DNA from: Candidatus Omnitrophota bacterium
Lineage (GTDB): Bacteria; Omnitrophota; Gorgyraeia; Zapsychrales; Fredricksoniimonadaceae
Direction: 5' to 3'
Assembly (NCBI GenBank): GCA_037131245.1
Contig: JBAXRK010000001.1
Span: 24,385 to 88,384 of the forward strand
Length of the DNA: 64,000 nucleotides
In this document: positions 1 through 64,000 of the stretch, piece after piece
How positions within the stretch are numbered: the stretch's first letter is position 1
Layout of the letters: every line of letters begins with the position of its first letter
Notes under the pieces: generated by a model
Databases searched by the model: none
The model's input: the letters and a program-made list of their open reading frames with translations, nothing else
What the model was told of the DNA's origin: nothing
Made by a program: the position numbers and the translations under genes

Positions 1-1745
1 GGATTAAAATCACGGGACTTCTTGATAAGGGCGAGCTTGTACGCCGCGCGGTCATTATAAAGAGCAGACAGTTCACGGACCACCATCAGGAATTGCCGGC
101 CGGTCTCCTGACGGGCACGGATGGAAGCCGCGTCATTATCGATACCAAAACCATCCACGCCAAAAAGCGTGCCCAACTTCTGCAGGAAGTCGGACAGGCC
201 GCCACGACGCGCCACGATCACAAAAGCGTGCAGGAGCGCCTGCTGGACATTCGCCAGCCCGCAGGGCTCATCGATCGAGAGCATGATACCGCCCACGCTG
301 CCTGAAGGGATCTGATCGCCGAGGTCAGCGTCAAAAGCCTTGATGAAGCGGAAGTTCGCCTTGAACTCTTCGCGCCCGGCCAACTCCTCAAGCTTTGCTT
401 CAACCCATTCGCCCACGATATCCAGTGCCTTGCCGGTGGCTTTGTCGCGCGCCACGTTCCCCAGGATCACCAGCTGAACGCGGGCGCCTTTGCCATCCAG
501 GTCGAGGCGCAGGAGCTGCTCAATAAGCGTCTCCCCGGTCTCTTCAGTCATCACCGTGAACAGGACATTCAAACCTTTCTGTTTCACGATACGGGTCACA
601 ATACCGAGAGTCAGATGGTTCGGGTTGGTATCATCAAGGCCAAGCTTTTTCTGCAGGGCGCGTTTGTTATGTTCCTTGAACAAAGCGGGGTCTTTATCAT
701 CCTGCGTAAAACCGTCGCGGGCCAGCGCCGAACGGGCGGCCGGCACGTAATTAGCCACGCGCAGGCCGCTATACACCGCGGCCAGTTTTTGCTCGTAAGA
801 CCTCAGCACGCCATCGAGGCCATAACCGCGCTCTTTGGTGAGCACTTCGGCCATGTTGCCCTTGCTCACAAAAACAACAGTATCGGAGTAGATGAAAGCG
901 CCTTTCATAAAATCATGCCGGCCGGCGATAGCGCCATCAGGGAAGGACGACCAGAATTCCAGGCCATTATTCCCGGTGGCATACTGCAGCTCAGGACGTA
1001 AATGGGTCAGCTTGAACAACTCCACCACACCCTGCGTCTTGCTCGTGCTATAGAAATTATGGATCGGGTCCTGATAGCCGCGATGGCGCGCCAGGACACC
1101 CAGGCCCAGGAGATGACGGACCAGTTGGCTATTGAGCGCGACTTTCATCTCTCCGGGGAAAATCCCCTGATATTCGAGGTTATGCGTGGTAAAGATCGAC
1201 GCCGGACGAGCACTGCTGAAAGCGTAAAGTTCACGCAGGAACACCGCGCCCAGGCCGGTCTGCCAATCATTGAAATGGTAAAGGTCGATCTTAACGTTGA
1301 GCCAGAACTTGAGCTCCACCGCCAGCCGCGGCAGCAGGACCGCTTCGAGATAGCCGCCAAGGGAATCCGGATGCGGCGCGGTGTAAAGATTGTTAAAGAG
1401 GTTGCCCGTCACATCAAGCGGCAGCAGGAAGGAACAACCCTGCTGTTCGAGGTACACCACCTTAAGCGGATAGCTGGCGTTGCCTGCCGGGACGGGGATG
1501 GTCATCAGGTCCACCGCGCCGCTCTGGGCGAAGAAAGCCTCGACCGAGTGGAAGCTCTTGAGCACGTCCGCCAGGAACAAAGGCTTCACCACCATGACCG
1601 CGTTACCAACCTCGGCCATCACCGGCGGCACATCGCCCATATACACATGCTGGCCGCCACCCGCGGTGGATTCACGCTTGAGCTCGCGGCCGGTCGACGG
1701 GATGATCACCGGGGATTCCATCGCGGCAAAGACCAAGGACAATTT
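1..1745 (-). other. Domain: glycogen/starch synthase (GlgA-type, GT5 GT-B)-like, running to the left edge of the window
   Basis: AGGGQHVYMGDVPPVMAEVGNAVMVVKPLF; IDLYHFNDWQTGLGAVFLRE; SIFTTHNLEYQGIFP; KGAFIYSDTVVFVSKGNMAEV; NKRALQKKLGLDD..LGIVTRIVKQKGLNVL; QLVILGN; GGIMLSIDEPCGLANVQQALLHAFVIVARRGGLSD. These are collinear with the GlgA motifs TGGLadV / hDWqt / T.HNl.yQG / sptya.E / nK..Lq..lGL..RL..QKG / q.v.LG.G / PS.fEPCGL.Q..a..yG..P.v...GGL.D. Confidence 0.8.
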
Positions 1746-4700
1746 TCCGGCGGCTTTCGCGCGGTCGATACGTTCCACCATGGCGCGGCGCGCGTAATAG
1801 GTCTGCCCCATGCGCCACTCGGGGTAACGCTTCAGAAGCTTGTCAAGGTCGGCCAGGAGCGTGTCGTCATTAAAGATCGACGACCACAGCACCGCGTGAA
1901 TAGCGTCAGCGCGGTAGGGCTCAATGATATGGTTGAATTCGTCTTCAATGATCTTCTCGAGGATGCGCGCGGGCACATTATTTGCCCAGGCGCTTAACTG
2001 CAGGACCGGGAAAGTCTGCGAACGATCAATGAAAGCGATGGGGCCCGCGCGCGGATGGATCTTCACCGGCAGGCCATCGGCCAAAGCGCCATTAAGGTTG
2101 ACCTTCGCCCTGTCACCCAGGCGAGCGAGGACATTCTTGACCGCGCTGGATAGCATTTTCTCGGTGCGGGCCGCTTCGCCTTCAAAACTTTCCACGCGCA
2201 CGCGGCCGGCGGTCAATGAGACCAGCAACTCGCCGTTGATATTTTCCGGATAGGCCGGGACGGTGAGCGGGAAGGTTTCCGGAATACCCACCTGCCTTAA
2301 ATAAGCCAACCGCGCAACGATCCGCGCCATCTCCCTATCATAAGAATTCCGCAGATCAGGGTTTGCCACACGTTCTTTTTGTACGGTCAAAATATTCCCG
2401 ATACTTCCCACCGCTTCAGCATAGATTTCCACAGCTTGTGCGGAGCCCTGCCCCCACTGAGCAGTCAATTGACTTTCAGCAGCCTCCAGAAGAAGCCGCC
2501 GTCCGACCGTAAGTCCGACAAACGCAAGATCAGTCTCACTAAACAAAGCCGCCACTTCATCCATGTTCAAGTCAAAAATATCATCTGTGCGTGCAAAAGA
2601 CTCAGGGAACATCCGTGCTACCACACGCAAATGCTCGGCCGTCATTCTCTGCAAACGGACGATCCAATCATGCATATCATTACGGATAATGCTATTGACC
2701 TCCGCCAGCGCCATCACACGCTCCATGGTCGGATAAGCGTTAAGAACGCCTGTGACCGTCTCCCGCTGATCACGCCATTGACCCAGACGCTCCAAGATGC
2801 CCGCTACAACCTCTTCGGACGGAACACCTCTTGCGGCAGCTGCCAGATCGATCAATTTCACCAGAGTAAGATCGTTATCACGGACCCTGCGATAATAATC
2901 AGCCGGGGCAATCTTTTCAGGGAATGCAGCATAAAAACGGCGAATGTGATACCAGTTAAGGCCAACCAGCTCCTCTCGAACATTCGCTATTCGGGCAAGC
3001 CGGGCAACACTGTCAAAGAATTTAACAACATCAACTTCCCCCGAAACACGTAGATCCTCATGATCAGTTTTGTACTGAGACGATTCCATCATGACACGGG
3101 CCGCCAACTCGGGAGCCGCCTTTTGGAACGCAACCCAATCACCAGCCTTAAGAACCTCCAATGCGCCTTCAACTGAACCAGCCTCCAGAACCAGAAGCAA
3201 CATTGCCTTGCGCTTCTCATAACGCAAATTCCTCTGTTCTAAAGGATAGCGCCTCCAAAAAGCCATTTCCCGGACCAAAGCAGCATAGCTAATACCCGCG
3301 GCATCATTTTCCCGGCGCAAATAAGCGTCCTGCGGCATCAAATAACGCGCATTAAATACATCCTGGTAACGGAACACAGTCGTCGACCAGAACAACGAAC
3401 GCTCAAGGGTCCGCATCAGCGGCCCGAGATTGTCCCCGCTTGGAACTCCAAAATTCGAAATAAAAACCTCCAGCTCTTTAATAAACGCCATCCGCTGCTG
3501 GTTAAAGAACTCAAACCCCTCCAAAGTCAAACCATTGAAAAACCCTTCGAGGTTATCCATATCTTCGGCGCGAACGGAGAATATGCGGTCTTTGATCCTC
3601 TTAACGGCCGCAGCAGACACAACAGCAGCTCCGCTGAACGAACCCGAAGGCCAATCCAATGCTGAAGATATGGCCTCCGATAATTCAAATGCTCTCCAGT
3701 AATAATCCAGCTGAAGATACGAATACTGTTTACGGGGTTTTCCAAACCAAACGCCATCAACATCATGGATCGTGTTCGGGTGATCCGATGTAAGGCGCTG
3801 GGGAGCCAATGTAACAGCTGCGACCTCGCTCCATATCGACCGTTGTAACTGGACGCTCTCAACGGGTTGCTCTCCAAGATAAACAGTCTTACGGCGCGCA
3901 TCAAATGTAACGATCCGGCCATCCCATCGGGACAGTACGTCCATGGCGTTAACAACCCCGACCAATGATGGAATATTTAACCAGGGCTCACGCGAAGCAA
4001 TGGCCGTATGGCAATTCATATCTCCGGCATCTGTGATGACCCCGCCGGCCCGCGTCAACGCATCATTCCAACGGTTAGTCGTTGAATGGACAACAAGAAC
4101 AACCCCCTGCCTGACCTGAGCATATCCCTCCCCGTCACGGATGATCTGCAGTGGACCGGTCACAGCACCGGAATTCGCATTGATCCCGTTTTCGAACATA
4201 ACCGCATCAACAAATATTCCGTCCCTTAAGGCGACCGTCTTGACCTCAATGAACTCTCCCGGATTCGAGCAAGTCAACGGCCTGGCCTGAACGATCCAAA
4301 GACAGCCGGTATTCTTCTCGAGAACAAACTCAACATCCACATGCCGCCCATTATCTTTCGAAAGCGAACGATACGCGTCCCTGATCTCCCTGACTAAAAA
4401 GCCCAACGCCAGGACCTCCTCAGGCTTGAGGACCGCCTCCTGCCGAGGCTGCTTGAGCTGAACCGTCTCCGTAAGGCCGGCAGAAAGCATTTGCGTCATC
4501 ACGGTTTTGGTCGCGATCCGTTCCTCAAGAATGAATTTCGCGTCCGGGCTCACCAGCCAGGTATCTGTCTGAGAATCACCGCCGACGACTGATTCTCCGA
4601 GCCCCAGGCCAGCCGTGATCCGCAAAGCCGGGCGAGCCGTTCCGGTCCCATCCATCGAACAAACAACGCCCGCCGCTGCGGCATCCCCAACCATCGCCTG

Positions 4701-7700
4701 AAGGACAACCGCCATAGCTCCCGCTTCCAGCGGAAGGCCGTTACGCAAACGATAAAGAACAAAACTTGGATCAAAGAAACTGGCCCAAACACTCACCACA
4801 GCTTGCCGCATGGCTGCCTCAGTCGTCACATGGAGTACCGATAAAGCCTGGCCGGCGCAAGAAAACTTTTCCCCGTCTTCAAACGTAGCGGAACTGCGAA
4901 CGGCCACATCATGACCCAGCATCCGCAGTGCAGCGGACAACCGTTCACGGACGGCTGAAGAAATACCAGCTCCGGCCACCAAAGATCTCAGCTTATCGGA
5001 GATCCCCTGAACCTCATCTGCTATGTCCGCGGATCTGCGCGGATCTGCGGCGGAAAATTGCTTGCCCAGGGCCGTCAACCTTGCCCATAAGGAACCAGCC
5101 TCGGGCAACCCGATGATCAGATCTTCAAACGCCTTGGCGCTCAATATCAATGTCTCAGGGACACGGAGCTTCCCTTCAGCGCTACCCTGGGCAACCATTG
5201 AATGAAGAACGCCCATGTTCTTCCCCTTGCCCCCGGCAACCTTAACATCAGCAACCCTGGGATCCGTCAGACTAAACAAATAATCATCCCGGCCAAAAGC
5301 CAATCTGAAATCCACATCAGCGGCCGGCGTAACATCAGCGAATGGCTGGTCCTCCAATCGAACGCCCCAATCGTGATCCTGTTTGACCTTTTCCACAAAT
5401 TCATTGAAGATCCGATCCCCCTGGCAGGAATGATTCGCGCACAATGACGGGATCACTTTCTCCCGCACCGAGCGGCTGGCATCCCAGAAATCCTTGAACT
5501 GAGCATGCTTGTACAAGATCCCGAACCTGAAATCCTGGCGGTCCGACTGTTCAAACCCGGGGAAAGCGTTATAAATACAGGGCAGGCCCATACCGACCGG
5601 GTTGACGAAAAGCTTGCGTATGCTTGCCCAGCAACGAGGGCCATTGCATCCCGGGAACACAGAATTCCCCTTGGTAAAATCATCCCACCTGACAAAAATG
5701 AAGAAATTCGAACCGGCATACTTCTTCTCGAGACGACGCAGATTCTCCAGGGCCTGAGCTTCCTGCTCTTTGGTCAATTCATACTTAATATCGAAACTCT
5801 CGTGCTTTAACCGGCGCACCTTGAGCCTGTCCACCCCAAGGCCAATGGCAAATTCCACCAACCGGTCGAACTGGTCATAATTGCTCTGCAAGATCAGCGG
5901 AGCGAACGAAATACTCGCGAGACGCGTCCGCTTGGGGTCAAGCAACTCAACGGTATTCTTGCCGATCGACGCATTATCCTGAACTTCATACCCGCGCTTG
6001 ATCAACTCGGCCTTCCTCGCCGTCAGCAAACGGACATGCTCTACCACCTTATCGAAAGCCTCAACATTCACTCCAGTCAGGCCCTTACTGGCGATGTACT
6101 GATCTTTATTGCCGAAGTCGAGGCTGATCTGCAGATCGTCAACGTGGGTTAAAAGAAAATCAAGGAACCTCTCCTGCGAGCCCTGGAACCTTGCCAGCAA
6201 TCTGGGATTGTTCAACTTAAACCCGGTCGTCACGAACCTGGTATTGAACCCCGCGGCACGGGCCTCTTTGAGAATATCGATCGAGAACTCTTCTTCCGTC
6301 GGCTCCAGGCCACCGGAGACGATCGCCCATTCCGCCTTTGCCGCACGTAAATCACGGAGGTACCCCCTGATCTTCAACTGCATTTCCCTGCTCTCTCTCA
6401 TCTTTTTAACTTCAGCCAGCAGGCACTTGAACGGCGCCCCATAGTCCTGGTCAAAATATCTCCCGCCGTGTTTGGTAAGATTCGGACAATACTGGCACCG
6501 TAATGAACACGCCAGGGAAGGATGGAATTCAATTTCCATCGGGAAAGGATTCCCGCCGGTAATGGCCGCCTGCCAAAGCGCCCGCTGTTTATTGAGGATC
6601 ATCTTGTAATTATCGTAGTAATAGGTCGGAGTCTCGATCTCGAAAGCAGACTGCAGATACTGCGAATGCCGGATTAACCCGTAAAAGCGCACCAAACCAT
6701 CAAGCTGTAATCCCAGGGTTGCGGCGATCTTTTGGGAAGACATGGTCATGCGGCGCATTAAAAGCCGTATCAACTGGCTCAGGGAAGCAGCATCCTGATC
6801 ACTCAGATCAACGGCAAACTCCCTAAGAATGGCCTCTTTCAAAACACGTGTTTCCGCCTCGTAAAGATCCTCGTCTTTTAAGCCCCGACTGCCGGTATGC
6901 CGCAGGAAATCTCCCCAACCCGCTTTAGAACCCGCGGGCCTGAGCAAAGAGCCCCGGACGAACGGCTGGGCCGCCAGCGCGATACCAAAGGCCAGGTCGT
7001 CTTTAACTTTTTCAACCGCCTCATTCGAAGCACGCTCAAAAAGCATGCAGGCGCCGCACTTGGCAGGCAGAATGCCCTGCGATCGACGGGCCCGAACCTC
7101 CGGCTTATTCCAATATTCCGTGAACGAGGCGTATTCAAAAATAGACCGATCTGCGTTAAGAACATAATCCTGACCGCACATCCGCTCCTGCCCCGGATGA
7201 GCCGTATAACAGCACGCAATGCCCGCACCATACGGATTGATGATCGTTTTATATTCGTCGCGCCAGCAACGTCCGGCCCGGACCTGTTCTGTGGTCCGCG
7301 CGTCTTTCGCAAAATCTTCAAAATTGATCCGGACCTTGAACGCCTGATCCATTTCATACTCGCGCCGGATCTCCTCCAGAACAACCGCCACCTGGGGATA
7401 AAGCACGGGATGCGGCTTCACCAGACTGGCCATCTCGTGCCTGATGGCGATCGCATCGACTCCCATATCCTTGAACCTCGATACGATCTCTTTCAGATGC
7501 GCGGCATTCTCATCGATAACAAGGAGCGCGATCTCAATGTGCACCCCCACTCCGCCCGACCGCCTTCTTGACCGGACCAGGCCGGCAATATTCCCCAGGA
7601 CCCTGTCATAGGAAGGATCCCCGGCCGGCAAGCCCTTGCTGCGGTTATAGGCCTCTGCGTATTCGGCTCCGGCGAAATCAAGGCTGACCCTCAACTTCGT

Positions 7701-10700
7701 CACATGCTGCCGGTAGAAATCATACATTTCCTCAAGTGGCGCCTCAACGATCGGATGCCCGTTGCCTGGCGCAATGCCCCGGCCATCCAGATTGACGCCA
7801 TTCGTATTAAGAATGACCTCCAATCCATTCTCATAAGCAGCCTTAATGATCTCCGTTGAAAGGCTGCTGGCTAAGGGTTCTTTCCCACCGGAAATAAAGA
7901 CCCGCTTTGTTCCGCCGGCAGCAAGCTCATGGATAAAACTCTGGATTTTCCCGATCTTTTCTTCCTTAGTCGATCGCGGGACCTGGGTAAAATAATTGAT
8001 CCCCGCATACCCCTGGCCGCGGCTATAACAATACTCACAGTCAAGATTGCACCACAGGGCAGGATGGAACTCGACTTCAACCGGGTATTTCTTTTCACCA
8101 TTAATAACAGCCAGCCAGAACTCCCGGTCATCTGTGCAAACAGACCCCAGAATATCCGCATACCGCGCAAAAGGCGAACGGAGAACCAGCGCGTCCTGAA
8201 TAAGCGGATTGGCCTGCATGTAGCGATAAATGCTCTCCAATTCTACACGGCTTAAACCCAGCTGTTCGCAGATCGCCTGACTGCGCACAAATGGGTCATT
8301 AAAAAGCATCTCAAAAACAGGCATGATCATTTCTCTGCGGACATCCGCCGACGTCAATGCCTGGATCTGCTGCGCATGGCCGGCCTGGTCTTTCTTGAGG
8401 ACTTCTGTCAACATGCCGATGAGCCTGTCAAGATTGGAATTCTCTAGCAAATCCATCACAACCGTCAAATTCCGTATATTCTCGGTGATCAGATCACTTT
8501 CGTAATGCGCCAAACTTGCATAATCCGTCTTCAATATCGCCTTAAGCGAAAGCACCGCGTCCTTCAATTCCCTGACCGTCGCCGCTTTCTGATCCCCTGC
8601 GTAACCTGAAGCCTTTAAGCGGCGCAGGAGCGTTTCAACTTTAGCCGTCACGCTCCGAATATCGTCGACGCCCGTGCGCGCGTTGAAAAGAGATCGAAAT
8701 TGTTTGCTGTTCAAAGCCAACAACCCTTCCACAAACGCAACCACCTCATTTGGATCAACAGGTTCAGCTGCCGCATACTCCAACTCTTTCTTTAGCCCGA
8801 ATGACTTGACCTTCGGAATACGGACCGCCAGCCAATCATTGCCGTTCTCATCATGTGCCGCCTCGGAGGCTGACATCAGCTCTAAAAATCTCTGATGTGT
8901 CAGGATCTCTCCCATACCACCCGAAAGATTAAAGACGCTTCTGCCGATCGGGTGCCATAACATTGACTCGTAGCCAAGATTAAAGACAACCACCGCCTGT
9001 TTGCCAAGGCCGCTGAGCAAATGGGCCGTTCCCGTATCAAATACCACTCCCATGTCAACCGCACTCAACAGCGCAATATGGGACCCCAATGACATCTGGG
9101 GGATCACCAGGATCTCATTCGCCCCTTCCTCGCCTAATGACCGCTTGATGGACGCGACAGCGGCCCTCGTCTGTTCAATGTCATCAGCATTCTCGCCGCT
9201 GTTAACCAAAACATACGCGCTTCTCTTTGCTGCCAATAATGCCATGAACTTGATAGAATCCTGCTGCGACCAGTTCTTCGCCCCCTTGCGTGATCCGCAA
9301 TGCGGATCAAAATAGATCACGGGCTTAACAAACCGGCCTTCCGCCGGGTTATACGCGCAGCCCAGGTCCCTGATCGTCCTGATCGCCCACTCACGCTCTG
9401 CCTCGCTGACAGAGATCTTCGGTTCAACATCGGTCATCTGGACGCCAAGGCCGCGAATGCTGCTCACCGTGATCTTCCAGGCGTTAAGCCTCTGCTCACC
9501 ATGATTATTAAACACATACTTGCCGTCCGCATTGCCATCCTGGTTCCTGTAGTCATAAAAAGACCCGATAGGCTCATAAGGATTCAACTCATACAACGGC
9601 GGCCGGAAACGATAATAAAGATAATACCCTTTTGATCCGCTCTGTTGATCCCGAAGCTTACGCGACAATTCTTCCTCATTCTCAATATCGATCACCAGAT
9701 CATACGGCCCGTTCGTATCAGCCGCGGGATCGATGCCGCCGGCCTTATACAGGTCCGGGTAATTGGAGAAAACCCTGATCTGCGCTTGCGGGAACATTGT
9801 TTTCAGATGGGCGAACATGCCGAAATACATATTCACCCCCATCCGGGTCGCCGTTCCATTCTTCTTGACGATCAAAATGTGACGGACACTGTCCTTATCC
9901 TGAATATGCGCCAAAGGCTCGTAGCAAACCTGGTTCCTGATCGCCTCACCAGCCAGCGGTACCATTTGACTGTGCCAGGTCGACCTGAAAAACCGGCCTC
10001 TGTACGGCATATGCGCGGGGAATTTTTTCCGGGCGACGACCATCAGTTGCAATTTCTCAAGAGCCAGCGTCCTCACACCAGGATCCTGATCATTCCTCCA
10101 TATGAAATCCAGCGTTTCCAGCACCTGCTCCTCATCGTTGCCCAAATAGTCGCCTATATGTTCGACAATGGAACGGCGCTTTGCCCTATCGACCCTGTGC
10201 AACAAGCTCAGCAGATATTCAAATCTACGGCCCTTATCGCTGAATACAGTGATCACCTGGTCGTAAAGCTCATGCACCGCCGGCGCGACATCGTCGGCAT
10301 GATAACCTCTGGCCAAGTCCTTTAATTCATGGGTCGTCAGGCCCTTGAGATCTGTCTCCCTATCGCGGTTCACGGCCAGCTCAACGGCGTGATAACCCAC
10401 ATAGATCGAAGCCAAAGGATATCCGGACTTAAGCCCCAGGCCTGAATGAGCTAGTACATTGGAATGACGGTTGTTGAAGACAATGGTCGGTGACTGATCA
10501 TTTTCCACGACAATGCTAAGGCGCAGGGACTTGCCTGAAGGAAGGGGCATCTCACGGGCAGCTTCGGCCATTGCCTCAAATCCGCTGACGAGGTTCCGCT
10601 TGAACACAAGATCGCTCAGCCGCCCGATCATCATCTCGCGCACCGCGGGAGGCGCTCTGACATCAACAAGATTCCTCAGGAAGACATCAGCCATGCCTTC

Positions 10701-13700
10701 CTCATCCATGGTCCAGATAGAATGAACATCGGCCATCGTAACAGCGAACATCCGTCCTTCATTAGCCGCCTTCTCCAGTGCCACATGTGTCTGGACGTCC
10801 TCGCTGACATCGCCTCTCGCAAGATTCTTGCCGTTGAACCTTTCCGTTAAACGGGTGATGATGCTTTCAAGCTGCGGCTCCCCGCGGGGTACGCCGGACT
10901 CGCCGACCAACCTGCGGAAAACACCCAATGTTATGCCGTTATACATCCCCTCATGAGCGCGGCACAACATGATCCCGGCGCGTTCAACATTGCCGATCTT
11001 CCGTTCACGCTTGAACGGCATATTCAGGAAACGCTCTACCGATCTCTCCTTAAGCTGATCCAAATATTCGGGATAATCATCGGTTACGGTCGTTCTGTTC
11101 TGGGGCTGGGGAAGAATATAAACCGCGTGCGGAGCGAAGATCGTCGCCGGCAAACATCCCATCTTCTCAACGTTATCCGATAACCAGAGAGCGGCTTCCG
11201 CCAATAGATCATTATCCCGGCTCTCAACCACAAAATAGGTGACCGGCAGATCCATCGTCACAATGCCGACCTTAAGATCAGGACGGTCGACCAGCCACTT
11301 CCGTGCGTGGCGCTCAATAGGATACTCCACATTATAAACATGAATATGCTGATGCTTCGCGTAACGGCCCGCCCCGAGATTTCCCCTCATTCCGGGAAAA
11401 TAGGTGTTGAAGATCCGCACCAGGGTCCTCATGGCCTCGAGATCGACACCTTCTTTATGTTCCTTGGCCACAATGAACATATTGTGCTCAAAGAACGGCT
11501 TCTCAGAAGCGAACAACCGGAACGGAACACCGAACATCTCCTGAAGATCAGCCAACATCAGCTCATCATGATTGCCCAGGATATCAATGCCGTAATTCTT
11601 AACGCAGAAAGGACATTTCCTGACTTCCGCAGGGGTCCTCGGATCAATGGGAGCGTAAGGCGTTTCCAATGCGGGGTTGATCTGTGCGATATAATCGCTA
11701 TTCTCAACATCCGAGGATGAATCAACACTACGGACCCTGATCTGCTCCGGCAGCCACAAAACTTTTCCCGATGCCACTAACTCGTCAAATTGTCTTAATA
11801 CACCCCTGTTAAAGTGATCGGGTTCGGTTTTCCCAGAAAGCAGGTCAACATAAGCCTGCCCGCCTCTGTTAAACCCGAACGTGTCGGAAACTTCGGCCAA
11901 CAGCAAGCGGGAAACAATGCCCTCTCCCAGATCAAGGGCCCGCCACTCTTTGACCTGTTCATATAACGCCGCGAACCGCTGCGGGGTCATGGGAGCTGTG
12001 ACCCTCGCCAGTGAAATGTGCAGCATCGACGCCTTGCGCCGTTCGTCCGCATAAACTTCTCCAAGCGCCTTCCTGACCTCAAAGATCGTTTCGCTATCAA
12101 CATGCCCCTCGGCAAACACCGTACCATCCGGCCCTAAATTGATCCCGCTGAAGCGATACTTGATCGACCTGTTCCCGATAGCCTCCAGAACCTTCTGGCG
12201 ATACGCCGCGGCGTATTTCGGATCCACACGCGGCGCATCCGCCTTAAGATCAGCCGTCGCCGTATCAAAGAACGGCAGGAAGAATGTGGTATGCAGGATC
12301 TCCCCCGGAGTATAGGTCAACTCCGGGAAACTGGCTTTTAACAGCGCCAGAACGCGGTCAAGCTGGCTGCGCGTCATTTCAGGGAACTCGGTCAGCGGCA
12401 CAATAGAGCTGATACAAAAAATGCCCTTGTTAGGCTGCATCGGCTTCGGCGCGCGCCCTTCAGCGACCATGTCGCCGGTGGCCTGCCAAACATTCTGATA
12501 TGCGCTCTCTAGTGTTTCGCGGGATGTGACAGGAATTCTTTTTACCTGAACGCTCGCCTTGACAAAAATGATCGACGCCAGATCGCGCCCGTCATCCGAA
12601 GCAAGAGCACTATCGCTTCCCGCTCTGGGCCGGGCAATAATGGTCGGCAAACCCACAACATGCTGCTGCGCATCGGCACTAGCCCCTAAAAGGACCGCCT
12701 CGGTCAAACCGCGCTCAACCGCTATGGCCGCCACATCCTTGACCATGGCCTCACCAGCCTTATCGTCTGCCCCGCTCCGTTTAAGCGTCATAAATACCAC
12801 ACGACCCTGGGCGTCCTTCCCAACGATAGAGATACCTGCTCTCATAAAGAACGGATCCCAATTGACCCCGTTAGGCCCGGTCGGAGGCTGCTCTTTCACA
12901 ACGCTACAACTCACATCAACCCCATTACGGACAAGCACAACACCGGCGACCGCAACACGTATATCGCTAATGTTTGTCTTAGAAATATTCTTCTCTACAA
13001 GAATGTCTTTGATCCCCGCAACCGGACCATCGACCACAAAGAATGAAAACGTACCTGTGAGAAGCTGAAGGGTTTCCTGCCTGATGCCGGGCGCGGTCTT
13101 CATCAGCAGCTGACCGTTACGAATAAGCATCGTATGCCCTTCCCAATAGTTCCCCTGATGTCCGTTGATAGCGAAGATCGCCCCGGTCTCTTTAACAAAA
13201 GCCCTAACGGTCTTACCGGGGAACGGCACAAATTCCTTCTTAAACCTGGCAGCTAATTCTTCCGTCTGAGCATATTTGGAGAAATCATAAGCGCGGCCTT
13301 TGTCTTCTATATAAACGTCAAATGCCTGGCCCGGATTAAAGACCACTTCACGTCCACTGACCGTACGACCAGCAGCATGGTAATCAATGCCTGTCACCTG
13401 CATACCGGCGATCGTTTCGCTGGCCGCAACAGTAAGCGCCGGAACGATCGTCTTATCCGCTAACTTTCCTCCGATGATGACCCGCAGTTTATTGACCGTG
13501 GCCGGAACATGGCTGATATCAAGATGGATCGTATGCGGGCCAACGGCAACATTCTCAACAAGGACTGGCATGACGTTGCCGGACTCATCAAGAAGCTCGA
13601 TCTTTAATAGATTGTCTTTCAGCGCTTTAAGGACCGCATCACGAGCGATGTTAAACAGGTATTCGGGGACAGGGATCTCGGAAAATTGCAGTTCAACCAC

Positions 13701-16700
13701 ATCGTTACGGCGCAACGGCGGCGCATTCGCGTCAGGCAATTTCTTCAGGGCTTCCTGGACAAACAGCTCTCCAGCTCCGAACGCGATCGCTTCTTTGTAC
13801 TCCTTGATCTGCTGCTTGATCGCGTCCACTGTCAGGGCGTTCATCCCGACCGCGGCTACGAGCTTTTCAGGCATGGCCAGCACACCGGCCACCTTGTTCT
13901 GGAAAATGCCGCCCGCCGGAATGATCACCAGTGAAGGATTGGCTTTGCGCAGCTCAGCGATCGAGCTGCCCTCGGCCTTCAGCGCTTCGGAAACCTTGCC
14001 CCAATGCTTGAGGACAACGCCGTCAACACCCGCCTGGACAGCCGAATTAATGGCTGTCAGGAATGTCGGCTGGGCGGCGGTGTCGATCTCGGCGATCATA
14101 ACCAGCGCGGGCAGTTCTTTACGCAACGCCAGCATCTCAGCCTGGGACGGAACAAAGTCGACTATGATCACAAAGCTCGCGCCTGCCGCGGCCGCGGCGC
14201 GGATATCCGCAAGACTGGCCGCGAAAAAGCCAACCGGCGCCGCGGCATTCTTCGCCCGAAGCGCCTTAAGCACATCCAGGCGGTCAACTGTCGGAATAAA
14301 TCCGGCAACAACCACCTCGTTCATCAAACTAATAATAAGCTCAGGCGACTGGCCAAAGTGGTTCTGCTTCTCTTTAAGTGTATGGCTGCCGACTTCGACG
14401 CGCTTGGCGTTAAACTCCGCCACAATGGCTTGTTTCTGTCCGACAATCTGCTGCGGCGTAACAACCCTGAACGCCACCGCATCAGCCGGAACAGGATCAA
14501 CATCAAAATGAATACTGGCAAAACGGATAGTGATATTGGCGGGATCGATCAGAATGGAGCTGCCGTTGGCACGCACTGCCTGCACAACCAATCGGCCTGA
14601 CCGCAGCGCGATACCGATCATTTCTTTAACAGTTTCCTGCGCAAAAACCGGCACACCGAACGAAGAGACCTCAAGGTCGGCCATGCCGGCAGGCCTGAAC
14701 GTTACCGCAGGAGGCGCCAAAGCTCGCGGCAAACGACTAAGGATACTCTCTCCCAACCGCTCCTCAGCGCTGGAAGCGGCAACAGCTTTCTTGTAAAAAT
14801 ATTCTTTGGCTTTCTCCGTAAGATTGCCGTTCACATCCTCAAGGGCCACAACAAAAGCCGGATCAAGCACATTCCATACTGCAGCGATAAGAATATCCCT
14901 GTTATTCGATGCCCGGGCGGCGCGAAGCTTTTCGCCAAAACTGTTGATGGTATTCTTTAAGACGGCTGACTTCGCGTTGTTAATGGCTTGCTGTTGCGCA
15001 TTCTTGTGCTTGATCTCAATAAAATCTAACAAAGCAACAGCCGCTTTGTCATCCTGGTTATCTTTTGAGTCAGAGATCGCCTGCAGCCAACCATGATGCT
15101 CAGCAACCATCCCGACCCTCAGCTGGCGGCCCGCGGCCGCTTTCATCGCCGCTTTTGCCGCGTCATTGGCTGCCGATAAGACCTGAACACGAACACTACG
15201 CAGCAAATTCAGTTTAGCCGGGACACTTATGATCGCCTGATAAGCATTAGCCTCTTTTGCGATGATCACATTTCTAGCCGTATCCGCGTTCGCTTTGGCC
15301 ACCGCGTCATACACCGCGACAGCTGTTTTCTCGTCGTTATTCTCACTCACATCCGACATCGCCTGCAACCAACCATGATGCTCGGCAATCAACCCGGCCC
15401 TCAACTGACGGCCCGCAGCCGCCTTGATCGCCGTCTTGGCCGCATCATTCGCCGCCAGAGCCACCTGAACACGAGCCTCGCGAATAATATTAACCTTCAC
15501 GACATCAGCAACGATCACAGCAATGGCATCCTTAGCGCCCTTATCAGCAACAACCTTCGCCGCATCAGCGTTCGCCTTGGCCACCGCTTCATACACCGCG
15601 ACTGCCACCTTCTCATCGTTATTCTCATTGACATCCGACATCGCCTGCAGCCAACCATGACGCTCGGCAACCAACCCGGCCCTCAACTGACGACCCGCAG
15701 CTACCTTGATCGCCATCTTCGCCGCATCATTCGCCGCCAGAGCCACCTGAACACGGGCCTCGCGAACGGCATTAACCTTCACAATATCCGCCACGATCAC
15801 AGCAATGGCATCTTTAGCGCCCTTATCAGCAATAACCTTCGCCGCATCAACGTTCGCCTTGGCCACCACTTCATACAGCGCGACAGCCGTCTTCTCGTCA
15901 TTATTCTCATTCACATCCGACATCGCCTGCAGCCACGCATGATGCTCAACAGCCATCCCGGCCCTCAACTGACGACCCGTGGCCACCTTGATCATCGTCT
16001 TGGCCGCATCATTCGCCGCCAGAGCCACCTGAACACGAGCCTCGCGAATAATATTAACCTTCACGACATCAGCAACGATCACAGCAATGGCATCCTTAGC
16101 GCCCTTATCAGCAACAACCTTCGCCGCATCAGCGTTCGCCTTGGCCACCGCTTCATACACCGCGACTGCCACCTTCTCATCGTTATTCTCATTGACATCC
16201 GACATCGCCTGCAGCCAACCATGACGCTCGGCAACCAACCCGGCCCTCAACTGACGACCCGCAGCTACCTTGATCGCCATCTTCGCCGCATCATTCGCCG
16301 CCAGAGCCACCTGAACACGGGCCTCGCGAACGGCATTAACCTTCACAATATCCGCCACGATCACAGCAATGGCATCTTTAGCGCCCTTATCAGCAATAAC
16401 CTTCGCCGCATCAACGTTCGCCTTGGCCACCACTTCATACAGCGCGACAGCCGTCTTCTCGTCATTATTCTCATTCACATCCGACATCGCCTGCAGCCAC
16501 GCATGATGCTCAACAGCCATCCCGGCCCTCAACTGACGACCCGTGGCCACCTTGATCATCGTCTTGGCCGCATCATTCGCCGCCAGCGCTACCTGAACAC
16601 GGGCAGCACGCACCGTATTGACGTTAACAACATCGCTCAGGATCACGGCCATGGCTGCTTTAGTATTACGCGCGCTTACTTCGCTGGCCTTCACCTCAAC

Positions 16701-19700
16701 ATGAGCCTTGACCGCATCAAGCAGACTGGCCACCGTCGAAACAACCTTCGGCATCTTGCGGCCATTCATAGTGATCATGGAACGACGATACGCAGAGATC
16801 GTATCAGCGCCGATCTTCTCTATAATGTCCCTCTTGATGCTGATCACGGAAACCGCCGGTAAAGCCTGCTGCGCGGCACGCAATGAACGGTACTCATTAA
16901 CGATCCTGTCAGCTGTCTGCGCAACAACTGAATCTAGCGTCTTGCGGGCATCAAGCTCCATAGCCCTGACCGCAGCATCCGCATCCATGGGCGCCACAAC
17001 AAGATCATGACCGGCCGGATCAACCGCCGCTCCGCCTTTCATCCACTCAACAAACGCAACCGCCTTGCCCCACAAACTAACAACCTTATAAACACTCCAC
17101 AACGCGACCGGCACTAACCAGACCAGATTAATGATCTTGAAAACAGTCATCGCCATGCCGCTAAGGCCCAGGATAAACGCGCTAACTGTCAAGGCATAGG
17201 TAACCAGGAAAGCGCCGAGCCCGACAACCAAAGCAATCTTGAACCCGGTCGTCCTCATAAACTTCGGGAGCAAATACGGATCACCCGTGAACTTTGCCCC
17301 CTCAACGCCTTTGGCGGGAATAAACTTGTAAACACCGTTATACAGATACTGCCGGTCTGAATGATGCAAGGACGCGTTCATATTACCCTGGTATCTCTTG
17401 AGCAGACCCTGAGTCCGGATAAGCTGCTGGATCTGATCCTGAACATTCACATCAAGAACATCTCCTTTTTCCTGAAGATCCTTGAGTTTTGTCGCAACCA
17501 CTTTAGCTAGTTTCCCGATATCATCCTTCACCATTAATTCATTGTTATCCAGAACCAATCCACCCATAAGGCCCTGCTCGGCGATATACTGCTGCAAGGC
17601 AAGGCGGAAATATTCCGTATCATTAATATCACCGACCTTCTTCTTAAGATCAGCCAGCAGAAGCTCATAGCTGTTCTTCTCTTCCGTCGGCTCCCACACA
17701 AAATATTCTTGGCTGTCACCGATCAAGAGCTTAATGGCTCGGTCGATCTTCCGGTACTCGCTCATGATCCGGCGGCTCTTGATCAGCTTCGTTCCGGCAA
17801 CAAACACCACGGCGGAAGCGGCCAGCAGAACGGAGACGACCGGGTAGAACCACAAGGCAACGACCGCTGTCAAAGTCAGAATAAGCTTGGCCACATTGGC
17901 CTTCTTATCGTTGCTCTTGAGCTCGTAATACCAATCCTTCGCCCCTCTCCACCAGGCATAAAGTGAATACAAGAGGACATCGACGATCTTAAGCCCCGCC
18001 GTTGCCACTTTGTTCCACGGCAACTTGCTATATTTATTATTCTCGTAGAATTTGCTGCCATACAAAACCCCGGGATTATAAACAGCCGGCCCGGCGATCC
18101 AGCTCACAACCTGGATGATATAAAAGCCAGCTGCCAGAAGAATGATCGGCTCCATAGGAATAAAGTACAGAATAAGCGGAAGCAAGGGAGCCGCCAATTT
18201 CACACCGAACCGGTCGGTCGGCACAACGCCCGGTTCTTCATAAAGCACTTTGTATGTGCGAGTGGCCTGCCACCCGGAACGGTCGGTCGGCGGGAATTTC
18301 GGCGTGCCGTGCAGCAATTCATCAAATATGGCTTTCACATAGTTCGGGATCAAGGACCCCATGAAGACGACCAGGCCAGGCTTCACGAACATGCGACGCA
18401 AAAGTTCAAGCAGACCGTAGGGTGAACCGTACAACTGGTTATAGTAATGGACCGCAGGAATGGTAATGGCATGCATAAAGAGGTAGCCGAAAGCAACCAT
18501 GATCGGTGCTAGCGGCAGTCCGTACCAGGAATCAACGTGAAAAACCATTAATGCGATAAAAAGAATGCTGGCAACCAAGCCGGGAAGTTTGCGCAGGAAG
18601 AAATGCGACAGGCCCAGGGTACCCAGTTTGATATGAACAGGACCGGGTGTCATCAAAGCGCGCTGCGCTTCCTTATCCATGAAGATCTCACCCACGTCGC
18701 CGCAATACTTATACTCAGGGACCTTGTGAGCCCCACGCATCCTGGTCTTATCCTGGATCATCTCGACAAATGAGCTATAGCGGATCTCGCCGCCTTCTGC
18801 CAGGATGCCTTCGCCCATGACCGAATCTTCCGCGGCGCGGCACAGCGGGCCGACACCGCCACGGCCAGAGCTAAAGTCACTTGAGTCGTAAAGTGCCGCC
18901 ATTTTGGCATTATGCGCCTCAGCCAGGCTCGCCACGGAATGACCGAAGAACACATCCAGGTCCATGGAATACTTGCCGTATGTCGTTAACGATCCAAGGA
19001 CATCGGTACCCATCTGAGCCGGATGCGTCCAGGTCGATTCCGCGTGGCCGCCGGCGCCGCTGGTAGGCGTCATCGTCTGAACGGTAGAGTACAGCGGGAA
19101 TAACTGTGCGGCTAAACTAGGATTTTGATCATACAAGGCAGTCACAAACGGCAAGAAATAGATCTCTTCGAACGGTATCTGGTTGGAAACGTCCTGGGCG
19201 ATCATATGGCGCGCCCCGATCATCATGGAGCCAAGCTCCATCCAGGCCGCGTCCTTGACCGGCATCAGAAAAGCACGGCCAGACGGATCAAGCAGGCGAA
19301 TATTCGGCACGCCCAAATCAGCATAAAGTTTAACCAGATCAGTATGCTTACCAGCGTCCGCACAGCCAAACGCCCCGGCCGGGATCACATTAAAAATGAA
19401 TTTGTCTGCCGCAAAACGAGCATAGGCCTCATCCACCTCTTGAATATATTTCTTCTCGTGGCTGCCTTCTGTGTATCCGCCTTCAGGTTCATTATTTTTA
19501 TACTGTTCATAGAGCGGATCTGGCAGGTAGTCCCGGGCGAACATTTGCATAACCTTCAGGTGACGCTTATTTTTTATAGCTAATCGCGTGATAGTATCAT
19601 CACGCGAAGTTATAAAACCAATCAGGTTCTTCTGTAAGTTATCTGTGCGGTCATAAGGTTTAAAGAATGTTGTAAAAAGCACATCGACCTGGCCTTTGGG

Positions 19701-22700
19701 CGCTTCCCAGAATATTTTAGCCTCGCCCTGAATGGAGGCAACCTTCAACTGGACCTCCTCTAAAGAATTGAAGGGCTTACCATTATTTTCCATCGCTGCC
19801 TTAACCCCTGTGAAGATCTTGTCAGCGTACGTCGCTACCGTTGCCGCAAGCGCGCCGGTCCGGAATTCAGGCATCGCGGCGGCCTCCCTAATGCGTTCCG
19901 CCAAGAGGCGCTTAATATCATCATCTGTCAATGTCTTTTGAGAGATCAGGGCGTAAGTATATTTAACATAAGCAGGGAACCGGCTCCCCAGAACATAATT
20001 GATCACGAATGGCAAAACGACCCGGACTAACTTCATAAAAGGCGGGAGATCTTTTATGCGATCCAGCTTACACTTTTCAACGAGGAAATTTTCCAATTCT
20101 TCGCGGGATGTCGCATTGTTAACCACATTGGGCAGGCACTCAACAACATCCTTCCATAGTCTTTCAAACGCCATGCCGGCCATAGTAGCCCAATACATGG
20201 TCCGCGGAATATCGGTGAAATGCTCATACGGGGTCAACCGGCCATCGGCTGTTTCAGGAATATCGCGATGATAAAACTTGTTCATGGCCTGCTTCAGACG
20301 ATGCATAGCCTCATGATTGATGCCCTCAAGGTCCTGAAGCGTAATGCCCTTCAAGGACTTCAGCTTGTTGTACTGCGCCTCGGAGATCGACTTGTAATCA
20401 TCCCTGGTCATGTCCTCAAGGAACTGCTCATAATACCTACGGGCCGCGCCCTTGTCGCCACCGGTAAAGTTAAACGAGAAATTGCGGACATGGCTTGTGT
20501 AAAGAACAGCGATGCGCAGGAGCCTGTAGATCGCATCCACGATCCACGGTGAAGCAAAGACCGCGCCTGTGATCCAGACGCCGGTAGCGATCGAGGCAAA
20601 ACCGCCGGATACCATCGTCACCGCTATAACTGTCAAGCCAAGGGCTATTGAAGTCCAGAAAACATATTTTCTACCTGAATTCAACGCGGCAACGAACATG
20701 CTGGCGAAGATCAAGACGACAACACCGTGGAGATGAAAAGAGGCTCCGAACAAGAGCGCCATTCCAACGCCAAACACGAACGCCGCGGCAGCTATCACTA
20801 ATTTTCCGGCTAAATGCCGCACGTATTGCCCCATACCGCCCATTTTCTGTTCGCCCAGCATCTTAAGCGACACATACAGATCCTCGATCGTACGGATCTG
20901 GTGTGTATTGATATCCAACGCCTTATCCTTCGCCACCCGATGCAATTGCAGATAGAATCCGGAAGAAGCGAAAAGAGCGCTGATCAGGATCGCCATGAAC
21001 AGCACGGGGATCGCAATAAGCCCTATAGAAACAGATCCGGTCGCCCCCAGCATGACCAACAGCTTCGGCAAAGACCAGAACATGGCCATCCAGGTCAGGA
21101 AACTGCCGACCCAAACTATATTGCGTAAAACCTTAGCCCAACTCTTTAAAGCGTTATTCATGTGCTCGATCGTCTTCTCATCGATGCCCAGAGAACGATT
21201 ACGGTCCTCAAGATAATTGGGCTTGGTTGCCAGATTCCAGACGAACTTCAGCACGCTGACATCTTCCGGAATGCTCCAAACTCGGCGGTCAAAGAACAAA
21301 GCAAAATAATTCCGGTACGCGCGGGTCAACTTGAGGTAATAGCTGGCCGGCTCGATCTTCTGCTCTTTCTGTTCAAGCTTGATCTGCGGAAGGATCTTGC
21401 TATCAACGAGCTCCTGAGTAAAAGCCACACGGAAAAGATGCATTTTATCATCTGAGAACATCGGCAATTTCATTGGTTTCGAGGCAGGCCATGCTGTTAA
21501 TTGCTCCATCCAAGCGTCGGCTCCTCCGATGGGCTGTAAACGGCGGTCCAATAATTGCAACCTTTCCTGCACATTGGCTAACCGCTGGTAGAACTCAGCA
21601 TCGGAAGGATCCCCCACGAAATCCAGTTCCGCCATCGCGGCCACCCGAACCTCCTCAATGCATTGCCTGGCCTTTATAAAATCATCGTGTTTCAAACGAA
21701 TATCTGTCTGATCCATCATCCTCAAGCTGATACGGTCGATCGTCGTATTGAGGATCATGCGAACATCAGGCACGGTCAGGCCCATGCCACGACGCAGATC
21801 GATCCCGCGCTTATACAGGCGGTCGAAATCGTCCGGCGTGAACTGGGGGCGGTTATTCGACCTCTTGGTCTTGATACCGCCACCGGTGTAACCCCAAACT
21901 GTATCTGATAAGATAGCGCCCCAGACCTGGTCCAGAGCAATGGCAACATCCCAGGCCTCAGCAACAACCCCTCTCTGTTTGCCCCGCATAACACTTCTGA
22001 CAAGCCTGGCCACAAAAGTCGGCCGGTTCACAAATACCCGCTGTTCAACCATCCGGCGAACAACATACTCTTCCAGAGAAATATACACCAGGCCGTCCTT
22101 GATCTTCTTGTGCTTGATCAAAACACCGGCATTCGGATCAGCAAATGTATCGCCGGCTTTCTGGTGCCTTAATTCCTGAATGCGTACACGGACATCATCA
22201 AGAATAGCCTCGCGCCTAGTCTGAACCTCATTGCGATGCATCGAGCGGGCGCCGATGATCTCCCCTAACGTGTTCGCCAGGTCAATATATTCAATCTTGT
22301 CAGAAGCTACGATCGACTTCAAAACTTCGCGGAATTTAGCGGAACTGATCGGACCGACACCTTGTTGATTGGCTTCGATCAGTTTGAGGATAATATTGAT
22401 CACTATACCCTTCAAAGCGGATGGTTCCGTTGAAGACTTCGGCTTGATCATGTTTAACAGGTAATCGGTTCCCGTAATAGGCATCACCAATGAAAGCCTT
22501 AAGGCGTCGATCTTCTTGAAATCCTCCGGCTCCAGAAGCTTTTGAACCTCCTTCAACCGTTCATCCACCATCTGCTTGGTAAAGAACTGATAATTATCAA
22601 AGATCGTGTTCAGCTCTGAAGCCGCAGCCCGCTCAATAGCCTTGATCATAAGGTCATGAGCAATAAAACCCTTGTTGTAAACCAGCTTGTTGTTCAGCCC

Positions 22701-25700
22701 GTCGCGAATACCGCCCACCAGTTCCTTAAGAACATTGAGAGTAAACCCGGGATATTCTTTGAACAGCATCGCCAATGTCCCGGACAGATCCTCGGGCATA
22801 CCCTTCGTGGCCTGCACGGCTTCCTCAGGAGTACGAGCATTTTCAATATTCGACAGAATGTTCAAGACTTCCTGCTTAAACAGCGCGGCATTCGCAGCAG
22901 GCGCCTCTTTAACGGGTGCGATCTTCTTCAGCAGGCCCACGCCGAAGAATCTTTTCATGGACTTCAGGCTGAACCAGCGCTTCGGATTAATGAACCCTAA
23001 GAAACCCAGAAGCGTAAGCGCTATCGTACCGATAACGGTAATCTCAATAACATCCTTCCTGTAATCCTTGATCGTTTTCAATTCCGGAAGGGCACGTCGA
23101 GCAACGGCTTTCTGCTCCTCAGTCAACGCCGCCCTCTGACTATTGCCAATGCCTGCTTCGCGAACAATATTGGCAACAATACTGTTTCTAAGGTCATCAC
23201 TGAGCAACACACTCTTAGGCATATACCAAGGCAGAAGATCCGCGCCCATTGTCTTGCCGATGAACCGTGAACCCTGAACATGAGCAAGGCGGCCATTGAT
23301 ATAGAGGCGATGCGGCACGCCGGCCCAATTCTCGTACCGCTGAGCCAGTTTCCCTGCTACGCCATCTTCATAATTTATTTCAAACACATAATACTGCCCG
23401 GGAGTCTCTGTCGGCTGCTGAATGTAATACGCCGATGGCCGAGCATCATTTACCAGCACGCCCTGCTTAAGGTTCTCTAGGCCCTTATGGCTAATGAACA
23501 TCCCGAAATAAGGCTCCTGCGACGGCGTCAAATAAACTTGTTTGTAATCCGTCACAGAGAAAGGATTCATCGCCTTTAACGCGTCTCTATAATCAAATGA
23601 GAAACTGGTGTGCTCATAGACGCGGTACGCCGAACCACCCCATGGATAATTTCCCTCATAGAGCGGATTCTCAGCCATCATCGGAATATTAAGGGTCATT
23701 GGCTGTAGATGCGTCAGCAATAACCCGTTCGCATCCTGACCGATGAACTCACTCTTCATGTTCGGGCCTTCCGCTGCCGCCACGTAGTTCGACAGGACAT
23801 CCTGGCCCTTTACATAATCAAAGATATACGAACCATTGCTCAGGTCCAGCGCCCCTAGGATCTTCTCCTCGGTCGTCATCAAACCCTGCTTTTCATCAGG
23901 GTAAACGCGCGAAACGAACAGGCGCGGATCGCCCGACGGAATGCCATTCGTACCCACCTTATCCTGCCACGAGAACGCCTTCTTCTGACGGCCTTGCGTG
24001 GAATCCACTTCCTTCTTCACTTCAAAGATCTTATTGCCGAAATTAACGCCCTTATTGCTCACCAGGGTGTTAAGCACGTCGTACAATCCCTGCAGGTCAC
24101 CCGACTTGGCTTTAATGTCATTGGCATGGCCGCGGATGATCCAGGAGGGTATCTCGCGGCTATCCATGATCTGTTTGATCTGGGCGGCAACATCTCGCGA
24201 CTCCATCCCGCGGATGCGCTCGCCGTATCCAAAAACCTGCCAATCGCCGTTGGTCGATGTCATATAAGCGATGGACGAATGGCTGGCAATACCCTGGCCC
24301 TTGAGCTCATCAAGATAATGATTGGCTTTCACCACGTCGCCAACGCGCTGAACAAAAACCCCATTCTCCAGGCGCCCGAAAGCCTGAGCGATCACATTGC
24401 CCTTTAGGTCCTTGACCTCGCGCACCGCGAATTCGACCATACGGCCGCGATACGGGAAGCTGACCTCGCGGTCGATCGTGATCCGCCCGTTATGGTAGAG
24501 CCGGCCGATATCCACCAGGGTCATCGGATAGGTGATCGTTGAACCATCAGCGTAGCGCAAATGGCTGGTCATGATCTTCAACAAACGGTTGCCGTTATCG
24601 TCAAGGACCCAAAGCTCTGAGCCATCCGCCAGGTCAAGCATTTTAGGCAGGTCATTATAAAAATTGACCACTTCAAGAGAGCGATGACGGTCGACGGAAG
24701 AAAGCACTCTTTGGGACTTATCCTTGATCTCAGTGGTATTCACACCCGTGAAATGATCAGCCTTGTCCGCCTTGTTACGGACATCCCCCGCCAGGCGGTA
24801 CACCTGGGCCAGCACCACATCGGCGGCGTTCGTGTTCGCCGGGCCAAACGCGGTACGCAGCGCATCAGCGTAAGCCTTATAATCAAAATTGGTGGTCGCG
24901 CTCGAAACAGGCGCCTTCAAGGCCTTCTCTATATCCCTCACCATCGCCTCGACATCCACCACGGCCGGCTGGCGGGCGACCACAGCATTGATCGCGGCGA
25001 GCGTATCCTGCGGCACATCCAAGAGCGTCAGGCCTTTGGTCACAGAGCTGGAGAGAACAACATTCGTGTTATCCGCCATGGTCGTGGTCACATGCGTGGG
25101 CACCAGCGGGCCAAAGCCGTTATAATCAAACGTAACCGCGCGATCATTCTCCGCCTGATCCGTCGCCCTCTCGCCGATAAAGGGCAGGATGACACGTGAT
25201 TCTTTCACCGTCGCGCCGCTGAAAATATTGCTGAACGTGATCGTGTACCCCGACAGCTCGCGCTTGAAACCATTCATCCGGTAGGTCGGCTCCAGCGGCA
25301 GGTCGGAAGACATCACCAGCGTTTGTGCCGCCGCGTTCCCGATAAATTGATGTTGGCTCAGGTCAACCAGATATTTCTGGGCGCTAATGTTCGTATTCCC
25401 GATGATCTGCTGGTCGATGGTGCTAAACCACGCTACGCCGTTGGTCCTGGTCGACGGCAGAATGCTCAGCCAACTATTCGCCTTGCCTTCCGCGCCCAGG
25501 AGCACAATATCGGTGGCCTTGGCCGGCAGGTTCTTATAATTCACCTCAAAAGCCGCCAGCGTGGTCCAATGCGGGCGCAACTTGTACATATCCGGATAAA
25601 CCACCATGCGATGCGTCGCCTGCCACTGCGCCAGGTCCGCGACCGCGGCGGGATCGGTGAATTTGAACATCCCCTCACCCGTAGCCGCATTCGGCCAACC

Positions 25701-28700
25701 CACCACGCCCTGGGCATTGCGCAACAGAAACGACTCCTGCCCCTGAGCATCCAGGACACGTTCGTAATAAAGTTCCATGGTCTTGATCTTCTGCACCGCT
25801 TCCATCTGGGTGGCAAACACCGTGCTGCCATCAGCCTGCGGCAGCGCGAACATCGATAAGCGCTCGCTCGCGATCTCAAGGCCTTCCACGCCAAACTCGA
25901 AAACCTGCGGATAAGCGCTGGTATTATGCACGCCATCAAAGAGCAGGACCAGCGTGCGGCCATTACCCAGCGGCGTGTCTTTGCCGCTGATCCTGACCGT
26001 ATACAGCGGGTTGTTCGCCGTCGGTTTATTGATCCCGTTCGCCCCTAACTCAAGATCCGTCAACGTGGCCAACGGCCGCGCCCAGCGGGACAATTCCCGG
26101 GCCGACTTCTTGTCCAGCGTGGCCGGCAGGCGATCCAAAGAATACACCACCGCAGCGCCGCGCAACTGCGCCAGGCGCTCAGCCACCGCGCCCGGGCCGG
26201 AAATAAATTTAAGGCCGGTATTCCTCACTGTCATGGAAGACAGCGTTACCGGGCCCAGGCCGTTCACACCCTGCGGCACCATCACGCCGGGCATCTGCTC
26301 TTCAAAGACCCTGAACGGCGAGCCCACCGCGATCCCCGGCAGCGGGCCAACCTTCACATGACGATTCTTGAAACCGATATCAACCAGGATGTTATTACCA
26401 CTCTTCCACTGCTGATCGAGCACCTTGAGGTCAACCAGCGTATTGCCCCAAACCGGGAATTCCAGGCCCGCGCCATTTTGTAAGCTTTCGTACTTACCAT
26501 TGAACGCGCCGATGAGCGACACTTTCACGTCATATTTGGGAAGGGCGAACTCAAGTTCACTGCCGGCTTTCACGCCCTGCTGGGCATCGGTCGCCGTCAC
26601 GTCATACATCGCGTTGCCCTTGAGCGTCGTCTCAACCACATCCTTCACCGACAACAAGCCAACCGGCGTCTGGAAACCCGCGCCGGCGTACAGATAATCT
26701 CTCTTGGGCGCGTAGGCCGAGGTGTCCATCTCAGGACGGAGGAACGCGCGTACCAGGCGGCCGCTGGCTTCATCTTTCCAGCCCAGGCCCAGCTCGGTGT
26801 TAAGCAATTCTTCACGGACAAAAAGTTCTTTGGGCACCCACACGCTGTTACCCTGATCATCCCAATGCTCGATCTTAAAGGCCCCCTTCGCGTCCGCCAT
26901 CACCGCGTTGGCTTTAAGATCAGCAAAGAAGCCATTCGGCAGGTCGCGATGCAGATCAAGCGAAGCACCCTTATTGATATTGCCCGCCGGAGACCCCGCC
27001 CCGACCGGCACATCCATATAGCCCAGGTACGTCAGGTGCCAATCTTTCGACAGGTCAGCGGTACCGGCATCAAAAAGCACCAGGCGCGTGGTCTTCTCGG
27101 CCTGATTGACCGTCTTGCCATTCTTATCGGTAGACTGCTTGTTCATATACTCACGGTCAACCGCGAGCACCACAATGTTCTGGGCTTTCGCGCCCGACCA
27201 CTGCAGGCCAACACCATAACGCGTCGCGGTCGGCGTCGCGGTGGAAGATTCGATATTGCTGATGAACAAGTCCAGCGACCAAACGCTGCGATCGCCGAAG
27301 AACTGTTTAAGAGAAGAAGCGATCGTGGTCTTGCTCTGGAACTTGTCCTGTACCAGCAGGCCCATGGCCCCTTCCGGATTGCGCGACTCGATGATGGTGG
27401 TCAATTCTTTATCAGTAAAGAGCGGCAGCCCCAGGCCCATCTGCTCAAGAGCTTCACCCGCCTGGCGGATCTCAGCGGCCTGGTCATAAAGAGCACGCTT
27501 CTTGGCATGGACCTCGCGCTGCAGGTCATTGATCTGCTGCTGCAGGTCGGCGAGCGCGCCGGGGCCTTCTTCCAGGCGGCGCAGGGCTTCGATCGAAGCC
27601 GCGATCTCCCGGGCCATCTTGGCGTTATACGCCTTACCGGCTTTAACCTTGTCGGTCACTTCTTTGCCCCAATCCTCGGCCTTGACCAGGGCGGCCTGTT
27701 TATCGACGATCAAGCCTTCGGTCGAGATGATCGCGCCCTGCATTAAAGCGATGTTATTCAAACAAATATTCTGCTCAGCCACATTCCCGTCAATGACCGC
27801 CTGGGCGTACTGGTCCTGGAACTCTTTAAGGACGTTTTGACGTGTGATCAATAATGTATTGGCCTCATCGAGATTCCGCTGGGCATAGGCCACACCCGTT
27901 ATTGCGTCCTGATGCTGCCACTCCAGCACATCAGCGCGCAAAGCCTGAGGATTACTGCCCTGCGCCAAAGCCAGGCGGGCATTGAGCTGCTCCAGGTTAG
28001 CCTGAGCATATTCAAGGTTCACGCGCACAAAAGGATCGGCCTGATTACCGGCGGTAAGCTTGTCAATATCCGCCTGAGTCGCCGCGATCTCTTTATTTAG
28101 ATCGGTAATGACCTGCGCTTCAAAGACCCGGTCGCGTTCCATGTAATACTGCTGGGCGAGCTTGACCCGGGCGCCATTACGCACATCAGCCTGACGGCGC
28201 GACCATTCGCCATAGATCTTCGTCCGAAGTTCGGCTTCCTGCGACAACAGGCTATCCTCATGCGCCTGACGGCCCAGCTGCAGCACCTGTTTCAAATACG
28301 CTTCCAACGCGGCCGAACGCTGATCGAGCACCGCGGCCGAAACAACCGGCTTCATATACGTGCCTTTAAGTGAAGACGGATCAAAAACCTCTTCCTGGCC
28401 CATTGCCACACCACCATTGGCTTCCACCTGCTCACGGCTGAGCGCCCTGAGCCTGCCATCGGCCCCGACCTGGGAACCGAACGCCACACCCTTCGGGTCA
28501 GGATTGACGCGCTGAACCATCGCCGGGATCATGCGGCCATCCGCCGCCGCGACGTTAACATCCGTGTGGTACAACAGGACCGAGCGGGCATCGAACGTCA
28601 CAGGGTCTTTCCTGCCGGAAAGCGGGACAGAAATATTCAGGCCGGTGACTTCTTTGCCCGTATCGCGCAAATGCTGGTACTGCGCGCCCGAGAGGAAAAG

Positions 28701-31700
28701 CGTTCTCGGAGACTCGCCGCGCAAGCTGGTCACGATCACTTCGGGGACTTTCACCGTGCGCGCATCAACGAACACAAAGTTATCGCCGCCCTTAGTGGTA
28801 TACATGCTCGGCACATCGCGGCTGACGATACGGATCGCGCGGTCCTTGATCACGCTGGCTTTCTGTACATCCCGCACGACCTTGCCCGACAGGTCGTGGA
28901 CCTGACGTGTCACCTTATAAGTCTCGCCCTTCTTGAGCATGGCCGGCTGGCCCTTCATCAAGCTGTCAGGAAGCACCGGCGCAAAACCATTGTCCAGATT
29001 GGTTTCGCTAAGCTCGCCCGAGATCCCGCGGGCCATGGCTTCACTGATCGCCGCCATGCGCGTCGAGAAAACCACAATGCGGCCGGTATTGATATCGATA
29101 TCCGCGGTCGCCATCAGCGGCTTGCCGTCAGGGGCAAGGAGGAACGAGCCTTTTTCCTGTTTAGGGAGCGGCATGCGAACGGTAAAGGGGATCTCGCCGG
29201 GCGTCATGATGGGGAACACATCCCCGGTACGCGGATCGATCGCGGCGCCATACCCTTCAAAGACACCACGGTAGAACGCTTCCATATTCACCTGGCCAAG
29301 AGCGCCGGCAATAAACCCGAACTTCTCGGGGTTAGCTTTCTCATCGGCTTCGCTTGACCAGGGCCACAAATGCTGATCCTTCAGGAAATCTTTGGCCCGA
29401 GGATCGAACATCGGAACTTCGGAGACCATTTCCCAGGCATTCGAACCGACATTCTGCCGGTACAAGGTCTGCATACCCGTCTTAATACTGACCCCCTGCG
29501 CGAAACGGACATTGCGGTTCGTCGACGTCATGGCCGTAAAGAAGGTGTCGATCTGGGCGCGGGAAGGCACATAAATACCCGGATACTGCTTGAACTTGGA
29601 TTGGCCGGAAATAATGGACCCCACGATCTTCGGCAGGCACTCACCCACGTTCTGAATATCCACGAACCAGGTCTTGTCGGCAGGCTTCACCACCGTGCGG
29701 CCGTCCTTCTGCTGGACGATGGTCGGGAAGTAAAGGTAGTCACCGTAAACACTATTGACCAGGTAAACGCTGTCATTGAAAGCCGAAAGGTCAATATCAA
29801 GGTTGGGTATCACGCCCCAGTTGCGCTTTGCGGCATTAATGACAGCTTTCACGCGGAACAGACGCGGATTAACTTCCACGCCGGTCTGTTTGCCCACGCC
29901 CAGGCGGAACGCGTCGCCCAGCTTGAGGATGTTGAAATTACCGTCCTTAAGGAAATGCATCTTGCCGTCGAACTCAACGCCGAGGATATCGATGCCGTGA
30001 GCGGAAGCGTCTTTATACGGGATCACGATCGCGCCCCAATTGAGCATGTCATGATACTGCGGCAGGCGAACCAGCGAATAGAACTCATCGTAGGCTGTCA
30101 GGAACGTCATCGCCATCGGCAGGCCGCCGTCGATGGAATGGTTAATGAAGCCGCGGGTGATGTTAACGATATCAACCGCCGACGACATCGGCCCGCCGAG
30201 CGAGAGGCCCACGGGGCCGACGCTCAGCACATTGTCCATCTGATCGCCGAAGGTCAGCGCCAGGCTGACCAGCTGCGGATCGCGATCTTTTTTCTGCTGG
30301 AGGATGTTCTTGATGCTGGCGTTAAGCTCCAGCCAGTTGGCGCGCGCTTCGGCAAGTTCGGACGCCGACCAGGCACGTGCCATGACCGCGCGGGTGGCAT
30401 CATCCATATGGCCCTGGCCGAGGCTGTTCACAAACTCTTCCATCAAGCCCTTGGCGCCTTTGTAATCGCCATGGGATACCAGCGACCAGAGCAGGTCCTG
30501 CTGAGCCTGGCTCATCGCGGCCCGGCCGGTCATATCCGACTGCAGGGCCTGCGCGACTTTATCGGTGCGGGAGATCTGGTCTCTGAGTTTCTGAACCTGT
30601 TCATCGATCCAGATCGCGCCCAGCGGAATATTCGCCTCAATATCGCGGCCTTTAAGATGAAGACGGCTGCTGCCTTCCACCGCGTCGCGGTCGACCGACA
30701 CGCCAACGGTGCCATTGAGCACATCAAATCTGAATTTATTGAACGGTACGGGAACCATCTTGTCATCCGCGCCGGACATCTCAAGGGAGAAATACGCGCC
30801 CACGCGGCGGAGCACATCATCGGTCAGCGCCACATCCATCCCCTGCGGCACATTCGCCAGGGCCTGGCGGACCGTGTTGCTGGTAACGACCGGCGGCGCC
30901 TGCGCGTGGATATCCCCGATGATCGCGCGCGCGAAGACGGCGGCCTGCTGATCGGGCATCGCGACGGTCAGGGTTGACGGCACATTGTTCGACGAAACAG
31001 CAGCCACCGGAGCCGCCACGGCCATCGGCGCGACCGCCAGCCACACGAACAAGATCGCGGCCAGGAGCCCACGGGCACGGTTGGACTTCTTTGCTTTCTC
31101 ACCTGACGCACGCGGCGCGAAATAAGTCGGCATCATCAGCGTCTCGCCGAATACCGTCTCAGCCTTAAAATTATAATCGCGATGCCAGGCAAACTCATCC
31201 CAGAAACCGGGATGATTCTTTCTCAGATCATAGAACTCATTGACCGAATACTTATCCTGATCCGGGTGTATGGCCGCGAAGGTCTTCTTATCCCAAGCGG
31301 GTTTTCCAAAGAACGAATAGCGCAAACGCCAGGTCTGCCATAGCGGAGAGATCAGGCACGAGATCACATACTTCATGCCCCAAAGCCCCAGGATCACGGC
31401 CAGATGAGCAAAAAGGATCGACGGAGTCCAAAGGCCGAAGAAGAAACGGAACGAGGTCCAGATGATCGCCACCCACTTCAGGAAGATCACGCCGACACGC
31501 AGGACACGCAGCGGTCCGCGCGGCATCATCATCCCCGGTACAGCCGTCACGGGCGCAGGCAAGCCGATACTGGCAAAAAATTCACGGATCTCACGACCAT
31601 CATTCGGATCATGCCGGTCGTAGCGCAAATGGATCGCCGACAAGGACGTATTAATACCGAAATTAAAATTACGATCCCTGTAAAGCCTGCCGACAGACCG

Positions 31701-34700
31701 GTCAAGCGCGCAAAGATTGATCGCGTGATCGGACAAGCACTGGGCCGGGTCAACCGAGACGCCGCAGGAAGCGCAGTTATCCCCCTGCTGGTGTTCGTGG
31801 CGGATCGCTTCCTGGCCCATCATCGGAATGATAAGGCCTTCATAATATCCGCGGCTCCGGCCGACAGGATTAAGATCAAGGCCAGCCTTGACCTGGCGCA
31901 AGAAACCCAGGAAAGATTCGCTGCCGCGACTTACCATGACTCCGGCATTGATGCGATACTGCTTGATGCTCTTGTTATTCAAATTATAGACCTGGCGCTC
32001 GGGGGAAATATCCTCAACCTCTCTCCTCAAGGTCTTCTCGTCCCTCGGCTTCTCAATGAAGCGGTTGACACGACCTTCCTTGATATCGAGGAACACGCCG
32101 ATCTCGTGAGCTAAAATATCATGTTCAGAAGCCAACGGCGCCGCGATGGTACTACCATTGCCTTCCACCAGCTCTACCGGGCCGACATAAATACAGTCAC
32201 CATTCTTAACGATCACGCCGCCCAGGCCACGCTGCTTCAAACCGCGCGCGCCAAGGCTTAAGGTCATCAGATTAGCCTCCAACATGCTGGGAACATGTCC
32301 CAGTTTGGCAACTGAAGCCATCGGCAGCGGCTGAATGACCTGACGGATATTCCTTCTCATCAAGAGAACACCGATCCGCAGGCTCCCTACCGTGCGGTCA
32401 CGGAAGTCGGCACAATCGAACGCAGCGCCATTGACCATCGTTAACCGACCGGCCTCCGCCGCCACAATACGGTCACGGAAAGCCGACGCCGTTTCACCAG
32501 GGAACAAATGCTCGTGAGCTTTCAAATAGGCCCATAAACTACCACCCTCGCGGATGTCTAACAGAATGGCCGGGACCCTGATATTCGTGTCATTGGCCAG
32601 AGCCTGGCGAACACGCTCAAGGTCATCACCCTCCGTTGAACTGACTGGGACGATCAGCATATCCAACGCCGGATCAGACGATTCATCGGCAAGTGACGTG
32701 ACCATGGCACTCCAGTAGCGGTTCAGCCGGCCTGTATTAACGGTCCCATCGAGCAAGGCATCAAGTGAGAAATGGCGCTTGCGCAGGAACGTCGCATAGG
32801 TATCGCAAAGGGCCAGGACGCCCATGCGGGTAACGCCGGAGTACCAGTAATAGAAGAGCGCGCCGATCTGCGAGAACAGAGAGATGCGCACCACGCTGGC
32901 CGGATCGAACCCGTCAACAGAACCGAAGAACATGCTGTAATACATCATAACGATCTGTGCCAGGAGCGGCATCACCAGCACCGTCTGAACGCCGCGGTTG
33001 ACATTGCGCGTGAACCAGCGCTGGGCCGCCTCAAAACTGCTGGTATCTTCGCTGAACTCAGGCTCCATCAATTTCTGCCACTGAACCTGGAGCTCGGCGA
33101 TCACGGCTTCCTTGTCGGGATACAGCGGCATGACCTTGTTGGTCAGGTCCATCTCATTGATCACGCCGCTGAAGAAACGGCGGCGGATCACCGCTTCGTT
33201 CCACTGCATACCGAACACGAATGTCCCGATCGCCGCCAACGGACGCAGCACCCATCTACCGTGCCAGGTCTTGGAACGGAAGGCCACATATCCGGCCCAA
33301 CCCTGGTGCGTCTTGCTTGACTCGATCGCCCTGATCCTCAAGACCACGATCATGTGCAAGGTCGCCAGGAGCTCCAGCGCTGCTTTGAAATCAGCGGCCT
33401 GTTCCGGCGTCATTGCCTCGCGCGCCATCTTTTGCTCAACCGCTTCAATGGTGCTATTAATATCTTTCGCCAACGACAAGTAAGCCTGATTGACCTTCTC
33501 ACGGCCGGTTGAGAACACCACCTCGCTCAGCGGCGTGATACCGATCATCCACTGGATCTCCATCACCATCGACTCAAGCTTGTCAAACGCGCCATCAACC
33601 GTTGCCTCAGCATTCCAACTACCGGCAATACGGGTAACATTTTCAGCACCCTGAGCCAAAGCCTCATAATTAATGACCTTCAGCGATCCCCTGGTCGATC
33701 CGGGCGCGGCAGATGCTTCCGGAATAGTATGAGCTGGCTGCGTCCGAGTAAACACCCGTTCACGCAGCTTGGTATTGAAGAAGCTGAAGAAATAGATCCC
33801 AAGGAGGGTAGCAAAGAACCCGGTCACGAACAGCAGGAGCGTATTCTCCTCCCAGAGGCGCACCCAATACTGAGACCACATCCGGGCGTTTAACGAAGGA
33901 CCGCTATGACTATTCCCGAAAGCGTTGTTCGCGCGATCGATCTTCTTGAGAAGAGGACTGTATTGATGCAGCAGCACATTCCAGGAACCAAGCTTGCCAT
34001 CAGCATTCAACAAGGCCTGACGGAAGATCTTGTCTTTTTGAAGTTCATTAAGCAAGCCGTTATCCAGGGCTCTTCCCAGAACAGCCTGCACCGCCTCACC
34101 CGCGGGATAGAACGAACGTCCGCCCCAGAACCTGGTCAGGCCGGGAGCTAGCGACGTGTTACGGCCCTGCTCAAGCATGGTCACCAGGATCTCGGAATTC
34201 TGCTGAGCTGCCGCCTGGTCACCAGCCGCCGCCACTGCCATCACACGGACAAAATGTTCTTCTTTCGGAGTCATCAGATCCGAAAGTAAGCTGATCGCCC
34301 CCCGGTCACGGACACCGCCAAGCGCGTACGCGAGCGCTCCGCGAGCCATCGGGTCTTTGTGTCCCGCCAGGGCTGCTTCAAAATATTTTAACCTGGCTGA
34401 CGTGCGGCCAACCTCTGACCAGCGCGACTGAACTTCAGCCGCCTTCACCGCGACGGCAGAGTCATCATTAAGGCCCGGCAATGACGCCCACGCGGCCGCC
34501 GGATCCTGGCTCTGAGCCAACTGCATCATAGCGGCAACACGGCTATCAACGTCGGACCCATTCATCAATTTCTCGATCACATCCGCCATCTGGCCGCGAT
34601 CAGGCGCGTCAACCTGGACAATGCTACCCACCGTCCTGAACTCATTAACGCGATCAATGAACTTGGCAACTTCAGCATCAAAACGCAGCGGCCAGGAATT

Positions 34701-37700
34701 ATCCATATTGACCAGGTTCGGCAGGTCGTCCATGATCCGGTACTCGCGATGATCGAATTTCACCTTGCTCTGGAAGGACGCGGCCACATCATAAATCGTT
34801 CTGATCTGATCCTGTTCCAGCAGCGCCATCAAATAAGCATCCGAATAACGGAACGTTCCGGCATTGAAACGTTCCACGAACGCGGCCGATACTTCATTGA
34901 GGGCGCCGGAGCCAAGCTCATAAAGAGAATTCGCGATAGCCATTTCTTCATTCTTAAACGCTTTGAACTGCTCCGGATCGAACTGATCCATATGCCCGGC
35001 GATCGCCGCTGTATGCATATTAAGAAGCGCCTTGATCGCGCCGGCACCATGCGTACGGCCAAGCGCCATGCTACGGGCGGTGCGCTCTTCGGAAGTCATG
35101 CCTTCGCGCTGAATGTCGAGCGCGGCCACGATCGGATTGATGTTCACCTGTGAAGCCACCCGTGATGTGTCGATCTTCGAAAGCATCATCGCCGCGGCGG
35201 TGCGCACCTGGCCGTTATCATCACCCAATAACTCAGTGGCACGAACCACAATATCTGAAGGCACCGCACTGCGGCCTTTAAGCGCGTTACCAAGAGCATT
35301 AAGCGCATGGATCTTCTGCGCCGGGAAAGCATCATCAGCAAGGCCCTTCATGGAAGCATAAGCGCTCAACACCGCCTGGCGTGATGATTCAGGCGACCTT
35401 ACCAGACCTTCAATAAAATTGATCCGGTTGATGCGGTCATAATCGCGGCTCATCTGAGCACGCGCGCGCAAGTCATTGATGACCTTGGCCGTCTCGGACG
35501 GATGAGCATCAAAGACCGGCAGGATGCGCGCTAGAGCGCCATCAACGTCGCCGATCGCGACCGTCTCAGGATAAGACTTAAGCGTCATATAGCCGTTGAG
35601 GTAAGCCTCGATCAGCCAGGCGGTCGGCAGGTTCTTCTCCACCCCGGCGGTGGCTTTCATGAACTCCACGATCAGGGTCGGATCGGTCTCAACGTTAAAG
35701 CGATTGGCCAGCACCGTGAGCGCGCGGGTGTCGCCGGTATTCCCGCGGGAAGCCAGCGCATTAATAATATCTTTCCTGAGATCCATCGACCCACGGTCGT
35801 AATAAGCGTTAAGCGCGTCATTAAGAGGATCAACAGAAGCCGTATTACCCATCGTACGCTCGAGCGTCACGCGGCCCCAGAGGTCAATGAGAACGCGCTT
35901 CTTGTCATCGGTCAGGCCCAGCTTCGCCGCCTGTGCCAGGCGCTCGGCCTGGTCAAGCGTCAGGATTACGCGGCCTTTGCCGAACTGGGCGGCCGCGTCA
36001 CGCACCTGAGCATCACTGGCGCTGTGGAGCTGACCAATGAACTGATCAACAACGGAGATCGTCACACTGAACTCACGGGCAATAGCCGGCCAGATCGTCG
36101 CGTCCAAACCTTTGTTATTGGCAACCGCGTTCATAACATGACGCACAACCAGATCATGATGATAACCATTAAGTTTCTTGAGAGCGTTAACATACGCGCT
36201 GTAGGCATCAGAAGCCAGGTCACTACCGGCGCCGCTAACACGCTGATGGATCACAACGCCCAGTTCATAGACGATCGGAGCGACCAGGTCGCCGGACTGC
36301 TGCGGATAACGGGCGGCATAATTCGCGACCGTGATCTTGGCGGAAACATCCTCACCGTTGAACGCGTTCTTCAGGGCGGGCGCGGCAACAGCAGGTTCAT
36401 ACGCCGAGATCCAGGCCTGCGCCATCGCACGGACATCCGGATCCTTACTAAGGGAAAGCTGTTCACGGGTCGCGGTAAAGAGCAGGTCCACTTCACCGAA
36501 CGACTGGCCGTTCAAGGTCTGGCCACGGGTGGCATCCCAAACCGTCGCAAGCACTTCATTGTCGGAGGTGGAACGGACAACCTGCGCCAGGATATCGCGA
36601 GCAAAAACCTGCTGTAAAGCGCCCAGCCGGCGGATCGCGTTCAAACGGTCTTCCCCGAACCCGCGCAGGGCCTGTACCGCGTCGCTGTTGCCGGCGGACC
36701 AAAGCTGTTTGAGGGCGGCGTCACGTTTTTCGGGGTTACCGGCCAGCGCGCTATTGATCAGCGGTGCGTAGATGAGCGACTTCTGATCCTGCGCGTTCTT
36801 AAGTGTCGGCACCAAAGAGCGGTCAATGAGGTACTGAGCGAAAATCTCTTTCTCAAACGCATTGCGCGTCTTTATCTGATCATTGATCGCGACAACCAGA
36901 TCATTAAAATACCGGATCATATTCCCCTTGCCATCGAGATCAGCGCCACTGTACGCCGCAGCCTGCAGTTCAATACCGCCGAATAACCTGTTCCAACGGA
37001 ATTGATCCATTTTACCGACAAAGAGCTTGGTCATATCAACATCGTTGGCACCGAGCGTGGCCACATCCATGACTTCGGAAGCCACCGACGCCTGCGGATG
37101 GGCCTGCGCCGCGCGCACCGCCATGTAACGCACATCGCGGTCGCTGGAAACTGCAGCCTTCTTAAGAACATCCTTAGTATTTGACAATGTGCGCGAGAAT
37201 ACGGATGGCTCCGTGTTATGTAAGCGTTTGTACAAGCCTTCGAGCGCGAAAAGTTTAGCGGTGGCGGCCTCGCTGTAACCTTCCTTATCCGCAACACGAT
37301 ACTTGCCCAGGGACTGCTCTAGCACATCAACCAGTCCGGGAACATCACTTTCTTTGATCAGGTTCGCATCGGCATAGGCACGCAAGATGATCGGGCCAAG
37401 GATACGAGTTGAGCCGCTGGCGTTACGACTGATACGGTAGCGTTCGTAAACCTCGGTGCCAATGGTCTTAATTACATTCGAAACTCGCGCCGTGATCGAC
37501 GTTACAGGATCTCCGGCAGAAGATGTTTTCGAGCCTTGATTAAGGTCAGCTGGCGTAAACTTAATGTCAACAATATCATCAATAGCCAGCATCCCCCACC
37601 AGGGTTTGGCTTCGGCGTTAAAGTAGAAGAGGTCATGGTCAACAATATAACCAGGCACGCCACGGTCGCCGGACTTAGCCAAGGCAAGAAGAGCTCCCAT

Positions 37701-40700
37701 CCGCTTGTTCGCATCAAGCTTGTCATTCTTCACCACCGACCATAATACTTTCGAGTTTGTTGCCACCAGATCAGAGGGCTTGATCTCAAACGGCGCATTG
37801 GTCATGTTCTGCCACAAGAGCAGGCCGGAGCTAGCCATGTCGCCCTGACCATGCGTCGCGGGCGTAATACCGGGCGCAGGCGGAACATCATCAAAAGAAG
37901 GCGTGTTAAGCTTCGGCGCCGCCGGAACCTTGGTGGTTTTGGCCTGGTAAGTGTTCGTGGCAACTGGCTTGATCGCGGCATTATTATTGGTGGTCGCGGA
38001 GAACACAACACCATTCGTATCATTGGCAGGAGGAGAGCTCACATCATCCACAGAAGACACCGCGCTTTGCTTGATTTGCGGAGCGCCGGAATCCTTTGAA
38101 ACGTGATCTTTGTTCACCTGATGCCACCAGAAAGCCGCCATCATGAGAGCCATCACCACCGCCAGGCCAACAAATCTCAAACCTTTTCTCGACGCTTTAG
38201 CCACTTTAGACGTTTCAGCAACAGAAGCCTTCGGCGCTTCAGCCGCCGGCGGAGGCGTGGTCTTGGCTGACTCGGTCTTCGTTACGGGTTTGGTCGCAGG
38301 CGCCGTAGGCGGGGCGGGCGGGGCGACCGGTGTTGTGTCCGGGGCCGGCGCTTTAGCCGGTTTACCGCCAGCAACTTCATTGGCCGCGGCAATAAGCGCC
38401 AGCACATGATCGCGATCAACGCTGAAAGCCGACTGATTATCCTTGAGCCACTGGACATACCAGCGCAACAAGGCCGGCGAAGCCTTAAGGGCCGCGATCT
38501 CGCGGGCACGCACTTTGTTCTCACTGGCTAACGGATCACGGAGATGCTCGATCTCATGTTTACCAAAGATCACTTTTGCCAGATCAACGGGATACTGATA
38601 CTGCCCGTTGGCTTTGGCGGTCAAGGCCGGGTTAACATAGAGCACCAGGGTGTTCTTGTCCTGACGGAAACCGAACCTGACCGACCCGGCAGCCGGATCC
38701 ATCACGACCAGCACGGACCTGCCGCCAACATCATGGCTCTGGCCTTCGAAACCGGCGGTGAGCCACGCCAGATCATCCTGGCTCGGAGCATATTTATCAC
38801 CCGCCGGCACTCCGGCAACAACTGCCGGATATTTTCCTTCTGCTGAACCGGCGCAGGAAGAATTACCAGAGATCATAGCCATCACAATAGCCGCGATCTG
38901 ATCAGGAGTTACACCAGCTGTCTTCAAATTCTCAACCAACTTCGAATATGAATCTACTGAGTCAACATTGGAGAGCTTCTGCTTTAACTGCGCATTCTCG
39001 ACCGCCAGGCGCTCATGTTCCGCCGCCGTTTGACCAGCCAGCGCCAGTTTATCTTGCGCCGCGATCTTTTCAACTTCAGCAACAGCCAACTTTTTCTCAG
39101 CCTCTGCAACCTTCTGTGAGTCTTTAAGCTCCTGAGTCAAATGCGCGATCTCAGCCGCTGCTATTTTCTCCGCTTCAAGACGGGCGATGTCAGCCGCCGC
39201 GGCCAGTTTGGCTTCGGCAACTGCCGCTACCTGCTGGGCCTGTGCGAGCTTTTGGTCATCCTCAAGCTTCTGCTTTAATTGAGCATTCTCAACCGCCTGA
39301 CGCTCGTGCTCAGCGGCAGCCGCCAGCTTGATCTCAGCAGCAGCCGGTGCCGCATTGCATGTCGCGCAACCTGATTTAACAGGGGGCACAGTCGGTATAA
39401 ACATCTTTGCCGCAGGAGCAACGGCGCCCAACAGGTCAAAATCGCTGTTCTTTGCCGGAATGACCGGGGCATCTTCACCTGCGGGTGTCAATTCTAATTC
39501 CGGGGCTTTCTTGCCCGCAGGCTCAACAGGCTCGGCGGCCGCAAACAAAGGAACACCCAAAGCCAGATCCGCATCCGACACCTCTGCCTCGCCCCTGGCC
39601 TCATTCTTTGCCTTAGGAGCGGAGATCGGGGTACCATCAGCGCTAAAAATACTCTCTACCTTATCATTGACCGGATACGAGAACATCGCCGGACCAACGC
39701 CTTCCAGCGAAGCTAAAGACAAATCCAGAAGAGTAGCATCCGGAGCAATATCTTTTTTCTCATCGCCCAACAACTTCTCCGCACGCGCGATCAACATCGC
39801 CGCATAATTGGCAGTAGGCAATGCCCCCTGGCTCTGATCGGCCAAAGCAGCAAGATATTCAAAGAATAGATTATGGCGCACCAGGACGTCGATAGTGCGG
39901 GCCTGAATATCCGACTCCGTCGCTTTCTGGTCGATCCAATGTAACCACAAGTTCACCATAGCCCCGACCAAAGCCACGGTCGACGCGCGATGAGCATAGT
40001 TGACACTAACCAAGATCTGAGTGCTCGCCAAATCAAGTTGCGCAATAATATCAGGAGAACTATTAACAATCTTAAATATTTCAGTAAAAAGACCCTTCTT
40101 GCTTTTTGCGTCTATGAGCTTGATGGCTGCCTCTAACGCCGTCATAGCCCTGGCGATCGCTTCACGTTGCTGGGAGACCTTGAGATCAAAACGAGCCAAC
40201 GATTCTCTGGCAGGATAATGACGGACTCCGTTAAGCTCTTTCGTATCAGAAAGCTCAATGCTTTCGGTGCTGCTCGTCGTCTTCTTTTGTTCAATGGCAA
40301 GGCGCGCCAATTCGGCCATTCTGGCCACCTGCTCAAGCGAAGCAGCTCCGAAAACTTCAGGCAACCGAACAGTAGCGTCTGTCCCTGATGCAAGCGCCTT
40401 GTGTGACAAAGAGCTTTCAATATTGTTCCCATCTTCTGACCCTGCCTTAACAATGGCTTCGGGGTTCAACTCAGCCACTTGCGCCGGTGCGTTTGAAACC
40501 AGGATGTTCTCAGGTATCGAAACAACCTCGGCCCTAAAGATCCCCTCCACCTGGTCATTGACCGGATACGAAAACGCCGCCGGGCCAACGCCTTCCATTG
40601 ACGCCAGCGACTTTTCACGGCCTTCGATATCAACCACCGTCAGTTCAACCTTCTCTTCACTCTTGGCAGGAGCAACCGGCGCTGCCGCAGCAACAGCCGT

Positions 40701-43700
40701 CTTCGCGGCGGCAACCTCACGGGCGCGCAGGAACTTGATCGCGCGGTCAATACCGTACGCGCGCATCTCTTTAACCGCCGCTGTACGATCCGCCGCATAT
40801 TTAACAACTTTTCCCCAATGGAGCACCAGGCCCTTGGACGTCCATGTCGTCTTGCCATCAAGGATCCTGGCAACCACATCACGGATCTCCTGGGCATCCT
40901 GCTCGCCGATCGAGAGCCCGAACTGATGCTTATGGCGCAGCAACCTCAGGATCGTATCCGACTGAACAATAGAAGCGCGGCCATTAAGAGTTACCCGGCC
41001 GGCAAGAAGATCATCGAACGCCGCTGTCGGGCCATAAACCTTACCCTGCGCGTCCATCGCCAACTTGATAACAGAAGGCAGACGGCCGAACAGGTTCTGC
41101 TCGCCATTCTCGGTGTAATAGAGGAAGCACGGCCAATTTATCGACGCACGTCCATCGGTAAATACTTTCTGGATCGGGCCGGAATAGGTTACCGAGAGGC
41201 CCTGGAACGTCGCGTGGATCTTACCGTTCTCGATCGGGGCCATACCGGTGGAATCAGCCAGGCCAAGCGCCCTGGCGAGACGGTCCATTTCCTGACGGGC
41301 CGCCGCTACAACACGGTCGGAAGTTTTCAAGCTGGTGGACGCCTGCTTGTTCTCTTCATCGGTCAGATCGACCAGAACGCTGATATCCAGATCATTGACC
41401 TGACGGCCATAGAACACATCGCGGACCGATCCGCCAATAATAATGATGCGATCGAGTTTATTGTCGCGCAAGAATTTCAGGAACGCCTGCAGGCGCGTAT
41501 CTTTAATATCGCTGGCTTCAAACTGACGGGTCGCGCGGACGCGAGTGACCAGATCGCGGTTAAGCGTTACTTCCTTGTCATCCTGCGATTTCTTAGCCTC
41601 GGCTTCTTCGCGGGATTTCTTGTCCGCGGCAGCTTGGCTGATCTTCTGTGCTTCAGTATTAAGAGCAGGCGGGAACAAGGCCACTTCCAATAAATCAAGA
41701 AAATCATTATCCACAACAATGCCAGCATTAATAGTGGTTGGCGCTAACAACCAATCTGAGAAATCATTTAATAAATTCAAAGAAGTTAAACGCGCCATAT
41801 CACGTTTACGCGTCTGTTCTTCATTGTATCCAAGAACATGGTCAAATTCATGTGCCATGACAATACGTTGAACGTTCGGGGGAGCACGCAACATCTCTGG
41901 ATTAAAATAGATCGCCCATAATTTTCCGCCTTCAACAACAAGCTCCTTAACAGCCGCAAGGACCGATAGTTGAGGGGCGAGTACAAAAACAACCTTCACC
42001 GTATCAAGTTTTTCTTTATGGTCATAATCATTAATCAGGCTCAACAAAGCAGATCGCTGTTCAATTGTAACCTCAAACTTCTCCCCATCTTTAACCGGTG
42101 CTTGGACAGGAAATGCCTTAAGATCATTATCAACGTTTACGGCAAATCTCTGGCCGCGAGAAATCGATACAGATCCCGGTCTTCCCAATGAAACCAGTTC
42201 TTCTCTCCATCTCGTCATTTCGACCTGGGCCTGATTTCCAGAGCACCCCGCGTTCTCAAAATTAGTCCAATATGTTTCAGACACCGTTTCATAAACCGAC
42301 GGTATCTCTAGTGTAAACTTAACAACAAAATCATACCCCTCTTTTGCCCATTGCAATGCTTGCGGGAAAAACTCACAAATCTTATCTTCGTCTTCAGTAG
42401 GAATTCTTTCTCTAAACCTTCCGATAACGTCCGCCGCTTGAATTCCAAGTATTTTCTTAAATGCCTCAATTTCGGTGACGCTACTCATAATCGCAATATT
42501 TTCATCTGTTACTGGGATTCCAAACGCAGCCAACTTAACTTTGACAGAGGCCCTAACTTTTCTCTCTGCTTCTATCTTTGCTAAACGCTCTTTTTCAAGT
42601 CGAACTGCTTCTACCTGAGCCATCGACTTCTTAATATCTAACCAGAACGCATTTATAAATCTTCCAAGCCTTACCAAAATAGGCCACGCGACCAAAATCA
42701 AAACTACGTACGCAGCAATATACGAAAGACTATGCGAATTGAGATCAGAAAGGTTTTGTCCAAATACAACGAAACCAGCTAAAGCCGCCTGCGAGTTCGC
42801 TCCTTTTTCGGCTAGAGCCAAAATTTTACGCTCGCGCACCGCACGGATTCGCTCCGATGAAGCTGTCTTTACTTGATTACGTTCATCAGAAGTAATTAGA
42901 GCTTCATTTATAGCTAAAAGTTTTAGCTTATTGGCCAGTTCTTTCTCTGCAGCAGCCTTTTCCTCGGCAATCTTTTTATCTGCCGCCGCCTTCGCTTCCA
43001 ACGCCGCCTGAGCCTTCTTCTGCTCGGCCACCTTGGCAGCGGTCACAATAGCGAAGTTGCTGGCATTAGCCGGAACATTGCCAAGGATCAAATGGATACT
43101 GGCAAAACGAATATTGATATCGGCCGGAAGAGCGCTGACGATGCGTCCGTCGGTCAGCGCGTACTGAACAACCATTTGACCGGATCTCAACGCGGCGAGA
43201 AGAACATCTTTGAAAGCTTGCTGGAGCGGTTCGGGGACACTATAAGAGGAAAGATCAAGGTCAACAGAGCCATCGGCATTCCTGGTCACGGCCGGGGGAG
43301 CCAGAACCTGCGGCAATCGAGCGATGATACTTTCGGCAAGCCATTCTTCAGCCACTATCCTGCGAGCATTTTCCTGGATCTGGGCCTTCTCCATGAGATC
43401 AATGAATATTCCCGTCGCCGCGTGCTTGTCGTCCTCGTTCTGAACCTCAAGAACGATGTTGGCTTTTCCCGTCAGGTGCCGAACAACCGCCGCGCCAACC
43501 GTGATCGGCATCTCCTTACTACTCAACTTAGCAGCGGCTTCAGCTTCCCGAAGCGGATTGGCACAAACGCCGCTCTCCTTGACAGCCGCATGATATTTCC
43601 TGAACGCAGCCAATAACTCTGCGCCGTTCTTATTCTCATTCCGGGCCTTTTCAAGTTCGCCAAATGCTTTGTTCTCTGCTTTCTTGGCATCGTCTGCCTT

Positions 43701-46700
43701 TTTCTTGAGGCCGTTAATTTTGCCCTGTTCTTCTTTGATCTTGCGGCTTGCGTCACTCAACGCCGATGCCACATCAACATTCGCCAGATATTGCCCGCTC
43801 ATTTGATCAAGCTTAACCGTGATCTGAGAGCTTCTCACTTCGATCGACCCGATCGTCCTCACTAAAGCATTCAACAGCTGCTCCTGCGCCTTCTTGGCAT
43901 TACCGCCATTCACATCCACCAGGGCGCGGCGCAAGCCCTGGTTCCAATCCATCCGCGCTACCATTCCACGAGCCACCCACTGTTGGCGTTTCTCAGACTT
44001 GACCTTCGCCATGATCATGGCAACATTCTCAACGAACACCGCCTGTCTCTGCTCAATGATCTTTTGAGCGGCCTTAACCTGACGAGCGTCAACAGCCTTA
44101 GACAGTGCCTGTACCGTCACTGAATCTTTCGGCATCTTGCCACCATTCACATCCATCATCGCCTGACGATACGCAACCAGCTGAGCCCTTCCCGCCTTGC
44201 TGATCAAAGCTCTAACGGCCGGGTGCCTCACCGCTCTATTGCTTCTGCGTTGCTCAGCCTTCACGCGATCGTAATCTTCATCCTGATATGTCTCGGGATC
44301 GGCCTTCAGATCGGCCAGCGCCTGTTGGGCGACTTTTGCATGCTGAGCATACTTGACCGGCAGCACCCGGATCACGCGTATCTCATCTGCGGCCGTCCTC
44401 AAGACCTGAGCCTCAATAACGGACATAACCTTCTGCGCATCCGCAACAAAGATCGTCAGTAGATCATTGGACAACTTTTTCTGCGCTTTCTTCAGGTCGC
44501 CGCCGTTAACATCCACCAGGGCCTGGCGAAGGCCGGTAGTCCAGTTCATCCGGACCATTGCGCCTCGACGGATCTCCTGGCGCTTGGCTTTCACAGTATT
44601 GACAACAAAGATCCAATAGCGCTGATCAACGATCACTTGAGACGCTGCGATATGAGCCGCCATTAGATCATTGAACAATTTCTCCTGCGCCTTTTTAAGA
44701 TCTCCGCCGTTCACAGCCACCAGAGCCTGACGAACACCAGCGGTCCACTTCATCCGGCTCATTGAACCGCGAACGATCCAAGCCTGGCGCTTCTCGCTCT
44801 TGGCCCTGGCCTTTGCCTTCGCCATCAGGACCTGAACGCGGCGAATATCTCCGCTTCTGACATTGACCACATTCTTCACAAAAGAACGATAACGACGCTC
44901 AAATATCTGATTCACCGCCGGTGCTTTTTTGCCCGAAGCCACCAGCGCCAATTTAGCCATTGCCCACACCGCCAAGTGAGCCGCTTCAACATTCCCCTGT
45001 TTCTGCTGCAGGATCCGTGTCCAATCTCCCGCGCTCAACCGGGAAGCCATCGCCTTGCCAGCAGCGATCGTCTGTGCCTTGATATCATTATCGCGTTTCG
45101 TTTCAATAGCTTTCTTGTCATTCCCAAGCTTCTTCACTTCAGCGCTGGCAACTGCAGAATCAAGCATCAATTGTGTAGCCTCTGCGTCCGTCAAACTGGC
45201 AGACGCCGCAGCTTTTGCCTTCTCTAAAGCGTTCTTCGCCTTATCTTCTTCCGCTTTGATCCGTGCGTTCAAGGCGTCAATAGCTGCTTTAGCCGCCGGC
45301 GTAATTGCCTCGATCGCCGCATTCTGCGCTTTTACTTCGTCCGCAACCCGTTCCATGCCGAACAGGGATCCATCATTCCCCGGCGTCCACGGCGTCTTCG
45401 GACCATTGTTCTTCTCCGCTTCCAGGGCCGCATCATTGCCCTTCCGTGTCTTGCTCTCAAGCCTGAGCAAATTGAGCACATCATAAAGGCCGATCAGGGC
45501 ATCCAAACCAATAACATTATTCGCGAGTTTATGCTTAATATCCGTCATGATCCCGGGGTACGGAGCGATCGGGAATGGCAAATACTCCGCTTCCGTGATG
45601 TACCATAGTGCGCGCTCGTAAAGCCTGTTGTTCTTAAAAGCCTTCTTGCCGGTCGTGTCCATCAGCGGCCGCGGCAAGTTACCGGTCAGGCGGACCACTT
45701 CCAGAATATATTCATCGGCCAGGATCCCAGCCTCAGCCATAGCGGAAAGCATCTCTTTACGGGCCTCATCAGCGATCCTATTGGAGAGAATGCCCGTCCT
45801 GACCAGCGACTGGATCTGAGCCATAGCATGGCGAGCGCGGATCTGCGCCATAGTAACCTGCGCCTGCGGGATCTCCGCGAACGGAAGCTTCATGCCCTTG
45901 GCGACAATACGGCCGGCCACAGCATCAGAGCGTTTTGCAAGATCCGTGATGCTCTTATCTGCCGTCTCAATGCTGTTCACAGCATCACTGATAAAGACGA
46001 TCGAAATATTACCGAAAATACGACGATAATGAGATACATTCTGATTGAAGACGCGAACGAGACCCAGAGAACGATCCGTGCCATTACGCTCAGCCTTGAT
46101 CGGATCGGCGTATCCTGACATCTCAGCGGCCACTGCATCCACCAAAGCTGTTTCCTGATAAGAAACCTTCTTCTCCAGCTGTGCCAACGGAGAGAACTTC
46201 ACGTTCATAATGTTAAGCGCATCCAGGAAGCCCCAGCTGAGCGCCTGTAAGGGCATCTTCACCACATCATCCCACCAATGCTTCAGCTCATGGCGGAACT
46301 CGGTCCAATTGCCTTCAGAAGCCAGGCTGATCATGGTCTTCATGTCAGCTCTCGGATTTAAAATGTACATCCCCGCCCAGCCGGCCACAAAGCTCATGAC
46401 CGGGAGGAACCACAGGGCGATCAGTTCAGGGGCAAAGCCCATGAACGCGGCCAGGAGGAAAGTCCAGAAAGCGCCGGTCCGTATGGCATTCTCATAGCGA
46501 AGGTACATATCCACGAAGTTCCTCATGCGGACGATGGTCGCGCCCTTACCGGTTGAAGAGATGAACTTCGCCAAACGCTGGGCACCGATCATGCCGACCG
46601 ACTCCTCATATGTCCATATCCAGTTGACAAAGAACCAGTAGAAACGAACCGCGACTTCCTTAATGAAGGTCGCGATCGCACGAGGGCCGAGGCCGCGATG

Positions 46701-49700
46701 CTCTTCATAAGCGATATTAAACAAAGCGCCAAAGCTGATCGCCTGCGAGAAGAAAATAGCACCGACCCATAAGTAAACCGGCAAACCAGCGAACAGGTTA
46801 TAGCCCAGGATCAGGAAGAAGAAGATGACCCAGCGCAGATAGCGAGCGACAGAAGGCTTCTTGAGATAGAATCCAAAACCGTCGAGCCAGAAATTATCCA
46901 TCTTATGGGCCCACGGCGTCTTCGGTGAGAGGAGCATGGTGAGCGGCATACGGCCAGCCACAGACTCGGTGGAATCGCTCGCCCATTTGTAAGACGATGT
47001 GCGATGATTGAGCTCGGAATAGAACCAGTTCTTCCCGCGCCGATAATAACGCAAGTGCTTTGTGCGGTAACCGAAGAGCGCAAAAGCGACCGTCGTGATC
47101 GAATCTTCGGCAACATAGTCGTCGCCCGCCAGACCTTCCGACCAACGCATAGCCTGGGTGCGGACCATGAACTTACCATAAGCCGTCACGCCGCCGACCT
47201 GATCCTTACCGGTAAGCGCGTGATAGTAGAAGGCATTCTCCCCGATCGGAACGATCTTGCCGACCGAGCTGATATTCGTGGCGATATAATGATCGATGAT
47301 CGGTACGCCGGAACCCAGGCGGGAATCATAATAGAACTCGGAAATGACTTCCGGCGTATACCAGATATCTTCAGTACGGGCATGGTGGTCCGCGTCGACC
47401 AGATCAAGGGTCAGACCATGTGTGAACGGAACGGACACGGTCAGCGAGTTCCACTTCATGGAATGCGGCTGCTCGATCGGATTATTCCGGTTCCAGGTCG
47501 CCGTTGCGCCCTCGACAATGACCGTCTTGAACAGAGGCCTTACCCCATTCATAGCCTTCGAATCATTGGTCGCAGCGATCAACGGCTCCATCTTCCCAGC
47601 CAGACGCAGATGCTCCTGCACCAGATCATCACGATCAATGACGCCTTCCAAATATGCCTGGCGCAATTTCGGCAACAGAACATACAAGTATTCTCTCAAA
47701 CTAGACATGACCATCGGATCCATAGATTCAGGAATGAGCTGTCTAAAGCGTATCAGCTTGCCCTGGTCTTGGCTCAAGCGCTGAGCAATGCGCTGCGTTG
47801 TAGCCTGAACCGTTCTGACTTCCACAGCGAGCTTGGTATATCCTTTTTCTTCATAATTACCGAACGAACCAAAATGTTTCATCATCAGGCGATCCGTACG
47901 CTCTTCCACCGCCAGGCTGATCTGCGCGTCAGTATAATCTGGACGGATCATCCTCATGCGATACTCATAAACCTTTTTAACCTTAAGAGAAGACGCGGCA
48001 TTATTCCAAAGATCGGCCAGGAATGTATTGGCCCATTCGACCAGGAATGTCTGGGTCATATTGCGAATGCCTTCCATGGAATGCTTGGGCTCTCCGGGCA
48101 TACGACGCAATTCTCTTAACTCATGGGCGCTGGCGCGTAAGAAGTATGCCGGCTTCCCGTTAAGCTCACCGATCCTCAGGCCATCCTGACGAACCGCGTC
48201 GATCCTGTCCGAATCCACAGGGATCCAAACACCCTGCTCGAGCGTGCGAACCATGGCCTGCCAATAAGCCCTCTTGTCACGAGCCAACAAGCCAAAACGA
48301 GTCGTCAGCTCCTCGACCATTTTCTTGTCTTCCTCTTTAGTAACAGTCAACTTGTTAAGCTCATCCCAAACGAAAAAGGTATCCTCACCGAAGCCCTGCA
48401 TAGACAAGGCATAAGCCAAAAGATCGCGCTCACGAACCGGGGCCGACGGACGGTCAAAACGGATCTGGTCATTAACAAAATGAATGATACGGTGCCTGCG
48501 CTCTTCTGAGGTGTCGCGGTTATCCGCACGGAACAGATCCATAACATTGCGATACCATGGCTGATCTTCACCCAAAAGGACAGCCAGACGGTTCAGGCGC
48601 TCCTGGTCAAAGGCCGGTGAATTGCGATACTGACGGATGATCGCTTTCCAGGCCAGCGCGTCATTAGGATCGATCAACAGCTGCTTATGATCCGGATTAG
48701 TCAGCTCTTCGATGATCGCAAGCTCAAATTCATTGATCGCTTCCTGGCCCATGGTCAAAGGCTGACGCCCGGCGGCCTTGAAATTATTGGCATACCAGCC
48801 TTCGGCCTGGTTACGGAACAGATGATCGAGAACCGTCGGAAGCTGCTTATAGGTCTTTACATCATAAATGTGCATTTCCCGATAATAGCGACGCGTCACC
48901 AGGCTCTTCACCAGATAACCCATGGAATAGAAGGTCAGGCGCAGAGTCTCAAAGACCACCGCAAATAGCAGGATTTGCAGAACAACCCGCAGAACATTGT
49001 AGACCAGGATGGACGGCCCGACCGGCAGGAACGTATTAAGCGCGACCGCGGAGAGCAGAATGCCCGCCTGAACCATGAGCTGCAGCTTGTGCATTCTGAC
49101 AACGCTCTTAAGCGAAACCTTCTTCTGCGCTTCCGCCGGAACTTTCTCGCCGGCTTCCTTGGCCGCCTTGGCCGCCTGAGCTTTCTCCGCTTTCATCATA
49201 TGACGGCGGACCAAGAGGAAGAACCCTTGAGCGATCAAAAGCGCAAGCGGCACAGCAATAACAAGATACCAGTTAGCCGCCAGGAGGTACGGAATGCCTA
49301 TATAAGAGATCTGTGAGATCGCGTTCCAGAGGATCACCCCACCCAGACCGGCGGACAAAATAATGATCATACTGCTGTGGAAAGCGCGCATCTTGTCGAG
49401 CATATGCTTGGCATAAGGATTGCCTTTGCTCAACCCTAAAATGTCCCAGATCGTCTGACCCTTCATACGAGCGCCGGAGAAAACACTTAAAGTGAAGCGC
49501 CAGAAGCCCATCCAGAATGTCTGATAAGCTTCCAAACGATGCTTGATGCGCGGCAGCCCGGTCAAATGCTCACTTGTCATAATAAAAGTGCGGAACTTCT
49601 CGATGAACTGATGATATTGATCGTTCTGATTGATCGGGAAAGATTGCGGCCCCGTGACCACATCAAAAGAATGCGTCCCATCCATGATGCTCAGAACATA

Positions 49701-52700
49701 TGTCTCAAATTCCTTCCTCAAGGCTTCCAGCTTATCCTTTTTATCCTGGCTCATTTTCCCGTTCTTGGCCAAAAGATCCTGCCCCAGGAGGAAGCGCCAG
49801 GCCTGGTTCTTCTCTTCCCACATGAACGAGAACTTATGCAGTCTCGATGAGCCGAAACGATCTTTAACATTCTCCTGTTCACCGACCTTCCAGGAAGGAG
49901 CACCGGCGCCCATTTCACTGAAACTGATCTTCACGATCAATTGGTACAGCCTCATGAACGCCGACATGAAAGCCTTGCCCTCTGCCTCGTTCTCATACCA
50001 ATGGGAATAACGGGTTTTAACAAGATAGGAATACAGCCACTCGTCCAAACGGCCCTGGCCGTTGATCGCAACGCCTTCCGACGTCAACACCTGACGCAGC
50101 ACATACATTTCAAGAGGAACAATGCGATGACGCGCGCCCTCACCCGGATTGGCTTCCTTCTCAAGGTCATCGTTCGATACAACGTACATACCGGACGGAG
50201 ATTTCTCACGCGGCAGATCCAGCTCTTCAAAATCAGCAGCCAAACGGATGCTCTTAACGATCGTCTCGATCAAACGATGGCGGGTACCGACATTGGCATC
50301 TTTGCTGCCAGCTTCCCCGGCATAAAGGTCATATGACAGGCCGAGCTTCGTAAAAAGCTCCTTGACCTTGCGCTCGATCTCCAACGCGCGCGTCGATGAC
50401 ATCCGGTCATCGCGGGCGATCACAGAACCCCTCACCACCATTGAACGGGCACTTTCCGGATGATCCACCCGGCGCATCATCTCGGCCACGACCCGGCGTT
50501 GAAAACGCGCCGCGGAGATCAACGGACGGACCGTCTCAAGGGAGCGGAGTGCCGCTTCATAATTTCCACGACCGAACGCGTCTATCAACTCGCTAAGCGC
50601 AATAGCCGGACCTTCTTCAGCCGCAACCCTCTCTTTATCCTGACGGAAATACTTGCTGGACGGATCGAAAGAATTATCCCGGATATGAGCCATCCGCTTT
50701 TCGATCCTGCGCCACTCTCTGGCACGGTCACGGGCACTCGGGATCTTGGAAACAACCTTCTCCAGGCGCGGCAGGACAGCATTCCTGAAGATCGTATAGT
50801 TATCAAATCTTCCCAAAGCCTTACGGGCATCAATAATGACATTACTCTGATTCGGTTTCCATCCGGCGCTGATCAAGTCCTGATTATTGTCGGCATTGAC
50901 ATTGACCTTATGGCTCCGACGAATAGCGCGATAACCGGCGGTCAGAAGGCTGTAAATCAAATACATAAGCGGGAACGCAAGGACGGCAGTCGCTATGCCT
51001 TTGGTCCAGCCCCAGACATTGGCCCAGAAATGGCTCTGCTCATAATTCTGGATGGAATCAACCTTGATCTGCGGCACATCCGAAACTTTGATCTGCTTGT
51101 CGAACGCCGAAAGCTTAAGGACATCAGGATCATTCTTACCATTCTTCACTTTCTCAATAACCTTATCCAGCGTCCTCTCGGCGTTGCTCTTCAGGAACGG
51201 AACAAAACGCTGGATCTTGCTGATCGCACCATCACTGGTCATGTCGGAGGCATTCAACTCGGATTCAAATCCGGCCACGCCAAGATCCGTAAAGAAACCG
51301 CTCGCGTTCTTCTTGCTCGCCACCGTCTTGCCATTGGCCTGCAGACGAACCGCGGCCGGCTTCTCACCCAAAGTCCAGGTCTGGCTCTTCGCATCAAACT
51401 TCGGATGAACATACACTTGTGATAAAACATACGCTTTGCCATCAAGGTTAACAGCGTAATTAACCACAACACTGTACAGCCCCTTGGCCTGTCCATTCTC
51501 TATTTCCAGCGAGTAAGCTGACTGCTCCCAATTATCGAAATGCAGCTGAACATTAGCCGGTGTGCTTTGACCACGTCCCTCGAAACCCTTGAAAGCCAAG
51601 CGGCCGCTAGCCAGGTCAAAGCCCTGATAGCGCAAGCCCTGCTCTTTCACGCTCTCGGCTTTATAAACGCTGTGACTGTTTGTCATGATCTCGCGGCCGT
51701 TCAACTGAACAACTTCACCGCTACCAACCGCTTGACCCTTCATTGATTCAAGCGCCATGCGCAACACCGTTTCGTTAACATCAGCCCCGGTCTTGAACGT
51801 GTTCCCATTGAGCTTGAACTCATGACTTTCGAGCGCCAACCTCGAATTGAGCTCATCGCCGTATTTCGAAACCGTCATCCAGCCGGGAACACCCTGTGGC
51901 AGGCCGGTCGAAGGCTTGCTGTCACTAAACTCGTTCATTGTCACAAATTCACGGCCGCGATTATCGAGGATCTGCCGGTCGGCCTGCAGCACATACTTAA
52001 ACGCGATCTCACCCTTAAATTGATTAAGCTGATCACGCAAATGCTCCCAACCGCTCAGCATATCACCGGCGGTAAAACTATGCCCGTCAGCTACGCGAAC
52101 ACGGCTATAGACAATATAACCTTTGCCATCCGGCGCGTTGGTGATCAAGCCGGTATTATCCGAGAAGGAATCAACCTGCTCATTCATACCATGTGTCTGG
52201 GTCTTTAGAGCCTTAAGAGCGATATCAATAGAGCCCTGGCCATTATTAACTAAATCCTCCGTATAGAAGAAATATGTCCGCACGCCGTTCACTTCACGGA
52301 CGCGGTCACGGCCCTGCAGGTCGATCAGCGCGGTATAGGCCACATCATTCGTGGTCCCGGCTTTCAGGTCGATATGATGCTCGATACCGGCATAAGAGAG
52401 CGTGCCGTTGCGGAAAATGCGATTAGCCAGGCTGAGGTCATTGAAGTCCGTGATCTTGTTGCCATTAACATCGAGCAGCCAGCTTTCATCCGTCAGGTAA
52501 TTGCCAACCATCGTCCTGGCCGACGTCGCCACGCCCAGGGCACGGGGAACGCCCACATACTGCTTGGTCGTGATCTCGCCATTCGCGCGGCTCTCGACCA
52601 CATTATTATTCCCGTCCTTGATCTCGGTGTGCTTATCATTGAGCAACAGGCTGGTGACCTCGGACTCAATGCGGGTCAGGTCGCGGCTGGCCTCACCCTG

Positions 52701-55700
52701 AAGGGCGCCGATCACCACATTCGCGATATTCGTATTAACGGTAAACTTGGCGCGCGCCGATGTAACGAACCCATGGAGATCAACTTTAACAACGGACATA
52801 TCAGCATTCGTCCGGGCCGCCTGGATGGACGTCTTGAGGTTCGCGGTCGCCAGCTGGATATCGGCAATATCCGCCACGCCATTGATCGCGTCCAAGATCG
52901 GCTTGCGAATAAAGAACGTGGCCGACTTGGTCTCGCCGATAGAAACCTTCTTGGTCACGTCACTCAACAGGACCGTTTCCACATGCGAAGCAATGATCGG
53001 GCCATAACCGTTATTACCGGAATTCTCTAAACGCCCGCCGGCCACCTTCTGAAGCGTCTGCTCTCCAACATACGGAACAACCACGCGGTGTTCCTTAATG
53101 ACCTGGCCATTAAGCACATTCTGGAAAACGATCGTATATTCAGTGAGCGCGAATTTCTGGCTCTTAAGCTCCGCCGCCGTCTTATGCGCCGCCAGCCACG
53201 CCGCTTCACTCTGAATGACCTGAGTGGCTTTTTCTTTATAGAATTGCAGGTTGGCATCCGGCGTGAACGACTTGGTGGTCTCAACCATGTTGGTCTTATT
53301 AAGGAAGTCGGCTTTCTTAAGATCGACCAGGAACTTCTGGGCGCTCAAGTTCACATCACCGATGATCTGCTGATTGATCGTACTAAACCACGCAATGCCA
53401 TCCGCCTTGGTCGTATCCGTGAAGGACAACCAGCCTTCGGGAGCGCCCGTGGTATCAATAAGCGTGATCTCTTTAATCCCAAGATCGATCAACGCCTTGA
53501 GAACCGCCGGATCCCTCAGTGACGCCTGGCTCACGAACTGCGCTGTGCCATCCGGCCAGATCACCAGGAAATTGCGGTTCACAAAATCTTTCATCGTGAG
53601 CGTCAGCTCCGACGTCATCCCCGGCACCCTGTTTTCCACCGCCTGCGACAGGATACGGAACCGCAGGACGCCCTCGGGCTTGCCAACAACCTGGACCATA
53701 TCGGTCATCCGGTCATGAACCTTCTTGACCAGCTCGCTCTCGCTCTTCATCTCCGCCGCCAACTGCTCGGCCGTCGCTTCGCCCTTCACATAGATCGTGT
53801 ACGTCTCATCAGCCACATTCTCGACTTCCAGCGCGTCAGCCTGATACGCCGCCTGCTGGAGCTTGAGCAGCTTCTTATATTCATTATCACCGGCCAAGCC
53901 CGTCTCATACGTCGCCACAACCTTGCCATTCTCAACCAAGACCATCTGATCAGCCGCGAACGGCTCACCGCCGATCAAGTAACGGCCACTGACGCCATAC
54001 TGAACCGCACCCTTCACATACTGGGCGGCCTTGAATTTCTCAACCTGGGATTTATTGGTCACCGTCACCGTGGGGCCGTCCACGAAATGGATAAAGCCGC
54101 GGTTGATCACACCCGCCAAACGCTCCTGCGCGATCACAGTGTTCGCGTCAATGCTGCGGATATTGTAAGCAAACGACGGATCGAAGATCCCCCAGCCGCT
54201 GCCATCTGTCGGACGGACAACCAGCGTATCCCCGGTGAGCGGCAAGCTGCCCAAACGCTGATGCGCCTGGATATCGGCCTGCTGCGCCGCCGTCAGGTCC
54301 ATGAACCGGGTCGCGCCGGCCGGCAGCACGGAAACCTTCTCAGGCCAGACATTGCCCTGATAAACGATCGCGCCGATATAATTCGTATCGGTCTTATCGA
54401 AGATCGCGCTCCACTCATAGCTCGGATAGAAACGGTTACCCAGCGAACCATTGACCGCGCTGACGATATTCGTATCCACCGGGCGGTTGGAAGACGTATT
54501 GAACGCCGTCGCCTTGTACGTGTCAGCGATCGTCTCTTTCCCGCCGAACATCGCGACGATATCATGCGGCCAGGCCGTGAACTGATCGGCCACCAGGCCA
54601 ACGCCCGTACCCGCCACGCGGCCTATAAAGGAAGGCTTCGGCGTGCGGTAAGCACCGGTAAAATCGTAATGCGGAGCCGTCGCCGGTTGACGCAGGACCA
54701 CGCTGCCATCCGCCAGATGAACCTCTTCCAGGCTGTTCACCTGGGAAGCCTGGGTCTGGAACTCGGTGATCGCTTCGGTGAAATTGTCACGAATAACGCC
54801 CGCGATCTTCTCACCGTTATAAACGCCGCCGATGCGGATCTCTTCATTATGGAGCGCTTTACCAGTGCGCAACCTGACCAGGAGCGGCTTGCTCATATCG
54901 GTATTCAGGCGGCCCGTTTCGTAATCGTACATATCCTGGGTCACGTAAACCGGCGCGCTAAAGACGATATTGTATTTGATCTCATTGTTAGCCGGGTTAC
55001 GCGCCATCACCACCCCGTTCATCCGGGCGGCGTAATAGGTGCCGTTCACGTCAGGCATATAACGGATAACCTGGCCCAGCTTATTGGTCTCAACGCGATA
55101 AGCTACGCTCTTATCCACATGGCTGAACAGGTCGGCCCGCAGGATATTGGTATTCGTTTCAATATCATTGGCATATTCAAAATCCTGGTGAACGGTGCTG
55201 ATCTGGATCGCATGGCCACGGGGCTGCCAAGTGAACTGATTACGGCCATCGCCAACCGCCCTCAGGAAAGGCAGGCCGAGATAATGATGCGGCATGCCCA
55301 AAATAGCGCGGCCATTATCGTAATAGGAAACCGAGAACAGCGTTTCAACCTGCGGCTCATCATCATAAGCGGTGAACGATGTGCGGGTGGTCCAGTTGAT
55401 CGGCCCGATGGTCTTGATCACGCGCATCAGCAAGGACGGCTCGGAGTACCAATCAGCATCCTGGCCCTTATTGTCGTAGCTGATCACGGTGTCGTAGATC
55501 TGGAAAGACAGGTCAAGCCAATTCGCGCTGGCCAGGGCGATGTCGGAAGCGCTCATCCCGTCCATGTTGATCAGGCTAACCGTCTGCTGGCCCCATTTAT
55601 AGTAGGTGCCGCCCGGCAGGTTAGCGTTAAAGAAGAAGGCGCCCTTACCGGAAACGTCCTTGCCCACCAGGTCGCCGTACATGCTGAAACTGGCCGCCGC

Positions 55701-58700
55701 GTTATACTGATAGCGCGAGCTGTGACGGAGCTTGTTGCGGTCATTCCCCAGATTCCTGATGTACTGCGCATCCTGATCGCGGGTGAACGTCTTCGCGCCA
55801 GCTTCCAGCAGAGCCTTGGCTTTCTCGGCCGCAACCAGAGCCGCGCGCGTTTCGTTATAAGTCGTAATGTTATTGGTGAGGGTCGCGGCTTCATCAAGCT
55901 TATCGGTGATCTGGCCAGCCACCGCGCTCAACCGGCTGCTTACAACCTCAAGCGGCGTTTTGCCGGTTACCAGGTCCGGATCGGTCACTTCAAGCAAAGC
56001 CTGAACCAGCGTGCGCCAACCGCGCTTGGGATCCATCTGGGTAAAGTTCACGGTCACGTTGCGCTTGGAGTTATCCCCAAAGCCCAGGCGCTTCATGTTG
56101 AACTCGGCCCCGCGCTCATTGTTATTGAAAGCCGCTTCATCGGTCACCGACTTCGGATCGAAAATGAACACCACCTTACCGGCTTTGACCTGTTTAAGGA
56201 TCGAAGTGCTTTCGGCACCAGAGAGGCCCTGCGGCATCCCGTACTCCTTGCCAGCATGGTTAATGGTGACGATCTCATTATCGATCGGGGAGATGAAGAT
56301 ATAAGCCGGGGTACCCTTCACGGCTACAGCCTTGACCAGGGGAACATTAACATTGAACGACCCCTGAACCTGGCTATAACTCTGTGAAGGCTTACCGAAC
56401 GAGCTGCTGTCTTCGGCACGGGATGTCGTCCCCTGGAAGACAGCGGTGAACAAAAGGACGGCCAGGGCGAGGCTAAATATGTGCCTCAAGGGGGTAAAGT
56501 TACCCCGGCCAGTGACTTTGACGGAGAACCCATCAAAAGTCTGGGTGACGAACCCTAAATTTTTGCGGATCTGTTTTACTGTATCAGATATACGGGATGA
56601 GAGCTGCGCAAGGGCCGCGGACACACCTTCGGCCGGGGTTTTCCCTTCCTTGCGGACAGAGAATCCTACCGGTTCCTTGCTTGCGCCCTGATCGGGCTGG
56701 GCAGTTCTGGGAGATCTATATACTGGGCCCTGACCGACACTTTCCACACCCTTCACACCCGGCATTCTCAAGGCGGTTCCGGCCCCGTTCTCTTTACCGG
56801 CACCGACACGTTCCACACCCTGGGCATTGCCTAATCCGCGTAGAGCCTTGATCCCGTTCTTGATACCGGTGATCACACTCTTCACGAACCTGGTGTTACT
56901 TCCCACACGCTGCGCGTGGGTGGTGCCATCAGTCAGACTACGGGCACCCTTGTTTCCATCTTCATTCGACTTACCGATCGCGTTACCGTTACCGGCAGTC
57001 GGGCCTTCTTCATCAGCGGCAGACACACGACCCGATTCCGTACTAGCCACACCACGGGCGGCACGTCCCCTGTCAGAGCGGGCGTTCATGATCTCCAGAC
57101 GGATCCTGGTATACAACCCAAGAGCGATCCTGGTGACCTCTCTCCACACCTTCTCCACCGCGGGCGCACTCACTAAACCCTTGACAGAACCGGTGTACAG
57201 AGCCTTCATCACATGAGCCATCTTCTGGCTCAAAGAGCGAGTACTACTACCTTCATCGACAGTAACCGCGAACAGATCCTCGCGGGCATTCGTGTTCGAC
57301 CTACCATTGTCCCTGGCGTGATTGCGAGCAGTTGAACGGCCAGCCTGGACATTAGCCCGTTCATTGCTTTCCCTGTTATTACCAGCAACCTTGACCTGCG
57401 CTTTAGCGCCATTTACTGCCCTACGTACTGCATTCACTACGATCCTACGTGCTACATTAACAGTATTCGCTACATTTGCTTCTGTGCTACCAGTCCGTCC
57501 TACTTTACCTTCAGCGCCGATACCGGACAAACCTAGCGGTCGGGCGCCGATCTTCTCGACGACAACGAGTTTCTTTACCGCGGCAACGAGCCTGCCGATG
57601 GCCACAAACACTACATTCACTACATTAACAGTAACAATACTATCTCTCTTACCCTCCACGACCGCTCCGACTCTGAGAGAGAGTCTGCGGCCTGTGATAC
57701 GACCCGAGTCGCCGAATACCGATTTAAGCCATTTCCAGAAACTCAATATTTGGGCCGCAATCAGCTTGCGGTTCTTGATGCCAATATAGAGAATAGCTCC
57801 AAAGGCAAGTAAAGCGCCAACAGGCGTAGTTCCGCCAGCGCCAGCACCGGTCGCAGCCGAGGCCGTACCGGACGTTCCAAAGGTAAAGAGCAGGGTCATC
57901 AGGCCCATACCGCCAGCCATCGGCATCGCTCCGCCAGGCAGGTTAGGCATTGAAGGCACCTGGGGCATCGTAGGCACGGTCGGCAAATTCGGCACAACCG
58001 GCATAGTCGGCATAACCGGGCCTGTCGGACCATTCACCGGGCCCGTAGGACCGATAGGACCAGGCGGCAGGCCATTGCCCGGAATAGTATTAGACGAAGT
58101 CGTTGGCAGGGCCGTGGTATTGATCGGATCCTGCTTGGGTTCCTGTTTCGGAGCCTTGGAAGCGACCACATTACCAAGATTGACCACTAAGGTATTGCCA
58201 GGGATAGCCGGTTCAGGCTGATCAAAGGTTGTGGCCTCGGATTCAGGCGCGTTAGCCAAAGCGCCAGCCAAAGCGACCATAGCCACGGTCTTCTTGGCCT
58301 TAGGCATAGCCCAACCAAAGAATTTACGGAAAACCCCTGGCTTAGTGGTCTTAAGCGAAGCCGGGGCCTGAACAACTGGCGCAGGCGGCGTTTGAATTTT
58401 TGAAGCAAAACCATCAAACTTGGCCACGACCAGCGGCGCATTCTGCTCATTGAACTTGCGGATCTCTGGCATGCCGGTAAAACGACTTGCCAGCTTAAGG
58501 GCTCCGGCAGCCTGCTGACGCCTGCCTTCCCGCACAGATCCATCCTTGTTAAAGGAAAGAAGTTTGCGTATTTCTCTGTCGCCTGGTCTCAATTCGTAAG
58601 TGTCCGTATCATGGCTATCGGCAAACATCATCAACCGGGCCGCGAGCGCGACCAATTCATCCCTGGTCATCGTGCGCTGAGGCACGCCGGAAACAGTAAA

Positions 58701-61700
58701 TTCAGGCGCCGCAAAGGAATACACGCCTTGAGGATCCTTTGTCAAGGGCATCCCAAACGCTATACTGGCATTTCCCTCTTCACCCAAAGCTCCGGCAACA
58801 AGAATGGCTTTATTCCCATTCCCGTCAAAACGGACATTTCTCTGGCCTCGATAATCATCGGCATAAATAAAGCGGACACGATCGGTATTATTACCCTGCA
58901 AGACCACCGTGGTCAGGCCGATGGGCGAATCGACGCCCTCGATGATCTGATCGCCTTTTTCGATCCCCAGGGAAGAATTGAAATCCGCGGACAAAGTCGT
59001 AGTCGTTCTCATGCCATCCGCCGCGACCTTCACTTCTGTCACAGTCTGCACAGGAACATCGGCAATAACAACATTTTCGGCATCCATCACGGCAGTACCA
59101 TTACCCGTAGACTCCAGAGGCACGACCGTGGCTTTACGGCCCTTCTGATCCCTAACCACGCCAGTCAAGGTCCGAGTGCCATCCTGAGCAACCGTTGAGA
59201 TCACTTGTGTCTTGCGGTCAAACTCCTGGCCCGGCTTCAAGGTGAGCTTGCCCTGCGTGATCTGGACGTCACGATCCTCGGCACCCGTATTACGCGCCAC
59301 ATAAGCCGTCATGACCTCCGGTTTACGCGTATCGGCAATACGGGAAGGAATGATCTTGCCCACAAGGCTTGTCAGCATGATCCCCAGGGCGAACTTCTGG
59401 TCGCCCGCGTTGATCTTGCCCTTCAGATCCGTAATGCTTCCAGTCAGGCTGTCCGCTGTGAGCTCTTCGCGGGACTTGTCCACATGGGTACCCAGCGCCG
59501 TCTTCAATTCTTCACTGATAGCGCCACCTTTAGCGATATCCAGGCTCATCAGCATCAAAGCGCTCAAGCTTTCCTGATTGACTTTCATCAGCCACTCAGC
59601 GCCACCGATGGTATGATCCATCAGGACCTGATCGTTCACGTCATAGCGGCCATTACGCATCAAGCCATAAACTTTATCCAGGACAACCTTATCCTGACCG
59701 GCCGCGGTCTCCCTTTGCTTATTAAGGAATGCCGTGATCCGCATGTTATGGAGCGTGGTCACGATAAAGTGGCGGATCGCGAAGGACTGCTGGAGCGCCT
59801 GCATATACTCGGTGGTCAGCCTAAGGTCCCCAACATCATAGGTAAACACATTCTGATTCCGGGCCCAGGCCGCGGTACGAGCTTCGAGCTCCTTGGCAAA
59901 AGTAGCCAGGCCGACATCGCCCTTAGCATTGGCCAGCACCGTCTTAATATCTGACTGGACTTCTTTCAAATTGGCGAAAATGCCATCCATGACCTCTTCA
60001 TTGAACAGGACATACTTCTTACCCTCAACATCCTGGTCACGGTTATTGCGGTTGACGGCATGAGTCAGGTTAGCCGTGGTCCAATGCTCGGCATCGGCCA
60101 CGATAACGTCCAAATTACCCTTAAAGCTATGCTGTTTAGCCATGATCGGGAGCGCGACCGTAATGCCAGGGATTTCCTGGCCGGCATAGGTACCCGTCTT
60201 TTCAATAGCCTGACGGATCTGGTCTTCATTCGCATTACCATCGATCGCCAAAGCGCCAAACTGCTCCTGGATCTCTTTTAACAGGGCAATATCGGAGACA
60301 AGCACCAATGTCCCGCGGCCTTTAGCTTTGGCTTCGGCCACCAGGGCGGCAATACGCTGCTTTAAGGCCACACGATCGCTAACACGGCCGGTAGTCACAT
60401 GATCTTTATGGGTCTCAGGTAAAGCCGCCTGTTTCCAGACATTGCTCTCATCTTTTTCATCACCGGCAATGGTGGTACCGGTCTTGGCCTGGATCAGGGC
60501 ATCAGTGCCCATCCGTGTGGCGGTAAGACCAACCACCAGGCCACCCTTGGTGTCAAAGATCTCTTCGATCGGGTTCTCGGCCACGGTCTTGTCGCTGAAA
60601 GCAATGGCGTCAACATCGATCTTGTCTTCTTCTTTAGCCGTTTCATTATAGATCTCGGCCTTGGCCAGCTTGTCGATGAACTCGCCGATCATCTTGTCGT
60701 GCACCCGGCCCATGCGGTCCACATGAACGAACTGGTTGCGCTTGCCTTTGCCATCACCACTATCAACCTTGGCCAGCGCCAAACGGGTACCTTCCTTCTC
60801 AAAGAGAGACCGGATCACACCACTAAGAATATCCGCTTGCTGGCCTTTATAATCCTGGCGCAGAGCATCGGACACCAGCAGGTCGGTATGGCCGGCCTGG
60901 GTGGTATTCAAGGCTTTATTAAAGTAGATCGCTTTAACACCGTTTTCATTAGCAAGCTTGAACTCCTCAAGCGAAGCGATAACCTTGATCTCTTGAGTGC
61001 TCATTTTAGCGCGAACATCCTTCAGGATCGACCGGATGGACGCCATCAGCTTCTGCGTATTGGCATCTTTAACCCCGGTCTTACCCTGGGTGGAAATATA
61101 CGTCTTCTCCATTGTTACCAGATCGTCCACTTCGTCCGCCACGATGTGCAGGTTCTGCTTCATCTGATCCAAAGCCAGGCGTACATCCGCAACGGCCGCC
61201 TGGATCGGCTGGCTGTCATGGGACACGGAATCAGCACTGAAATAAACCGGCATGAACCCGCGTTGATCGATGGAGAAAAGCTTGAGTTTCTTCTGATCCC
61301 TGAGGTCCGCGGCGATCACTTTCAACTGAGCGAGCGTGTCAGCTTCGATCTGACGGCTTGCGGGCGTTCCAGTGGGCGTCTTGGCCTGTTTCTCGCGTAG
61401 ATCAGAATATGTCTTGTAAAGGCCGTCCATGGCGGATAAGGCAAAGCCTTTTTCAGCAAGCAGCTTCTGGATGACCGGGGTTAAATAATCGGTACCGCCA
61501 GCCAGTAACTTCTGATAGTCAGACTCATCACGGACCAGGAAGTTGGTTTGCAGGCCTTTTTCCATGAAAAGGATCGTAGCGGCAATACCCACCAGCGTTT
61601 TACCTTTGGCGTTCTCGGCAATAGCGGTCTTTCCCTGAACCAGGCTAAGCGTCATTTTCTTCTGCTCATCTACCCTGGCATCCAACGGCCGGCCGACTTC

Positions 61701-64000
61701 CCTGCCGATCTGTTTGATCCGGTCAAAAAGGGCGTTAACTTCCTGCTCCGTAACCTGCGCGCCATCCGCCTTCTGCGCGGCATTCATCGCCAAAGCGGGA
61801 GTACGGCCGGACATCTCGTTAAGCAGACGGGTCGGATAATCAATAATATTCCTGATGATCTGCATGGGCGTGGGAATAGCCCCGGAAGGAACATTGGACG
61901 GCAGCGGCGCATTGTTCTGCTGAACGGCCCACTCAGGCACGCCCTGTTTCTTGAACGTTTGAGCGCTGACCTCGGGCATGGACTCTTCGGTAGCCCCGGT
62001 ATCTTCAAAGAAATGCTTGCCATCGTACTTGGCAGGAGCGGGAGCCGCCGTAACCTCGGCAACCGGCTGGGCCACCTGATCGGCCGCTGTTTCAACCGTG
62101 GCCGGAGCTTCATCCATAGCCTTGACCGTGGCGGCAAGTTCGGCCTGGGCCGCCAACACGGTGCGCGGCTGGACACCGTTCTCGATGGCCTCGATCTTGG
62201 AGTTATACAAGTTATAAGCGTTCTGGAACTGGGTCCGGGTGATCTTGCCGGCCGCGAAACGCTGGGCCACGCGCTTGATCTTACCCTTATAAGCGATGAC
62301 CTCGATCTCTTCAGGCGTCTTCTCGATACCAGCCGCCTTGAGGATGTCGTTGCAGTAGATGATCCCTTTAACCATCGCGAAGCTGTACTGCGGCGCCCAA
62401 GCGGCGAGCCAGGTAGCGAACTTGGCTTCGATGGCGACCGCGGCCTGCTCATTGCCCTGCTGGCGGAGCGTCGCGGCCTTGCGGTTGACCGAGAGGGACA
62501 TCTTGTAGACCGTGTTGAAAACTTCGCTCTTCGCGGCAGCGCGGGCGTCAATGATGAACGGCTTGAAGGCGCCCTTACCGCTGAGGAGGCCGTCTTTCTG
62601 GGCCGTCTCAAGCGCTTTGGCGTAAGCGGCATCGCCAATAATACCCTTGATGATCGTCTGCGCGATAATGCCCATGTTCGCGGCCGCGGCCACGATAGAG
62701 GCCATCTCGTTCACCGTGAACTCACCAGCTAAGAACTTATCGGCCAGCACCTTGGCGGCGGCGGCGACTTCACCGGAAAGCTCAGCCTTCGGGGCTTTGT
62801 ACGCGATCACGCCCACGAACGCGGCCAGGAAGCCGGCCTGGTTCTCGATCTTCATGCGGCCCATCAAAGCCTTGATACGCTTGGCCTGGTCAACATTCTT
62901 GTCGGTGGTGACGCCCAGCGCGCCGTTCCAGTAAGCCTGCCAGATATCGCCCGGCTTCCAATAATCTTCGGAAGCCTTCATGGCGTTATTAGCGGCACCG
63001 GTGGAAGAAACTTTGAAGCAGGAACCGAGGTGGTTGGTGGCGTCGTTGGTACCGATCTGGCCAGCCACTTTCTCAATGATCGACAGATACGGCAGGACGT
63101 TCCCGACATTTTCAGGATCAAGATCCCCGGAGGACGCCATCCGGTCATAAGAATTCAGCGCAAGCTCCAGCCGGCCATGATCAAATCTGGCAAAATCGGC
63201 CATATCTTCAAAAACCTTCCGGGCCGTTTTACGATCAATGCCACTGGCTTCCAGGCGCTTCATGATCTTAAGGTTCTCGAGGACGAGGTCGGACACATTG
63301 AAACTAAGCGTCGGGACGACCGCATTGGTCAACGGCTTGGGCATGATGGTGGGCGTCAGGCCATTGTAAACTTTCTGACGATCCAGCATGTTGGTGGTGT
63401 TCCACGCGCCATTCGCGTCAACCGTGACCGGAACAATAACGGGTTTTACCTCACGGGCCAAACCAGAAACAAGGGCCGGCGCGATGATCGTGTGCTTCCT
63501 GAAATTAAAGAAAGACTTCCCGAAGAAGATCTGATTCGGGTCAAAATACTGCCAGGTCTTCCCGTTAATAACGCGGAAGAACCCGAAATGAGACACGGTC
63601 TTGCTCTTTTCAACATCGACATTCAGATTCTCATTGGCATTACCCGAAAGGCCAGCAACGCCAATAACCTGCTTTGCCGTGACCGGAGTGCCGACATCAG
63701 GCAAGCCTTTCTCGTCCAAATGGCTATAGTAGGAATAATAGGGCTCCGTGCCGTTATTGTGCTCAACAATAACCACCCAGCCGTATTGATCCACAAAACC
63801 CACAAAAGCAACCTTACCCGCGGCAACCGACTTAACATCGGAACCAATATCGACGATCACATCATTGCCTAAATGCGGACGTTTTTTACCAGCATTGCCG
63901 CGCAAGGACTGGCCGAAACTGTTAAACCCGACCGCCGCTTTGGCCGAAGAAGCCACGGGCCACTGCAGATCGGCCGTCATCATTGAAGGCCGCGATCCCT
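1..64000 (-). CDS. Interior fragment of a single giant ORF (21,332 complete codons in the window, both termini outside it) encoding a multi-pass membrane, multi-enzyme megaprotein
   Basis: Hand translation of the minus frame (codon top coordinate = 2 mod 3) is open from 63998 to 3. Codon-by-codon spot checks found no stop at 30000-30059 (PQYHDMLNWGAIVIPYKDAS), 45003-45059 (GKAMASRLSAGDWTRILQQ), 41943-42119 and 42240-42299 (the AT-richest stretch). No track ORF lies in this frame. More than 15 independent enzyme signatures share it. Confidence 0.93.
3870..4175 (-). other. Domain: PEP-utilising enzyme mobile (swivel phosphohistidine) domain
   Basis: SGAVTGPLQIIRDGEGYAQVRQGVVLVVHSTTNRWNDALTRAGGVITDAGDMNCHTAIASREPWLNIPSLVGV (compare G.a.G.v......G.ILV...T.P.w......a.GivT..GG.tSHAAIvARElGiPaVvG). 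The candidate catalytic His is in NCH (about 4003-4011). No PEP-binding TIM barrel follows. Confidence 0.72.
4270..5280 (-). other. Domain: PEP/pyruvate-utilising enzyme ATP-grasp (PPDK_N / PEP synthase N-terminal)-like
   Basis: VKVAGGKGKNMGVLHSM; LRVPETLILSAKAFE; VAVRSSATFEDGEKFSCAGQALSVLHV; VWASFFDPSFVLYRLRNG; MAVVLQAMVGDAAAAGVVCSMD; VDVEFVLEKNTGCLWIVQARPLT. These are collinear with the GGKgaNL / VP.gf / VAVRSSA..ED..SFAGQ / ASl...RA..YR / MAV.VQ.MV / W..Q.RP. signatures. Confidence 0.75.
5400..6550 (-). other. Domain: radical SAM enzyme 2 (CX3CX2C) with a Cys-rich C-terminus; paralog of module 1
   Basis: MEIEFHPSLACSLRCQYCPN (about 6483-6513); WAIVSGGLEPTE. C-terminal cysteines: PGCNGPRCWAS..GLPCIY..SLCANHSCQG. 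The N-terminal leader (ATLGLQLDGLVRFYGLIRHSQYLQSAF) parallels module 1 (EQLGLSRVELESIYRYMQANPLIQDAL). Confidence 0.8.
7000..8090 (-). other. Domain: radical SAM enzyme 1 (CX3CX2C) with a Cys-rich, SPASM/twitch-like C-terminus
   Basis: VEVEFHPALWCNLDCEYCYS (Cys codons about 8022-8056); KRVFISGGKEPLAS (GGEP-type SAM motif). C-terminal cysteines: RCWRDEY..GIACCY..RMCGQ..AKCGACMLF. Confidence 0.8.
8910..9890 (-). other. Domain: glycosyltransferase family 9 (heptosyltransferase)-like GT-B
   Basis: VRHILIVKKNGTATRMGVNMYFGMFAHLKTMFPQAQIRVFS (N-terminal pattern ILvi....iGD......l..Lk..fP.a.I). KPVIYFDPHCGSRKGAKNWSQQDSIKFMALL (K.Wp pattern). MSLGSHIALLSAVDMGVVFDTGTAHLLSGLGKQAVVVF (compare sL.el.all..a.l.i..DSGpmHlAaAlG.P.v.lF). 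Confidence 0.6.
11090..11625 (-). other. Domain: HIT-superfamily (GalT / Ap4A-phosphorylase-like) nucleotide transferase or hydrolase
   Basis: RKCPFCVKNYG (CPFC, about 11603-11615); FFEHNMFIVAKEH; histidine triad GRYAKHQHIHVYNV (HxHxHxx, about 11333-11360). Confidence 0.55.
11865..12430 (-). other. Domain: 2H phosphoesterase (LigT / cyclic phosphodiesterase)-like
   Basis: Two H-x-(T/S)-x motifs are spaced about 90 aa apart: GEILHTTFFLPF (about 12275-12297) and KASMLHISLARVT (about 12003-12027). Confidence 0.55.
12540..13215 (-). other. Domain: phosphodiester glycosidase (NAGPA/DUF2233)-like, divergent
   Basis: AIFAINGHQGNYWEGHTMLIRNGQLL (INGGFF..G..I.dG pattern); VAGVVLVRNG; RAGISIVGKDAQGRVVFMTLKRSGADDKAGEAMVKDVAAIAVERGLTEAVLLGASADAQ (R.AIG.d..G.l.l..vDGR..S.G.tl.elA.....G...AlnLDGGGS pattern, partly degenerate). 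Confidence 0.4.
13780..14310 (-). other. Possible (beta/alpha) barrel-like phosphate-binding module (ThiE/NanE-like?); weak call
   Basis: The beta-alpha pattern alternates: GASFVIIVDF / ALVMIAEIDTAAQ / GVDGVVLKHWG / LVIIPAGGIF..LAMPE. The ..PAGGI.. loop near the C-terminus is typical of ribulose-phosphate-binding barrels. Confidence 0.3.
14480..14760 (-). repeat. Paralogous module, copy B (LAPPAVT..IRFASIH)
   Basis: RLPRALAPPAVTFRPAGMADLEVSSFGVPVFAQETVKEMIGIALRSGRLVVQAVRANGSSILIDPANITIRFASIHF. Confidence 0.8.
14930..16830 (-). repeat. Array of six 94-aa (282-nt) in-frame helical repeats
   Basis: The plus-strand landmark gcctgca(a/g)cca recurs at 15079, 15361, 15643, 15925, 16207 and 16489 (period exactly 282). 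The unit is RE.ARVQVALAANDAAK..IK.A.GRQLRAG..AE.H.WLQAMSDVNENNDEK.AVA.YE.VAKAN.DAAKV.ADKGAKDAIAVIVAD.VKVN.. Its W..A..DVN(E/G)(N/G) core relates it to the VNGG repeats at 43850-44830. Confidence 0.9.
15432..16586. repeat. Exact tandem duplication: 564-bp unit (two 282-bp sub-repeats) at 100% identity over about 2.05 copies
   Basis: Base-by-base comparison shows 15432-16022 is identical to 15996-16586 (offset 564 nt, 188 codons). Identity breaks at 15431 (c) versus 15995 (t), and at 16023 (a) versus 16587 (c). Confidence 0.9.
17075..18615 (-). other. TM clusters (about 8 helices) after GT-like copy 2
   Basis: LGLSHFFLRKLPGLVASILFIALMVF..LPLAPIMVAFGYLFMHAITIPAV; LAAPLLPLILYFIPMEPIILLAAGFYIIQVVSWIAGPAV; VAKLILTLTAVVALWFYPVVSVLLAASAVVFVAG; FKIALVVGLGAFLVTYALTVSAFILGLSGMAMTVFKIINLVWLVPVALWSV. 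Confidence 0.65.
18700..19480 (-). other. Domain: glycan-synthase-like GT-A core (FKS/GT48-like), copy 2, probably degenerate
   Basis: ADKFIFNVIPAG..LVKLYADLGVPNIRLLDP (compare Fks1 RKFKFLVSMQ..LLRAYPDLQIAYLDE). MMIGARHMIAQD (compare VGAREYIFSEN). GRGGVGPLCRAAEDSVMGEGILAEGGEIRYSSFVEM (compare [38 protein letters not shown]). The DxD position reads DPS. All comparisons are from memory. Confidence 0.4.
20500..21115 (-). other. TM cluster (about 6 helices)
   Basis: VWVGSFLTWMAMFWSLPKLLVMLGATGSVSIGLIAIPVLFMAILISALFASSGFYL; LVIAAAAFVFGVGMALLFGASFHLHGVVVLIFASMFVAAL; VFWTSIALGLTVIAVTMVSGGFASIATGVWITGAVFASPWIV. Confidence 0.65.
22985..23052 (-). other. Predicted TM helix closing region II
   Basis: VIEITVIGTIALTLLGFLGFINPKRW. 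Confidence 0.65.
24950..25510 (-). repeat. Paralogous module, copy B (WFST-QQIIG module)
   Basis: IVLLGAEGKANSWLSILPSTRTNGVAWFSTIDQQIIGNTNISAQKYLVDL..YTITFSNIFSGATVKESRVILPFIGE..NGFGPLVPTHVTTT. Plus-strand 25381-25435 is about three-quarters identical to 53341-53395. Confidence 0.8.
27430..28320 (-). other. Long alpha-helical / coiled-coil stretch inside region II
   Basis: ALEAYLKQVLQLGRQAHEDSLLSQEAELRTKIY..LEYAQANLEQLNARLALAQ..IEALRRLEEGPGALADLQQQINDLQREVHAKKRALYDQAAEIRQAGEALEQ. Confidence 0.55.
30990..31075 (-). other. Signal-anchor-like TM opening super-module B
   Basis: KKSNRARGLLAAILFVWLAVAPMAVAAPVAAVSS. Confidence 0.6.
31338..31500 (-). other. TM cluster (about 2-3 helices)
   Basis: RVGVIFLKWVAIIWTSFRFFFGLWTPSILFAHLAVILGLWGMKYVISCLISPLW. 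Confidence 0.65.
31850..32660 (-). other. Domain: sugar-phosphate nucleotidyltransferase (NTP_transferase)-like, divergent
   Basis: IGVFLDIKEGRVNRFIEKPRDEK (F.EKP motif, 32034-32060) and QYRINAGVMVSRGS (the INAG(I/V)Y-type motif, 31932-31952). The N-terminal GxGxR loop is not evident. A Cys cluster follows: CASCGVSVDPAQCLSDHAINLC. Confidence 0.4.
32800..33850 (-). other. Scattered TM helices (about 5)
   Basis: NTLLLFVTGFFATLLGIYFFSFF (33780-33850); WVLRPLAAIGTFVFGMQW; VQTVLVMPLLAQIVMMYYSMFFGS; ISLFSQIGALFYYWYSGVTRMGVLALC. Confidence 0.55.
34200..37150 (-). repeat. HEAT/ARM-like alpha-helical repeat array
   Basis: D..VR-type helical hairpin starts recur: DRDVRYMAVRAAQAHP, DPDVRAMAQAWI, DAQVRDAAAQFG, NGQVRTAAAMMLSKI, DVDSRVAAMMQLAQS, DPMARGALAYALGGVRDRGAISLLSDLM, EEHFVRVMAVAAAG. 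Confidence 0.5.
38118..38400 (-). other. Pro/Ala/Thr-rich linker followed by a TM helix
   Basis: KPAKAPAPDTTPVAPPAPPTAPATKPVTKTESAKTTPPPAAEAPKA, then GLRFVGLAVVMALMMAAFWWHQV (38118-38185). Confidence 0.6.
38440..38840 (-). other. Minimal zincin-like motif region, HExxH copy 2
   Basis: NTLVLYVNPALTAKANGQYQYPVDLAKVIFGKHEIEHLRDP. The HEIEH codons lie at 38558-38544. The context is the same as copy 1 (L.(I/L)Y.NP..L, then HExxH). Confidence 0.35.
38930..39350 (-). repeat. Ala/Glu/Lys/Gln coiled coil with an internal 291-nt duplication
   Basis: AAAEHERQAVENAQLKQKLEDD (plus-strand anchor cttctgctttaat at 39267) and TAAEHERLAVENAQLKQKLSNV (anchor at 38976). The offset of 291 nt equals 97 codons. 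Confidence 0.75.
40870..41500 (-). other. Domain: Pol-beta superfamily nucleotidyltransferase head (tRNA CCA-adding / poly(A) polymerase family-like)
   Basis: DRIIIIGGSVRDVFYGRQVNDLDISVLV fits the GGxVRDxxxGxxxxDxDI signature (41392-41445). Downstream, IVQSDTILRLLRHKHQFGLSI fits the ..DPLR.LRa.RF...f.I helix. Confidence 0.72.
41790..42000 (-). other. Minimal zincin-like motif region, HExxH copy 1
   Basis: GKLWAIYFNPEMLRAPPNVQRIVMAHEFDHVLGYNEEQ. The HEFDH codons lie at 41852-41838. Confidence 0.35.
42650..42730 (-). other. Predicted TM helix (inside the AT-rich island)
   Basis: LSYIAAYVVLILVAWPILVRLGRFINAFW. Confidence 0.6.
43060..43340 (-). repeat. Paralogous module, copy A (LAPPAVT..IRFASIH)
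   Basis: RLPQVLAPPAVTRNADGSVDLDLSSYSVPEPLQQAFKDVLLAALRSGQMVVQYALTDGRIVSALPADINIRFASIHL. Copy B lies at 14480-14760 (offset 28,584 nt at the IRFASIH anchor). Confidence 0.8.
43850..44830 (-). repeat. Four helical repeats carrying a VNGG motif
   Basis: RMKWTAGVRQALVAVNGGDLKKAQEKL (about 44690-44720); RMNWTTGLRQALVDVNGGDLKKAQKKL (about 44485-44520); LVAYRQAMMDVNGGKMPKD (about 44131-44160); RMDWNQGLRRALVDVNGGNAKKAQEQL (about 43885-43920). Spacing is irregular (about 204, 355 and 240 nt). Confidence 0.8.
46362..46845 (-). other. TM cluster (about 5 helices)
   Basis: YLRWVIFFFLILGYNLFAGLPVYLWVGAIFFSQAISFGALFNIAY; VRFYWFFVNWIWTY; AFWTFLLAAFMGFAPELIALWFLPVMSFVAGWAGMYIL. Confidence 0.65.
46900..47720 (-). 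other. Domain: processive glycan-synthase-like GT-A core (GT2 / FKS-type GT48-like), copy 1
   Basis: LTLDLVDADHHA (DxD-like). GKFMVRTQAMRWSEGLAGDDYVAEDSITTVAFALFGYRTKHLRYYRRGKNW resembles my memory of fungal Fks1 (..[30 protein letters not shown]..). SSYKWASDS is a degenerate QxxRW position. Upstream, SEERRHRIIHFVNDQ (about 48470-48510) resembles Fks1 EAERRISFFAQSL. TM clusters flank both sides. Confidence 0.45.
48910..49520 (-). other. TM cluster (about 5-6 helices)
   Basis: FWMGFWRFTLSVFSGA; MIIILSAGLGGVILWNAISQISYIGIPYLLAANWYLVIAVPLALLIAQGFFLLV; LMVQAGILLSAVALNTFLPVGPSILVYNVLRVVLQILLFAVVFETLRLTFYSMGYLV. Confidence 0.65.
50930..51010 (-). other. Predicted TM helix closing region I
   Basis: HFWANVWGWTKGIATAVLAFPLMYLIYSLLTAGYRAIRR. 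Confidence 0.65.
51010..56427 (-). other. Large non-membrane region I (about 1,800 aa; Gly/Asn/Thr/Val/Tyr-rich, probably beta-rich and extracytoplasmic); function unknown
   Basis: It has no hydrophobic helices and lies between two TM anchors (56427-56492 and 50930-51010). Composition and short alternating motifs suggest a beta-rich fold. No catalytic signature was recognised by eye. Confidence 0.4.
52850..53470 (-). repeat. Paralogous module, copy A (WFST-QQIIG module)
   Basis: ITLIDTTGAPEGWLSFTDTTKADGIAWFSTINQQIIGDVNLSAQKFLVDL..YTIVFQNVLNGQVIKEHRVVVPYVGE..NGYGPIIASHVETV. It matches copy B at 24950-25510 at nucleotide offsets 27,960 and 27,891. Confidence 0.8.
56427..56492 (-). other. Signal-anchor-like TM opening super-module A
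   Basis: LRHIFSLALAVLLFTAVFQGTTSRAEDSSS. Confidence 0.6.
56500..57770 (-). other. Basic, Arg/Asn/Val/Gly-rich low-complexity (probably disordered) linker
   Basis: Example: TVNVVNVVFVAIGRLVAAVKK..ANVANTVNVARRIVVNAVRRAVNGAKAQVKVAGNNRESNERANVQAGRSTARNHARDNGRSNTNARED.. and GVERVGAGKENG..GVKGVESVGQG. No enzyme motif was recognised. Confidence 0.5.
57775..57915 (-). other. Predicted TM helices (about 2)
   Basis: GGMGLMTLLFTFGTSGTASAATGAGAGGTTPVGALLAFGAILYIGIKNRK. Confidence 0.6.
57930..58080 (-). repeat. Pro-rich low-complexity tract (about 12-nt periodicity)
   Basis: GNGLPPGPIGPTGPVNGPTGPVMPTMPVVPNLPTVPTMPQVPSMPNLPGG. The plus strand shows reiterated ggcat/ggcac-containing 12-mers. Confidence 0.8.
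58246..58296 (-). other. Internal signal-peptide-like / TM segment
   Basis: FFGWAMPKAKKTVAMVALAGALANAPESE: a basic n-region, a hydrophobic core, then an A-x-A-like motif. It is in frame and has no upstream stop. Confidence 0.5.
59990..61700 (-). other. Domain: divergent SecA DEAD-like (SF2) ATPase motor
   Basis: LVQGKTAIAENAKGKTLVGIAATILFMEKGLQTNFLVRDESDYQKL (compare SecA L..GKIAEMKTGEGKTLVA..VVTVNDYLAKRD). LHIVADEVDDLVTMEKTYISTQG (compare [22 protein letters not shown]). GLTATRMGTD (compare MTGTA). ITVALPIMAKQHSFKG..VIVADAEHWTTANLTHAVNRNNRDQD (compare [36 protein letters not shown]; the arginine-rich motif is degenerate). Confidence 0.7.
63520..63905 (-). other. Domain: peptidase M23 (LytM/lysostaphin-type peptidoglycan endopeptidase)-like
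   Basis: RPHLGNDVIVDIGSDVKSVAAGKVAFVGFVDQYGWVVIVEHNNG..YYSHLDEKG..VTAKQVIGVAGLSGNA..VSHFGFFRV. This matches the HxGxD, G.V.A...G.V, gyG..V.I.H, Y.HL and G..G.tG pattern. The terminal HxH is altered (SHFGFF instead of PHLHFE). Confidence 0.72.

Follow-up and report, generated by a model that had tools for sequence, protein, structure and literature searches.

One open frame across the window

The window analysed here, meaning the whole stretch of DNA at its full length of 64 kb, is taken up on its minus strand by one reading frame that runs unbroken through 21,332 codons (3..63998); in this register, with codon starts at coordinates of 2 mod 3, no TAA, TAG or TGA occurs from position 63998 down to position 3. 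The frame is open at both window edges and forms an inner portion of a longer gene. An initial annotation had described one unbroken frame with neither gene terminus in view and had expected the count of minus-strand stops in this register to be zero; each of these statements is borne out, as is its account of the ORF track, where the 47 minus-strand ORFs of at least 60 aa end at coordinates equal to 1 mod 3 in 43 instances and to 0 mod 3 in the other four. All features described below lie on the minus strand, and residue numbers count from the high-coordinate end of the window.

The remaining five frames contain 274, 702, 873, 1195 and 1580 stops, with a longest open stretch of 2,865 nt, and base composition predicts ~925 stops for the giant frame against the zero found, so that a chance open frame is excluded. 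An alternative genetic code was likewise considered and rejected, since TAA, TAG and TGA are all missing from the frame and recoding is thereby irrelevant.

That the frame reads as real coding sequence is supported by its uniform, protein-like composition and codon use, by strong Pfam domains and by colinear homologues on independent public contigs at ~40% identity. The GC content at codon positions 1, 2 and 3 is 0.59, 0.40 and 0.63, the translation holds 0.3% Cys and 11.5% Ala, and eight successive segments of the frame each show a codon usage that correlates with that of the whole at 0.93–0.97. A search of the window placed no Rfam family and no tRNA inside the giant ORF, and promoter- or terminator-like sites were no commoner than in shuffled controls over nt 1–60000. 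The long ORFs on the antisense strand, which reach 890 aa, lack a credible Pfam match and were therefore treated as shadow ORFs. We consider it close to certain that the window is a piece of a genuine giant gene.

Domain organisation and internal duplication

From its N-terminal side, the encoded protein begins with an M23 peptidase-like domain and ~2,000 aa that are free of helices and poor in Cys, continues into duplicated blocks of ~3.5 kaa, and later includes HEAT repeats, tandem copies of a 94-aa unit and a helix-poor, Cys-rich tail. Membrane helices and topology are taken from a hydropathy scan only; the scan returned 38 non-overlapping 19-residue stretches with a Kyte–Doolittle mean of at least 1.6, which fall into ~10 clusters and carry at most one charged residue in 30 of the 38, in agreement with the more than 30 hydrophobic helices first claimed. 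The helix density of the window resembles that of published giants. The claim of more than 15 unrelated enzyme signatures, by contrast, proved to be an overcount: profile searches recover ~9 domain families (M23, HEAT, GT9, two radical SAM, SPASM, PPDK_N, PEP-utilizers and GT5), to which the two GT48-like modules discussed below are to be added. M23, HEAT_2, GT9, Radical_SAM, PPDK_N, PEP-utilizers and GT5 score above their Pfam cutoffs, NCBIfam models give domain-level matches far under family cutoffs, and ~17,000 aa of the window have no Pfam or PDB sequence match.

The Peptidase_M23 domain (LytM/EnvC-like, aa 41–131, 63606..63878; PF01551, 52 bits against a cutoff of 28.7) keeps its HxxxD motif (H42..D46, HLGND), while HxH is reduced to a single His (VSHFGF). 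Its PDB matches are EnvC and LytM proteins, the best being EnvC, a non-catalytic activator. It is followed by a helix-free stretch of ~1,900 aa (aa 132–2055, 57834..63605), which has two Cys and no convincing membrane helix by hydropathy, and in which Pfam and PDB searches detected no domain. We infer that this stretch lies outside the cytoplasm, on the same side of the membrane as the M23 domain.

Two super-modules, A (aa 3510–6999, 43002..53471) and B (aa 12830–16849, 13452..25511), are ancient paralogues. Their anchor pairs (3510–3849 with 12830–13139, 5534–5885 with 14930–15310, 6577–6645 with 15697–15773, and 6883–6999 with 16411–16527) are colinear, at offsets of 9120–9530 aa, and aa 13438–15642 of B are also colinear with the public proteins P0048 and P0071 described below. 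Between the two super-modules lie HEAT repeats (aa ~9551–9615, 35154..35348; PF13646, 60 bits against a cutoff of 27.7) and hydropathy-defined clusters of hydrophobic helices (aa 10053–10358 and 10830–10996, 31011..33842) without a Pfam or PDB match. A word-indexed homologue search with aa 10001–11200 and aa 13532–15642 returned nothing, which reflects the sensitivity limit of that method, as homologues do exist for aa 14250–15449.

Smaller repeats are superimposed on this pattern. A tandem repeat of 282 nt (94 aa), detected by TRF and self-BLAST, runs in frame for ~5 copies (aa ~15780–16250, 15249..16661), and alternate copies are ~94% identical, giving an A-B-A-B arrangement. Alignment also reveals three copies of a ~130-aa domain, at 14400..14810, at 13437..13847 and, in super-module A, at 42972..43382. 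An AlphaFold2 (AF2) model of this domain (pLDDT 81, pTM 0.72) shows a helix, a small β-sandwich and a second helix, for which no significant sequence or fold neighbour was found. The gene has thus grown in part through internal duplication, with the ~3.5-kaa block and the radical-SAM unit each present twice, the 130-aa domain three times and the 94-aa repeat about five times; duplication of the ~3.5-kaa (~10 kb) block is ancient, and the tandem repeat is recent.

The C-terminal ~5,600 aa form the helix-poor, Cys-rich tail, in which enzyme domains follow one another. The first is a heptosyltransferase-like GT9 domain (aa 18184–18340, 8979..9449; PF01075, 31.5 bits against a cutoff of 22). Two radical-SAM/SPASM units come next, at aa 18573–19013 (6960..8282) and aa 19088–19553 (5340..6737); these are paralogues of 30% identity, and both match PF04055 and have an intact CX3CX2C motif (CNLDCEYC at aa 18650 and CSLRCQYC at aa 19164). 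The SPASM part of the first is weak (17 bits against a cutoff of 21.5), and NCBIfam places this unit near DesII/viperin-like proteins, under cutoffs. The third element combines ATP-binding and phosphohistidine swivel domains of the PEP-synthase/pyruvate-phosphate-dikinase kind (aa 19574–20117, 3648..5279; PF01326 at 177 bits, PF00391 at 49.5 bits, PDB PEP synthases at E 1e-32) and retains the swivel His (about H19997, in NCHTAIASRE). A C-terminal PEP/pyruvate-binding TIM barrel was not detected with Pfam or NCBIfam, whose match spans profile positions 6–473 of 798 only and stays far under family cutoffs; by sequence, the domain is closer to PEP-synthase-like phosphotransferases than to a genuine PEP synthase. 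The tail reaches the window edge within a GT5 starch/glycogen-synthase-like domain (aa 20742–21332, 3..1775; PF08323, 84 bits), whose PDB matches are starch and glycogen synthases and whose identity to the second of the GT5 domains in P0071 is 43%. This domain, cut by the window edge, scores 137 bits against a cutoff of 328 for TIGR02095, and its KxGGL motif is replaced by AGGGQ.

FKS/GT48-like modules and their public relatives

Each super-module carries a module with distant similarity to the FKS family of 1,3-β-glucan synthases. Module A (aa ~4860–5910, 46269..49421) consists of a helix cluster at 4877–5015, a soluble part, a core at 5534–5885 with the motifs VDADHH, VAED (E5631/D5632) and ISSTGKGAT, and then a helix cluster at 5723–5865; its core is matched at E 6e-36 by a profile made solely from external homologues. 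Module B (aa 14294–15642, 17073..21119) has a helix cluster at 14325–14464, a soluble glycosyltransferase-like part and helix clusters at 15138–15400 and 15588–15633, with the motifs QDVSN..FEE (14934), GHAESTWTHP (14985), AAED (E15057/D15058) and PTDRSGW (15237). An exhaustive phmmer search returned 23 homologues of aa 14250–15449, the best at 42% identity (E 1e-205).

When a profile of module B (A1) was run against 177,635 PDB sequences, FKS1 was the sole match (E 2.6e-6, in two colinear stretches), and with profiles A2 and A4 FKS1/GSC2 were again the top PDB matches at weak E values of 0.02–0.03. Across these three profiles, FKS1/GSC2 are the sole PDB sequences matched, in colinear stretches at about 870–979, 1156–1316 and 1380–1494 of FKS1. 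Both modules carry motifs of the D-x-D-like, ED and (S/T)TG(R/K)G-like kinds, and NEDIYAG and ISTGRGFAT of FKS1 align with the latter two, residues that we take to be catalytic in FKS1. Neither module of the window matches the Pfam Glucan_synthase family (PF02364) directly, and the GT48 link rests on profiles and intermediate sequences: PF02364 is matched by 4 of 14 family members; the remote homologue P0065 passes the Pfam cutoff (44.8 bits against 37.2), and P0056 reaches E 1e-6. One relative also matches GT2 models, such that the family may sit between GT2 and GT48. An AF2 model of module B from a 14-sequence alignment was of low confidence (pLDDT 47 overall, 25–38 in the core), and Foldseek found no significant PDB match for it. 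Taken on this profile evidence, the homology of the modules to FKS/GT48 is probably real.

The comparison with FKS1/GSC2 (CAZy GT48; PDB 7XE4, 7YUY, 8JZN and others) reveals a common layout, in which a cytosolic glycosyltransferase part is set between two helix clusters. However, identity is very low, and in the window the module occurs twice, embedded in a polypeptide that exceeds 21,000 aa. To our knowledge, the GT48 family is regarded as essentially eukaryotic. Glucan-synthase or GT48-like modules receive no mention in the giant-gene literature searched, which includes the catalogue of Nielsen & Lui 2026.

The closest sequence relatives of the window are P0048 (MHC4114465.1, annotated as ‘glycogen synthase, partial [Planctomycetota bacterium]’) and P0071, a 5,291-aa JGI ‘starch synthase’, and the best homologue reaches 42–43% identity. 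In three parts of the window (aa 13438–14712, 14851–15642 and 20742–21332), independent public fragments align colinearly at 28–43% identity. Like the window, P0071 and P0048 place a GT5 domain after a GT48-like module, but the spacing between the module and the matching GT5 is ~1,150 aa in P0071 and ~5,100 aa in the window. Compared with P0071, the 94-aa repeats, GT9, both radical-SAM units and the PEP-synthase-like domain are gains of the window, whereas P0071 has an extra GT5 and runs ~800 aa further.

The homologues P0048, P0049, P0050, P0053, P0054 and P0056 are all annotated as ‘partial’ and fill their contigs, and the loci L004 (that of P0048) and L006 show an open frame along their full length, which suggests that the GT48-like module normally resides within very long ORFs. 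A degenerate motif scan recovered L006, an Omnitrophota MAG contig, together with one short JGI contig; the GT5 end retrieved no relative from the genome and metagenome contig collections. Labels of Omnitrophica or Omnitrophota are carried by P0004, P0049, P0050, P0056 and L006, which match two separate regions of the window; P0054 is labelled Elusimicrobiota and one homologue Thermoproteota. Bin labels are unreliable on contigs of 4–11 kb.

Proposed function and relation to known giant genes

The explanation that fits best, and which we hold to be likely, is that the window derives from the interior of a genuine multi-enzyme, membrane-anchored giant gene of the type known from Omnitrophota, in an uncultured lineage. 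What its product does is a more speculative matter, and we only tentatively suggest a glycan-exporting assembly line. In this model, a membrane protein of many helices would act as a fused polysaccharide assembly line. Its C-terminal ~5,600 aa would face the cytoplasm, because the domains there need SAM, Fe–S reduction, ATP and nucleotide sugars. The two FKS/GT48-like modules would polymerise a glycan on the cytoplasmic side of the membrane and pass the chain outwards, as FKS1 and cellulose synthases do, while the N-terminal Cys-poor stretch and M23 would lie outside the cytoplasm in contact with peptidoglycan, either the cell's own or that of a host. In this way the whole protein could make and fix in place a surface coat, or a matrix for attachment, on an ultra-small cell with an epibiotic way of life. 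A bolder version, which we regard as rather doubtful, would have two working bacterial relatives of FKS and callose synthases (GT48) fused with sugar-modifying radical-SAM, PEP-synthase-like, GT9 and GT5 domains in a one-gene factory that both makes and exports a glucan-type surface polymer; the attendant proposal that the ‘partial’ homologues from Omnitrophota, Planctomycetota and Elusimicrobiota form an unrecognised prokaryotic GT48 branch is put forward with the same reserve.

Among the alternatives, the one that survives best is that the ORF is real and its product is not a single polypeptide, being either a polyprotein cleaved into its enzymes or a series of products from internal translation starts. 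A relative locus (L001) distributes comparable multi-enzyme content over neighbouring genes, whose products measure 2,391, 3,105 and more than 3,825 aa, C39 and S8 peptidases have been proposed in the literature to process giants, and the frame contains 545 in-frame Met codons. On the other hand, no processing peptidase was detected in the window, promoter- and terminator-like sites show no excess, and 64 kb without stops argue for selection to keep one frame. We therefore think separate products possible, if rather unlikely.

The published functional reading of giants is prey adhesion and cell-wall degradation, not synthesis (West-Roberts et al. 2023, bioRxiv 10.1101/2023.11.21.568195), and the protein could accordingly serve chiefly for attack at the cell surface, adhering to prey or host cells and digesting their walls, with the glycosyltransferase-like domains processing released sugars. 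A peptidoglycan endopeptidase-like M23 domain does open the window, the adjoining ~2,000 aa contain no helices and little Cys, HEAT repeats occur, and peptides of the V. archaeovorus giant protein have been reported as enriched on attached cells. Yet a Pfam search of the window detected no glycoside hydrolase, lytic transglycosylase, adhesin, dockerin or lectin domain, the M23 HxH is incomplete and the best PDB matches of this domain are to the inactive activator EnvC, and the remaining recognisable domains are all biosynthetic and dependent on cytoplasmic cofactors; we judge this role unlikely. For the link to cell-wall degradation drawn at the outset, the window offers one M23 domain with an incomplete HxH, and most of its recognisable domains are biosynthetic. 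By sequence, the two FKS/GT48-like modules instead point to polymer synthesis and export, not prey digestion alone.

A still less probable alternative is a gene of the same kind in a host outside Omnitrophota, whether from a different phylum of the PVC group or from a neighbouring one (Planctomycetota or Elusimicrobiota, for example). The window is without a marker gene, its best homologue (P0048/P0071, 42–43%) is labelled Planctomycetota and P0054 Elusimicrobiota, and proteins of at least 10,000 aa have also been reported from both phyla (West-Roberts et al.). Against this, four further homologues from two regions bear Omnitrophica or Omnitrophota labels, the combination of many enzymes follows the architecture published for Omnitrophota, and labels on 4–11 kb contigs are a poor guide, one even reading Thermoproteota. 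As the closest relative is labelled Planctomycetota, Omnitrophota as the phylum is likely, not proven, from the sequence of the window.

An artefact, whether from chimeric joining or collapse during assembly, from polishing that erased stops or from a synthetic origin, has a negligible chance of accounting for the locus: the 282-nt repeat, given the near-identity of its alternate copies at the protein level, is a place where copy number may be mis-assembled, and no near-identical sequence was found in the public collections searched, but a misjoin could not yield 21,332 stop-free codons in a single frame, codon usage is uniform, catalytic motifs are intact, and widely separated parts of the frame have colinear counterparts on independent contigs of other samples, with homologues that fill their contigs as open frames.

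Giant bacterial genes are in themselves no longer surprising, and most of their sequence is unannotated. For the genuine giant gene favoured here, part of the unannotated membrane portion appears to resolve into two FKS/GT48-like processive glycan-synthase modules, and a route by which such genes grow becomes visible in an ancient ~10-kb block duplication followed by smaller, more recent ones. In several cases, public ‘partial’ entries that bear a glycogen-synthase or hypothetical annotation are pieces of similar giant ORFs. Should the GT48 link be true, it would provide a prokaryotic outgroup for the fungal echinocandin target and plant callose synthases, and the one-gene polymer factory, if correct, would bear on the origin of fungal and plant β-glucan synthases.

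The preprint named in the initial annotation exists, with the content attributed to it (giant Omnitrophota genes, transmembrane regions, SecA DEAD domains and a cell-wall link). West-Roberts et al. describe giant genes mostly from Omnitrophota, 46 of them longer than 90 kb, and define proteins as ‘large’ from 10,000 aa and ‘giant’ from 30,000 aa; with at least 21,332 codons and both gene ends beyond the window, the present gene exceeds the first of these thresholds. Seymour et al. 2023 found ORFs of more than 20 kb in most Velamenicoccia genomes, and Nielsen & Lui 2026 catalogued 3,650 proteins of at least 10,000 aa, in which 80% of clusters are singletons (bioRxiv 10.64898/2026.06.07.730766). 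Published conserved neighbours are an upstream T2SS/T4P-like locus and downstream pilZ and sugar-import genes, and an N-terminal signal or C39 peptidase is a further published trait; the window itself is filled by the ORF alone. SecA_DEAD is found in most full-length giants and is not universal; PF07517 gave no match at E ≤0.1 in 1000-aa chunks of the window, beyond which the domain could lie, and in place of a SecA-like P-loop the window has only three isolated Walker-A-like strings. The proposed fit to this class accordingly stands for the fragment of a real giant gene, its many helices and its Archaeovorin-type domains, and does not extend to SecA_DEAD within the window.

Membership of this Omnitrophota-type class, whether named ‘Archaeovorin’ or ‘multi-enzyme metabolic cluster’, is likely. 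The Archaeovorin type sequence is a 39,678-aa, 42-helix ORF of ‘Ca. Velamenicoccus archaeovorus’ LiM, and the domain set comprises HEAT, GT5/GT1, peptidase, PPDK, methyltransferase, NUDIX and glycoside hydrolase (West-Roberts et al.). No sequence similarity to any named member was detected, and NUDIX, methyltransferase, GT1 and glycoside hydrolase domains were not found within the 21,332 aa of the window. By its sequence, the gene is of a known kind, to which the window adds a new and divergent member with its nearest public relatives at ~40% identity. Archaeovorins differ in that their peptidase is C39 or S8 rather than M23, but the likeness extends to a single ORF of tens of kb, dozens of helices, a mostly unannotatable sequence and the presence of HEAT, GT5, PPDK-type and peptidase domains. 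With the ‘multi-enzyme metabolic cluster’ of Nielsen & Lui the window shares many enzyme domains of which none dominates, membrane anchoring and an essentially unique sequence, and with their ‘Module 2, sugar metabolism’ the co-occurrence of PF08323 and PF04055 with HEAT scaffolding.

A stop-free frame across the window

The minus-strand frame with codon starts at 2 mod 3, read from 63998 to 3, is free of TAA, TAG and TGA over 21,332 codons, as the initial annotation had claimed from a hand translation, and it crosses both edges of the window. Base composition predicts ~925 stops for a frame of this length, which excludes a chance open frame; the remaining five frames carry 274-1580 stops each, their longest open stretch being 2,865 nt. 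The statement that the ORF track hides this frame was also exact, all 47 minus-strand ORFs of at least 60 aa falling in the other two frames (43 and 4). The translation is protein-like in composition (Ala 11.5%, Leu 9.1%, Cys 0.3%), and GC at codon positions 1, 2 and 3 is 0.59, 0.40 and 0.63. When the frame is cut into eight consecutive pieces, the codon usage of each correlates at 0.93-0.97 with that of the whole, a uniformity that speaks against a chimera assembled from unrelated DNA. On the plus strand, GC skew is negative in all 2-kb bins of the window without a switch, the coding strand being G-rich throughout, which is what a single gene on one replichore should show. No Rfam families or tRNAs were found inside the frame, and promoter-like and terminator-like sites over nt 1-60000 showed no excess over shuffled controls.

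The plus strand carries eight antisense ORFs of 300-890 aa, among them those at 53715-56387 (up to 890 aa), 29370-30977 and 15375-16862, and just 274 stops occur in the plus frame at 0 mod 3. Searches of the three longest against Pfam gave no credible match, the one FimV_N match being sub-cutoff and inside the repeat region. These are most plausibly shadow ORFs of the giant frame.

Recognisable domains and two glucan-synthase-like modules

Pfam searches with 4,500-aa and 1,000-aa pieces, together with phmmer against PDB sequences, identified a Peptidase_M23 domain (aa 41-131), HEAT repeats (aa about 9551-9615), a GT9 domain (aa 18184-18340), two radical-SAM units with CX3CX2C motifs at aa 18650 and aa 19164, a weak SPASM match downstream of the first unit, PPDK_N (177 bits) with the PEP-utilizers swivel domain (aa 19586-20035), and a GT5 starch-synthase domain (aa 20787-21066). 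NCBIfam agrees on PEP synthase, GlgA, DesII-like and viperin-like radical SAM, and EnvC, all far under the family cutoffs. The swivel histidine is retained, in 'NCHTAIASRE', and M23 keeps HxxxD with HxH down to a single histidine; the GT5 KxGGL motif is replaced by 'AGGGQ', and the C-terminal PEP/pyruvate-binding barrel was undetected, the NCBIfam PEP-synthase match covering its profile only as far as position 473 of 798. No Pfam or PDB-sequence match covers some 17,000 aa (aa 132-18,000 minus the HEAT stretch), and the more than 15 enzyme signatures counted from the sequence by eye were an overcount.

Two modules, A (aa about 4860-5910) and B (aa 14294-15642), distantly resemble the GT48/FKS glucan synthases. 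When profile A1, built from module B and its homologs, was compared with 177,635 distinct PDB sequences, it found only the fungal 1,3-beta-glucan synthase FKS1 (E 2.6e-6); the match comprises two stretches that are colinear, FKS1 1174-1316 and 1380-1494, and covers 'NEDIYAG' and 'ISTGRGFAT'. Two further profiles, A2 and A4, ranked FKS1 and GSC2 at the top, but weakly (E 0.02-0.03), and extended the colinearity, at the same weak E-values, to a third stretch around the FKS1 'WASLRSQTLYRT' segment. Glucan_synthase (PF02364) is matched by 4 of the 14 family members: the remote member P0065 scores 44.8 bits against a cutoff of 37.2, with GT2 models matching too, and P0056 gives E 1e-6 within the region that aligns to the window. 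The window's own two modules fall below Pfam significance; a profile made from external sequences only finds both, at aa 14787-15640 (E 7.5e-178) and aa 5534-5885 (E 6e-36).

In module B, hydrophobic-helix clusters at 14325-14464 on one side and at 15138-15400 plus 15588-15633 on the other bracket the conserved core (aa about 14790-15640). An ED pair is present in both modules (E15057/D15058 in B, E5631/D5632 in A), and module A additionally carries 'VDADHH' and 'ISSTGKGAT'. The AF2 model of module B is of low confidence (pLDDT 47, core 25-38), and a Foldseek search with it came back empty. Neither giant-gene preprint (West-Roberts et al. 2023, bioRxiv 10.1101/2023.11.21.568195; Nielsen & Lui 2026, bioRxiv 10.64898/2026.06.07.730766) mentions glucan synthase, GT48, FKS or callose, and our literature search found no paper joining glucan synthase with Omnitrophota. 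As a side observation, P0065 (JGI, 2,179 aa) combines a Glucan_synthase/GT2-like module with B12-binding and radical-SAM domains in a single protein, a mix that echoes the window's pairing of glucan-synthase-like modules with radical SAM.

Internal duplications and public relatives

Windowed self-BLAST revealed that aa 3510-6999 and aa 12830-16849 are colinear paralogs with four anchors at offsets of 9,120-9,530 aa, one of which, the GT48-like cores, is detected by profile only; from this alignment we infer that a block of ~3.5 kaa was probably duplicated anciently. The radical-SAM/SPASM unit is also present twice (30% identity). A ~130-aa domain occurs three times on the minus strand, once after module A (42972-43382) and twice after module B (14400-14810 and 13437-13847); AF2 models it as a small beta-sandwich preceded and followed by a helix (pLDDT 81), with no significant PDB sequence or fold neighbour. 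At a smaller scale, TRF found an in-frame 282-nt (94-aa) tandem repeat of 4.7 copies with 88% matches (nt 15287-16604, aa about 15780-16250). Its copies follow an A-B-A-B pattern in which alternate copies are ~94% identical as protein, which suggests recent duplication of a 188-aa double unit, and this tract is the most likely place for an assembly copy-number error.

Two word-indexed protein searches with unannotated regions returned no homologs, while an exhaustive phmmer search of 1.84 billion cluster representatives, queried with aa 14250-15449, recovered 23 proteins, led by P0048 (E 1e-205, 42% identity); word-indexed negatives on such sequence are not evidence of absence. Three stretches of the window, aa 13438-14712, 14851-15642 and 20742-21332, have colinear counterparts in P0048 and its cluster-mate P0071 (5,291 aa), the last at 43% identity over 599 aa, and P0071 runs ~800 aa past the point equivalent to the window edge, which fits a gene continuing downstream. 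The highest identity to any public protein is ~43% in a library clustered at 50%, so at least the searched part of the gene is absent from the collection of ~15 billion proteins.

Six homologs (P0048, P0049, P0050, P0053, P0054 and P0056) are all annotated 'partial', as 'glycogen synthase', 'DUF3450 domain-containing protein' or 'hypothetical', and three times their length equals that of their contigs (4-11 kb); both loci fetched, L004 (P0048) and L006, are a single open frame end to end. They are thus pieces of longer ORFs fragmented by assembly, and look like unrecognised giant-ORF fragments. Candidatus Omnitrophica/Omnitrophota labels are borne by P0049, P0050, P0056 and L006, and the host phylum is likely Omnitrophota. 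The closest homolog, P0048, is labelled Planctomycetota and P0054 Elusimicrobiota; P0053 bears the archaeal label Thermoproteota, probably a binning error. For the C-terminal region the best matches are P0001 (JGI, 3,105 aa, 32% identity) and P0004 (a 'partial' Omnitrophica protein of 2,697 aa). The P0001 locus (L001 1-29318, JGI Ga0558121_00357) holds adjacent same-strand genes of 2,391, 3,105 and >3,825 aa. The row of large genes at L001 and L002, which includes the nearest relative of the PEP-synthase-like region, carries NUDIX, PPDK, PMI, PGM/PMM and NTP_transferase domains, and resembles a 'split' counterpart of the multi-enzyme giant.

Proposed role and comparison with known giant ORFs

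From the domain identities, motifs and hydrophobic-helix and Cys distributions observed in the translation we infer the following topology and role in polymer export. The helix-poor last ~5,600 aa would be cytoplasmic, because radical-SAM chemistry, ATP-dependent phosphotransfer and nucleotide-sugar transferases function in the cytoplasm only. FKS-type synthases likewise have their glycosyltransferase cores on the cytoplasmic side and use their helices as the export path; the M23 domain with the adjoining 1,900 residues, free of helices and poor in Cys, would be extracytoplasmic. Of 61 Cys, 28 are in aa 18000-20000 (the radical-SAM/PPDK region) and only 2 within the first 6,000 aa, a distribution consistent with a tail in the cytoplasm and an N-terminal part outside it. 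We therefore tentatively read the giant protein as a fusion anchored in the membrane that would modify and activate sugars, whose two synthase modules would polymerise and export a glycan and whose extracytoplasmic part would be displayed in contact with cell wall, the whole serving as a coat or attachment apparatus of an ultra-small epibiont. Giant proteins have also been hypothesised to degrade prey walls (West-Roberts et al. 2023, bioRxiv 10.1101/2023.11.21.568195), a rival that differs in emphasis from coat building and that we retain as rather improbable. The product may also be cleaved into several products.

Known Omnitrophota giant ORFs are rich in membrane helices, poorly conserved, and carry few domain annotations. 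In V. archaeovorus LiM such an ORF encodes 39,678 aa and 42 helices, and ORFs >20 kb occur in 77 of 116 Velamenicoccia genomes (Seymour et al. 2023). West-Roberts et al. 2023 (bioRxiv 10.1101/2023.11.21.568195) reported 46 genes >90 kb, of up to 85,804 aa, and an Archaeovorin domain set that includes HEAT, GT5, PPDK and peptidases. Nielsen & Lui 2026 (bioRxiv 10.64898/2026.06.07.730766) described 3,650 proteins of at least 10,000 aa, the largest reaching 147,155 aa; 94% are membrane-targeted, singletons make up 80% of sequence clusters, and a 'sugar metabolism' module holds PF08323 and PF04055. The window agrees with the Omnitrophota giants on each feature testable inside it, bar SecA_DEAD, which is undetectable in the window beyond three isolated Walker-A-like strings. 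The initial assignment to this class is supported, with the caveats that no SecA domain was detected in the window, that the phylum is likely rather than proven, and that the enzyme signatures were overcounted. The window ORF is a divergent addition to the documented Omnitrophota giant-ORF class; a giant ORF per se is now expected biology, and the new, testable details here are the FKS/GT48-like modules and the duplication history.

Follow-up and report, generated by a model that had tools for sequence, protein, structure and literature searches.

The best explanation of the 64,000-nucleotide stretch of DNA analysed here (the window), to which we give a probability of about 0.6, is that one giant polypeptide encoded there includes a paralogous pair of radical SAM enzyme modules, DesII-like in layout, which carry out radical chemistry on sugars or glycans. 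The tandem pair of radical SAM modules named in the original prediction was confirmed, as the two copies share 28% identity over 441 aa (BLASTP, E 1e-42) and their motifs recur in both. Since no similarity is left between the units at the DNA level, they are, judged by sequence, old and diverged paralogues.

A giant open reading frame spans the window

The modules are encoded by a minus-strand frame (1..64000; codon starts at plus-strand positions congruent to 2 mod 3) that runs past both ends of the window and is taken to encode part of a giant multi-enzyme protein. This frame contains no stop over 21,332 codons, whereas the other five frames contain 274–1,580 stops each over the whole window. 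The long open reading frame (ORF) is absent from the table 11 ORF listing of the window because the real frame extends past both ends. Pfam matches along the ORF comprise Peptidase_M23, HEAT_2, GT9, two copies of Radical_SAM, PPDK_N, PEP-utilizers and GT5; a SecA_DEAD domain was not found in the 21,332-aa fragment by Pfam search. Cysteine makes up 0.29% of the ORF, and 20 of its 61 Cys fall within the 1,085-aa radical SAM stretch. For the host, the most likely identity is a giant protein of the Archaeovorin (multi-enzyme metabolic) type from an Omnitrophota bacterium, the assignment to Omnitrophota being drawn from the nearest homologues and the architecture.

All features described here lie on the minus strand. 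Upstream of the radical SAM pair is a GT9-like (heptosyltransferase-like) glycosyltransferase module at 8979..9449 (PF01075, 30 bits, E 4e-7; TIGR02193, 22.6 bits). Downstream, at 3843..5282, is a PEP synthase-like (PpsA-like) module (PF01326, 175 bits; PF00391, 48 bits; NF005057, 232.6 bits over profile positions 6–473 of 798), which corresponds to the N-terminal half of such an enzyme: it consists of an ATP-grasp PPDK_N and a swivel phospho-His domain and is missing the PEP-binding C-terminal domain. Further downstream is a GlgA-like glycogen/starch synthase module, with GT5 and the C-terminal half, at 162..1640 (PF08323, 87 bits; TIGR02095, 140 bits). The radical SAM pair thus sits between the GT9-like module on one side and the PpsA-like and GlgA-like modules on the other, in a stretch past residue ~15,640 of the ORF in which there are no strong or convincing membrane-like segments. 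As such segments are lacking and these neighbours are all cytoplasmic-type enzymes, the earlier argument that the need for cytoplasmic reducing systems constrains the topology is reasonable.

Two radical SAM units of about 510 residues

The whole frame holds exactly two CX3CX2C motifs, CNLDCEYC at 8028–8051 and CSLRCQYC at 6486–6509, against a chance expectation of 0.0005 from the Cys content of the ORF. They are 514 aa (1,542 nt) apart, in agreement with the spacing of about 1.54 kb first noted, and the FHP(A/S)L.C.L.C.YC and GG.EP motifs reported at the outset are present in both copies, the latter as SGG(K/L)EP. Each repeated unit measures ~510 aa, rather than the ~380 aa originally proposed, because the similar helical leader is a homologous domain of ~140 aa that belongs to the unit and does not lie outside it. 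A unit comprises a six-helix N-domain and a radical SAM core with GGE and ribose motifs, followed by a C-terminal hairpin/helix domain that bears the twitch-type signature CX12GX4C…CX2-4C. The true extent of the pair is ~5340–8498; the box of 5400–8090 drawn previously is exactly in frame when read as 8090..5400, and it leaves out leader 1 as well as the final ~20 aa of module 2.

In unit 1, the N-terminal helical leader (8103..8498) aligns over ~140 aa with its counterparts in unit 2 and in relatives P0001 and P0002, is modelled with six confident helices at 8103–8336 (AF2 residues 75–152), and includes the HTH-like stretch SQAICEQLGLSRVELESIYRY. The core (7299..8084; PF04055, 44.7 bits, E 2e-11) carries SGGKEP at 7875–7892 and six beta/alpha repeats. 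It is followed by a C-terminal twitch-like domain (6954..7268) with CWRDEYKTIINPYGAGIAC, a CX12GX4C at 7212–7268, and CGAC at 7047–7058, that ends at a conserved QPF.

Unit 2 repeats this arrangement, with a leader at 6546..6908 that includes SQKIAATLGLQLDGLVRFYGL and is homologous to leader 1; its last helix, together with beta1, aligns with DesII residues 105–159 by phmmer. The core (5649..6545; PF04055, 24.6 bits, E 3e-5) contains SGGLEP at 6300–6317 and, relative to unit 1, a ~25-aa insertion past helix alpha4. The C-terminal twitch-like domain (5340..5648) has CWASIRKLFVNPVGMGLPC at 5577–5633 and CANHSC (CX4C) at 5424–5441, and likewise ends at QPF (5340–5348). With the PF04055 cut-off at 29.5 bits, unit 1 scores above and unit 2 alone below; the radical SAM membership of module 2 follows from its BLASTP match to module 1 and from its possession of all family-invariant residues.

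An AF2 model (pLDDT 85.7; residue positions are those of unit 1) places the triad C170/C174/C177 in the beta1–alpha1 loop, the cluster loop onto which it had been expected to map, with GGE after beta2 and the ribose-motif Ser at the end of beta4. Towards the C-terminus, a hairpin of residues 437–447 is modelled between C431 and C449, with C501/C504 ahead of the last helix. A Cys-bearing tail is present in both copies, as originally described, but it is not Cys-rich: it has four conserved Cys in a twitch-type pattern. An auxiliary cluster in this tail, as predicted from sequence and model, is supported by the hairpin-straddling CX12GX4C and the CX2-4C pair, which are conserved in the family. 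SPASM (PF13186) is matched weakly by both window modules together (22.0 bits against a 21.5-bit cut-off) and not by either singly (14.5 and 12.7 bits), while relatives P0006 and P0007 exceed its threshold.

Conservation and genomic context of the family

Exhaustive HMMER searching of 1.84 billion representatives gave 3,331 family matches at E<=1e-3, 428 of them at E<=1e-10, the longest protein being 7,840 aa. Of the full-length copies, 109 in all, 63 come from proteins shorter than 600 aa and 34 from proteins that reach 1,000 aa or more. The Cys triad is kept in 100% of these copies and each of the four auxiliary Cys in 90–97%. Both modules retain the whole set of family invariants: the triad plus an aromatic residue, S-G-G-x-E-P, T-x-G, the ribose-motif Ser, N, D, CX12GX4C and P-G. 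A family-specific P-x-E-x-E-x-H strand precedes the cluster loop.

The order GT9-like, radical SAM 1, radical SAM 2, PpsA-like recurs in a Candidatus Omnitrophota MAG. P0001 and P0009, both from one Omnitrophota MAG, contain orthologous counterparts of the two modules in the same order, at 48% identity for module 1 and 51% for module 2, P0001 with the same GT9-like module ahead (phmmer E 1e-79) and P0009 with an orthologous PEP synthase-like module after radical SAM 2. The specific flanks of the pair are shared with this one MAG only and were not found beside other embedded copies. Elsewhere, stand-alone relative P0016 lies among GT8, a Wzx-type flippase, Gtf3_C, GT4 and PMT_2, and P0018 adjoins a polysaccharide pyruvyl transferase and GT1; in embedded relatives, the radical SAM domain is followed by PGM_PMM (P0006) or GFO/IDH/MocA (P0035). 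Two of four stand-alone contexts (P0003 and P0028) are without a sugar cluster.

DesII is the nearest characterised enzyme

A family profile built from 65 sequences matched DesII (PDB 8hzv) over DesII residues 54–439 with E 1.1e-40 and 142.6 bits, the runner-up enzyme being PqqE at E 2.5e-19. DesII is also the best PDB sequence match of each module alone. Foldseek with the AF2 model, which superposes over the whole DesII chain, returned DesII at E~1e-17 (TM 0.66–0.71), followed by SuiB at 2e-10. All other characterised enzymes are much more distant. The modules reach no NCBIfam model's cut-off; TIGR04426 (DesII) gives 31.5 and 21.4 bits against a cut-off of 450.

Alternative explanations

That the 64-kb open frame is an artefact of assembly or design, and that the modules are really separate genes, is barely credible. 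On Logan contig L002 the homologous modules do lie in separate ORFs, consisting of a GT9-like ORF with a signal-peptide-like start, which aligns by eye with the GT9-like part of P0001, a radical SAM gene and an 85-aa remnant, and in L001 the frame breaks within module 2. Against this, the window frame is free of stops while every other frame has hundreds, real domains are spread over the whole of it, the path from the GT9-like module through both radical SAM modules to the PpsA-like module is in-frame throughout, and giant genes of such type are known from closed genomes. Also improbable is a loss of catalytic activity in one or both modules, leaving relics that the fast-evolving giant protein keeps only as structural spacers. 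Such decay could account for module 2 falling under the Pfam gathering score, for the position of its fourth auxiliary Cys, which is not conserved between orthologues (P0009 keeps the first three, with a last pair of CX10C versus CX4C in module 2), and for L002, where module 1 alone survives and is followed by the leader-2 remnant; domains of these giant proteins are, moreover, reported to be highly divergent. However, every family-invariant residue is kept in both modules, as are the same residues in orthologues of another lineage at 48–51% identity, which points to purifying selection on the active site.

The modules might instead be peptide- or protein-modifying twitch/SPASM maturases that introduce crosslinks or epimerised residues into a separate peptide or into the giant protein itself, with the leader as a substrate-recognition (RRE-like) domain. 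We regard this as unlikely, even though the nearest solved structures past DesII are SuiB, SkfB, PqqE, CteB and anSME, many RiPP maturases occur among the sub-threshold NCBIfam matches, the leader has its HTH-like stretch, P0003 adjoins another radical SAM/SPASM gene as well as a Fic protein, and P0028 belongs to a cluster of three radical SAM genes and a methyltransferase. DesII ranks ahead of every peptide maturase by ~20 orders of magnitude in the profile comparison and by 7 in the fold comparison, the full seven-Cys SPASM motif is absent, and carbohydrate enzymes adjoin the modules within the ORF, as they do in several relatives. An RRE contains a beta-sheet, whereas the model of the leader shows six helices and no sheet; the leader also aligns with the DesII N-domain. 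Radical SAM methyltransferases are a very unlikely identity for the modules. One 2023 preprint on giant genes glosses Radical_SAM as 'SAM-dependent methyltransferase/methylase', and P0006 carries an additional, separate B12-binding plus Radical_SAM module; however, neither window module matches B12-binding or other methylase-associated Pfam domains, the family profile matches RlmN at only E 3.5e-5, compared with 1e-40 for DesII, and the closest folds include no methyltransferases.

Proposed function of the modules

The chemistry was originally held to be untellable from motifs, and it can now be narrowed further than motifs allow because profile and fold comparison both single out DesII, a sugar-nucleotide enzyme. 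The preferred reading is that the substrate of their radical chemistry is a sugar or sugar nucleotide. In each, a partial (beta/alpha)6 barrel would hold the SAM-cleaving [4Fe-4S] cluster at its CX3CX2C loop, and the twitch-type four-Cys site (CX12GX4C...CX2-4C) would hold a second [4Fe-4S] cluster, unlike DesII. Reductive cleavage of SAM would yield a 5'-deoxyadenosyl radical, and this would take a hydrogen from a carbinol carbon, either of a sugar nucleotide or of a nascent glycan. From the alpha-hydroxyalkyl radical so formed, the product would be a keto sugar, a deoxy sugar or an epimerised one, with oxidation the favoured outcome. In BtrN, one auxiliary [4Fe-4S] cluster serves carbinol oxidation, and by analogy with other twitch-type enzymes the auxiliary cluster here may act as an electron sink or relay. 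Given an identity of only 30%, the two modules most likely would act on different substrates or in successive steps, and their products may pass to the flanking glycosyltransferase modules at the cytoplasmic face of the membrane.

Comparison with known systems

DesII is a TDP-4-amino-4,6-dideoxy-D-glucose ammonia-lyase (PDB 8hzv/8hzy; TIGR04426) that abstracts hydrogen from a carbinol carbon of its nucleotide sugar substrate (PMC11434129). Its description as a six-helix N-domain, with which the leader region of the family profile aligns, a radical SAM core and a C-terminal beta-hairpin plus helices fits the modules (PMC11434129), and CX3CX2C, GGE, ribose and beta6 motifs are common to both cores. 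Identity to DesII is, however, 16–18% only, and the enzyme binds one cluster only, having Thr388 and Tyr406 at positions where the family carries auxiliary Cys. E408 of DesII is a Tyr in the modules, which is weak evidence since E408A/Q DesII stays active. The P-x-E-x-E-x-H strand is the family's own feature and, unlike DesII, the modules sit in a giant protein in two copies.

The twitch enzymes BtrN, BlsE and MoaA have a truncated SPASM C-terminal domain with CX9-15GX4C around a hairpin, as in the modules, and are detected by the family profile (E 1e-7, 1.4e-13 and 1.4e-17, respectively), but they are far more distant than DesII and lack the six-helix N-domain; the twitch radical SAM subfamily model NF033640 gives 23.8 bits against a 170-bit cut-off. 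The SPASM maturases SuiB, SkfB, PqqE and anSME, which form the second tier of fold and profile matches, likewise have a radical SAM core followed by a C-terminal Fe-S domain opening with CX9-15GX4C. The modules differ from them in their all-helical modelled leader, in a context of carbohydrate enzymes and, because they are without the seven-Cys motif, in having no second auxiliary cluster.

Radical_SAM domains have been catalogued in Omnitrophota giant proteins, the Archaeovorins (West-Roberts et al. 2023, bioRxiv 10.1101/2023.11.21.568195), for which a 'multi-enzyme metabolic' class is described (2026, bioRxiv 10.64898/2026.06.07.730766) and in which Radical SAM, starch synthase and PGM/PMM co-occur in a 'sugar metabolism' module. 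In the accessible text of these two preprints, Radical_SAM is given as a Pfam match only, glossed once as a methyltransferase, and neither SPASM or twitch nor an auxiliary cluster is mentioned. Like the proteins catalogued there, the host ORF combines many membrane-like segments with HEAT_2, GT5, PPDK_N, peptidase and Radical_SAM domains. Radical SAM domains in such giant proteins are an already known kind, to which the pair in the window adds a member.

A giant reading frame contains the radical SAM pair

The minus-strand frame whose codons start at plus-strand positions congruent to 2 mod 3 contains no stop codon in 64,000 bases and is open past both ends; each of the other five frames contains between 274 and 1,580 stops. 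What the window holds is therefore an inner piece of a giant gene, with a length of at least 21,332 codons, and as the frame is open from end to end without it, stop-codon recoding was dropped from consideration. A table-11 ORF listing of the region near the radical SAM (rSAM) pair contained nothing longer than 495 aa, since ORFs running off the window edges were left out. The GC skew of the plus strand is negative in all 2-kb bins (cumulative -3.6), so the coding strand is consistently G-rich across the 64 kb.

Pfam places on the minus strand a Peptidase_M23 domain near the N-terminal end of the fragment (63606-63878; 51.8 bits), HEAT_2 (35154-35348), a GT9-like module (8979-9449), PPDK_N with PEP-utilizers (3894-5243) and GT5 (801-1640), and roughly 10,000 aa of the frame (window 15000-29999 and 45000-59999) have no Pfam match at E ≤ 1e-3. 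NCBIfam identifies a PEP synthase-like N-terminal half, comprising the ATP-grasp and swivel His (3843-5282, minus strand) and missing the PEP/pyruvate-binding C-terminal domain, a layout that resembles phosphotransferases such as rifampicin phosphotransferase and glucan-water dikinase more closely than a true PEP synthase; the furthest-downstream module matches GlgA-like glycogen synthase. The PEP synthase-like half begins within about 30 aa of the end of the second rSAM module and is followed by about 750 aa of no assigned function (approximately 1641-3842) that are conserved in the homologous proteins P0009, P0156 and P0157.

With at least 21,332 aa, many membrane-like segments, and GT5, HEAT_2, PPDK_N, Radical_SAM and peptidase domains, the product has the make-up of the multi-enzyme, Archaeovorin-type giant proteins. 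Most full-length proteins of this class have a divergent SecA_DEAD domain; we found no Pfam match to one in the window at E ≤ 1e-3, and with the ORF incomplete at both ends the domain may lie outside.

The pair consists of two anciently diverged units of about 510 residues

A CX3CX2C motif whose third Cys is preceded by an aromatic residue occurs exactly twice in the 21,332 aa, against a chance expectation of 0.0005 from Cys frequency: CNLDCEYC in module 1 (8028-8051, minus strand) and CSLRCQYC in module 2 (6486-6509, minus strand), 514 aa or 1,542 nt apart. This bears out the original prediction of tandem modules about 1.54 kb apart, each with a CX3CX2C motif, as the segment from 8090 to 5400 lies exactly in the open frame and the motif count is far above chance. 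The 1,085 aa around both motifs carry 20 of the 61 Cys in the whole frame (0.29%). Outside the pair, the giant protein is strongly depleted of Cys (41 in 20,247 aa, 0.2%).

The Radical_SAM profile PF04055 (gathering cut-off 29.5 bits), proposed earlier as a check, matches both modules, module 1 at 44.7 bits and module 2 alone at a sub-threshold 24.6 bits (E 3e-5). Module 2 is tied to module 1 by BLASTP (441 residues, 28% identity, E 1e-42), and it scores 575 bits against the family profile, although it is among the four source sequences of that profile. Both modules carry all the radical SAM motifs and would reductively cleave SAM to the 5'-deoxyadenosyl radical.

Homology between the two does not start at the cluster motif but reaches about 140 residues upstream of each; the leaders are thus homologous too, and the repeated unit, made up of leader, core and Cys tail, is about 510 aa long. 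The similar helical leaders had been predicted correctly, and the module size of about 380 aa had been set too low; the pair does lie at 5400-8090, as first placed, and its true extent is slightly larger (approximately 5340-8498). Each leader contains an HTH-like stretch (unit 1, SQAICEQLGLSRVELESIYRY; unit 2, SQKIAATLGLQLDGLVRFYGL) and, directly ahead of strand β1, a conserved (D/K)(R/Q)xxW helix.

At the DNA level, blastn aligns the two units over only 60 nt (73% identity), at the cluster motif, and the modules, which share about 30% identity, are about as distant from one another as from other family members. These values rule out a recent tandem duplication, and with DNA similarity nearly gone, any duplication must be old. 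A neighbour-joining tree places both modules in one 14-member clade with stand-alone proteins. An ancient duplication in place and two independent fusion events both fit these data.

The tails carry a twitch-like site for a putative auxiliary cluster

The tails of both modules contain CX12GX4C, which fits the SPASM/twitch signature CX9-15GX4C, and across the family the tail Cys follow the pattern C-X17-C...C-X2-C. The tail has four conserved Cys only, short of the seven in the complete SPASM motif, in which CX2CX5CX3C and a distal Cys provide for two auxiliary clusters; lacking the CX2CX5CX3C block, it is therefore twitch-like, with one putative auxiliary cluster. The SPASM profile suggested for these tails, PF13186 (cut-off 21.5 bits), gave weak scores on the modules taken singly (14.5 and 12.7 bits) and reached 22.0 bits with the two scanned together. 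Among relatives, P0006 and P0007 reach 25.3 and 22.7 bits. The spacing of the last auxiliary Cys pair of module 2 varies: the family consensus is CX2C, whereas the window has CX4C and P0009 has CX10C. Cluster-site geometry was assessed from sequence motifs and the secondary structure of a model; judging by sequence, each module probably binds two [4Fe-4S] clusters. The oxygen sensitivity of the four predicted Fe-S clusters is consistent with an anaerobic host.

Architecture and ancestry link the modules to DesII

The best PDB sequence match of each single module is DesII, the radical SAM enzyme TDP-4-amino-4,6-dideoxy-D-glucose ammonia-lyase (8hzv/8hzy), at weak E values of 0.1 and 0.035, and even this alignment takes in the last leader helix. 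NCBIfam gave far-sub-threshold matches only, among them DesII, viperin and tungsten-cofactor maturase; for the DesII model TIGR04426 (cut-off 450 bits), the scores were 31.5 bits for module 1 and 21.4 bits for module 2. DesII is also the best NCBIfam match of several stand-alone relatives, at 80-91 bits against the same cut-off, and these relatives pass no curated NCBIfam model. A 65-sequence family profile matched DesII at E 1.1e-40 (142.6 bits) over DesII residues 54-439, spanning the N-terminal helical domain, the RS core and the C-terminal hairpin; the next enzymes were PqqE (2.5e-19), SkfB (2.6e-18), MoaA (1.4e-17), SuiB (2.5e-17), BlsE (1.4e-13) and BtrN (1e-7).

From the same 65-sequence alignment we obtained an AF2 model of leader 1 and module 1 that is confident (pLDDT 85.7, pTM 0.84) and replaces a 4-sequence model of pLDDT 67. 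Six helices (residues 75-152) precede β1 (161-164) and the loop with C170/C174/C177; S223-G-G-K-E227 follows β2, the ribose-motif S292 closes β4, and six β/α repeats make up a partial (β/α)6 barrel. Beyond the barrel, a hairpin (437-447) lies between C431 and C449, and C501/C504 stand ahead of the last helix. In unit 1 the Cys triad thus maps to the β1-α1 loop of the barrel, where a radical SAM assignment had required it, and the sequence of unit 2 suggests the same placement of its motifs. Foldseek searches of the PDB with the model returned DesII first (E approximately 1e-17; TM 0.66-0.71, normalised to DesII; about 510-520 columns), followed by SuiB (2e-10). A reading of the leader as an RRE (a winged helix with a three-stranded sheet) was ruled out, as the modelled leader has six helices and no strands and aligns to the DesII N-domain.

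The modules and DesII share a three-domain layout of six-helix N-domain, RS core, and hairpin plus helices. They differ in the tail: DesII is reported to have a single [4Fe-4S] cluster (PMC11434129), and in the profile alignment its Thr388 and Tyr406 stand where the family has auxiliary Cys. The proposed DesII base E408 aligns with Tyr in both modules; since E408A/Q DesII is still active and the alignment stops short of D456, which is essential, this change says little about chemistry. DesII substrate-binding residues could not be transferred to the modules, there being no DesII ternary complex and D456 falling outside the alignment. In sum, the modules resemble DesII in architecture and share its ancestry without being DesII orthologues, and they keep a twitch-type auxiliary-cluster site, a structural and family statement to which we give a probability of about 0.9. 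Our literature search found no characterised DesII-like enzyme with an auxiliary cluster.

The modules belong to a large family with small stand-alone members

Word-indexed protein searches found just P0001 and P0002 with the double module as query, and just P0002 with a four-sequence alignment. HMMER, run exhaustively over 1.84 billion cluster representatives with the four-sequence profile, gave 3,331 matches at E ≤ 1e-3; of these, 428 passed E ≤ 1e-10 and 35 passed E ≤ 1e-30. A search of genome contigs returned only the already known Omnitrophota MAG contig, and a metagenome search returned distant relatives only, at 20-35% identity.

We examined conservation in 109 full-length copies from among the matches listed. 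The Cys triad is invariant in these copies, and four further Cys are kept in 90-97% of them (96-97% for the first pair, which forms the signature); the listed copies also share a signature of the family's own that includes a P-x-E-x-E-x-H β1 strand. Proteins shorter than 600 aa account for 63 of the 109 listed copies, most of them 410-510 aa long with a 60-120-aa N-terminal extension, and 34 form part of proteins with 1,000 aa or more, the longest match being 7,840 aa. One giant relative, P0006 (6,428 aa, GCA_021735325.1), has three CX3CX2C motifs, one of which seems to go with a B12-binding domain, so a single giant protein can hold more than one class of radical SAM domain.

The order of flanking modules is common to two lineages

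The close homologues are P0001 and P0009, both from the Candidatus Omnitrophota MAG GCA_015233165.1, and P0002 from a Logan contig. Together with the architecture of the protein, these nearest relatives suggest an Omnitrophota host for the giant gene; the window itself carries no marker gene. P0001, a partial protein open from the start of its contig (JADFYF010000130.1), has the order GT9-like, helical region, rSAM1, leader 2 and start of rSAM2, after which the frame breaks and module 2 resumes. P0009 opens within a module-2 orthologue, of which it has the C-terminal half, 51% identical to module 2 and 28% to module 1; PPDK_N and PEP-utilizers come next. From these layouts, the order GT9-like, rSAM1, rSAM2, PpsA-like is common to two lineages at 36-51% identity. 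Broader conservation of the GT9-like and PpsA-like flanks was ruled out, as phmmer places them beside rSAM in one MAG only and not in the other large relatives. P0009 also has an extra segment of about 130 aa (residues ~200-330; FKDCPLCYQN...VVHKEHKEG), absent from the window, that separates its module-2 orthologue from the PpsA-like module and may represent a HIT/GalT-like nucleotidyl-transferase motif.

On the Logan contig L002 (36% GC), the homologues are separate ORFs (24-4516): the GT9-like module forms a 485-aa ORF of its own that starts like a signal peptide (MMRFRKVFTLFLILTLSWSEAAFC), a separate gene (672-705 aa) encodes the rSAM1 homologue, and an 85-aa ORF, a remnant with no rSAM2, aligns to leader 2 only; a ComEC-like membrane protein comes after it. 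Two readings of this contig are a 'split' operon resembling the ancestor and a giant-gene fragment in decay. On two further contigs (L003, 6919-9518; L004, 1897-4496), the homologue P0003 (E 1e-67) directly follows a 356-aa rSAM/SPASM gene, with the archaeal-type genes for LSM and ribosomal protein S8e also on the contig; paired rSAM genes thus occur outside giant proteins as well.

The pair lies in a stretch free of membrane-like segments

A hydrophobicity scan (Kyte-Doolittle, 19-aa mean ≥ 1.6) found 49 peaks in the frame, clustered and extending up to aa ~15,640, and no convincing hydrophobic 19-mer past that point (below window ~17,076). The rSAM pair (aa 18,500-19,553) is therefore within a membrane-segment-free stretch of more than 5,600 aa (about 5,700) that holds cytoplasmic-type enzymes, and its neighbours there act on carbohydrates by their domain matches. 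Clusters of hydrophobic 19-mers, including those at 48951-49385, 20571-21071 and 17076-18596 (minus strand), have means of up to 2.7 and resemble transmembrane bundles. That rSAM domains constrain topology, as had been argued from sequence, gains support from this stretch, and the modules would fix the topology of about 5,700 residues, within the limits of a crude hydrophobicity predictor. M23 domains are usually extracytoplasmic; if the one in this protein is, an odd number of membrane passes separates it from the cytoplasmic rSAM/GT region. Passages in the giant-gene literature describe transmembrane predictions on such proteins as unreliable (bioRxiv 10.1101/2023.11.21.568195).

A sugar substrate is somewhat favoured

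Several genomic contexts point to sugars. The stand-alone P0016 has GT8, a Polysacc_synt flippase, Gtf3_C, GT4 and PMT_2 around it, and P0018 lies ahead of a polysaccharide pyruvyl transferase and GT1; embedded copies are followed by PGM_PMM in P0006 and a GFO/IDH/MocA oxidoreductase in P0035. A Pfam co-occurrence module of Omnitrophota long proteins, described in part of a 2026 preprint (bioRxiv 10.64898/2026.06.07.730766), joins radical SAM (90 proteins) with starch synthase, GT1 and PGM/PMM. Pointing away from sugar are P0003, which adjoins another rSAM/SPASM gene on an archaeal-looking contig, and P0028, found with a methyltransferase and two more rSAM genes. We consider a sugar substrate slightly better than an even bet. 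Just downstream of rSAM, P0011 and P0133 have AGLGTR and LMGGASSRM stretches that recall the glycine-rich loops of sugar nucleotidyltransferases (UDPGP/RmlA-like); these downstream segments have no Pfam match at E ≤ 1e-3.

Under a sugar-modifying role, each module would cleave SAM, with two [4Fe-4S] clusters, and abstract H at a carbinol carbon in either a sugar nucleotide or a glycan; resolving the radical would yield a product that is keto, deoxy or epimerised. In other twitch-type enzymes the auxiliary cluster serves as an electron sink or relay, and by analogy the one predicted here might do the same. The diverged modules could act on different substrates or in successive steps, feeding the flanking glycosyltransferases.

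Weighed against this role, the heaviest of the rival explanations is modification of a peptide or protein, for which the P0003 and P0028 neighbourhoods leave room; we regard it as unlikely, the RRE expected of a RiPP maturase not being seen in an all-helical leader that is DesII N-domain-like. Next in weight, and less probable again, is that the modules are dead relics: the last auxiliary Cys of module 2 is an exception to conservation, and all other motif residues are kept across two lineages at 36-51% identity. A methyltransferase, in keeping with the gloss 'SAM-dependent methyltransferase' given to Radical_SAM in a passage of West-Roberts et al. (bioRxiv 10.1101/2023.11.21.568195), is very improbable for modules whose closest structural match is DesII. 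Least weight of all goes to an artefactual fusion of separate genes, as which the homologues do occur on L002; given a frame open across the whole window, we consider its probability minimal.

Predicted radical chemistry in giant proteins

Giant genes, whose codons number in the tens of thousands, rank with the most poorly understood features of microbial genomes. Radical_SAM and PPDK_N appear among the 20 commonest domains of Omnitrophota giant proteins in part of the text of West-Roberts et al. (bioRxiv 10.1101/2023.11.21.568195), and a passage of the 2026 preprint gives PF04055 in 90 long proteins (bioRxiv 10.64898/2026.06.07.730766); as both count Radical_SAM, its presence in such giant proteins was already known. 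In the portions of the two preprints on which we draw, the domain is merely listed; the present analysis adds a DesII-like, twitch-type identity, a conserved tandem pair, and a large uncharacterised family with small stand-alone members. The result is a concrete hypothesis for part of a giant protein, namely radical sugar tailoring on the cytoplasmic side, and the stand-alone homologues of 410-510 aa would be far easier to express and assay than the giant protein itself.

A more speculative extension, which we think unlikely, is an assembly line for carbohydrates within one polypeptide, with the rSAM modules as its in-line tailoring stations. The GT9-like, rSAM1, rSAM2, PpsA-like phosphotransfer and GlgA-like modules, tethered at the cytoplasmic face of the membrane, would hand on a sugar nucleotide or growing glycan from one to another. 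Were this so, it would be the first radical SAM chemistry inside a polysaccharide megasynthase, the auxiliary cluster would serve a novel sugar conversion in a so far uncharacterised subfamily related to DesII, and the modules would have their likeness in the tailoring domains of PKS/NRPS megasynthases.

Follow-up and report, generated by a model that had tools for sequence, protein, structure and literature searches.

Two studies of giant proteins, West-Roberts et al. 2023 (10.1101/2023.11.21.568195) and Nielsen & Lui 2026 (10.64898/2026.06.07.730766), have worked with length criteria of at least 30,000 aa (>90 kb) or at least 10 kAA. HEAT_2, GT5, Radical_SAM, and PPDK_N are among the commonest domains of the proteins known as Archaeovorins (West-Roberts et al. 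2023), and in the N-terminal region these proteins have a signal peptide and a C39 or S8 peptidase. Strict identical tandems have been reported in 17% of Omnitrophota genes of at least 10 kAA, where such tandems are described as short and locally stable, and most of the repeat architecture has been argued to be ancient (Nielsen & Lui 2026). The long-read collection of that study comprises 229 Omnitrophota genomes.

Here we describe an exact in-frame duplication within a tandem array of 94-aa units, found in a 64-kb stretch of DNA that was analyzed in full (the window). The doubling sits inside one giant gene of more than 21,000 codons, so that an ordinary event is found in an unusual setting. 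We consider it probable that one out-of-register exchange made the present 6-unit array from a 4-unit array in an Omnitrophota-type giant gene, lengthening its repeat scaffold.

A giant minus-strand gene fills the window

The window consists of a single stop-free minus-strand frame that is open at both window ends, with 0 stops in this frame versus 274 to 1580 in the other five. The presence of one giant minus-strand ORF across the whole window, which the first-pass annotation had not recognized, places the repeat in a different gene context. An alternative would be to assign the repeats to a plus-strand ORF of 495 aa at 15375-16862, which has an ATG start, is among the longest ORFs listed, and would place the duplication in an ordinary-sized gene. 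This assignment is almost certainly wrong. The minus frame has no stop from one end of the window to the other, and the plus frame looks like a typical low-stop antisense shadow, with its 274 stops compared to 702 to 1580 in the others. In the minus frame, dN/dS between units is 0.27-0.49, and third-position changes are in excess; the ratio is 0.97-1.52 when the units are read in the plus-strand ORF, which indicates that the repeats are read on the minus strand. The plus-strand ORF is ruled out as a gene by the open minus frame together with this contrast in dN/dS. Judging by the minus-frame ratios, the 94-aa units are under purifying selection.

The features of the frame are collected in Table 1. 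The giant frame, which exceeds 64 kb, is mostly without homologues, and a 1,501-aa domain-free stretch of the protein used as a query returned one marginal match. Comparison of 25 kb of the window with plasmids and phages by megablast gave no match, and an Rfam search of the window gave zero RNA matches, with no rRNA or marker gene within the 64 kb. The top homologues of the giant protein are Omnitrophica/Omnitrophota MAG proteins, including P0007 and P0002 (36% identity, E 7.5e-139), the latter being a gene fragment ended by a contig edge. The PPDK_N/PEP-utilizers module has 36% identity across 937 aa with an Omnitrophica MAG protein. It is these 36%-identity matches and the domain repertoire, rather than a marker gene, that point to Omnitrophota. 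A module of the giant gene also exists on its own elsewhere, as a separate gene within an operon-like cluster.

Hydropathy analysis with Kyte-Doolittle values in a 19-aa window, a crude method compared to a TMHMM-type predictor, identified 23 peaks of at least 1.9 in the giant frame, with clusters at, for example, aa 14314-14464 and aa 15135-15633. A membrane-like two-helix module lies ~90 aa upstream of the repeat array. This module, with its "YNGVYKFIPA" motif, matches proteins P0037-P0040 (E 1e-12 to 5e-6), and the motif is conserved in the alignment. Just after the array is an unnamed domain, here called X, that matches the external protein P0036 (E 3e-15) and has paralogues within the giant frame at aa 6871-6999 and aa 16728-16849; self-BLAST gave 48% identity with aa 6883-6999.

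Table 1. Features of the window in order along the coding strand; unit columns are numbered within the 282-nt repeat unit.
Feature	Position (nt)	Strand	Protein position and remarks
Stop-free frame, 21,332 codons	3..63998	-	Internal part of a giant gene >64 kb
Peptidase_M23	63606..63878	-	aa 41-131, E 1.4e-12
Distant paralogous units of the 94-aa repeat family	43863..44840	-	aa about 6387-6712
HEAT_2 repeats	35154..35348	-	aa 9551-9615, E 4e-11
"YNGVYKFIPA" motif, then two hydrophobic transmembrane-like helices	17070..17348	-	aa 15551-15643; hydropathy
Degenerate partial unit N-terminal of U0	16614..16796	-	aa 15735-15795
Six tandem 94-aa (282-nt) units U0-U5	15018..16709	-	aa 15764-16327; unit profile
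Unit U0	16709-16428	-	
Unit U1	16427-16146	-	
Unit U2	16145-15864	-	
Unit U3	15863-15582	-	
Unit U4	15581-15300	-	
Unit U5	15299-15018	-	
First copy of exact repeat, N-terminal in protein	15996..16586	-	U0 tail (columns 124-282) + U1 + U2 head (columns 1-150)
Putative exchange zone in U2	15996..16022	-	Unit columns 124-150; CTGGCGGCGAATGATGCGGCCAAGACG on coding strand, encodes LAANDAAKT
Second copy of exact repeat	15432..16022	-	U2 tail (from column 124) + U3 + U4 head (to column 150)
Unnamed domain X, shortly C-terminal of array	14217..14795	-	aa 16402-16594
Radical_SAM	7047..8054	-	aa 18649-18786; weak SPASM match aa 18911-18984
PPDK_N + PEP-utilizers module	3894..5243	-	aa 19586-19911 and aa 19963-20035
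Glyco_transf_5, glycogen/starch synthase-like	801..1640	-	aa 20787-21066, E 3e-24

An array of six 94-aa units

Across the whole window, TRF reported one tandem array, at 15287-16604, with a period of 282, 4.7 copies, 88% matches, and no indels, and a repeat search resolved six in-register copies with a spacing of exactly 282 nt (U0-U5). The last unit trails on to aa 16348, and the degenerate partial unit that precedes U0 bears the motif AYRRSMITMNGRKMPK, which is related to WLQAMSDVNENNDEK of the full units, so that the array overall occupies roughly 14955-16796. The first-pass annotation had described six 94-aa repeats of period 282 at 14930-16830 with diverged flanking units; this extent is close to the one found here, and the flanking units are indeed diverged.

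The units are Ala/Val-rich and unequally related. U1 and U3 have 100% nucleotide identity, followed by the pairs U2/U4 (92.6%), U1/U4 (89.7%), and U1/U2 (87.9%), while U0 is 71-79% and U5 59-62% identical to the other units. Divergence is greatest at the edges of the array and similarity greatest among its central units, the usual signature of arrays evolving by unequal exchange. The distant paralogous units carry the motif R-Q-A-L-V-x-V-N-G-G-x-x-K-K and, like the array itself, are followed by a copy of domain X.

We searched widely for relatives of this repeat. In a word-indexed search against 5.8 billion proteins, the repeat region had no match at E <=1e-3, and in an exhaustive HMMER search against 1.84 billion representatives, the flanks were matched and none of the units was. 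A sequence profile search of the PDB with the repeat gave nothing meaningful. The exact 35-mer core was absent from viral contigs, genome contigs (GTDB representatives), and metagenome contigs, and degenerate-pattern scans gave no confirmed relatives, either with the membrane-module alignment in genome and metagenome contigs or with the unit alignment in viral contigs. P0039, which shares the membrane module, is without the 94-aa repeat. On these sequence comparisons, the 94-aa repeat falls in no described family and has no homologue in the protein collections searched (1.84-5.8 billion).

AlphaFold2 returned all-helical models both for the 667-aa array with no alignment (pLDDT 48.6) and for two units with a 5-row paralogue alignment (pLDDT 43.2). 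The units are accordingly predicted, with low confidence, to be helical, and at these pLDDT values a fold search on the models would be meaningless. Over the array as a whole, a strong hydrophobicity signal of period 2 is inflated by the coherent addition of near-identical units, and per single unit, it is marginal and ambiguous. Our guess is that the array may act as a helical spacer, in which case additional units would lengthen a repeat scaffold between the membrane module and domain X.

A 591-nt exact repeat and a hybrid unit

The two copies of the exact repeat are identical at 591/591 positions at an offset of 564 nt, bearing out the perfect 564-bp duplication of the first-pass annotation. 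At that offset no other long exact run occurs, at offset 1128 there is none of at least 30 nt, and an exact repeat of 591 nt is impossible by chance within 64 kb. Since the identical stretch of 591 nt exceeds the 564-nt offset, the copies abut head-to-tail with no intervening unique sequence, and they overlap by 27 nt.

The overlap lies in U2, which is a clean hybrid of two other units: its columns 1-150 (150 nt) equal U4 and its columns 124-282 (159 nt) equal U0. The 27-mer common to both parts also occurs at 15432-15458 in U4 and at 16560-16586 in U0. No identical run between these two units is longer, and on either side the 27-mer ends at a U0/U4 difference, in columns 123 and 151. A duplicated A-B pair of units had been claimed for this region; the doubling is exact, but the duplicated block starts at column 124 of U0 and not at a unit boundary. 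The duplication is in frame (188 codons), as had also been stated, and this is true in the minus-strand frame.

Origin of the duplication

This anatomy suggests a simple history. The ancestral array would have consisted of four units, today's U0, U1, U4, and U5. A homologous exchange in which U0 and U4 paired at a register shift of two units (564 nt) would have been resolved inside the 27-nt stretch, the longest identity that the two have in common. Its product, U0-U1-(U4 head/U0 tail)-U1-U4-U5, would be the observed six units with their 591-nt exact repeat, and the exchange would have added exactly 188 aa, leaving the frame and the conserved unit motif untouched. Unequal sister-chromatid crossover or template switching during replication may have been the route.

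With the overlap of 27 nt being the longest run that U0 and U4 share, the repeat has the length predicted by unequal exchange (591 = 564 + 27). Head-to-tail copies, a hybrid junction unit, and an exchange point within the identity shared by the parents are all seen here. Two points count against an exchange: 27 nt is near the lower end of the identities that recombination of the RecA type employs, and the longer core of 35 nt common to U1 and U4, a better substrate, was passed over. The absence of any difference in 564 nt indicates that the event is at most about 1/20 as old as the next-youngest unit pair, which is 10.3% divergent. A very recent unequal recombination or slippage had been proposed in the first-pass annotation, and the exact U4/U0 hybrid in U2, the identity of U3 and U1, and the 27-nt zone agree with it; they support that interpretation in part.

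An important question is whether the same pattern could have arisen by gene conversion. Six units would then have pre-existed, and a non-crossover tract of at least 564 nt, two units out of register, would have copied the U0 tail, U1, and the U2 head over the U2 tail, U3, and the U4 head, with the number of units unchanged. Conversion is known from arrays of this type, and a tract of that length leaves formally the same end pattern, in which the identity run equals the offset plus the local pre-existing identity. Conversion, however, needs the same out-of-register pairing and, in addition, a tract no shorter than the offset, and it presupposes two extra ancestral units, of which there is no trace. 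A single crossover, in contrast, accounts for U2 and U3 down to the last base from parents that are present in the array. We therefore regard conversion as very unlikely.

An assembly artefact is somewhat easier to entertain, though it too is unlikely. The assembler may have walked a false loop through the shared core of an array that truly has four units, the copy number of 2 may be wrong, or the duplication may be present in only part of the population. Short reads are shorter than the 591-nt exact repeat, whose copies an assembler of such reads is unable to count, and a false loop through the 27-nt zone common to U0 and U4 would yield exactly the observed sequence. Searches for an independent copy of the locus for comparison found none, which favors an artefact as well. 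The structure of the junction argues the other way. Since the transition from U4 head to U0 tail is bounded at columns 123 and 151, any word of at least 29 nt across it must be contained in the reads, and a false loop made purely by the graph would need k <=28. At k <=35, tangling of the graph at the 35-nt U1/U4 core would tend to interrupt the contig, which instead is clean over 64 kb, with one frame open across all 21,332 codons. With the final k common in de Bruijn assemblers (55 or more), or with long reads, a false loop would be excluded. Miscounting from short reads is, moreover, more likely to understate copies than to create a duplication.

We conclude that the duplication is probably a real and ordinary microevolutionary event of the kind known from textbook repeat dynamics, with unequal exchange as its probable cause. 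With a perfect direct repeat of 591 nt now in place, the array would be expected to expand or contract further, and that it may be length-variable is a reasonable prediction. It is a site where assembly copy number and strain-level length polymorphism merit attention.

Comparison with periscope proteins and Archaeovorins

Periscope proteins reportedly carry surface repeat arrays of variable length, such as the stalks of Rib, SasG, and Aap. Gain and loss of units by recombination alters protein length in these arrays, and the array described here resembles them in its in-frame tandem repeats of about 80-130 aa, in unit identity at the DNA level, and in having a membrane or wall anchor adjoining. 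Periscopes have many identical units, however, while there is only one identical unit pair here (U1/U3, plus the halves of U2), the other pairs being 59-93% identical, unlike near-identical periscope units. The periscope unit is an Ig-like beta domain versus a unit predicted at low confidence to be helical, and the host is a multi-enzyme giant rather than an adhesin. It is unlikely, but conceivable, that the 94-aa array is a length-adjustable, periscope-like spacer in which recombination gives length variants (4, 6, 8, or more units) in the population. If so, the variable unit number would tune the distance of domain X and the enzyme modules from the membrane module.

As a whole, the giant protein is to be compared with the Archaeovorins, also called the "multi-enzyme metabolic cluster" class (Nielsen & Lui 2026). 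On its sequence features, the giant protein matches this multi-enzyme, membrane-associated kind of Omnitrophota protein. Archaeovorins are likewise encoded by a single ORF of tens of kilobases, with many hydrophobic or transmembrane segments and with HEAT_2, GT5, Radical_SAM, PPDK_N, and peptidase domains scattered in mostly unannotated sequence. The nearest homologues of the window protein are from Omnitrophota MAGs, and it is a sequence orphan, as are 80% of such proteins. Its 21,332 codons exceed the 10 kAA criterion even though only an internal part of the gene is visible in the 64-kb window. There are also differences. The peptidase in the window is M23, and no C39 or S8 domain was detected there, the N-terminus being outside the window. 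The 94-aa repeat belongs to no described family, and NUDIX and methyltransferase domains, which are part of the Archaeovorin repertoire along with GT5/GT1, were not detected in the window. SecA_DEAD/preprotein-binding domains, present in most full-length Archaeovorins, had no match at E <=0.01 in the 21,332 aa of a gene that extends beyond them.

Compared to the strict tandems of Nielsen & Lui, the exact tandem here is likewise a small fraction of its CDS (1.15 kb of >64 kb, <2%). In contrast to those tandems, a single event can be reconstructed along with its parents and exchange point. The duplication is a clean, datable example whose two parents, hybrid unit, and exchange point of 27 nt can all be read from the sequence. 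It suggests that giant genes of the Archaeovorin class continue to grow by gaining units in frame, even though recent surveys have called their repeat architecture mostly ancient.

Repeat array and exact duplication

When the window was compared with itself, 591 nt proved to be identical base for base at an offset of 564 nt (15432-16022 and 15996-16586), bearing out the exact duplication reported in the first-pass annotation, and this repeat cannot be a product of chance. Across the full 64 kb, Tandem Repeats Finder detected only one array (15287-16604, period 282, 4.7 copies, 88% matches, no indels). The 94-aa repeats with a 282-nt period described earlier were recovered both as six in-register copies spaced by exactly 282 nt in the repeat finder and as six units, U0-U5 (numbered N- to C-terminal), with a profile built from the units. 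An iterative search placed one further unit, degenerate and incomplete, on the N-terminal side of U0 and carried the last unit to aa 16348, in rough agreement with the extent of 14930-16830 first assigned to the array. Pairwise nucleotide identity is 100% for U1/U3, 92.6% for U2/U4, 89.7% for U1/U4, and 87.9% for U1/U2. The flanking units are clearly diverged, as was claimed, with U0 71-79% and U5 59-62% identical to the other units.

Origin of the duplication

When the six units are compared at the columns that vary (nucleotide positions within a unit), U3 equals U1, and U2 is an exact hybrid that matches U4 without a difference over columns 1-150 and U0 likewise over columns 124-282. The two parts overlap over 27 nt (columns 124-150, window 15996-16022); U0 and U4 differ at the columns on either side, 123 and 151. 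This 27-mer, the longest run of identity between U0 and U4, also occurs at 15432-15458 and 16560-16586, and the hybrid U2 retains the invariant motif (…RVQVALAANDAAK…). The ancestral array probably had four units, U0-U1-U4-U5. If U4 of one copy recombined once with U0 of the other, and the exchange was resolved inside the shared 27-mer, the product would be U0-U1-(U4 head/U0 tail)-U1-U4-U5, with an in-frame gain of 188 codons. The run of identity expected from such an exchange is 564 + 27 = 591 nt, precisely the length observed. The in-frame claim holds for the minus-strand frame, and the anatomy of U2 lends good support to the recent unequal recombination that the first-pass annotation preferred. 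Gene conversion with a tract of at least 564 nt, acting on an array already of six units, would give the same pattern but is less parsimonious.

Since 0 differences in 564 nt place an upper 95% bound of ~0.5% on divergence, versus 10.3% for the next-youngest pair, U1/U4, the event is at most about 1/20 as old as that pair, barring later conversion. Divergence is greatest in the edge units U0 and U5, and the inner units resemble each other most, as is usual where unequal exchange has acted on an array repeatedly. As repeat dynamics go, the duplication is of an ordinary kind.

The alternative of an assembly artefact has been narrowed. We consider a false loop in the assembly graph unlikely because any word of at least 29 nt over the hybrid junction must be in the reads, from which we infer that a loop needs k of 28 or less, and because the contig is continuous, with one frame open over 64 kb, despite a 35-nt core common to U1-U4 that would tangle a de Bruijn graph at small k. 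A short-read assembler could have under-counted copies of the 564-nt unit, and the six-unit allele may coexist with four-unit alleles. Homologous recombination between repeats depends on repeat length. Because the array now contains a perfect direct repeat of 591 nt, the 564-nt block is expected to be gained again or lost by this route; array length polymorphism is a prediction from that repeat rather than a finding.

A giant minus-strand gene

The whole window is one minus-strand open frame (63998 down to 3, 21,332 codons, zero stops), while the other five frames contain 274-1580 stops each. Open at both window ends, the gene extends beyond the window, and the frame is missing from the ORF listing because it runs past both ends. 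The plus-strand ORF 15375-16862 was rejected as the repeat gene; it is a shadow ORF, with inter-unit dN/dS of 0.97-1.52 in the plus frame. In the minus frame inter-unit dN/dS is 0.27-0.49, with a third-position excess, and the substitution pattern indicates that the units are under purifying selection. Plus-strand GC skew is negative in every 2-kb bin of window 1-64000 (cumulative -3.6; GC 48-58%), and the coding minus strand therefore has G>C across the whole giant gene.

More than 80% of the giant protein has no family match in Pfam or NCBIfam, and a search of 5.8 billion proteins gave practically no homologues for two stretches of 1.1-1.5 kaa that lack domains. A crude hydropathy scan gave 23 transmembrane-like peaks. 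By self-comparison the protein is mostly non-repetitive, with a few old internal paralogous segments. Two old pairs, at 27-32% identity, are aa 12830-13139 versus aa 3510-3849 (window 25500-26500 and 52400-53500) and aa 18573-19013 versus aa 19088-19553 (window 5300-8300), the latter being two ~440-aa segments in tandem, the first of which contains the Radical_SAM match.

Features of the giant protein (amino acids numbered in the minus-strand frame of the window)
Feature	aa	Window	Strand	Source
Peptidase_M23	41-131		minus	Pfam; NCBIfam agrees on domain set
Distant unit relatives	~6387-6712			
Domain X paralogue	6871-6999	43002-43388	minus	self-comparison
HEAT_2	9551-9615		minus	Pfam; NCBIfam agrees on domain set
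Membrane module	15551-15643	17070-17348		
Degenerate partial unit	15735-15795			iterative search
U0-U5	15764-16327	16709-15018	minus	profile from units
Domain X, C-terminal of array	16402-16594	14217-14795	minus	
Domain X paralogue	16728-16849	13452-13817	minus	self-comparison
Radical_SAM + weak SPASM match	18649-18984		minus	Pfam; NCBIfam agrees on domain set
PPDK_N + PEP-utilizers	19586-20035		minus	Pfam; NCBIfam agrees on domain set
Glyco_transf_5	20787-21066		minus	Pfam; NCBIfam agrees on domain set

The units and their flanks

The units are rich in Ala (25%) and Val (14%). Searches of both protein collections gave no homologue of the units and matched only the array flanks. The N-terminal flank carries a conserved 'YNGVYKFIPA' motif and two hydrophobic helices, a membrane module that recurs at 32-43% identity in P0037-P0040, four proteins or fragments that are otherwise unrelated. 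One of these, P0039, is a gene fragment of 3,735 aa that takes up the whole of an 11.3-kb contig and has GT5+GT1 at its end. This 'YNGVYKFIPAxG' two-helix module has no family name. C-terminal of the array lies an unnamed domain X, whose copies are up to 48% identical to each other and which matches the C-terminal part of the 410-aa protein P0036 (E 3e-15). The N-terminus of P0036 has a GT2-like match below threshold. Two of the three domain X copies come after repeat units. Since distant relatives of the units, with the motif R-Q-A-L-V-x-V-N-G-G-x-x-K-K, precede a domain X copy just as the array does, the succession 'repeat units then domain X' seems to form a super-module that recurs.

AlphaFold2 models of the array and units are all-helical at low confidence (pLDDT 48.6 and 43.2), and the hydrophobic periodicity per unit is ambiguous. 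Our best guess is that the array, as a scaffold or spacer built of repeats, separates the membrane module from domain X; the duplication would have lengthened the array by two units.

Comparison with known giant proteins

The gene context is somewhat more notable than the duplication itself. The window DNA has no match in GTDB representatives. At the PPDK-GT5 end the best protein matches, P0002 and P0007, are named as Candidatus Omnitrophica/Omnitrophota MAG proteins; P0002, the C-terminal fragment of a gene truncated at a contig end, aligns at 36% identity over 937 aa (E 7.5e-139), extending well beyond the Pfam domains. The order Radical_SAM - PPDK_N - PEP-utilizers (window 3894-8054, aa 18649-20035) recurs at 31% identity in P0003, which is a stand-alone gene of 1,621 aa on a metagenome contig from ENA (locus L003, 2577-7442). 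Its neighbours are a GT4/GT1 gene on one side and, on the other, a gene that matches NUDIX faintly. This shared arrangement suggests that modules encoded by separate operon genes elsewhere are joined in the giant ORF.

'Archaeovorin'-type giant proteins of Omnitrophota have many transmembrane helices, and their commonest domains include HEAT_2, GT5, Radical_SAM, PPDK_N, and peptidase (West-Roberts et al. 2023, 10.1101/2023.11.21.568195). The same kind of protein has been named 'multi-enzyme metabolic clusters'; 80% of proteins of at least 10 kAA are singletons at 30% identity, and strict identical tandems occur in 17% of long genes, over small CDS fractions (Nielsen & Lui 2026, 10.64898/2026.06.07.730766). 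The window gene matches this class in length, membrane segments, domain set, and nearest homologues. SecA_DEAD, NUDIX, and methyltransferase domains were not found in its visible part. It is a new orphan member of this recently described class of giant Omnitrophota-type genes.

What the first reader, a model, noticed from the sequence alone, without database searches (positions are those of the whole stretch)
17790..21115. Second, apparently degenerate copy of the synthase-like core
The TM-core-TM layout is the same as copy 1 and collinear with it (offset about 28.3 kb). The motifs are KFIFNV..LYADLGVPNIRLLDP, IGARHMIAQD and GRGGVG..RAAEDSVMGEGILAEGGEIRY. However, the DxD position reads DPS and no QxxRW-like motif is obvious. 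This could be a catalytically dead paralog retained as a channel or scaffold, or a sub-functionalised partner of copy 1.
Basis: partly seen in the sequence, partly recalled or inferred. Interest (0 to 1): 0.55.

Follow-up and report, generated by a model that had tools for sequence, protein, structure and literature searches.

The report
Second glucan-synthase-like module, probably active

Summary
The whole window is one minus-strand reading frame of at least 21,332 codons. Its Pfam content (M23 peptidase, HEAT, GT9, radical SAM, PPDK, GT5) matches published Omnitrophota giant proteins.

The finding (nt 17790-21116, aa 14295-15403) is a TM bundle, a soluble core and a second TM bundle, as described. 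It lies collinear with copy 1 (aa 4860-5900) at an offset of about 9,430 aa (28.3 kb).

Direct pairwise similarity of the two cores is marginal. A full HMMER search found 80 relatives; the ten whose sources were looked up are partial giant proteins from Omnitrophota MAGs (one labelled Planctomycetota). These give each copy its own orthologue clade. Profile-profile comparison of the clades gives E=6.6e-39. The joint family profile hits yeast FKS1 (GT48) at E=3e-25 and BcsA at 4e-8. An AlphaFold model of the copy-2 core (pLDDT 70) matches only membrane processive synthases.

"Degenerate" is not supported. Copy 2 keeps every family-invariant residue (equivalents of FKS1 K1082, D1102, E1173, YG, E1221/D1222, K1261). 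The true site reads D-V-S, and active FKS1 reads D-A-N there. The core is the best conserved part of the region in an orthologous giant gene.

Best reading: a sub-functionalised, probably active second synthase-translocase. Activity is untested.

The parts
3..63998 (-). Single open reading frame of 21,332 codons that runs off both ends of the window (giant protein). aa i corresponds to nt 63998-3(i-1), reading downwards.
   Evidence: no stop in minus frame 2. Pfam content (M23, HEAT, GT9, radical SAM+SPASM, PPDK_N+PEP-utilizers, GT5).
17790..21116 (-). Copy 2: complete TM-GT-TM synthase-like module, aa 14295-15403 (the finding).
20586..21071 (-). Copy 2 N-terminal transmembrane bundle (aa 14310-14471, about 4-5 helices).
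   Evidence: Hydropathy scan. Conserved in orthologues P0006, P0007, P0022 and P0038.
19452..20585 (-). Copy 2 N-half of the soluble region (aa 14472-14849). Includes the motif EAMHRLKQAMNKFYHRDIPE (aa 14563-14582, nt 20253-20312), which resembles FKS1 EAERRISFFAQSLSTPIPE.
   Evidence: hhalign of the N-halves: copy-2 clade vs copy-1 clade E=1.3e-8; copy-1 clade vs GT48 N-half E=8e-8. R14567 and Y14576 are invariant in the copy-2 clade.
18597..19451 (-). Copy 2 GT-A catalytic core (aa 14850-15134): strand KFIFNV, strand IRLL followed by D14904, K14915, strand HMIAQ followed by D14936-V-S, E14987, Y-G-K 15007-15009, finger helix starting at E15057-D15058, interface helix with K15097 and E15104.
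   Evidence: AF2 model with pLDDT 70.4 and alternating beta/alpha elements. Foldseek. Residue mapping.
19185..19193 (-). DxD-equivalent site, reads D14936-V-S14938 (FKS1 D1102-A-N1104; copy 1 D-A-D).
   Evidence: The same D-x-S is present in orthologues P0006, P0007 and L001.
18825..18830 (-). E15057-D15058, equivalent to FKS1 E1221-D1222 and the Asp of the BcsA TED motif. Invariant in all 29 family members.
   Evidence: PMC10499315 for the role in FKS1 and BcsA.
18279..18296 (-). F15235-P-P-T-D-R15240. My own comparison by eye with the BcsA gating-loop motif FxVTxK (from memory) and with the FKS1 'YISTGRG' stretch that is aligned here.
   Evidence: F386 invariant in A4. FPPTxR identical in P0006, P0007 and L001. 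Aligned to FKS1 'arYIstgrGfatsR'. Assigning it as the gating loop is inference.
17790..18596 (-). Copy 2 C-terminal transmembrane bundle (aa 15135-15403), the putative translocation channel. Ends with the conserved AGPAVYNP, which aligns with FKS1 APFVFNP.
   Evidence: (family profile aligns through FKS1 residue 1493). 42.6% identity to L001.
46299..49421 (-). Copy 1: paralogous TM-GT-TM module (aa 4860-5900), with D-A-D-H-H, AED, RGK, YKW...E....R and KFISSTGKG.
52449..53474 (-). Upstream paralogous block of copy 1 (aa 3509-3850). Its partner is at nt 24579-25514.
   Evidence: phmmer self-scan, E=4e-28.
24579..25514 (-). Upstream paralogous block of copy 2 (aa 12829-13140).
43002..43358 (-). 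Downstream paralogous block of copy 1 (aa 6881-6999). Its partner is at nt 14418-14774.
   Evidence: phmmer self-scan, E=3e-27.
14418..14774 (-). Downstream paralogous block of copy 2 (aa 16409-16527).

Best explanation
Copy 2 is the second of two anciently duplicated, membrane-embedded processive glycosyltransferase ('synthase-translocase') modules within one giant Omnitrophota-type protein.

Shown:
- It is homologous to copy 1 over essentially the whole module.
- The family is closest to GT48 (fungal FKS1 beta-1,3-glucan synthase), and next to GT2 cellulose, hyaluronan and chitin synthases.
- The predicted fold is a GT-A domain packed on a helical TM bundle.
- All family-invariant polar residues are kept.

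Inferred mechanism, by analogy with FKS1 and BcsA:
- The cytosolic GT-A domain binds a nucleotide sugar through K14915 and D14936.
- D15058, at the start of the finger helix ('AED'), acts as the catalytic base on the acceptor hydroxyl.
- E14987, K15009, K15097 and E15104 hold the acceptor or nascent chain.
- The FPPTDR loop closes over the donor.
- The growing polysaccharide leaves through the channel formed by the flanking TM helices.

Copy 2 has D-V-S where copy 1 has D-A-D-H, and Q/K where copy 1 has K/W. It is therefore most likely sub-functionalised: a different donor, linkage or metal dependence, possibly metal-independent like FKS1 with its DAN motif. It is not likely to be dead.
For: Homology of the two copies:
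- Bridging proteins hit both copies at matching coordinates (P0033 at 121 and 37 bits, P0054 at 45 and 45 bits).
- The orthologue locus L001 hits copy 1 directly at E=5e-8.
- hhalign of the two clades gives E=6.6e-39 for the C-half and 1.3e-8 for the N-half.
- Paralogous blocks flank both copies in the same order.

Superfamily assignment:
- The family profile A4 hits FKS1 (7xe4) at E=3e-25, BcsA at 4e-8 and E. coli BcsA at 1e-4.
- Eight of 29 members hit Pfam PF02364, and five hit Glyco_trans_2_3.
- Family member P0062 hits FKS1 at E=5e-8.
- hhalign of the copy-2 clade against {FKS1 fragment + P0062 + P0064} gives E=1.6e-12.

Fold:
- The AF2 model has pLDDT 70.4 and pTM 0.73.
- All 50 Foldseek hits listed are membrane processive synthases. 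BcsA scores E=9e-7 with TM 0.50. FKS1 scores E=1.2e-4 with TM 0.49, with the lowest rmsd and highest identity.

Retention of function:
- A4-invariant columns K66, D87, Y158, G159, E208, D209 and G220, and near-invariant E138, K248 and E255, are all present in copy 2. They map to FKS1 K1082, D1102, Y1193/G1194, E1221/D1222, E1173, K1261 and E1268.
- Mutations at K1082, D1102/N1104, K1172/E1173, H1195, N1220/E1221 and K1261 disrupt Fks1 function (PMC10499315).
- The second DxD position varies across the family (D, S, N, I, T, H, V) and is N in active, metal-independent FKS1 (PMC12715860).
- Copy 2 has its own clade of orthologues (P0006 at 662 bits, P0007, P0022, L001).
- Against L001, the GT core is 52.5% identical and the C-terminal TM bundle 42.6%, while the flanks are 28-32%. 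All key residues are identical.
Against: - No enzymology exists for any family member, and donor, product and topology are all inferred.
- Copy 2 itself hits no Pfam family. The copy-2 clade profile alone finds nothing in the PDB. It relates to FKS1 alone only at P=6.7e-4, so the GT48 link is largely transitive through copy-1-type and intermediate sequences.
- Two FKS1 functional positions differ: K1246 is Q and K1172 is A. The Arg equivalent to FKS1 R1273 is K in the window and E in the orthologues.
- The AF2 model is of moderate confidence, from 29 sequences. Coordinates could not be inspected, so active-site geometry was not checked.
- The full-module model failed (pLDDT 45).
- The positive-inside topology could not be resolved with the crude hydropathy scan.
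Confidence: 0.68

Rival explanations
1. Copy 2 is a catalytically dead pseudo-enzyme, kept as a translocation channel, scaffold or regulatory partner for copy 1.
For: - The second Asp of the DxD-equivalent is Ser, whereas the copy-1 clade keeps D-x-D-H.
- The FKS1 K1246 equivalent is Gln and the K1172 equivalent is Ala. The Arg corresponding to FKS1 R1273 is not conserved in the copy-2 clade.
- There is no Pfam or PDB hit for copy 2 or its clade alone.
- Copy 2 is further from FKS1 than copy 1 (hhalign P=6.7e-4 versus 8.8e-9).
Against: - Every polar residue that is invariant across the 29-member family is retained, including the catalytic ED pair and the donor-binding K and D.
- FKS1 is active with D-A-N and without metal (PMC12715860).
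- The K1246 position is variable across the family (K, Q, C, G, W), and the copy-2 clade has a conserved Lys two residues on.
- The catalytic core is the most conserved segment of the region between orthologous giant genes, more so than the TM bundle that a pure channel would need.
- Copy 2 shares with FKS1 an RGG motif ('SGRGGVG' vs 'TRGGVSK') and a T-x-R-G gating-type motif that copy 1 lacks.
Confidence: 0.2
2. Copy 2 is an active but non-processive GT-A transferase. It would add a single sugar to a lipid, protein or existing glycan, in the manner of GT2/GT21 enzymes, rather than polymerise and export a polymer.
For: - Some family members give weak hits to Glyco_transf_21 and Glyco_trans_2_3.
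- There is no QxxRW motif.
- Product and acceptor are unknown.
Against: - The family profile aligns with FKS1 through the catalytic core, the interface helices and the post-GT transmembrane helices up to residue 1493.
- The strongest Foldseek alignments (BcsA, HAS, FKS1, CesA; TMq 0.42-0.54) cover 430-550 columns of the 476-residue model, including its TM helices, and are all to processive synthase-translocases. Alignments to chitin synthases are poorer (TMq 0.31-0.37).
- A gating-loop-like motif is conserved.
Confidence: 0.1
3. The resemblance between the two regions, and to synthases, is chance similarity of hydrophobic or low-complexity sequence.
For: The direct pairwise comparison is weak.
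Against: Profile-profile E=6.6e-39 between the clades. Family profile against FKS1 E=3e-25. Flanking paralogous blocks in the same order. Foldseek probability 1.00 to synthases.
Confidence: 0.01

Closest known systems
GT48 beta-1,3-glucan synthase catalytic subunit (S. cerevisiae Fks1/Gsc2, PDB 7xe4, 8jzn, 9wzv; Pfam PF02364 Glucan_synthase)
   Same: - A GT-A domain inserted between TM bundles.
- Collinear motifs: KF-strand; (Y)xDL...I..LD; G..K; strand + D-x-[N/S]; (K)E..[FW]; YG[HK]; RGG; ED + finger helix; GG.I; K...G.GE; T.R.G loop; F.NP at the end of the aligned TM region.
- Best sequence-profile hit of the family, at E=3e-25.
- A non-DxD site (D-V-S against D-A-N).
   Different: - Bacterial, and embedded as an internal module of a protein of more than 21,000 aa. 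It is not a stand-alone ~1,900-aa eukaryotic protein.
- No Fks1 N-terminal accessory domain or Rho1 interface was detected.
- Equivalents of K1172, K1246 and R1248 are A, Q and K.
- Copy 2 alone does not reach the Pfam threshold.
- The product is unknown.
GT2 membrane-integrated processive synthases: bacterial cellulose synthase BcsA (4hg6/4p00), Chlorella virus and Xenopus hyaluronan synthases, chitin synthases, plant CesA
   Same: - Top Foldseek matches: BcsA at E=9e-7 with TM 0.50-0.54, and HAS with TM ~0.5.
- The family profile hits BcsA at E=4e-8.
- Shared D,D,D logic, an ED/TED finger helix, interface helices, a gating-loop-like F..T.[KR] motif and a TM channel.
   Different: - No QxxRW motif, and no DxD in copy 2.
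- No PilZ, c-di-GMP or other known regulatory domain next to the module.
- Sequence similarity is lower than to FKS1 (36 against 92 bits).
Copy 1 of the same giant protein (aa 4860-5900) and its orthologue clade (P0001-P0005, P0008 and others)
   Same: Same TM-GT-TM layout and the same order of motifs. Homologous over N-half and C-half. Part of one ancient ~3,500-aa segmental duplication.
   Different: - Only 16-22% identity.
- Copy 1 has D-A-D-H-H, RGK and E....R. Copy 2 has Q-D-V-S-N, IQDK and E....K, plus an RGG loop and an extra ~25-aa insertion before it.
- The two fall in separate clades, each with orthologues in other metagenomes.
Omnitrophota giant proteins ('Archaeovorin' and 'multi-enzyme metabolic' classes; bioRxiv 10.1101/2023.11.21.568195 and 10.64898/2026.06.07.730766)
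   Same: An ORF of at least 21,332 aa with many TM segments. It carries HEAT, GT5, radical SAM and PPDK domains, as those papers list. The ten homologues whose sources were looked up come from Omnitrophota MAGs, one of them labelled Planctomycetota.
   Different: Neither paper's held text mentions glucan-synthase, GT48 or cellulose-synthase-like modules. The supplements of the 2023 paper were not available.

Membership tests
GT48 (Pfam PF02364 Glucan_synthase; Fks1/callose synthase) | Scores above the Pfam PF02364 gathering threshold | tested here: not met
   Copy 2 has no Pfam hit. At the E<=0.01 reporting threshold, 8 of 29 aligned family members hit PF02364. P0062 scores 86.7 bits and P0064 50.5 bits against a cut-off of 37.2.
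GT48 (Pfam PF02364 Glucan_synthase; Fks1/callose synthase) | Significant sequence-profile similarity to experimentally characterised Fks1 | tested here: inconclusive
   The family profile containing copy 2 hits FKS1 at E=3e-25. The copy-2 clade against {FKS1 + P0062 + P0064} gives E=1.6e-12. The copy-2 clade against FKS1 alone gives only P=6.7e-4, and finds nothing in the PDB search.
GT48 (Pfam PF02364 Glucan_synthase; Fks1/callose synthase) | Fks1 active-site residues (K1082, D1102, N1104, E1173, H1195, E1221, D1222, K1246, R1248, K1261) | tested here: inconclusive
   Kept: K14915, D14936, E14987, E15057, D15058, K15097. Changed: N1104 to S, H1195 to K (K throughout the family), K1246 to Q, R1248 to K, K1172 to A (residue list from PMC10499315).
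GT48 (Pfam PF02364 Glucan_synthase; Fks1/callose synthase) | Makes beta-1,3-glucan from UDP-glucose | not testable with these tools
   Needs enzymology and linkage analysis.
GT2 processive membrane synthases (BcsA/CesA/HAS/Chs) | GT-A fold fused to a TM channel, with structural similarity to solved members | tested here: met
   AF2 model pLDDT 70.4. Foldseek: BcsA E=9e-7 with TM 0.50-0.54, HAS, Chs, CesA, all at probability 1.00.
GT2 processive membrane synthases (BcsA/CesA/HAS/Chs) | D, DxD, (T)ED, QxxRW signature | tested here: not met
   An acidic residue follows strand 2 (D14904; E in orthologues). The DxD site reads D-V-S. ED is present. The QxxRW position reads K-Y-C-G-D-V-G-E.
GT2 processive membrane synthases (BcsA/CesA/HAS/Chs) | Pfam Glyco_trans_2_3 / Glyco_tranf_2 hit | tested here: not met
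   None for copy 2. Five of 29 family members hit Glyco_trans_2_3.
Paralogue of copy 1 (same module family within this protein) | Statistically supported homology and collinear position | tested here: met
   hhalign of the clades: E=6.6e-39 (C-half) and 1.3e-8 (N-half). Bridging sequences. Flanking paralogous blocks.
Omnitrophota giant protein | ORF above 10,000 aa, many TM segments, characteristic domain set, relatives in Omnitrophota MAGs | tested here: met
   papers. The source organism of the window itself was not found.

The most novel reading that the evidence does not exclude
Omnitrophota giant proteins carry a previously undescribed bacterial radiation of Fks1-like (GT48-like) synthase-translocase modules. 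There are at least 80 clusters at 50% identity, and the family is closer in sequence to eukaryotic beta-1,3-glucan synthase than to bacterial cellulose synthase. In this protein two anciently diverged modules sit in one polypeptide: one of DxD type and one of D-x-S type. They would make two different polymers, or alternate in building one heteropolymer, exported at the site of the giant protein. If the clade proves to be sister to eukaryotic GT48, it would also bear on where the eukaryotic glucan and callose synthases came from.
Probability: 0.3. Interest if true: 0.75.

Novelty: new variant of a known kind. Interest (0 to 1): 0.55.

Why it matters
To my knowledge, GT48 glucan synthases are treated as eukaryotic enzymes and antifungal targets; this rests on memory and was not checked against CAZy. 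A large bacterial family that is closer to Fks1 than to BcsA is therefore of interest. Most of it is invisible to Pfam. Here it is fused into proteins of more than 20,000 aa.

It gives three things:
- A concrete, testable biochemical function for two ~1,000-aa unannotated stretches of Omnitrophota giant proteins: polysaccharide synthesis and export, in addition to the cell-wall degradation proposed so far.
- A natural pair of paralogues (DxD type against D-x-S type) for studying metal dependence and linkage specificity in this fold.
- Bacterial outgroup sequences for the origin of GT48.

For the finding as written, the practical result is a correction. The second copy is not a relic.

Tried and rejected
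- The ORF listing did not show the gene because it runs off both ends of the window. A six-frame scan revealed it.
- BLASTP of the ORF against itself, whole and in chunks, did not link the two cores. Single-sequence hhalign and shuffled Smith-Waterman were marginal.
- All three homologous-protein searches (copy 2, copy 1, family alignment A4) returned nothing. The same collection does hold strong relatives, as the full HMMER search and the cluster look-up showed. I treat this as a limit of the word index, not as absence.
- phmmer of copy 1 and copy 2 against PDB sequences gave nothing meaningful. The copy-2-clade profile also gave nothing.
- Genome and metagenome scans with copy 2 alone found nothing. 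An exact 54-mer was absent from GTDB representatives. The A3 alignment was too diverse for a locus scan.
- AF2 of the whole 1,109-aa module with 9 sequences failed (pLDDT 45).
- Rejected: a eukaryotic gene with introns, my first impression from the fragmented plus-strand ORFs and the GT48 motifs. The minus strand is one uninterrupted frame with bacterial domain content.
- Rejected: 'DPS' as the DxD site.
- Rejected: copy 1's 'QAMRW' as a true QxxRW. It lies 12 residues before the ED pair, at the position of the Fks1 RGG loop, not in the interface helix after it.
- dN/dS between the window and L001 was not attempted, because synonymous sites would be saturated at 30-50% amino-acid identity.

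Full report
**1. What is at the coordinates**

The plus-strand ORF lists around the finding are fragmentary. A six-frame scan shows why. That frame is open across the entire window, nt 3-63998, for 21,332 codons with no stop, and it runs off both ends.

Pfam on the whole translation finds:
- Peptidase_M23 near the N-terminal end;
- HEAT repeats;
- a GT9 domain;
- radical SAM plus SPASM;
- PPDK_N plus PEP-utilizers;
- a GT5 starch-synthase domain.

Pfam finds nothing in either 'synthase-like' region.

This domain set, together with 58 hydrophobic segments, matches published descriptions of Omnitrophota giant proteins (bioRxiv 10.1101/2023.11.21.568195; bioRxiv 10.64898/2026.06.07.730766). I number residues in the window ORF so that aa i begins at nt 63998-3(i-1). 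The finding is aa 14295-15403. 'Copy 1' is about aa 4860-5900.

**2. Checking the observation**

The TM-core-TM layout is real in both copies.
- Copy 2: TMs at 14310-14471, soluble part at 14472-15134, TMs at 15135-15400.
- Copy 1: TMs at 4872-5015, soluble part at 5016-5720, TMs at 5721-5877.
- The offset is about 9,430 aa, or 28.3 kb.

Direct similarity of the two cores is weak.
- BLASTP self-comparisons miss it.
- Single-sequence hhalign gives P=0.036.
- Smith-Waterman against locally shuffled sequence gives p~0.09 for whole cores and ~0.008 for the C-terminal halves.

Context supports paralogy. A phmmer self-scan finds clearly homologous blocks in the same order on both sides:
- aa 3509-3850 with 12829-13140 (E=4e-28);
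- aa 6577-6653 with 15704-15781 (E=1e-6);
- aa 6881-6999 with 16409-16527 (E=3e-27).

Both modules therefore sit inside one ancient duplication of about 3,500 aa.

**3. Relatives**

The word-indexed protein search returned nothing for either copy. So did locus scans with copy 2 and PDB sequence searches.

A full HMMER search of 1.84 billion cluster representatives, using a profile of the two aligned cores (A2), found 80 proteins. Twenty-five of them scored E<1e-30, and most are fragments of very long proteins. I looked up the sources of ten. All are partial proteins on short contigs of Candidatus Omnitrophota MAGs, one of them labelled Planctomycetota.

Local phmmer splits the hits into two groups.
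- A copy-1 clade: P0001-P0005, P0008 and others. P0002 scores 759 bits over the whole module.
- A copy-2 clade: P0006 at 662 bits in four pieces covering aa 14297-15368, then P0007, P0022, P0038, and more distantly P0039, P0042, P0046, P0056 and P0065.

Several proteins hit both copies at matching coordinates. P0033 scores 121 and 37 bits, P0054 scores 45 and 45, and P0051 scores 28 and 31.

A rough neighbour-joining tree, without support values, places window copy 2 with P0006, P0007 and L001. It places copy 1 with P0001-P0004. The duplication therefore predates the divergence of these lineages.

**4.

Profile-profile comparison of the copy-2 clade (A3, 9 sequences) against a copy-1 clade alignment (19 sequences) gives probability 100% and E=6.6e-39. 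It covers 487 columns, aligning aa 14786-15312 with aa 5313-5885. The N-terminal halves align at E=1.3e-8. Homology therefore covers essentially the whole module.

Comparison with GT48:
- P0062 and P0064, both from Omnitrophota, exceed the Pfam Glucan_synthase threshold.
- P0062 hits yeast FKS1 at E=5e-8 and BcsA at 2e-4.
- The copy-2 clade against {FKS1 fragment, P0062, P0064} gives E=1.6e-12. The copy-1 clade gives 1e-21.
- A 29-sequence family alignment headed by copy 2 (A4) hits FKS1 and GSC2 in the PDB at E=3e-25. The match covers FKS1 residues 1075-1124 and 1144-1493, which is the catalytic core plus the following TM helices. The same alignment hits BcsA at 4e-8 and E. coli BcsA at 1e-4.
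- Eight of the 29 members hit PF02364, and five hit Glyco_trans_2_3.

One caveat applies. The copy-2 clade on its own reaches FKS1 only at P=6.7e-4, against 8.8e-9 for the copy-1 clade, and finds nothing in the PDB. The GT48 assignment of copy 2 is therefore mostly transitive.

**5. Structure**

AF2 on the whole 1,109-aa module with 9 sequences failed (pLDDT 45).

AF2 on aa 14850-15325 with the 29-sequence alignment gave pLDDT 70.4 and pTM 0.73. The model shows:
- alternating strands and helices;
- a helix starting exactly at E15057-D15058;
- a helical bundle after the core.

Foldseek against the PDB gives 37 hits at E<=0.001, and all 50 hits listed are membrane-embedded processive synthases. 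They include:
- BcsA (E=9e-7, TM 0.50-0.54);
- Chlorella virus and Xenopus hyaluronan synthases;
- chitin synthases;
- FKS1 (E=1.2e-4, TM 0.49, lowest rmsd of 6.1-6.6 Å and highest identity of 15%);
- plant CesA;
- cyclic beta-1,2-glucan synthase.

I could not read the coordinates, so active-site geometry was not inspected.

**6. Is copy 2 degenerate?**

The evidence says no, for five reasons.

(a) Family-invariant residues are kept. The invariant columns of A4 are K66, D87, Y158, G159, E208, D209, G220 and F386. The near-invariant ones are E138, K248 and E255. Copy 2 has all of them.

Through the alignments, copy 2 maps to FKS1 as follows:
- K14915 = K1082
- D14936 = D1102
- E14987 = E1173
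- Y15007-G15008 = Y1193-G1194
- E15057-D15058 = E1221-D1222
- K15097 = K1261
- E15104 = E1268

Zhao et al. list these among the Fks1 active-site residues. They show loss of function for mutants at K1082, D1102/N1104, K1172/E1173, H1195, N1220/E1221, K1246/R1248 and K1261 (PMC10499315).

By eye it lines up with FKS1 'IAYLDEE', as 'YADLGVPNIRLLDPS' against 'YPDLQIAYLDEE'. This is my own comparison. The hhalign alignment places this stretch differently.

The DxD-equivalent is D14936-V-S14938, at the end of 'IGARHMIAQD'. Across the family this second position is D, S, N, I, T, H or V. Active Fks1 has D-A-N there and is metal-independent (PMC12715860).

(c) Copy 2 shares with Fks1 an RGG loop ('SGRGGVG' against 'TRGGVSK') and a T-x-R-G motif in the loop I read as the gating loop ('FPPTDRSG' against 'YISTGRGF'). 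Copy 1 lacks both.

(d) Real differences exist. The K1246 equivalent is Q, with a conserved K two residues on. The K1172 equivalent is A. The Arg corresponding to R1273 is K in the window and E in the orthologues.

(e) Conservation is highest in the core. A metagenome scan with a three-sequence copy-2 alignment (A5) found L001, contig Ga0181520_10000469 of 89.8 kb.
- The entire 21.4 kb held is one ORF of 7,123 aa.
- It is collinear with window aa 13088-17146, and it also hits copy 1 directly at E=5e-8.
- Against L001 the flanks are 28-32% identical. The N-terminal TM bundle is 38.5%, the GT core 52.5% and the C-terminal TM bundle 42.6%.
- All mapped residues are identical, including D-x-S, Q/K and FPPTxR.

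**7. Interpretation**

Shown: copy 2 is a conserved, full-length paralogue of copy 1 in the GT48/GT2 membrane synthase superfamily, with the catalytic signature of its own family intact.

Inferred:
- the GT domain faces the cytoplasm;
- it uses a nucleotide sugar, with D15058 as the base;
- it extrudes a polysaccharide through the TM bundle;
- the D-V-S and Q/K changes reflect a different donor, linkage or metal requirement from copy 1.

The pseudo-enzyme reading remains possible, at about 0.2. A non-processive transferase is less likely, at about 0.1. Chance similarity is excluded.

**8. Novelty**

The two papers on Omnitrophota giant genes in the held library do not mention glucan-synthase, GT48 or cellulose-synthase-like modules. 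The supplements of the first paper were not available. Literature searches for bacterial GT48 found nothing relevant. That GT48 is regarded as essentially eukaryotic is my own knowledge. I did not check it against CAZy.

I rate this a new variant of a known kind. It is a bacterial Fks1-like synthase-translocase family, mostly below Pfam detection, present twice in one giant polypeptide.

Noticed in passing
window 3-63998, minus strand: The entire 64-kb window is one uninterrupted reading frame (21,332 codons) that continues beyond both ends. The ORF listing cannot show it for that reason.
   Followed up: yes
window 15287-16604 (aa ~15799-16237; protein-level repeats span aa 15780-16345): A tandem repeat of 282 bp (94 aa), 4.7 copies at 88% DNA identity, lies within the giant ORF just C-terminal to copy 2. 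It looks like a recent in-frame expansion. It also explains the long spurious plus-strand ORF at 15375-16862.
   Followed up: partly
window 52449-53474 / 24579-25514 and 43002-43358 / 14418-14774: Paralogous blocks of unknown function (no Pfam hit) flank both synthase modules in the same order. They define an ancient segmental duplication of about 3,500 aa inside the gene.
   Followed up: partly
window 5337-8324 (aa 18559-19554): A second internal duplication: aa 18559-19014 resembles aa 19074-19554 (E down to 6e-32). It covers the radical SAM / SPASM region, so there are probably two radical-SAM-like units in tandem.
   Followed up: no
window 47142-47156 (aa 5615-5619, copy 1): Copy 1's 'QAMRW' is conserved in its subclade as (A/L)(M/L)RWSEG. 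It lies 12 residues before the ED pair, at the position of the Fks1 RGG loop. It is therefore not the GT2 QxxRW motif, despite looking like one.
   Followed up: partly
window 42900-44950 region (aa 6350-6741) and aa 7767-8125: Further short internal repeats downstream of copy 1 (aa 6350-6468 with 6632-6741, E~1e-15; aa 7797-7828 with 8094-8125). This mirrors the repeat array downstream of copy 2.
   Followed up: no
window 63606-63878 (aa 41-131): A Peptidase_M23 domain (E=8e-13) lies at the N-terminal end of the window. Murein-degrading and polysaccharide-synthesising domains therefore sit in the same polypeptide.
   Followed up: no
plus strand, frame 2, e.g. 53523-56384 (954 codons): There are many long antisense open frames opposite the giant gene. 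They are probably a by-product of its codon composition, not genes.
   Followed up: no
L001 1-21371 (Ga0181520_10000469, contig of 89.8 kb): Another giant gene: the whole 21.4 kb held is one ORF (7,123 aa). It is collinear with window aa 13088-17146 at 28-52% identity. The rest of the contig, which might hold a copy-1-type module, was not available.
   Followed up: partly
P0006 (MHC4114465.1) aa 3107-3591: In the closest copy-2 orthologue, a GT5 starch-synthase domain plus a GT1 domain follow the synthase module by only ~500 aa. In the window the GT5 domain is ~5,400 aa further on. The association with GT5 may be functional.
   Followed up: no
tools: All three word-indexed homologue searches returned zero hits. 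Yet relatives scoring up to 800 bits in local phmmer exist in the same collection. 'No homologue' from that tool is not reliable for these proteins.
   Followed up: yes

Follow-up and report, generated by a model that had tools for sequence, protein, structure and literature searches.

The window, a stretch of 64,000 nucleotides analysed here as a whole, is probably (at roughly 0.6) a 64-kb stretch from the interior of a giant gene of the Omnitrophota type that encodes one polytopic inner-membrane protein, in which two helices, seg2 and seg3, are best read as internal export-starting helices placing domains of 1,800 and 2,650 residues outside the cell. A six-frame scan of the window revealed a single minus-strand ORF (nt 3-63998) of 21,332 codons with 0 stops in its translation, and no second stop-free stretch of >1,000 aa in any of the six frames. 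The ORF is open at both window ends, with neither a start nor a stop boundary inside; the true N-terminus of the giant gene lies beyond the window, and the starting orientation of the protein is not fixed by it. Using hydropathy and the positive-inside rule only as the basis of topology, we infer membrane insertion, the side of each domain and the use of Sec/SecA.

Internal hydrophobic segments and the domains that follow them

The first-pass annotation had pointed to three in-frame segments resembling signal peptides or membrane anchors, each preceded by thousands of codons and followed by kilobases of Gly/Asn/Thr-rich sequence up to another TM, and had proposed that the protein weaves through the membrane. 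What it observed was partly confirmed and its interpretation is partly supported. All three peptides are found in the minus-strand frame, a few bases away from the positions given earlier (58246-58296 for seg1, 56427-56492 for seg2 and 30990-31075 for seg3), and 1,896, 2,503 and 10,973 codons, respectively, precede them within the window alone. The segments and their surroundings are as follows.

62649..62705 (aa 432-450), minus strand: weak TM candidate MASIVAAAANMGIIAQTII, KD19 1.71, Hessa sum 3.66, within chance range
58242-58310 (aa 1897-1919), minus strand: seg1, AMPKAKKTVAMVALAGALANAPE, Sec-signal-peptide-like n-h-c motif with Met at its start
57834..58241 (aa 1920-2055), minus strand: linker after seg1, 136 aa, Pro/Thr/Gly-rich, nearly charge-free
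57777..57833 (aa 2056-2074), minus strand: out-to-in TM followed by KNRK, flank charge 0/+4
56481..57776 (aa 2075-2506), minus strand: 432 aa, very basic, pI 11.3, predicted cytoplasmic
56421-56489 (aa 2504-2526), minus strand: seg2, LRHIFSLALAVLLFTAVFQGTTS, in-to-out signal-anchor-type helix with a 15-residue core
50997..56423, minus strand: OUT1, 1,809 aa, TM-free, acidic, pI 5.9, no Cys, predicted non-cytoplasmic
50940..50996 (aa 4335-4353), minus strand: predicted stop-transfer TM followed by RAIRRSHK, flanks 0/+4
31341..31511 (aa 10830-10886), minus strand: TM hairpin with basic flanks on both sides, then a basic 91-aa loop
30990-31079 (aa 10974-11003), minus strand: seg3, RARGLL...AAVSS, strongest in-to-out segment
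23043..31010, minus strand: OUT2, 2,656 aa, TM-free, acidic, pI 6.0, predicted non-cytoplasmic
22986..23042 (aa 13653-13671), minus strand: predicted stop-transfer TM followed by PKRWFSLKSMKR, flanks 0/+5

Seg2 (KD19 1.85, Hessa sum 1.45, flanks +3/0) and seg3 (KD19 2.48, Hessa 19-mer sum -0.85, flanks +5/0) are hydrophobic enough to span a membrane, the latter with an n-region KAKKSNRAR, a core GLLAAILFVWLAVA and then P-MAVA|AP. Each is followed by kilobases of TM-free sequence, namely 1,809 aa up to aa 4335 and 2,656 aa up to aa 13653, in which the Gly/Asn/Thr enrichment is modest (G+N+T 21.4% in OUT1 and 18.4% in OUT2 vs 16.5% overall). OUT1 and OUT2 are assigned to the outside because the in-to-out helices are K/R-rich N-terminally and the out-to-in helices K/R-rich C-terminally, which brackets the ~1,800- and ~2,650-aa stretches with opposed K/R flanks. 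The protein very probably weaves through the membrane. Seg2 would act as a start-transfer helix whose K/R-rich N-flank stays cytoplasmic, engaging the Sec translocon so that the 1,809-aa domain is threaded out, and export would stop at the aa 4335 helix, with its K/R-rich flank in the cytoplasm. Likewise, seg3, with its N-flank cytoplasmic, would start transfer of the 2,656-aa domain until the aa 13653 stop-transfer helix is reached.

Seg1 behaves differently, being no membrane anchor and lying only 136 aa, not kilobases, before the next TM. Its layout is M-PKAKK / TVAMVALAGALA / NA, with six K/R in its N-flank, a KD19 of 0.95 and a Hessa 19-mer sum of 10.5, and it is not TM-like because its uncharged core has only 12-15 residues. 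Seg1 lacks the length and the hydrophobicity of a stable TM and is signal-peptide-like. The linker behind it contains 18.4% P, 13.2% T and 14.0% G, with a charge-free run of 117 aa. Seg1 would be a weak hydrophobic patch, forming at most a hairpin with TM 2056 around the 136-aa Pro/Thr-rich loop, and aa 432-450 is required as an out-to-in helix only if seg1 truly crosses the membrane.

Relatives and a shared module

OUT1 and OUT2 have one paralogous ~340-aa module in common (self-BLAST E=3e-34), and several helices of the protein are found again in relatives.

52452..53471 (aa 3510-3849), minus strand: paralogous module, copy 1, by self-BLAST and alignment
24582..25511 (aa 12830-13139), minus strand: paralogous module, copy 2, by self-BLAST and alignment
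46359..49373, minus strand: unannotated conserved 707-aa domain between two conserved TM clusters, aa 4876-5015 and aa 5723-5880

The detectable relatives are only partial proteins with 35-49% identity, from Omnitrophota MAGs plus one labelled Elusimicrobia; neither the giant-ORF sequence itself nor its contig of origin occurred in any collection searched, and no homolog covering seg1, seg2 or seg3 was found in them. The TM at aa 4335 with its basic C-flank is kept in three Omnitrophota-type relatives (P0003, P0007 and P0008), as are TMs 4876, 4912, 4975, 4997 and 5723 with the same charge bias. A fragment homologous to OUT1 from an Omnitrophota MAG (P0001) is likewise TM-free, and the Omnitrophota relative P0002 carries the module and a GH158-like domain in one TM-free stretch ending in a TM and RRIVRIRQRKR. 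P0003 has the order NAGPA domain, TM, K/R loop, signal-peptide-like helix (ASVAEA|AVP) and a ~2,570-aa TM-free domain, the end of which is homologous to OUT1. The 707-aa domain (aa 5016-5722) gave no Pfam or PDB match, and the two AlphaFold models (pLDDT 40.6 and 37.3) were too poor to give a fold for the conserved domain or the OUT module. In L001, what looked like borders between genes are an N-gap and a probable frameshift.

Domains with an expected compartment

Further domains bear on which side of the membrane each part lies.

63606..63878 (aa 41-131), minus strand: Peptidase M23 / LytM-type domain, Pfam E=4e-14, PDB matches to EnvC and M23
33786..38180, minus strand: third domain with bracketing helices, 1,427 aa of HEAT-repeat type between TM aa 8607-8625 and TM aa 10053-10071
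17100..21101, minus strand: multi-pass TM clusters at aa 14300-14487 and at aa 15137-15633, an even helix number fitting both
801..9449 (aa 18184-21066), minus strand: enzyme modules that depend on cofactors, located past the last TM cluster
within 801..9449, minus strand: GT9, aa 18184-18340
within 801..9449, minus strand: two radical-SAM modules, CxxxCxxC at aa 18650 and 19164
within 801..9449, minus strand: PPDK_N, aa 19586-19911, and PEP-utilizers, aa 19963-20035
within 801..9449, minus strand: starch-synthase GT5, aa 20787-21066

The M23 domain, in which HxxxD is kept (HLGND) and the HxH position reads HFG, serves as an outside marker because the family is extracytoplasmic. Together with the cytoplasmic-cofactor enzymes at aa 18184-21066, it implies at least one membrane crossing. 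The ATP-, SAM- and PEP-dependent modules, which had been proposed to stay inside, all follow the last TM cluster, and at least one self-consistent model has M23 outside and GT9, radical SAM, PPDK and GT5 inside, the TM counts in clusters aa 5844-5880, 10830-10886 and 15137-15633 being chosen to fit rather than determined. Enzymes using ATP, SAM, PEP or nucleotide sugars would then be cytoplasmic, and M23 and the paralogous OUT modules outside. The HEAT-repeat domain (aa 8626-10052; HEAT_2 E=2e-13) is bracketed like OUT1 and OUT2, TM 8607 being in-to-out (flanks +3/0) and TM 10053 out-to-in (flanks 0/+3). OUT1, OUT2 and the HEAT domain have pI values of 5.9-6.2, and the membrane-proximal inside pieces 9.5-11.3. 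Against this model, aa 5881-7090 are basic (pI 9.7) yet assigned outside, and the C-terminal region assigned inside contains a weak NAGPA-like match (E=0.003, short of the Pfam cutoff).

Origin, processing and chance

The segments are possibly, if doubtfully, relics: N-terminal signal peptides of secreted proteins whose genes once stood alone and were then fused in frame into the giant ORF, retained for their continuing use as start-transfer signals. Such an origin does not conflict with the start-transfer explanation; seg1 and seg3 may owe their canonical n-h-c appearance to the N-terminal signal peptides of such fused genes. Seg1 with its Met start, the PT-rich stalk and the TM with KNRK resembles a whole small protein that is exported and anchored at its C-terminus (aa 1898-2078), the signal-peptide-like segment of P0003 opens with Met right behind the preceding TM and KK, and the duplicated module of OUT1 and OUT2 also fits. 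However, Met makes up 2.6% of residues, so that one close to an n-region says little, there is none near seg2, and no relative was found with the modules as separate genes.

Cleavage of the giant precursor into separate products at A-x-A sites, also suggested by the first-pass annotation, is unlikely. The segments would be signal peptidase I substrates (ALA|NA in seg1, TTS|RA in seg2, AVA|AP in seg3), the precursor being cut at the outer membrane face and the OUT domains held by their C-terminal stop-transfer helices, as in flaviviruses. Seg1 and seg3 are canonical n-h-c segments whose cores are short or interrupted by proline and which carry A-x-A and a helix breaker at -4/-5, the corresponding P0003 segment also ends A-E-A|A, and a strict crude n-h-c plus A-x-A rule gave 4 motifs where shuffles gave 0.94 (p≈0.025). 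However, two of these four lie inside multi-pass clusters, a loose n-h-c rule gave 11 vs 7.4 in shuffles (not significant), and hydrophobic stretches rich in Ala should often contain (-3,-1)-compatible sites by chance. Seg2 has no A-x-A, only TTS|R, and neither the in-to-out aa 8607 helix nor the P0003 aa 4950 helix has a plausible site. Pro at +1 blocks signal peptidase I, and the two most obvious A-x-A sites, ANA|P (seg1) and VAA|P (seg3), carry it; ALA|N in seg1 and AVA|A in seg3 are free of it and still possible candidates. The uncharged hydrophobic run of seg3 (20-24 residues) is typical of uncleaved anchors. In the literature, the cutting of giant Omnitrophota proteins is an open question (10.1101/2023.11.21.568195).

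That the segments are ordinary hydrophobic stretches in the interior of a huge soluble protein rich in Ala, Val and Leu, with no membrane contact, is very improbable. Stretches with KD19>=1.6 show no excess over composition shuffles (32 vs 36.5±5.3), and for seg1 alone, which scores far under any TM threshold, this reading is plausible. Shuffles also yield ~0.7-1.2 segments with the hydrophobicity of seg3 and ~3.8 with that of seg2; no segment is significant from its own sequence alone, and the support comes from context. Strongly hydrophobic stretches are clustered and 3-6 fold enriched over composition shuffles (15 Hessa<=1.5 clusters vs 3.8±2.0), and flank charges are asymmetric, the orientation of the K/R bias alternating along the protein in 14/19 consecutive pairs (p≈0.03), with a modestly significant range from 12/15 to 18/25 (p = 0.02-0.06). 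Exceptions to the alternation fall in tight clusters where a weaker helix was missed. Conservation of TM segments in relatives and a domain content requiring both compartments argue further against a soluble protein.

That translation also begins at internal start codons a short way ahead of the segments and yields separate proteins, each with a genuine N-terminal signal peptide, is hardly credible: an ATG is present at the first residue of the seg1 n-region and an ATG-ATG 19-20 codons before seg3, but no Shine-Dalgarno-like sequence precedes them, seg2 has only GTG/TTG candidates, and the frame runs on without any hint of a boundary between genes.

Comparison with known systems

In AcrB and SecD/SecF, in-to-out helices are start-transfer signals following the positive-inside rule, and large loops need SecA; their periplasmic loops have a few hundred residues, whereas those of the giant ORF would have 1,400-2,650. 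The Bradyrhizobium japonicum cytochrome b/c1 protein FbcH, studied by Thöny-Meyer et al. in about 1989-1991, reportedly offers a bacterial precedent, its polytopic precursor having a signal-peptide-like segment in its interior ahead of an exported domain, and its processing into two ordinary-size products is said to have been shown experimentally; it has no sequence relationship to the giant ORF. The flavivirus polyprotein (PMC6756788) is similarly one multi-pass ORF in which internal signal and stop-transfer helices put alternate domains on opposite sides, but it has ~3,400 aa against >21,000 aa here, uses the eukaryotic ER, and its cleavage by host signal peptidase is proven, whereas cleavage of the giant protein is hypothetical.

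Omnitrophota giant ORFs of the 'Archaeovorin' type, described by Seymour et al. 2023 (PMC10066038), West-Roberts et al. 2023 bioRxiv (10.1101/2023.11.21.568195) and a 2026 preprint (10.64898/2026.06.07.730766), are rich in TM helices, with large domains predicted to lie outside the cell. This work contains no analysis of internal signal-peptide-like segments, one pipeline drops internal signal-peptide calls as artefacts, and C39 or S8 proteases, not signal peptidase, are proposed for possible cleavage (same sources). SecA_DEAD, C39 and S8, found in published giants, are absent from these 21,332 residues of a gene that runs on beyond the window. Like those giants, the present ORF is tens of kilobases long and encodes TM helices by the dozen (roughly one every 370-1,000 aa), large stretches predicted to be extracellular, and sequence that is mostly unannotated and poorly conserved. 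It also shares with them HEAT repeats, glycosyltransferases (starch synthase among them), radical SAM, a domain of pyruvate phosphate dikinase and a peptidase. The layout of multiple TMs and large extracellular domains is thus already published for Omnitrophota, and the present protein is a divergent further case.

The segments lie within one giant open reading frame

Six-frame analysis showed that the minus strand of the window carries one stop-free frame from nt 3 to nt 63998 (21,332 codons), open at both window ends, and that all other stop-free stretches in the six frames are shorter than 1,000 aa. The gene thus exceeds 64 kb in length, and the window covers an internal part of it. The three signal-peptide-like peptides that the first-pass annotation had placed in one frame were all recovered in this ORF, a few bases from the positions first reported (aa numbers refer to the minus-strand ORF across the window):

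nt 58242-58310, minus strand: segment 1, aa 1897-1919
nt 56421-56489, minus strand: segment 2, aa 2504-2526
nt 30990-31079, minus strand: segment 3, aa 10974-11003

Within the window, 1,896, 2,503 and 10,973 open-frame codons precede segments 1, 2 and 3, respectively; all three are internal and lack the N-terminal location demanded of a cleavable Sec signal peptide. No Shine-Dalgarno-like sequence precedes the ATGs near the segments, which makes internal translation starts unlikely.

Opposite the giant gene, the plus strand holds antisense ORFs of up to 890 aa (53715-56387, 15375-16862 and 29370-30977). No evidence of coding was found for these plus-strand ORFs, and they are most likely shadow ORFs produced by the codon bias of the giant gene.

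Hydrophobicity of the segments and the chance level

By the Kyte-Doolittle 19-mer mean (KD19) and the summed 19-mer insertion energy (Hessa sum, low values being favourable), segment 3 is the most hydrophobic (2.48 and -0.85), followed by segment 2 (1.85 and 1.45) and segment 1 (0.95 and 10.5). Segments 2 and 3 have the approximately 19 or more hydrophobic residues and the favourable insertion energy of a signal anchor, and segment 1 does not. The ORF holds approximately 30-35 transmembrane (TM) candidates. Since Ala, Val and Leu are abundant in this long protein, the usual TM thresholds are weak: 32 clusters with KD19≥1.6 were observed versus 36.5±5.3 in composition shuffles, and KD≥1.6 was dropped as a TM criterion because at such size and composition shuffles yield equally many matches. 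Strongly hydrophobic stretches are enriched over shuffles, with 15 clusters versus 3.8±2.0 at a Hessa sum ≤1.5 and 7 versus 1.2 at ≤0. A crude n-h-c rule for signal peptides returned 11 motifs, not significantly more than the 7.4±2.7 of shuffles; when a strict A-x-A site was required, four motifs (segment 1, aa 4974, segment 3 and aa 15372) were found versus 0.94 (p≈0.025). No segment is convincing on its own sequence, the significance of single segments against shuffles being low, and the case rests on context.

Segments 2 and 3 open predicted exported domains

Helices were listed as non-overlapping 19-mers with a Hessa sum ≤4, together with 15-residue flanks. The following helices bracket long TM-free domains (net charge of N-flank, then C-flank):

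aa 2504-2526, segment 2: +3 and 0, in-to-out
aa 4335-4353, the next helix, 1,809 aa after segment 2: 0 and +4 (RAIRRSHK), out-to-in
aa 8607: +3 and 0, in-to-out
aa 10053: 0 and +3, out-to-in
aa 10974-11003, segment 3: +5 and 0, in-to-out
aa 13653-13671, the next helix, 2,656 aa after segment 3: 0 and +5 (PKRWFSLKSMKR), out-to-in

The pairs segment 2/aa 4335 and segment 3/aa 13653 combine a positive-inside bias with an oppositely oriented closing helix, as in signal anchors. The pair aa 8607/aa 10053, overlooked by the first-pass annotation, encloses a HEAT-repeat domain of 1,427 aa (HEAT_2, E=2e-13). The positive-inside rule is established, and its application to these flank charges predicts that the HEAT domain and the TM-free domains after segments 2 and 3 (hereafter OUT1 and OUT2) are non-cytoplasmic. 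The three bracketed domains are acidic (pI 5.9-6.2) and contain no 19-mer with a KD above 1.26; the short membrane-adjacent stretches on the opposite side are very basic (pI 9.5-11.3). We therefore read segments 2 and 3 as real, context-supported in-to-out helices ahead of predicted exported domains of 1,809 and 2,656 aa. The kilobases of helix-free sequence originally described after every segment are found after these two; segment 1 is followed by a 136-aa linker and then a TM helix.

Self-BLAST showed that aa 3510-3849 of OUT1 and aa 12830-13139 of OUT2 form a paralogous module (28-32% identity, E=3e-34), and a module common to both domains agrees with their predicted location in the same compartment. 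An AlphaFold2 model of this module from two sequences was unusable (pLDDT 37.3).

Segment 1 is marginal

Segment 1 has the layout M-PKAKK-TVAMVALAGALA-NA↓PE (the arrow marks a candidate cut point) and, starting at Met, has the appearance of a Sec signal peptide typical of Gram-negative bacteria. Its uncharged run of only 12-15 residues is too short to form a stable membrane helix, so that the internal signal-peptide-like anchor first proposed here is kept as signal-peptide-like and is marginal as an anchor. The nearly charge-free linker that follows (18% Pro, 13% Thr, 14% Gly) leads into TM 2056-2074 and then KNRK. Because the flanks of segment 1 and TM 2056-2074 are basic on both sides, the two could form a hairpin with the PT-rich loop outside; this possibility requires that aa 432-450, a weak candidate (Hessa sum 3.66), be a real helix, so as to keep the M23 domain at aa 41-131 outside. 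Alternatively, aa 1-2055 would lie outside as a whole and segment 1 would be a chance Ala-rich patch, in line with the approximately one strict A-x-A motif expected by chance.

As an observation in its own right, aa 1898-2078 (window 57765-58307) resembles an entire small protein for export that was joined in frame: a Met is followed by KAKK, 12 hydrophobic core residues, ALA↓NA, a charge-free 136-aa stalk rich in Pro, Thr and Gly, and a TM with KNRK. NCBIfam families of C-terminal sorting signals (PEP-CTERM, GlyGly-CTERM and similar) gave no match at the segments composed of a TM and a basic tail.

Alternating topology and side markers

Orientations called from Lys/Arg alternate in 14 of 19 consecutive helix pairs at a Hessa sum ≤2 (p=0.03), with p-values of 0.02 to 0.06 across thresholds of 1.5-4.0. 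The pairs that break the pattern belong to tight clusters, in which inspection by eye reveals a weaker partner helix. Domains with an expected side were used as markers, the inside markers all lying after the last TM cluster:

aa 41-131, nt 63606-63878, minus strand: Peptidase_M23 (Pfam), outside
aa 18184-18340: GT9, inside
aa 18650 and aa 19164: CxxxCxxC motifs of two radical-SAM modules, inside
aa 19586-19911: PPDK_N, inside
aa 19963-20035: PEP-utilizers, inside
aa 20787-21066: starch-synthase GT5, inside

Known M23 family members are extracytoplasmic peptidoglycan enzymes or activators. The GT9, radical-SAM, PPDK, PEP-utilizers and GT5 modules must be cytoplasmic because they depend on ATP, SAM and a reduced Fe-S cluster, PEP or nucleotide sugars. 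Assuming that the domains work, an outside M23 and inside enzymes demand an odd number of membrane crossings between them. At least one model, with 33 helices, fits every charge-bias call with M23 outside and the enzymes inside; it counts the weak aa 432 helix and segment 1 as crossings, and its helix counts in three clusters are fitted, not determined. The stretch aa 5881-7090 is basic, although this model places it outside. A NAGPA-like match at aa 16939-17104 (window 12687-13184) is weak (E=0.003, below the Pfam cutoff) and lies in a predicted cytoplasmic region; the match is spurious or else points to a more complex C-terminal topology. Charge bias and domain logic together thus support the proposed alternating topology with cofactor-dependent modules inside.

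A Cys cluster, C-x2-C-x8-C-x8-C, occurs at aa 10742-10763 (window 31710-31775) in a protein otherwise containing 0.3% Cys, and may be a metal site. It serves as a hint that aa 10072-10829 is cytoplasmic. The candidate TM at aa 10340-10358 was dropped given this cluster in the stretch that follows it and a hairpin at aa 10830-10886 that is basic on both flanks. Cys content, Chou-Fasman propensities and depletion of hydrophobic 19-mers were too weak to discriminate as independent inside/outside markers.

In PDB sequence and profile searches with five 5,000-aa chunks and a conserved 707-aa domain (described below), M23 was the only match. The closest structural relatives and top PDB matches of the M23 domain are non-catalytic EnvC LytM domains; its HxxxD motif is kept (HLGND) and its HxH motif reads HFG. 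The domain may serve in activation or binding and not as a peptidase. The two radical-SAM modules (aa 18561-18999 and aa 19076-19539; window 6033-8054), each with CxxxCxxC, are paralogous at 27% identity, and the GT9-like domain lies directly upstream of the pair. Directly after the last TM cluster is a tandem repeat (window 15287-16604, aa 15764-16327) with a 282-bp (94-aa) unit, 4.7 copies and 88% matches; its expansion looks recent, since protein identity between copies reaches 94%.

A nearly orphan protein and its partial relatives

The regions of segment 3 (aa 10701-11500) and segment 2 (aa 2400-3400) gave no homolog in a word-indexed search of 5.8 billion proteins, and scans of GTDB genome contigs, JGI metagenome contigs and IMG/VR returned neither the window's own contig nor a relative. 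A full HMMER search with the paralogous module gave only six matches among 1.84 billion representatives. In sequence, the giant protein is nearly an orphan. The nearest homologs are partial proteins from metagenome-assembled genomes (MAGs), four of five from Candidatus Omnitrophota/Omnitrophica and one labelled Elusimicrobia:

P0001, a partial protein of 1,625 aa from an Omnitrophota MAG: TM-free and 49% identical to aa 3486-4210
P0002, a partial protein of 2,127 aa from an Omnitrophota MAG: contains the paralogous module
P0003, a partial protein of 5,596 aa from a MAG labelled Elusimicrobia: alignable with aa 3756-4300 and with aa 4484-6175
P0007 and P0008, Omnitrophica MAGs, from a separate search: 35-38% identity over aa 4340-5950

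P0001 also aligns to aa 2757-3362 by BLAST, though it was missed by the word-indexed search. None of the relatives found covers segment 1, 2 or 3. Relatives keep the stop-transfer helix at aa 4335 together with its basic C-flank, and also TMs 4876, 4912, 4975, 4997 and 5723 with unchanged charge bias. P0003 carries, in order, a NAGPA domain (E=2e-16, at a predicted outside position), a TM, KKMASFRSSRGTRPSRFGGR, a signal-peptide-like helix ending ASVAEA↓AVP, a TM-free domain of approximately 2,570 aa whose end is homologous to OUT1, a TM and RLRRL. Its signal-peptide-like helix ahead of the OUT1-related domain is analogous to, not alignable with, the window segments, and at the level of these predicted features P0003 shows the same grammar as the window protein. 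In P0002, the paralogous module and a GH158-like clan GH-A domain (E=2.9e-6) share one TM-free stretch closed by a TM and RRIVRIRQRKR.

A relative's contig in an Omnitrophota MAG (GCA_026387535.1, contig JAPLLO010000070.1) is annotated with three genes (borders at 2948-3128 and 10040-10073), as if the ORF were split at module borders. The split is artefactual. One border consists of a stretch of N; the other is probably a frameshift, since the reading frame of the downstream gene stays open for 60 codons within the upstream 'gene'. The annotation understates the true ORF, and database lengths of such proteins are too short.

The best-conserved part of the window protein, aa 4354-5960 (window 46119-50939), is 35-38% identical to P0003, P0007 and P0008; in it, four to five TM pairs surround a 707-aa domain that has the invariant motifs DADHHxRTEDIW, GENAF, EGLxGDDYVAEDS, YRRGKxWMY and WDGFGF. 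The 707-aa domain has no Pfam or PDB match, and its AlphaFold2 model from a three-sequence alignment was unusable (pLDDT 40.6). This part may be an uncharacterised membrane-embedded enzyme.

Possible cleavage at the segments

All three segments show a positively charged n-region followed by approximately 7-15 hydrophobic residues: KAKK and 12 residues in segment 1, R..RH and 15 in segment 2, and KAKKSNRAR and 14 to the first Pro in segment 3. Candidate signal peptidase I sites were called by the (-3,-1) rule. Segment 1 offers ALA↓NA, its more obvious ANA↓PE being blocked by Pro at +1; segment 2 has TTS↓RA only and lacks A-x-A; and segment 3 has AVA↓AP with Pro at -5, VAA↓PV being blocked by Pro at +1. 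The uncharged run of segment 3, 20-24 residues overall, is within the range of uncleaved anchors, and sites of the (-3,-1) type are frequent by chance in Ala-rich hydrophobic segments. Reading of the three sequences revealed no lipobox Cys and no twin-arginine motif. Elsewhere, a plausible signal peptidase site is present at aa 302-320 of P0003 and absent from the in-to-out helix at aa 8607 and from the P0003 helix at aa 4950.

Cutting at the segments is so far an unsupported possibility. The fullest form of this reading is a membrane polyprotein: the product of the >64-kb ORF would be made as one chain, threaded through the inner membrane by the internal segments, and cut by signal peptidase I at ALA↓NA, AVA↓AP and perhaps TTS↓RA into separately anchored surface and cytoplasmic products. 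We consider this unlikely, with a probability of roughly 15%.

Comparison with known systems and implications

Internal start-transfer and stop-transfer sequences are textbook elements of membrane-protein biogenesis. The B. japonicum cytochrome b/c1 precursor is reportedly a bacterial example of a weaving polyprotein cut by signal peptidase. The flavivirus polyprotein likewise weaves through the membrane and is cut by signal peptidase (PMC6756788). Giant ORFs >20 kb exist in most Omnitrophota classes (Seymour et al., PMC10066038). 'Archaeovorins' have many TM helices, contain glycosyltransferases and pyruvate phosphate dikinase domains, and carry HEAT repeats in regions predicted to be extracellular; TM predictors disagree on them, some localisations are doubtful, and their cutting by C39 or S8 peptidases was raised as an open question (West-Roberts et al., 10.1101/2023.11.21.568195). 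A 2026 preprint applied DeepTMHMM to 916 giant proteins, found a module of starch synthase, GT1 and radical SAM, and discarded internal signal-peptide calls as artefacts (10.64898/2026.06.07.730766). The window protein resembles the 'Archaeovorin' type in size, TM density and nearest relatives, and shares its domain set of M23, HEAT_2, GT9, two radical-SAM modules, PPDK_N with PEP-utilizers, and GT5 (10.1101/2023.11.21.568195; 10.64898/2026.06.07.730766). SecA_DEAD, C39 and S8 gave no match at Pfam E≤1 in the 21,332 residues of the window, and the gene extends past both ends. The general architecture is already published, and the window protein is a very divergent new giant protein of the Omnitrophota type.

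Which enzyme modules of Omnitrophota giant proteins face outward is disputed, and published predictors conflict, sometimes putting glycolytic or metabolic modules outside. A simple charge-bias reading of the window gives a coherent topology with all cofactor-dependent enzymes cytoplasmic, and with start- and stop-transfer helices enclosing the predicted exported set, namely the paralogous module, HEAT repeats and M23. Provided that the loops do reach the outside, their length would exceed that of internal periplasmic loops in well-studied bacterial membrane proteins approximately tenfold, and how Sec/SecA could translocate them becomes a mechanistic question. The field is also asking if an Omnitrophota giant protein functions as a single chain or in pieces; the window supplies three exact junctions at which to look for neo-N-termini, and the polyprotein reading, if true, would settle whether these proteins act as single polypeptides.
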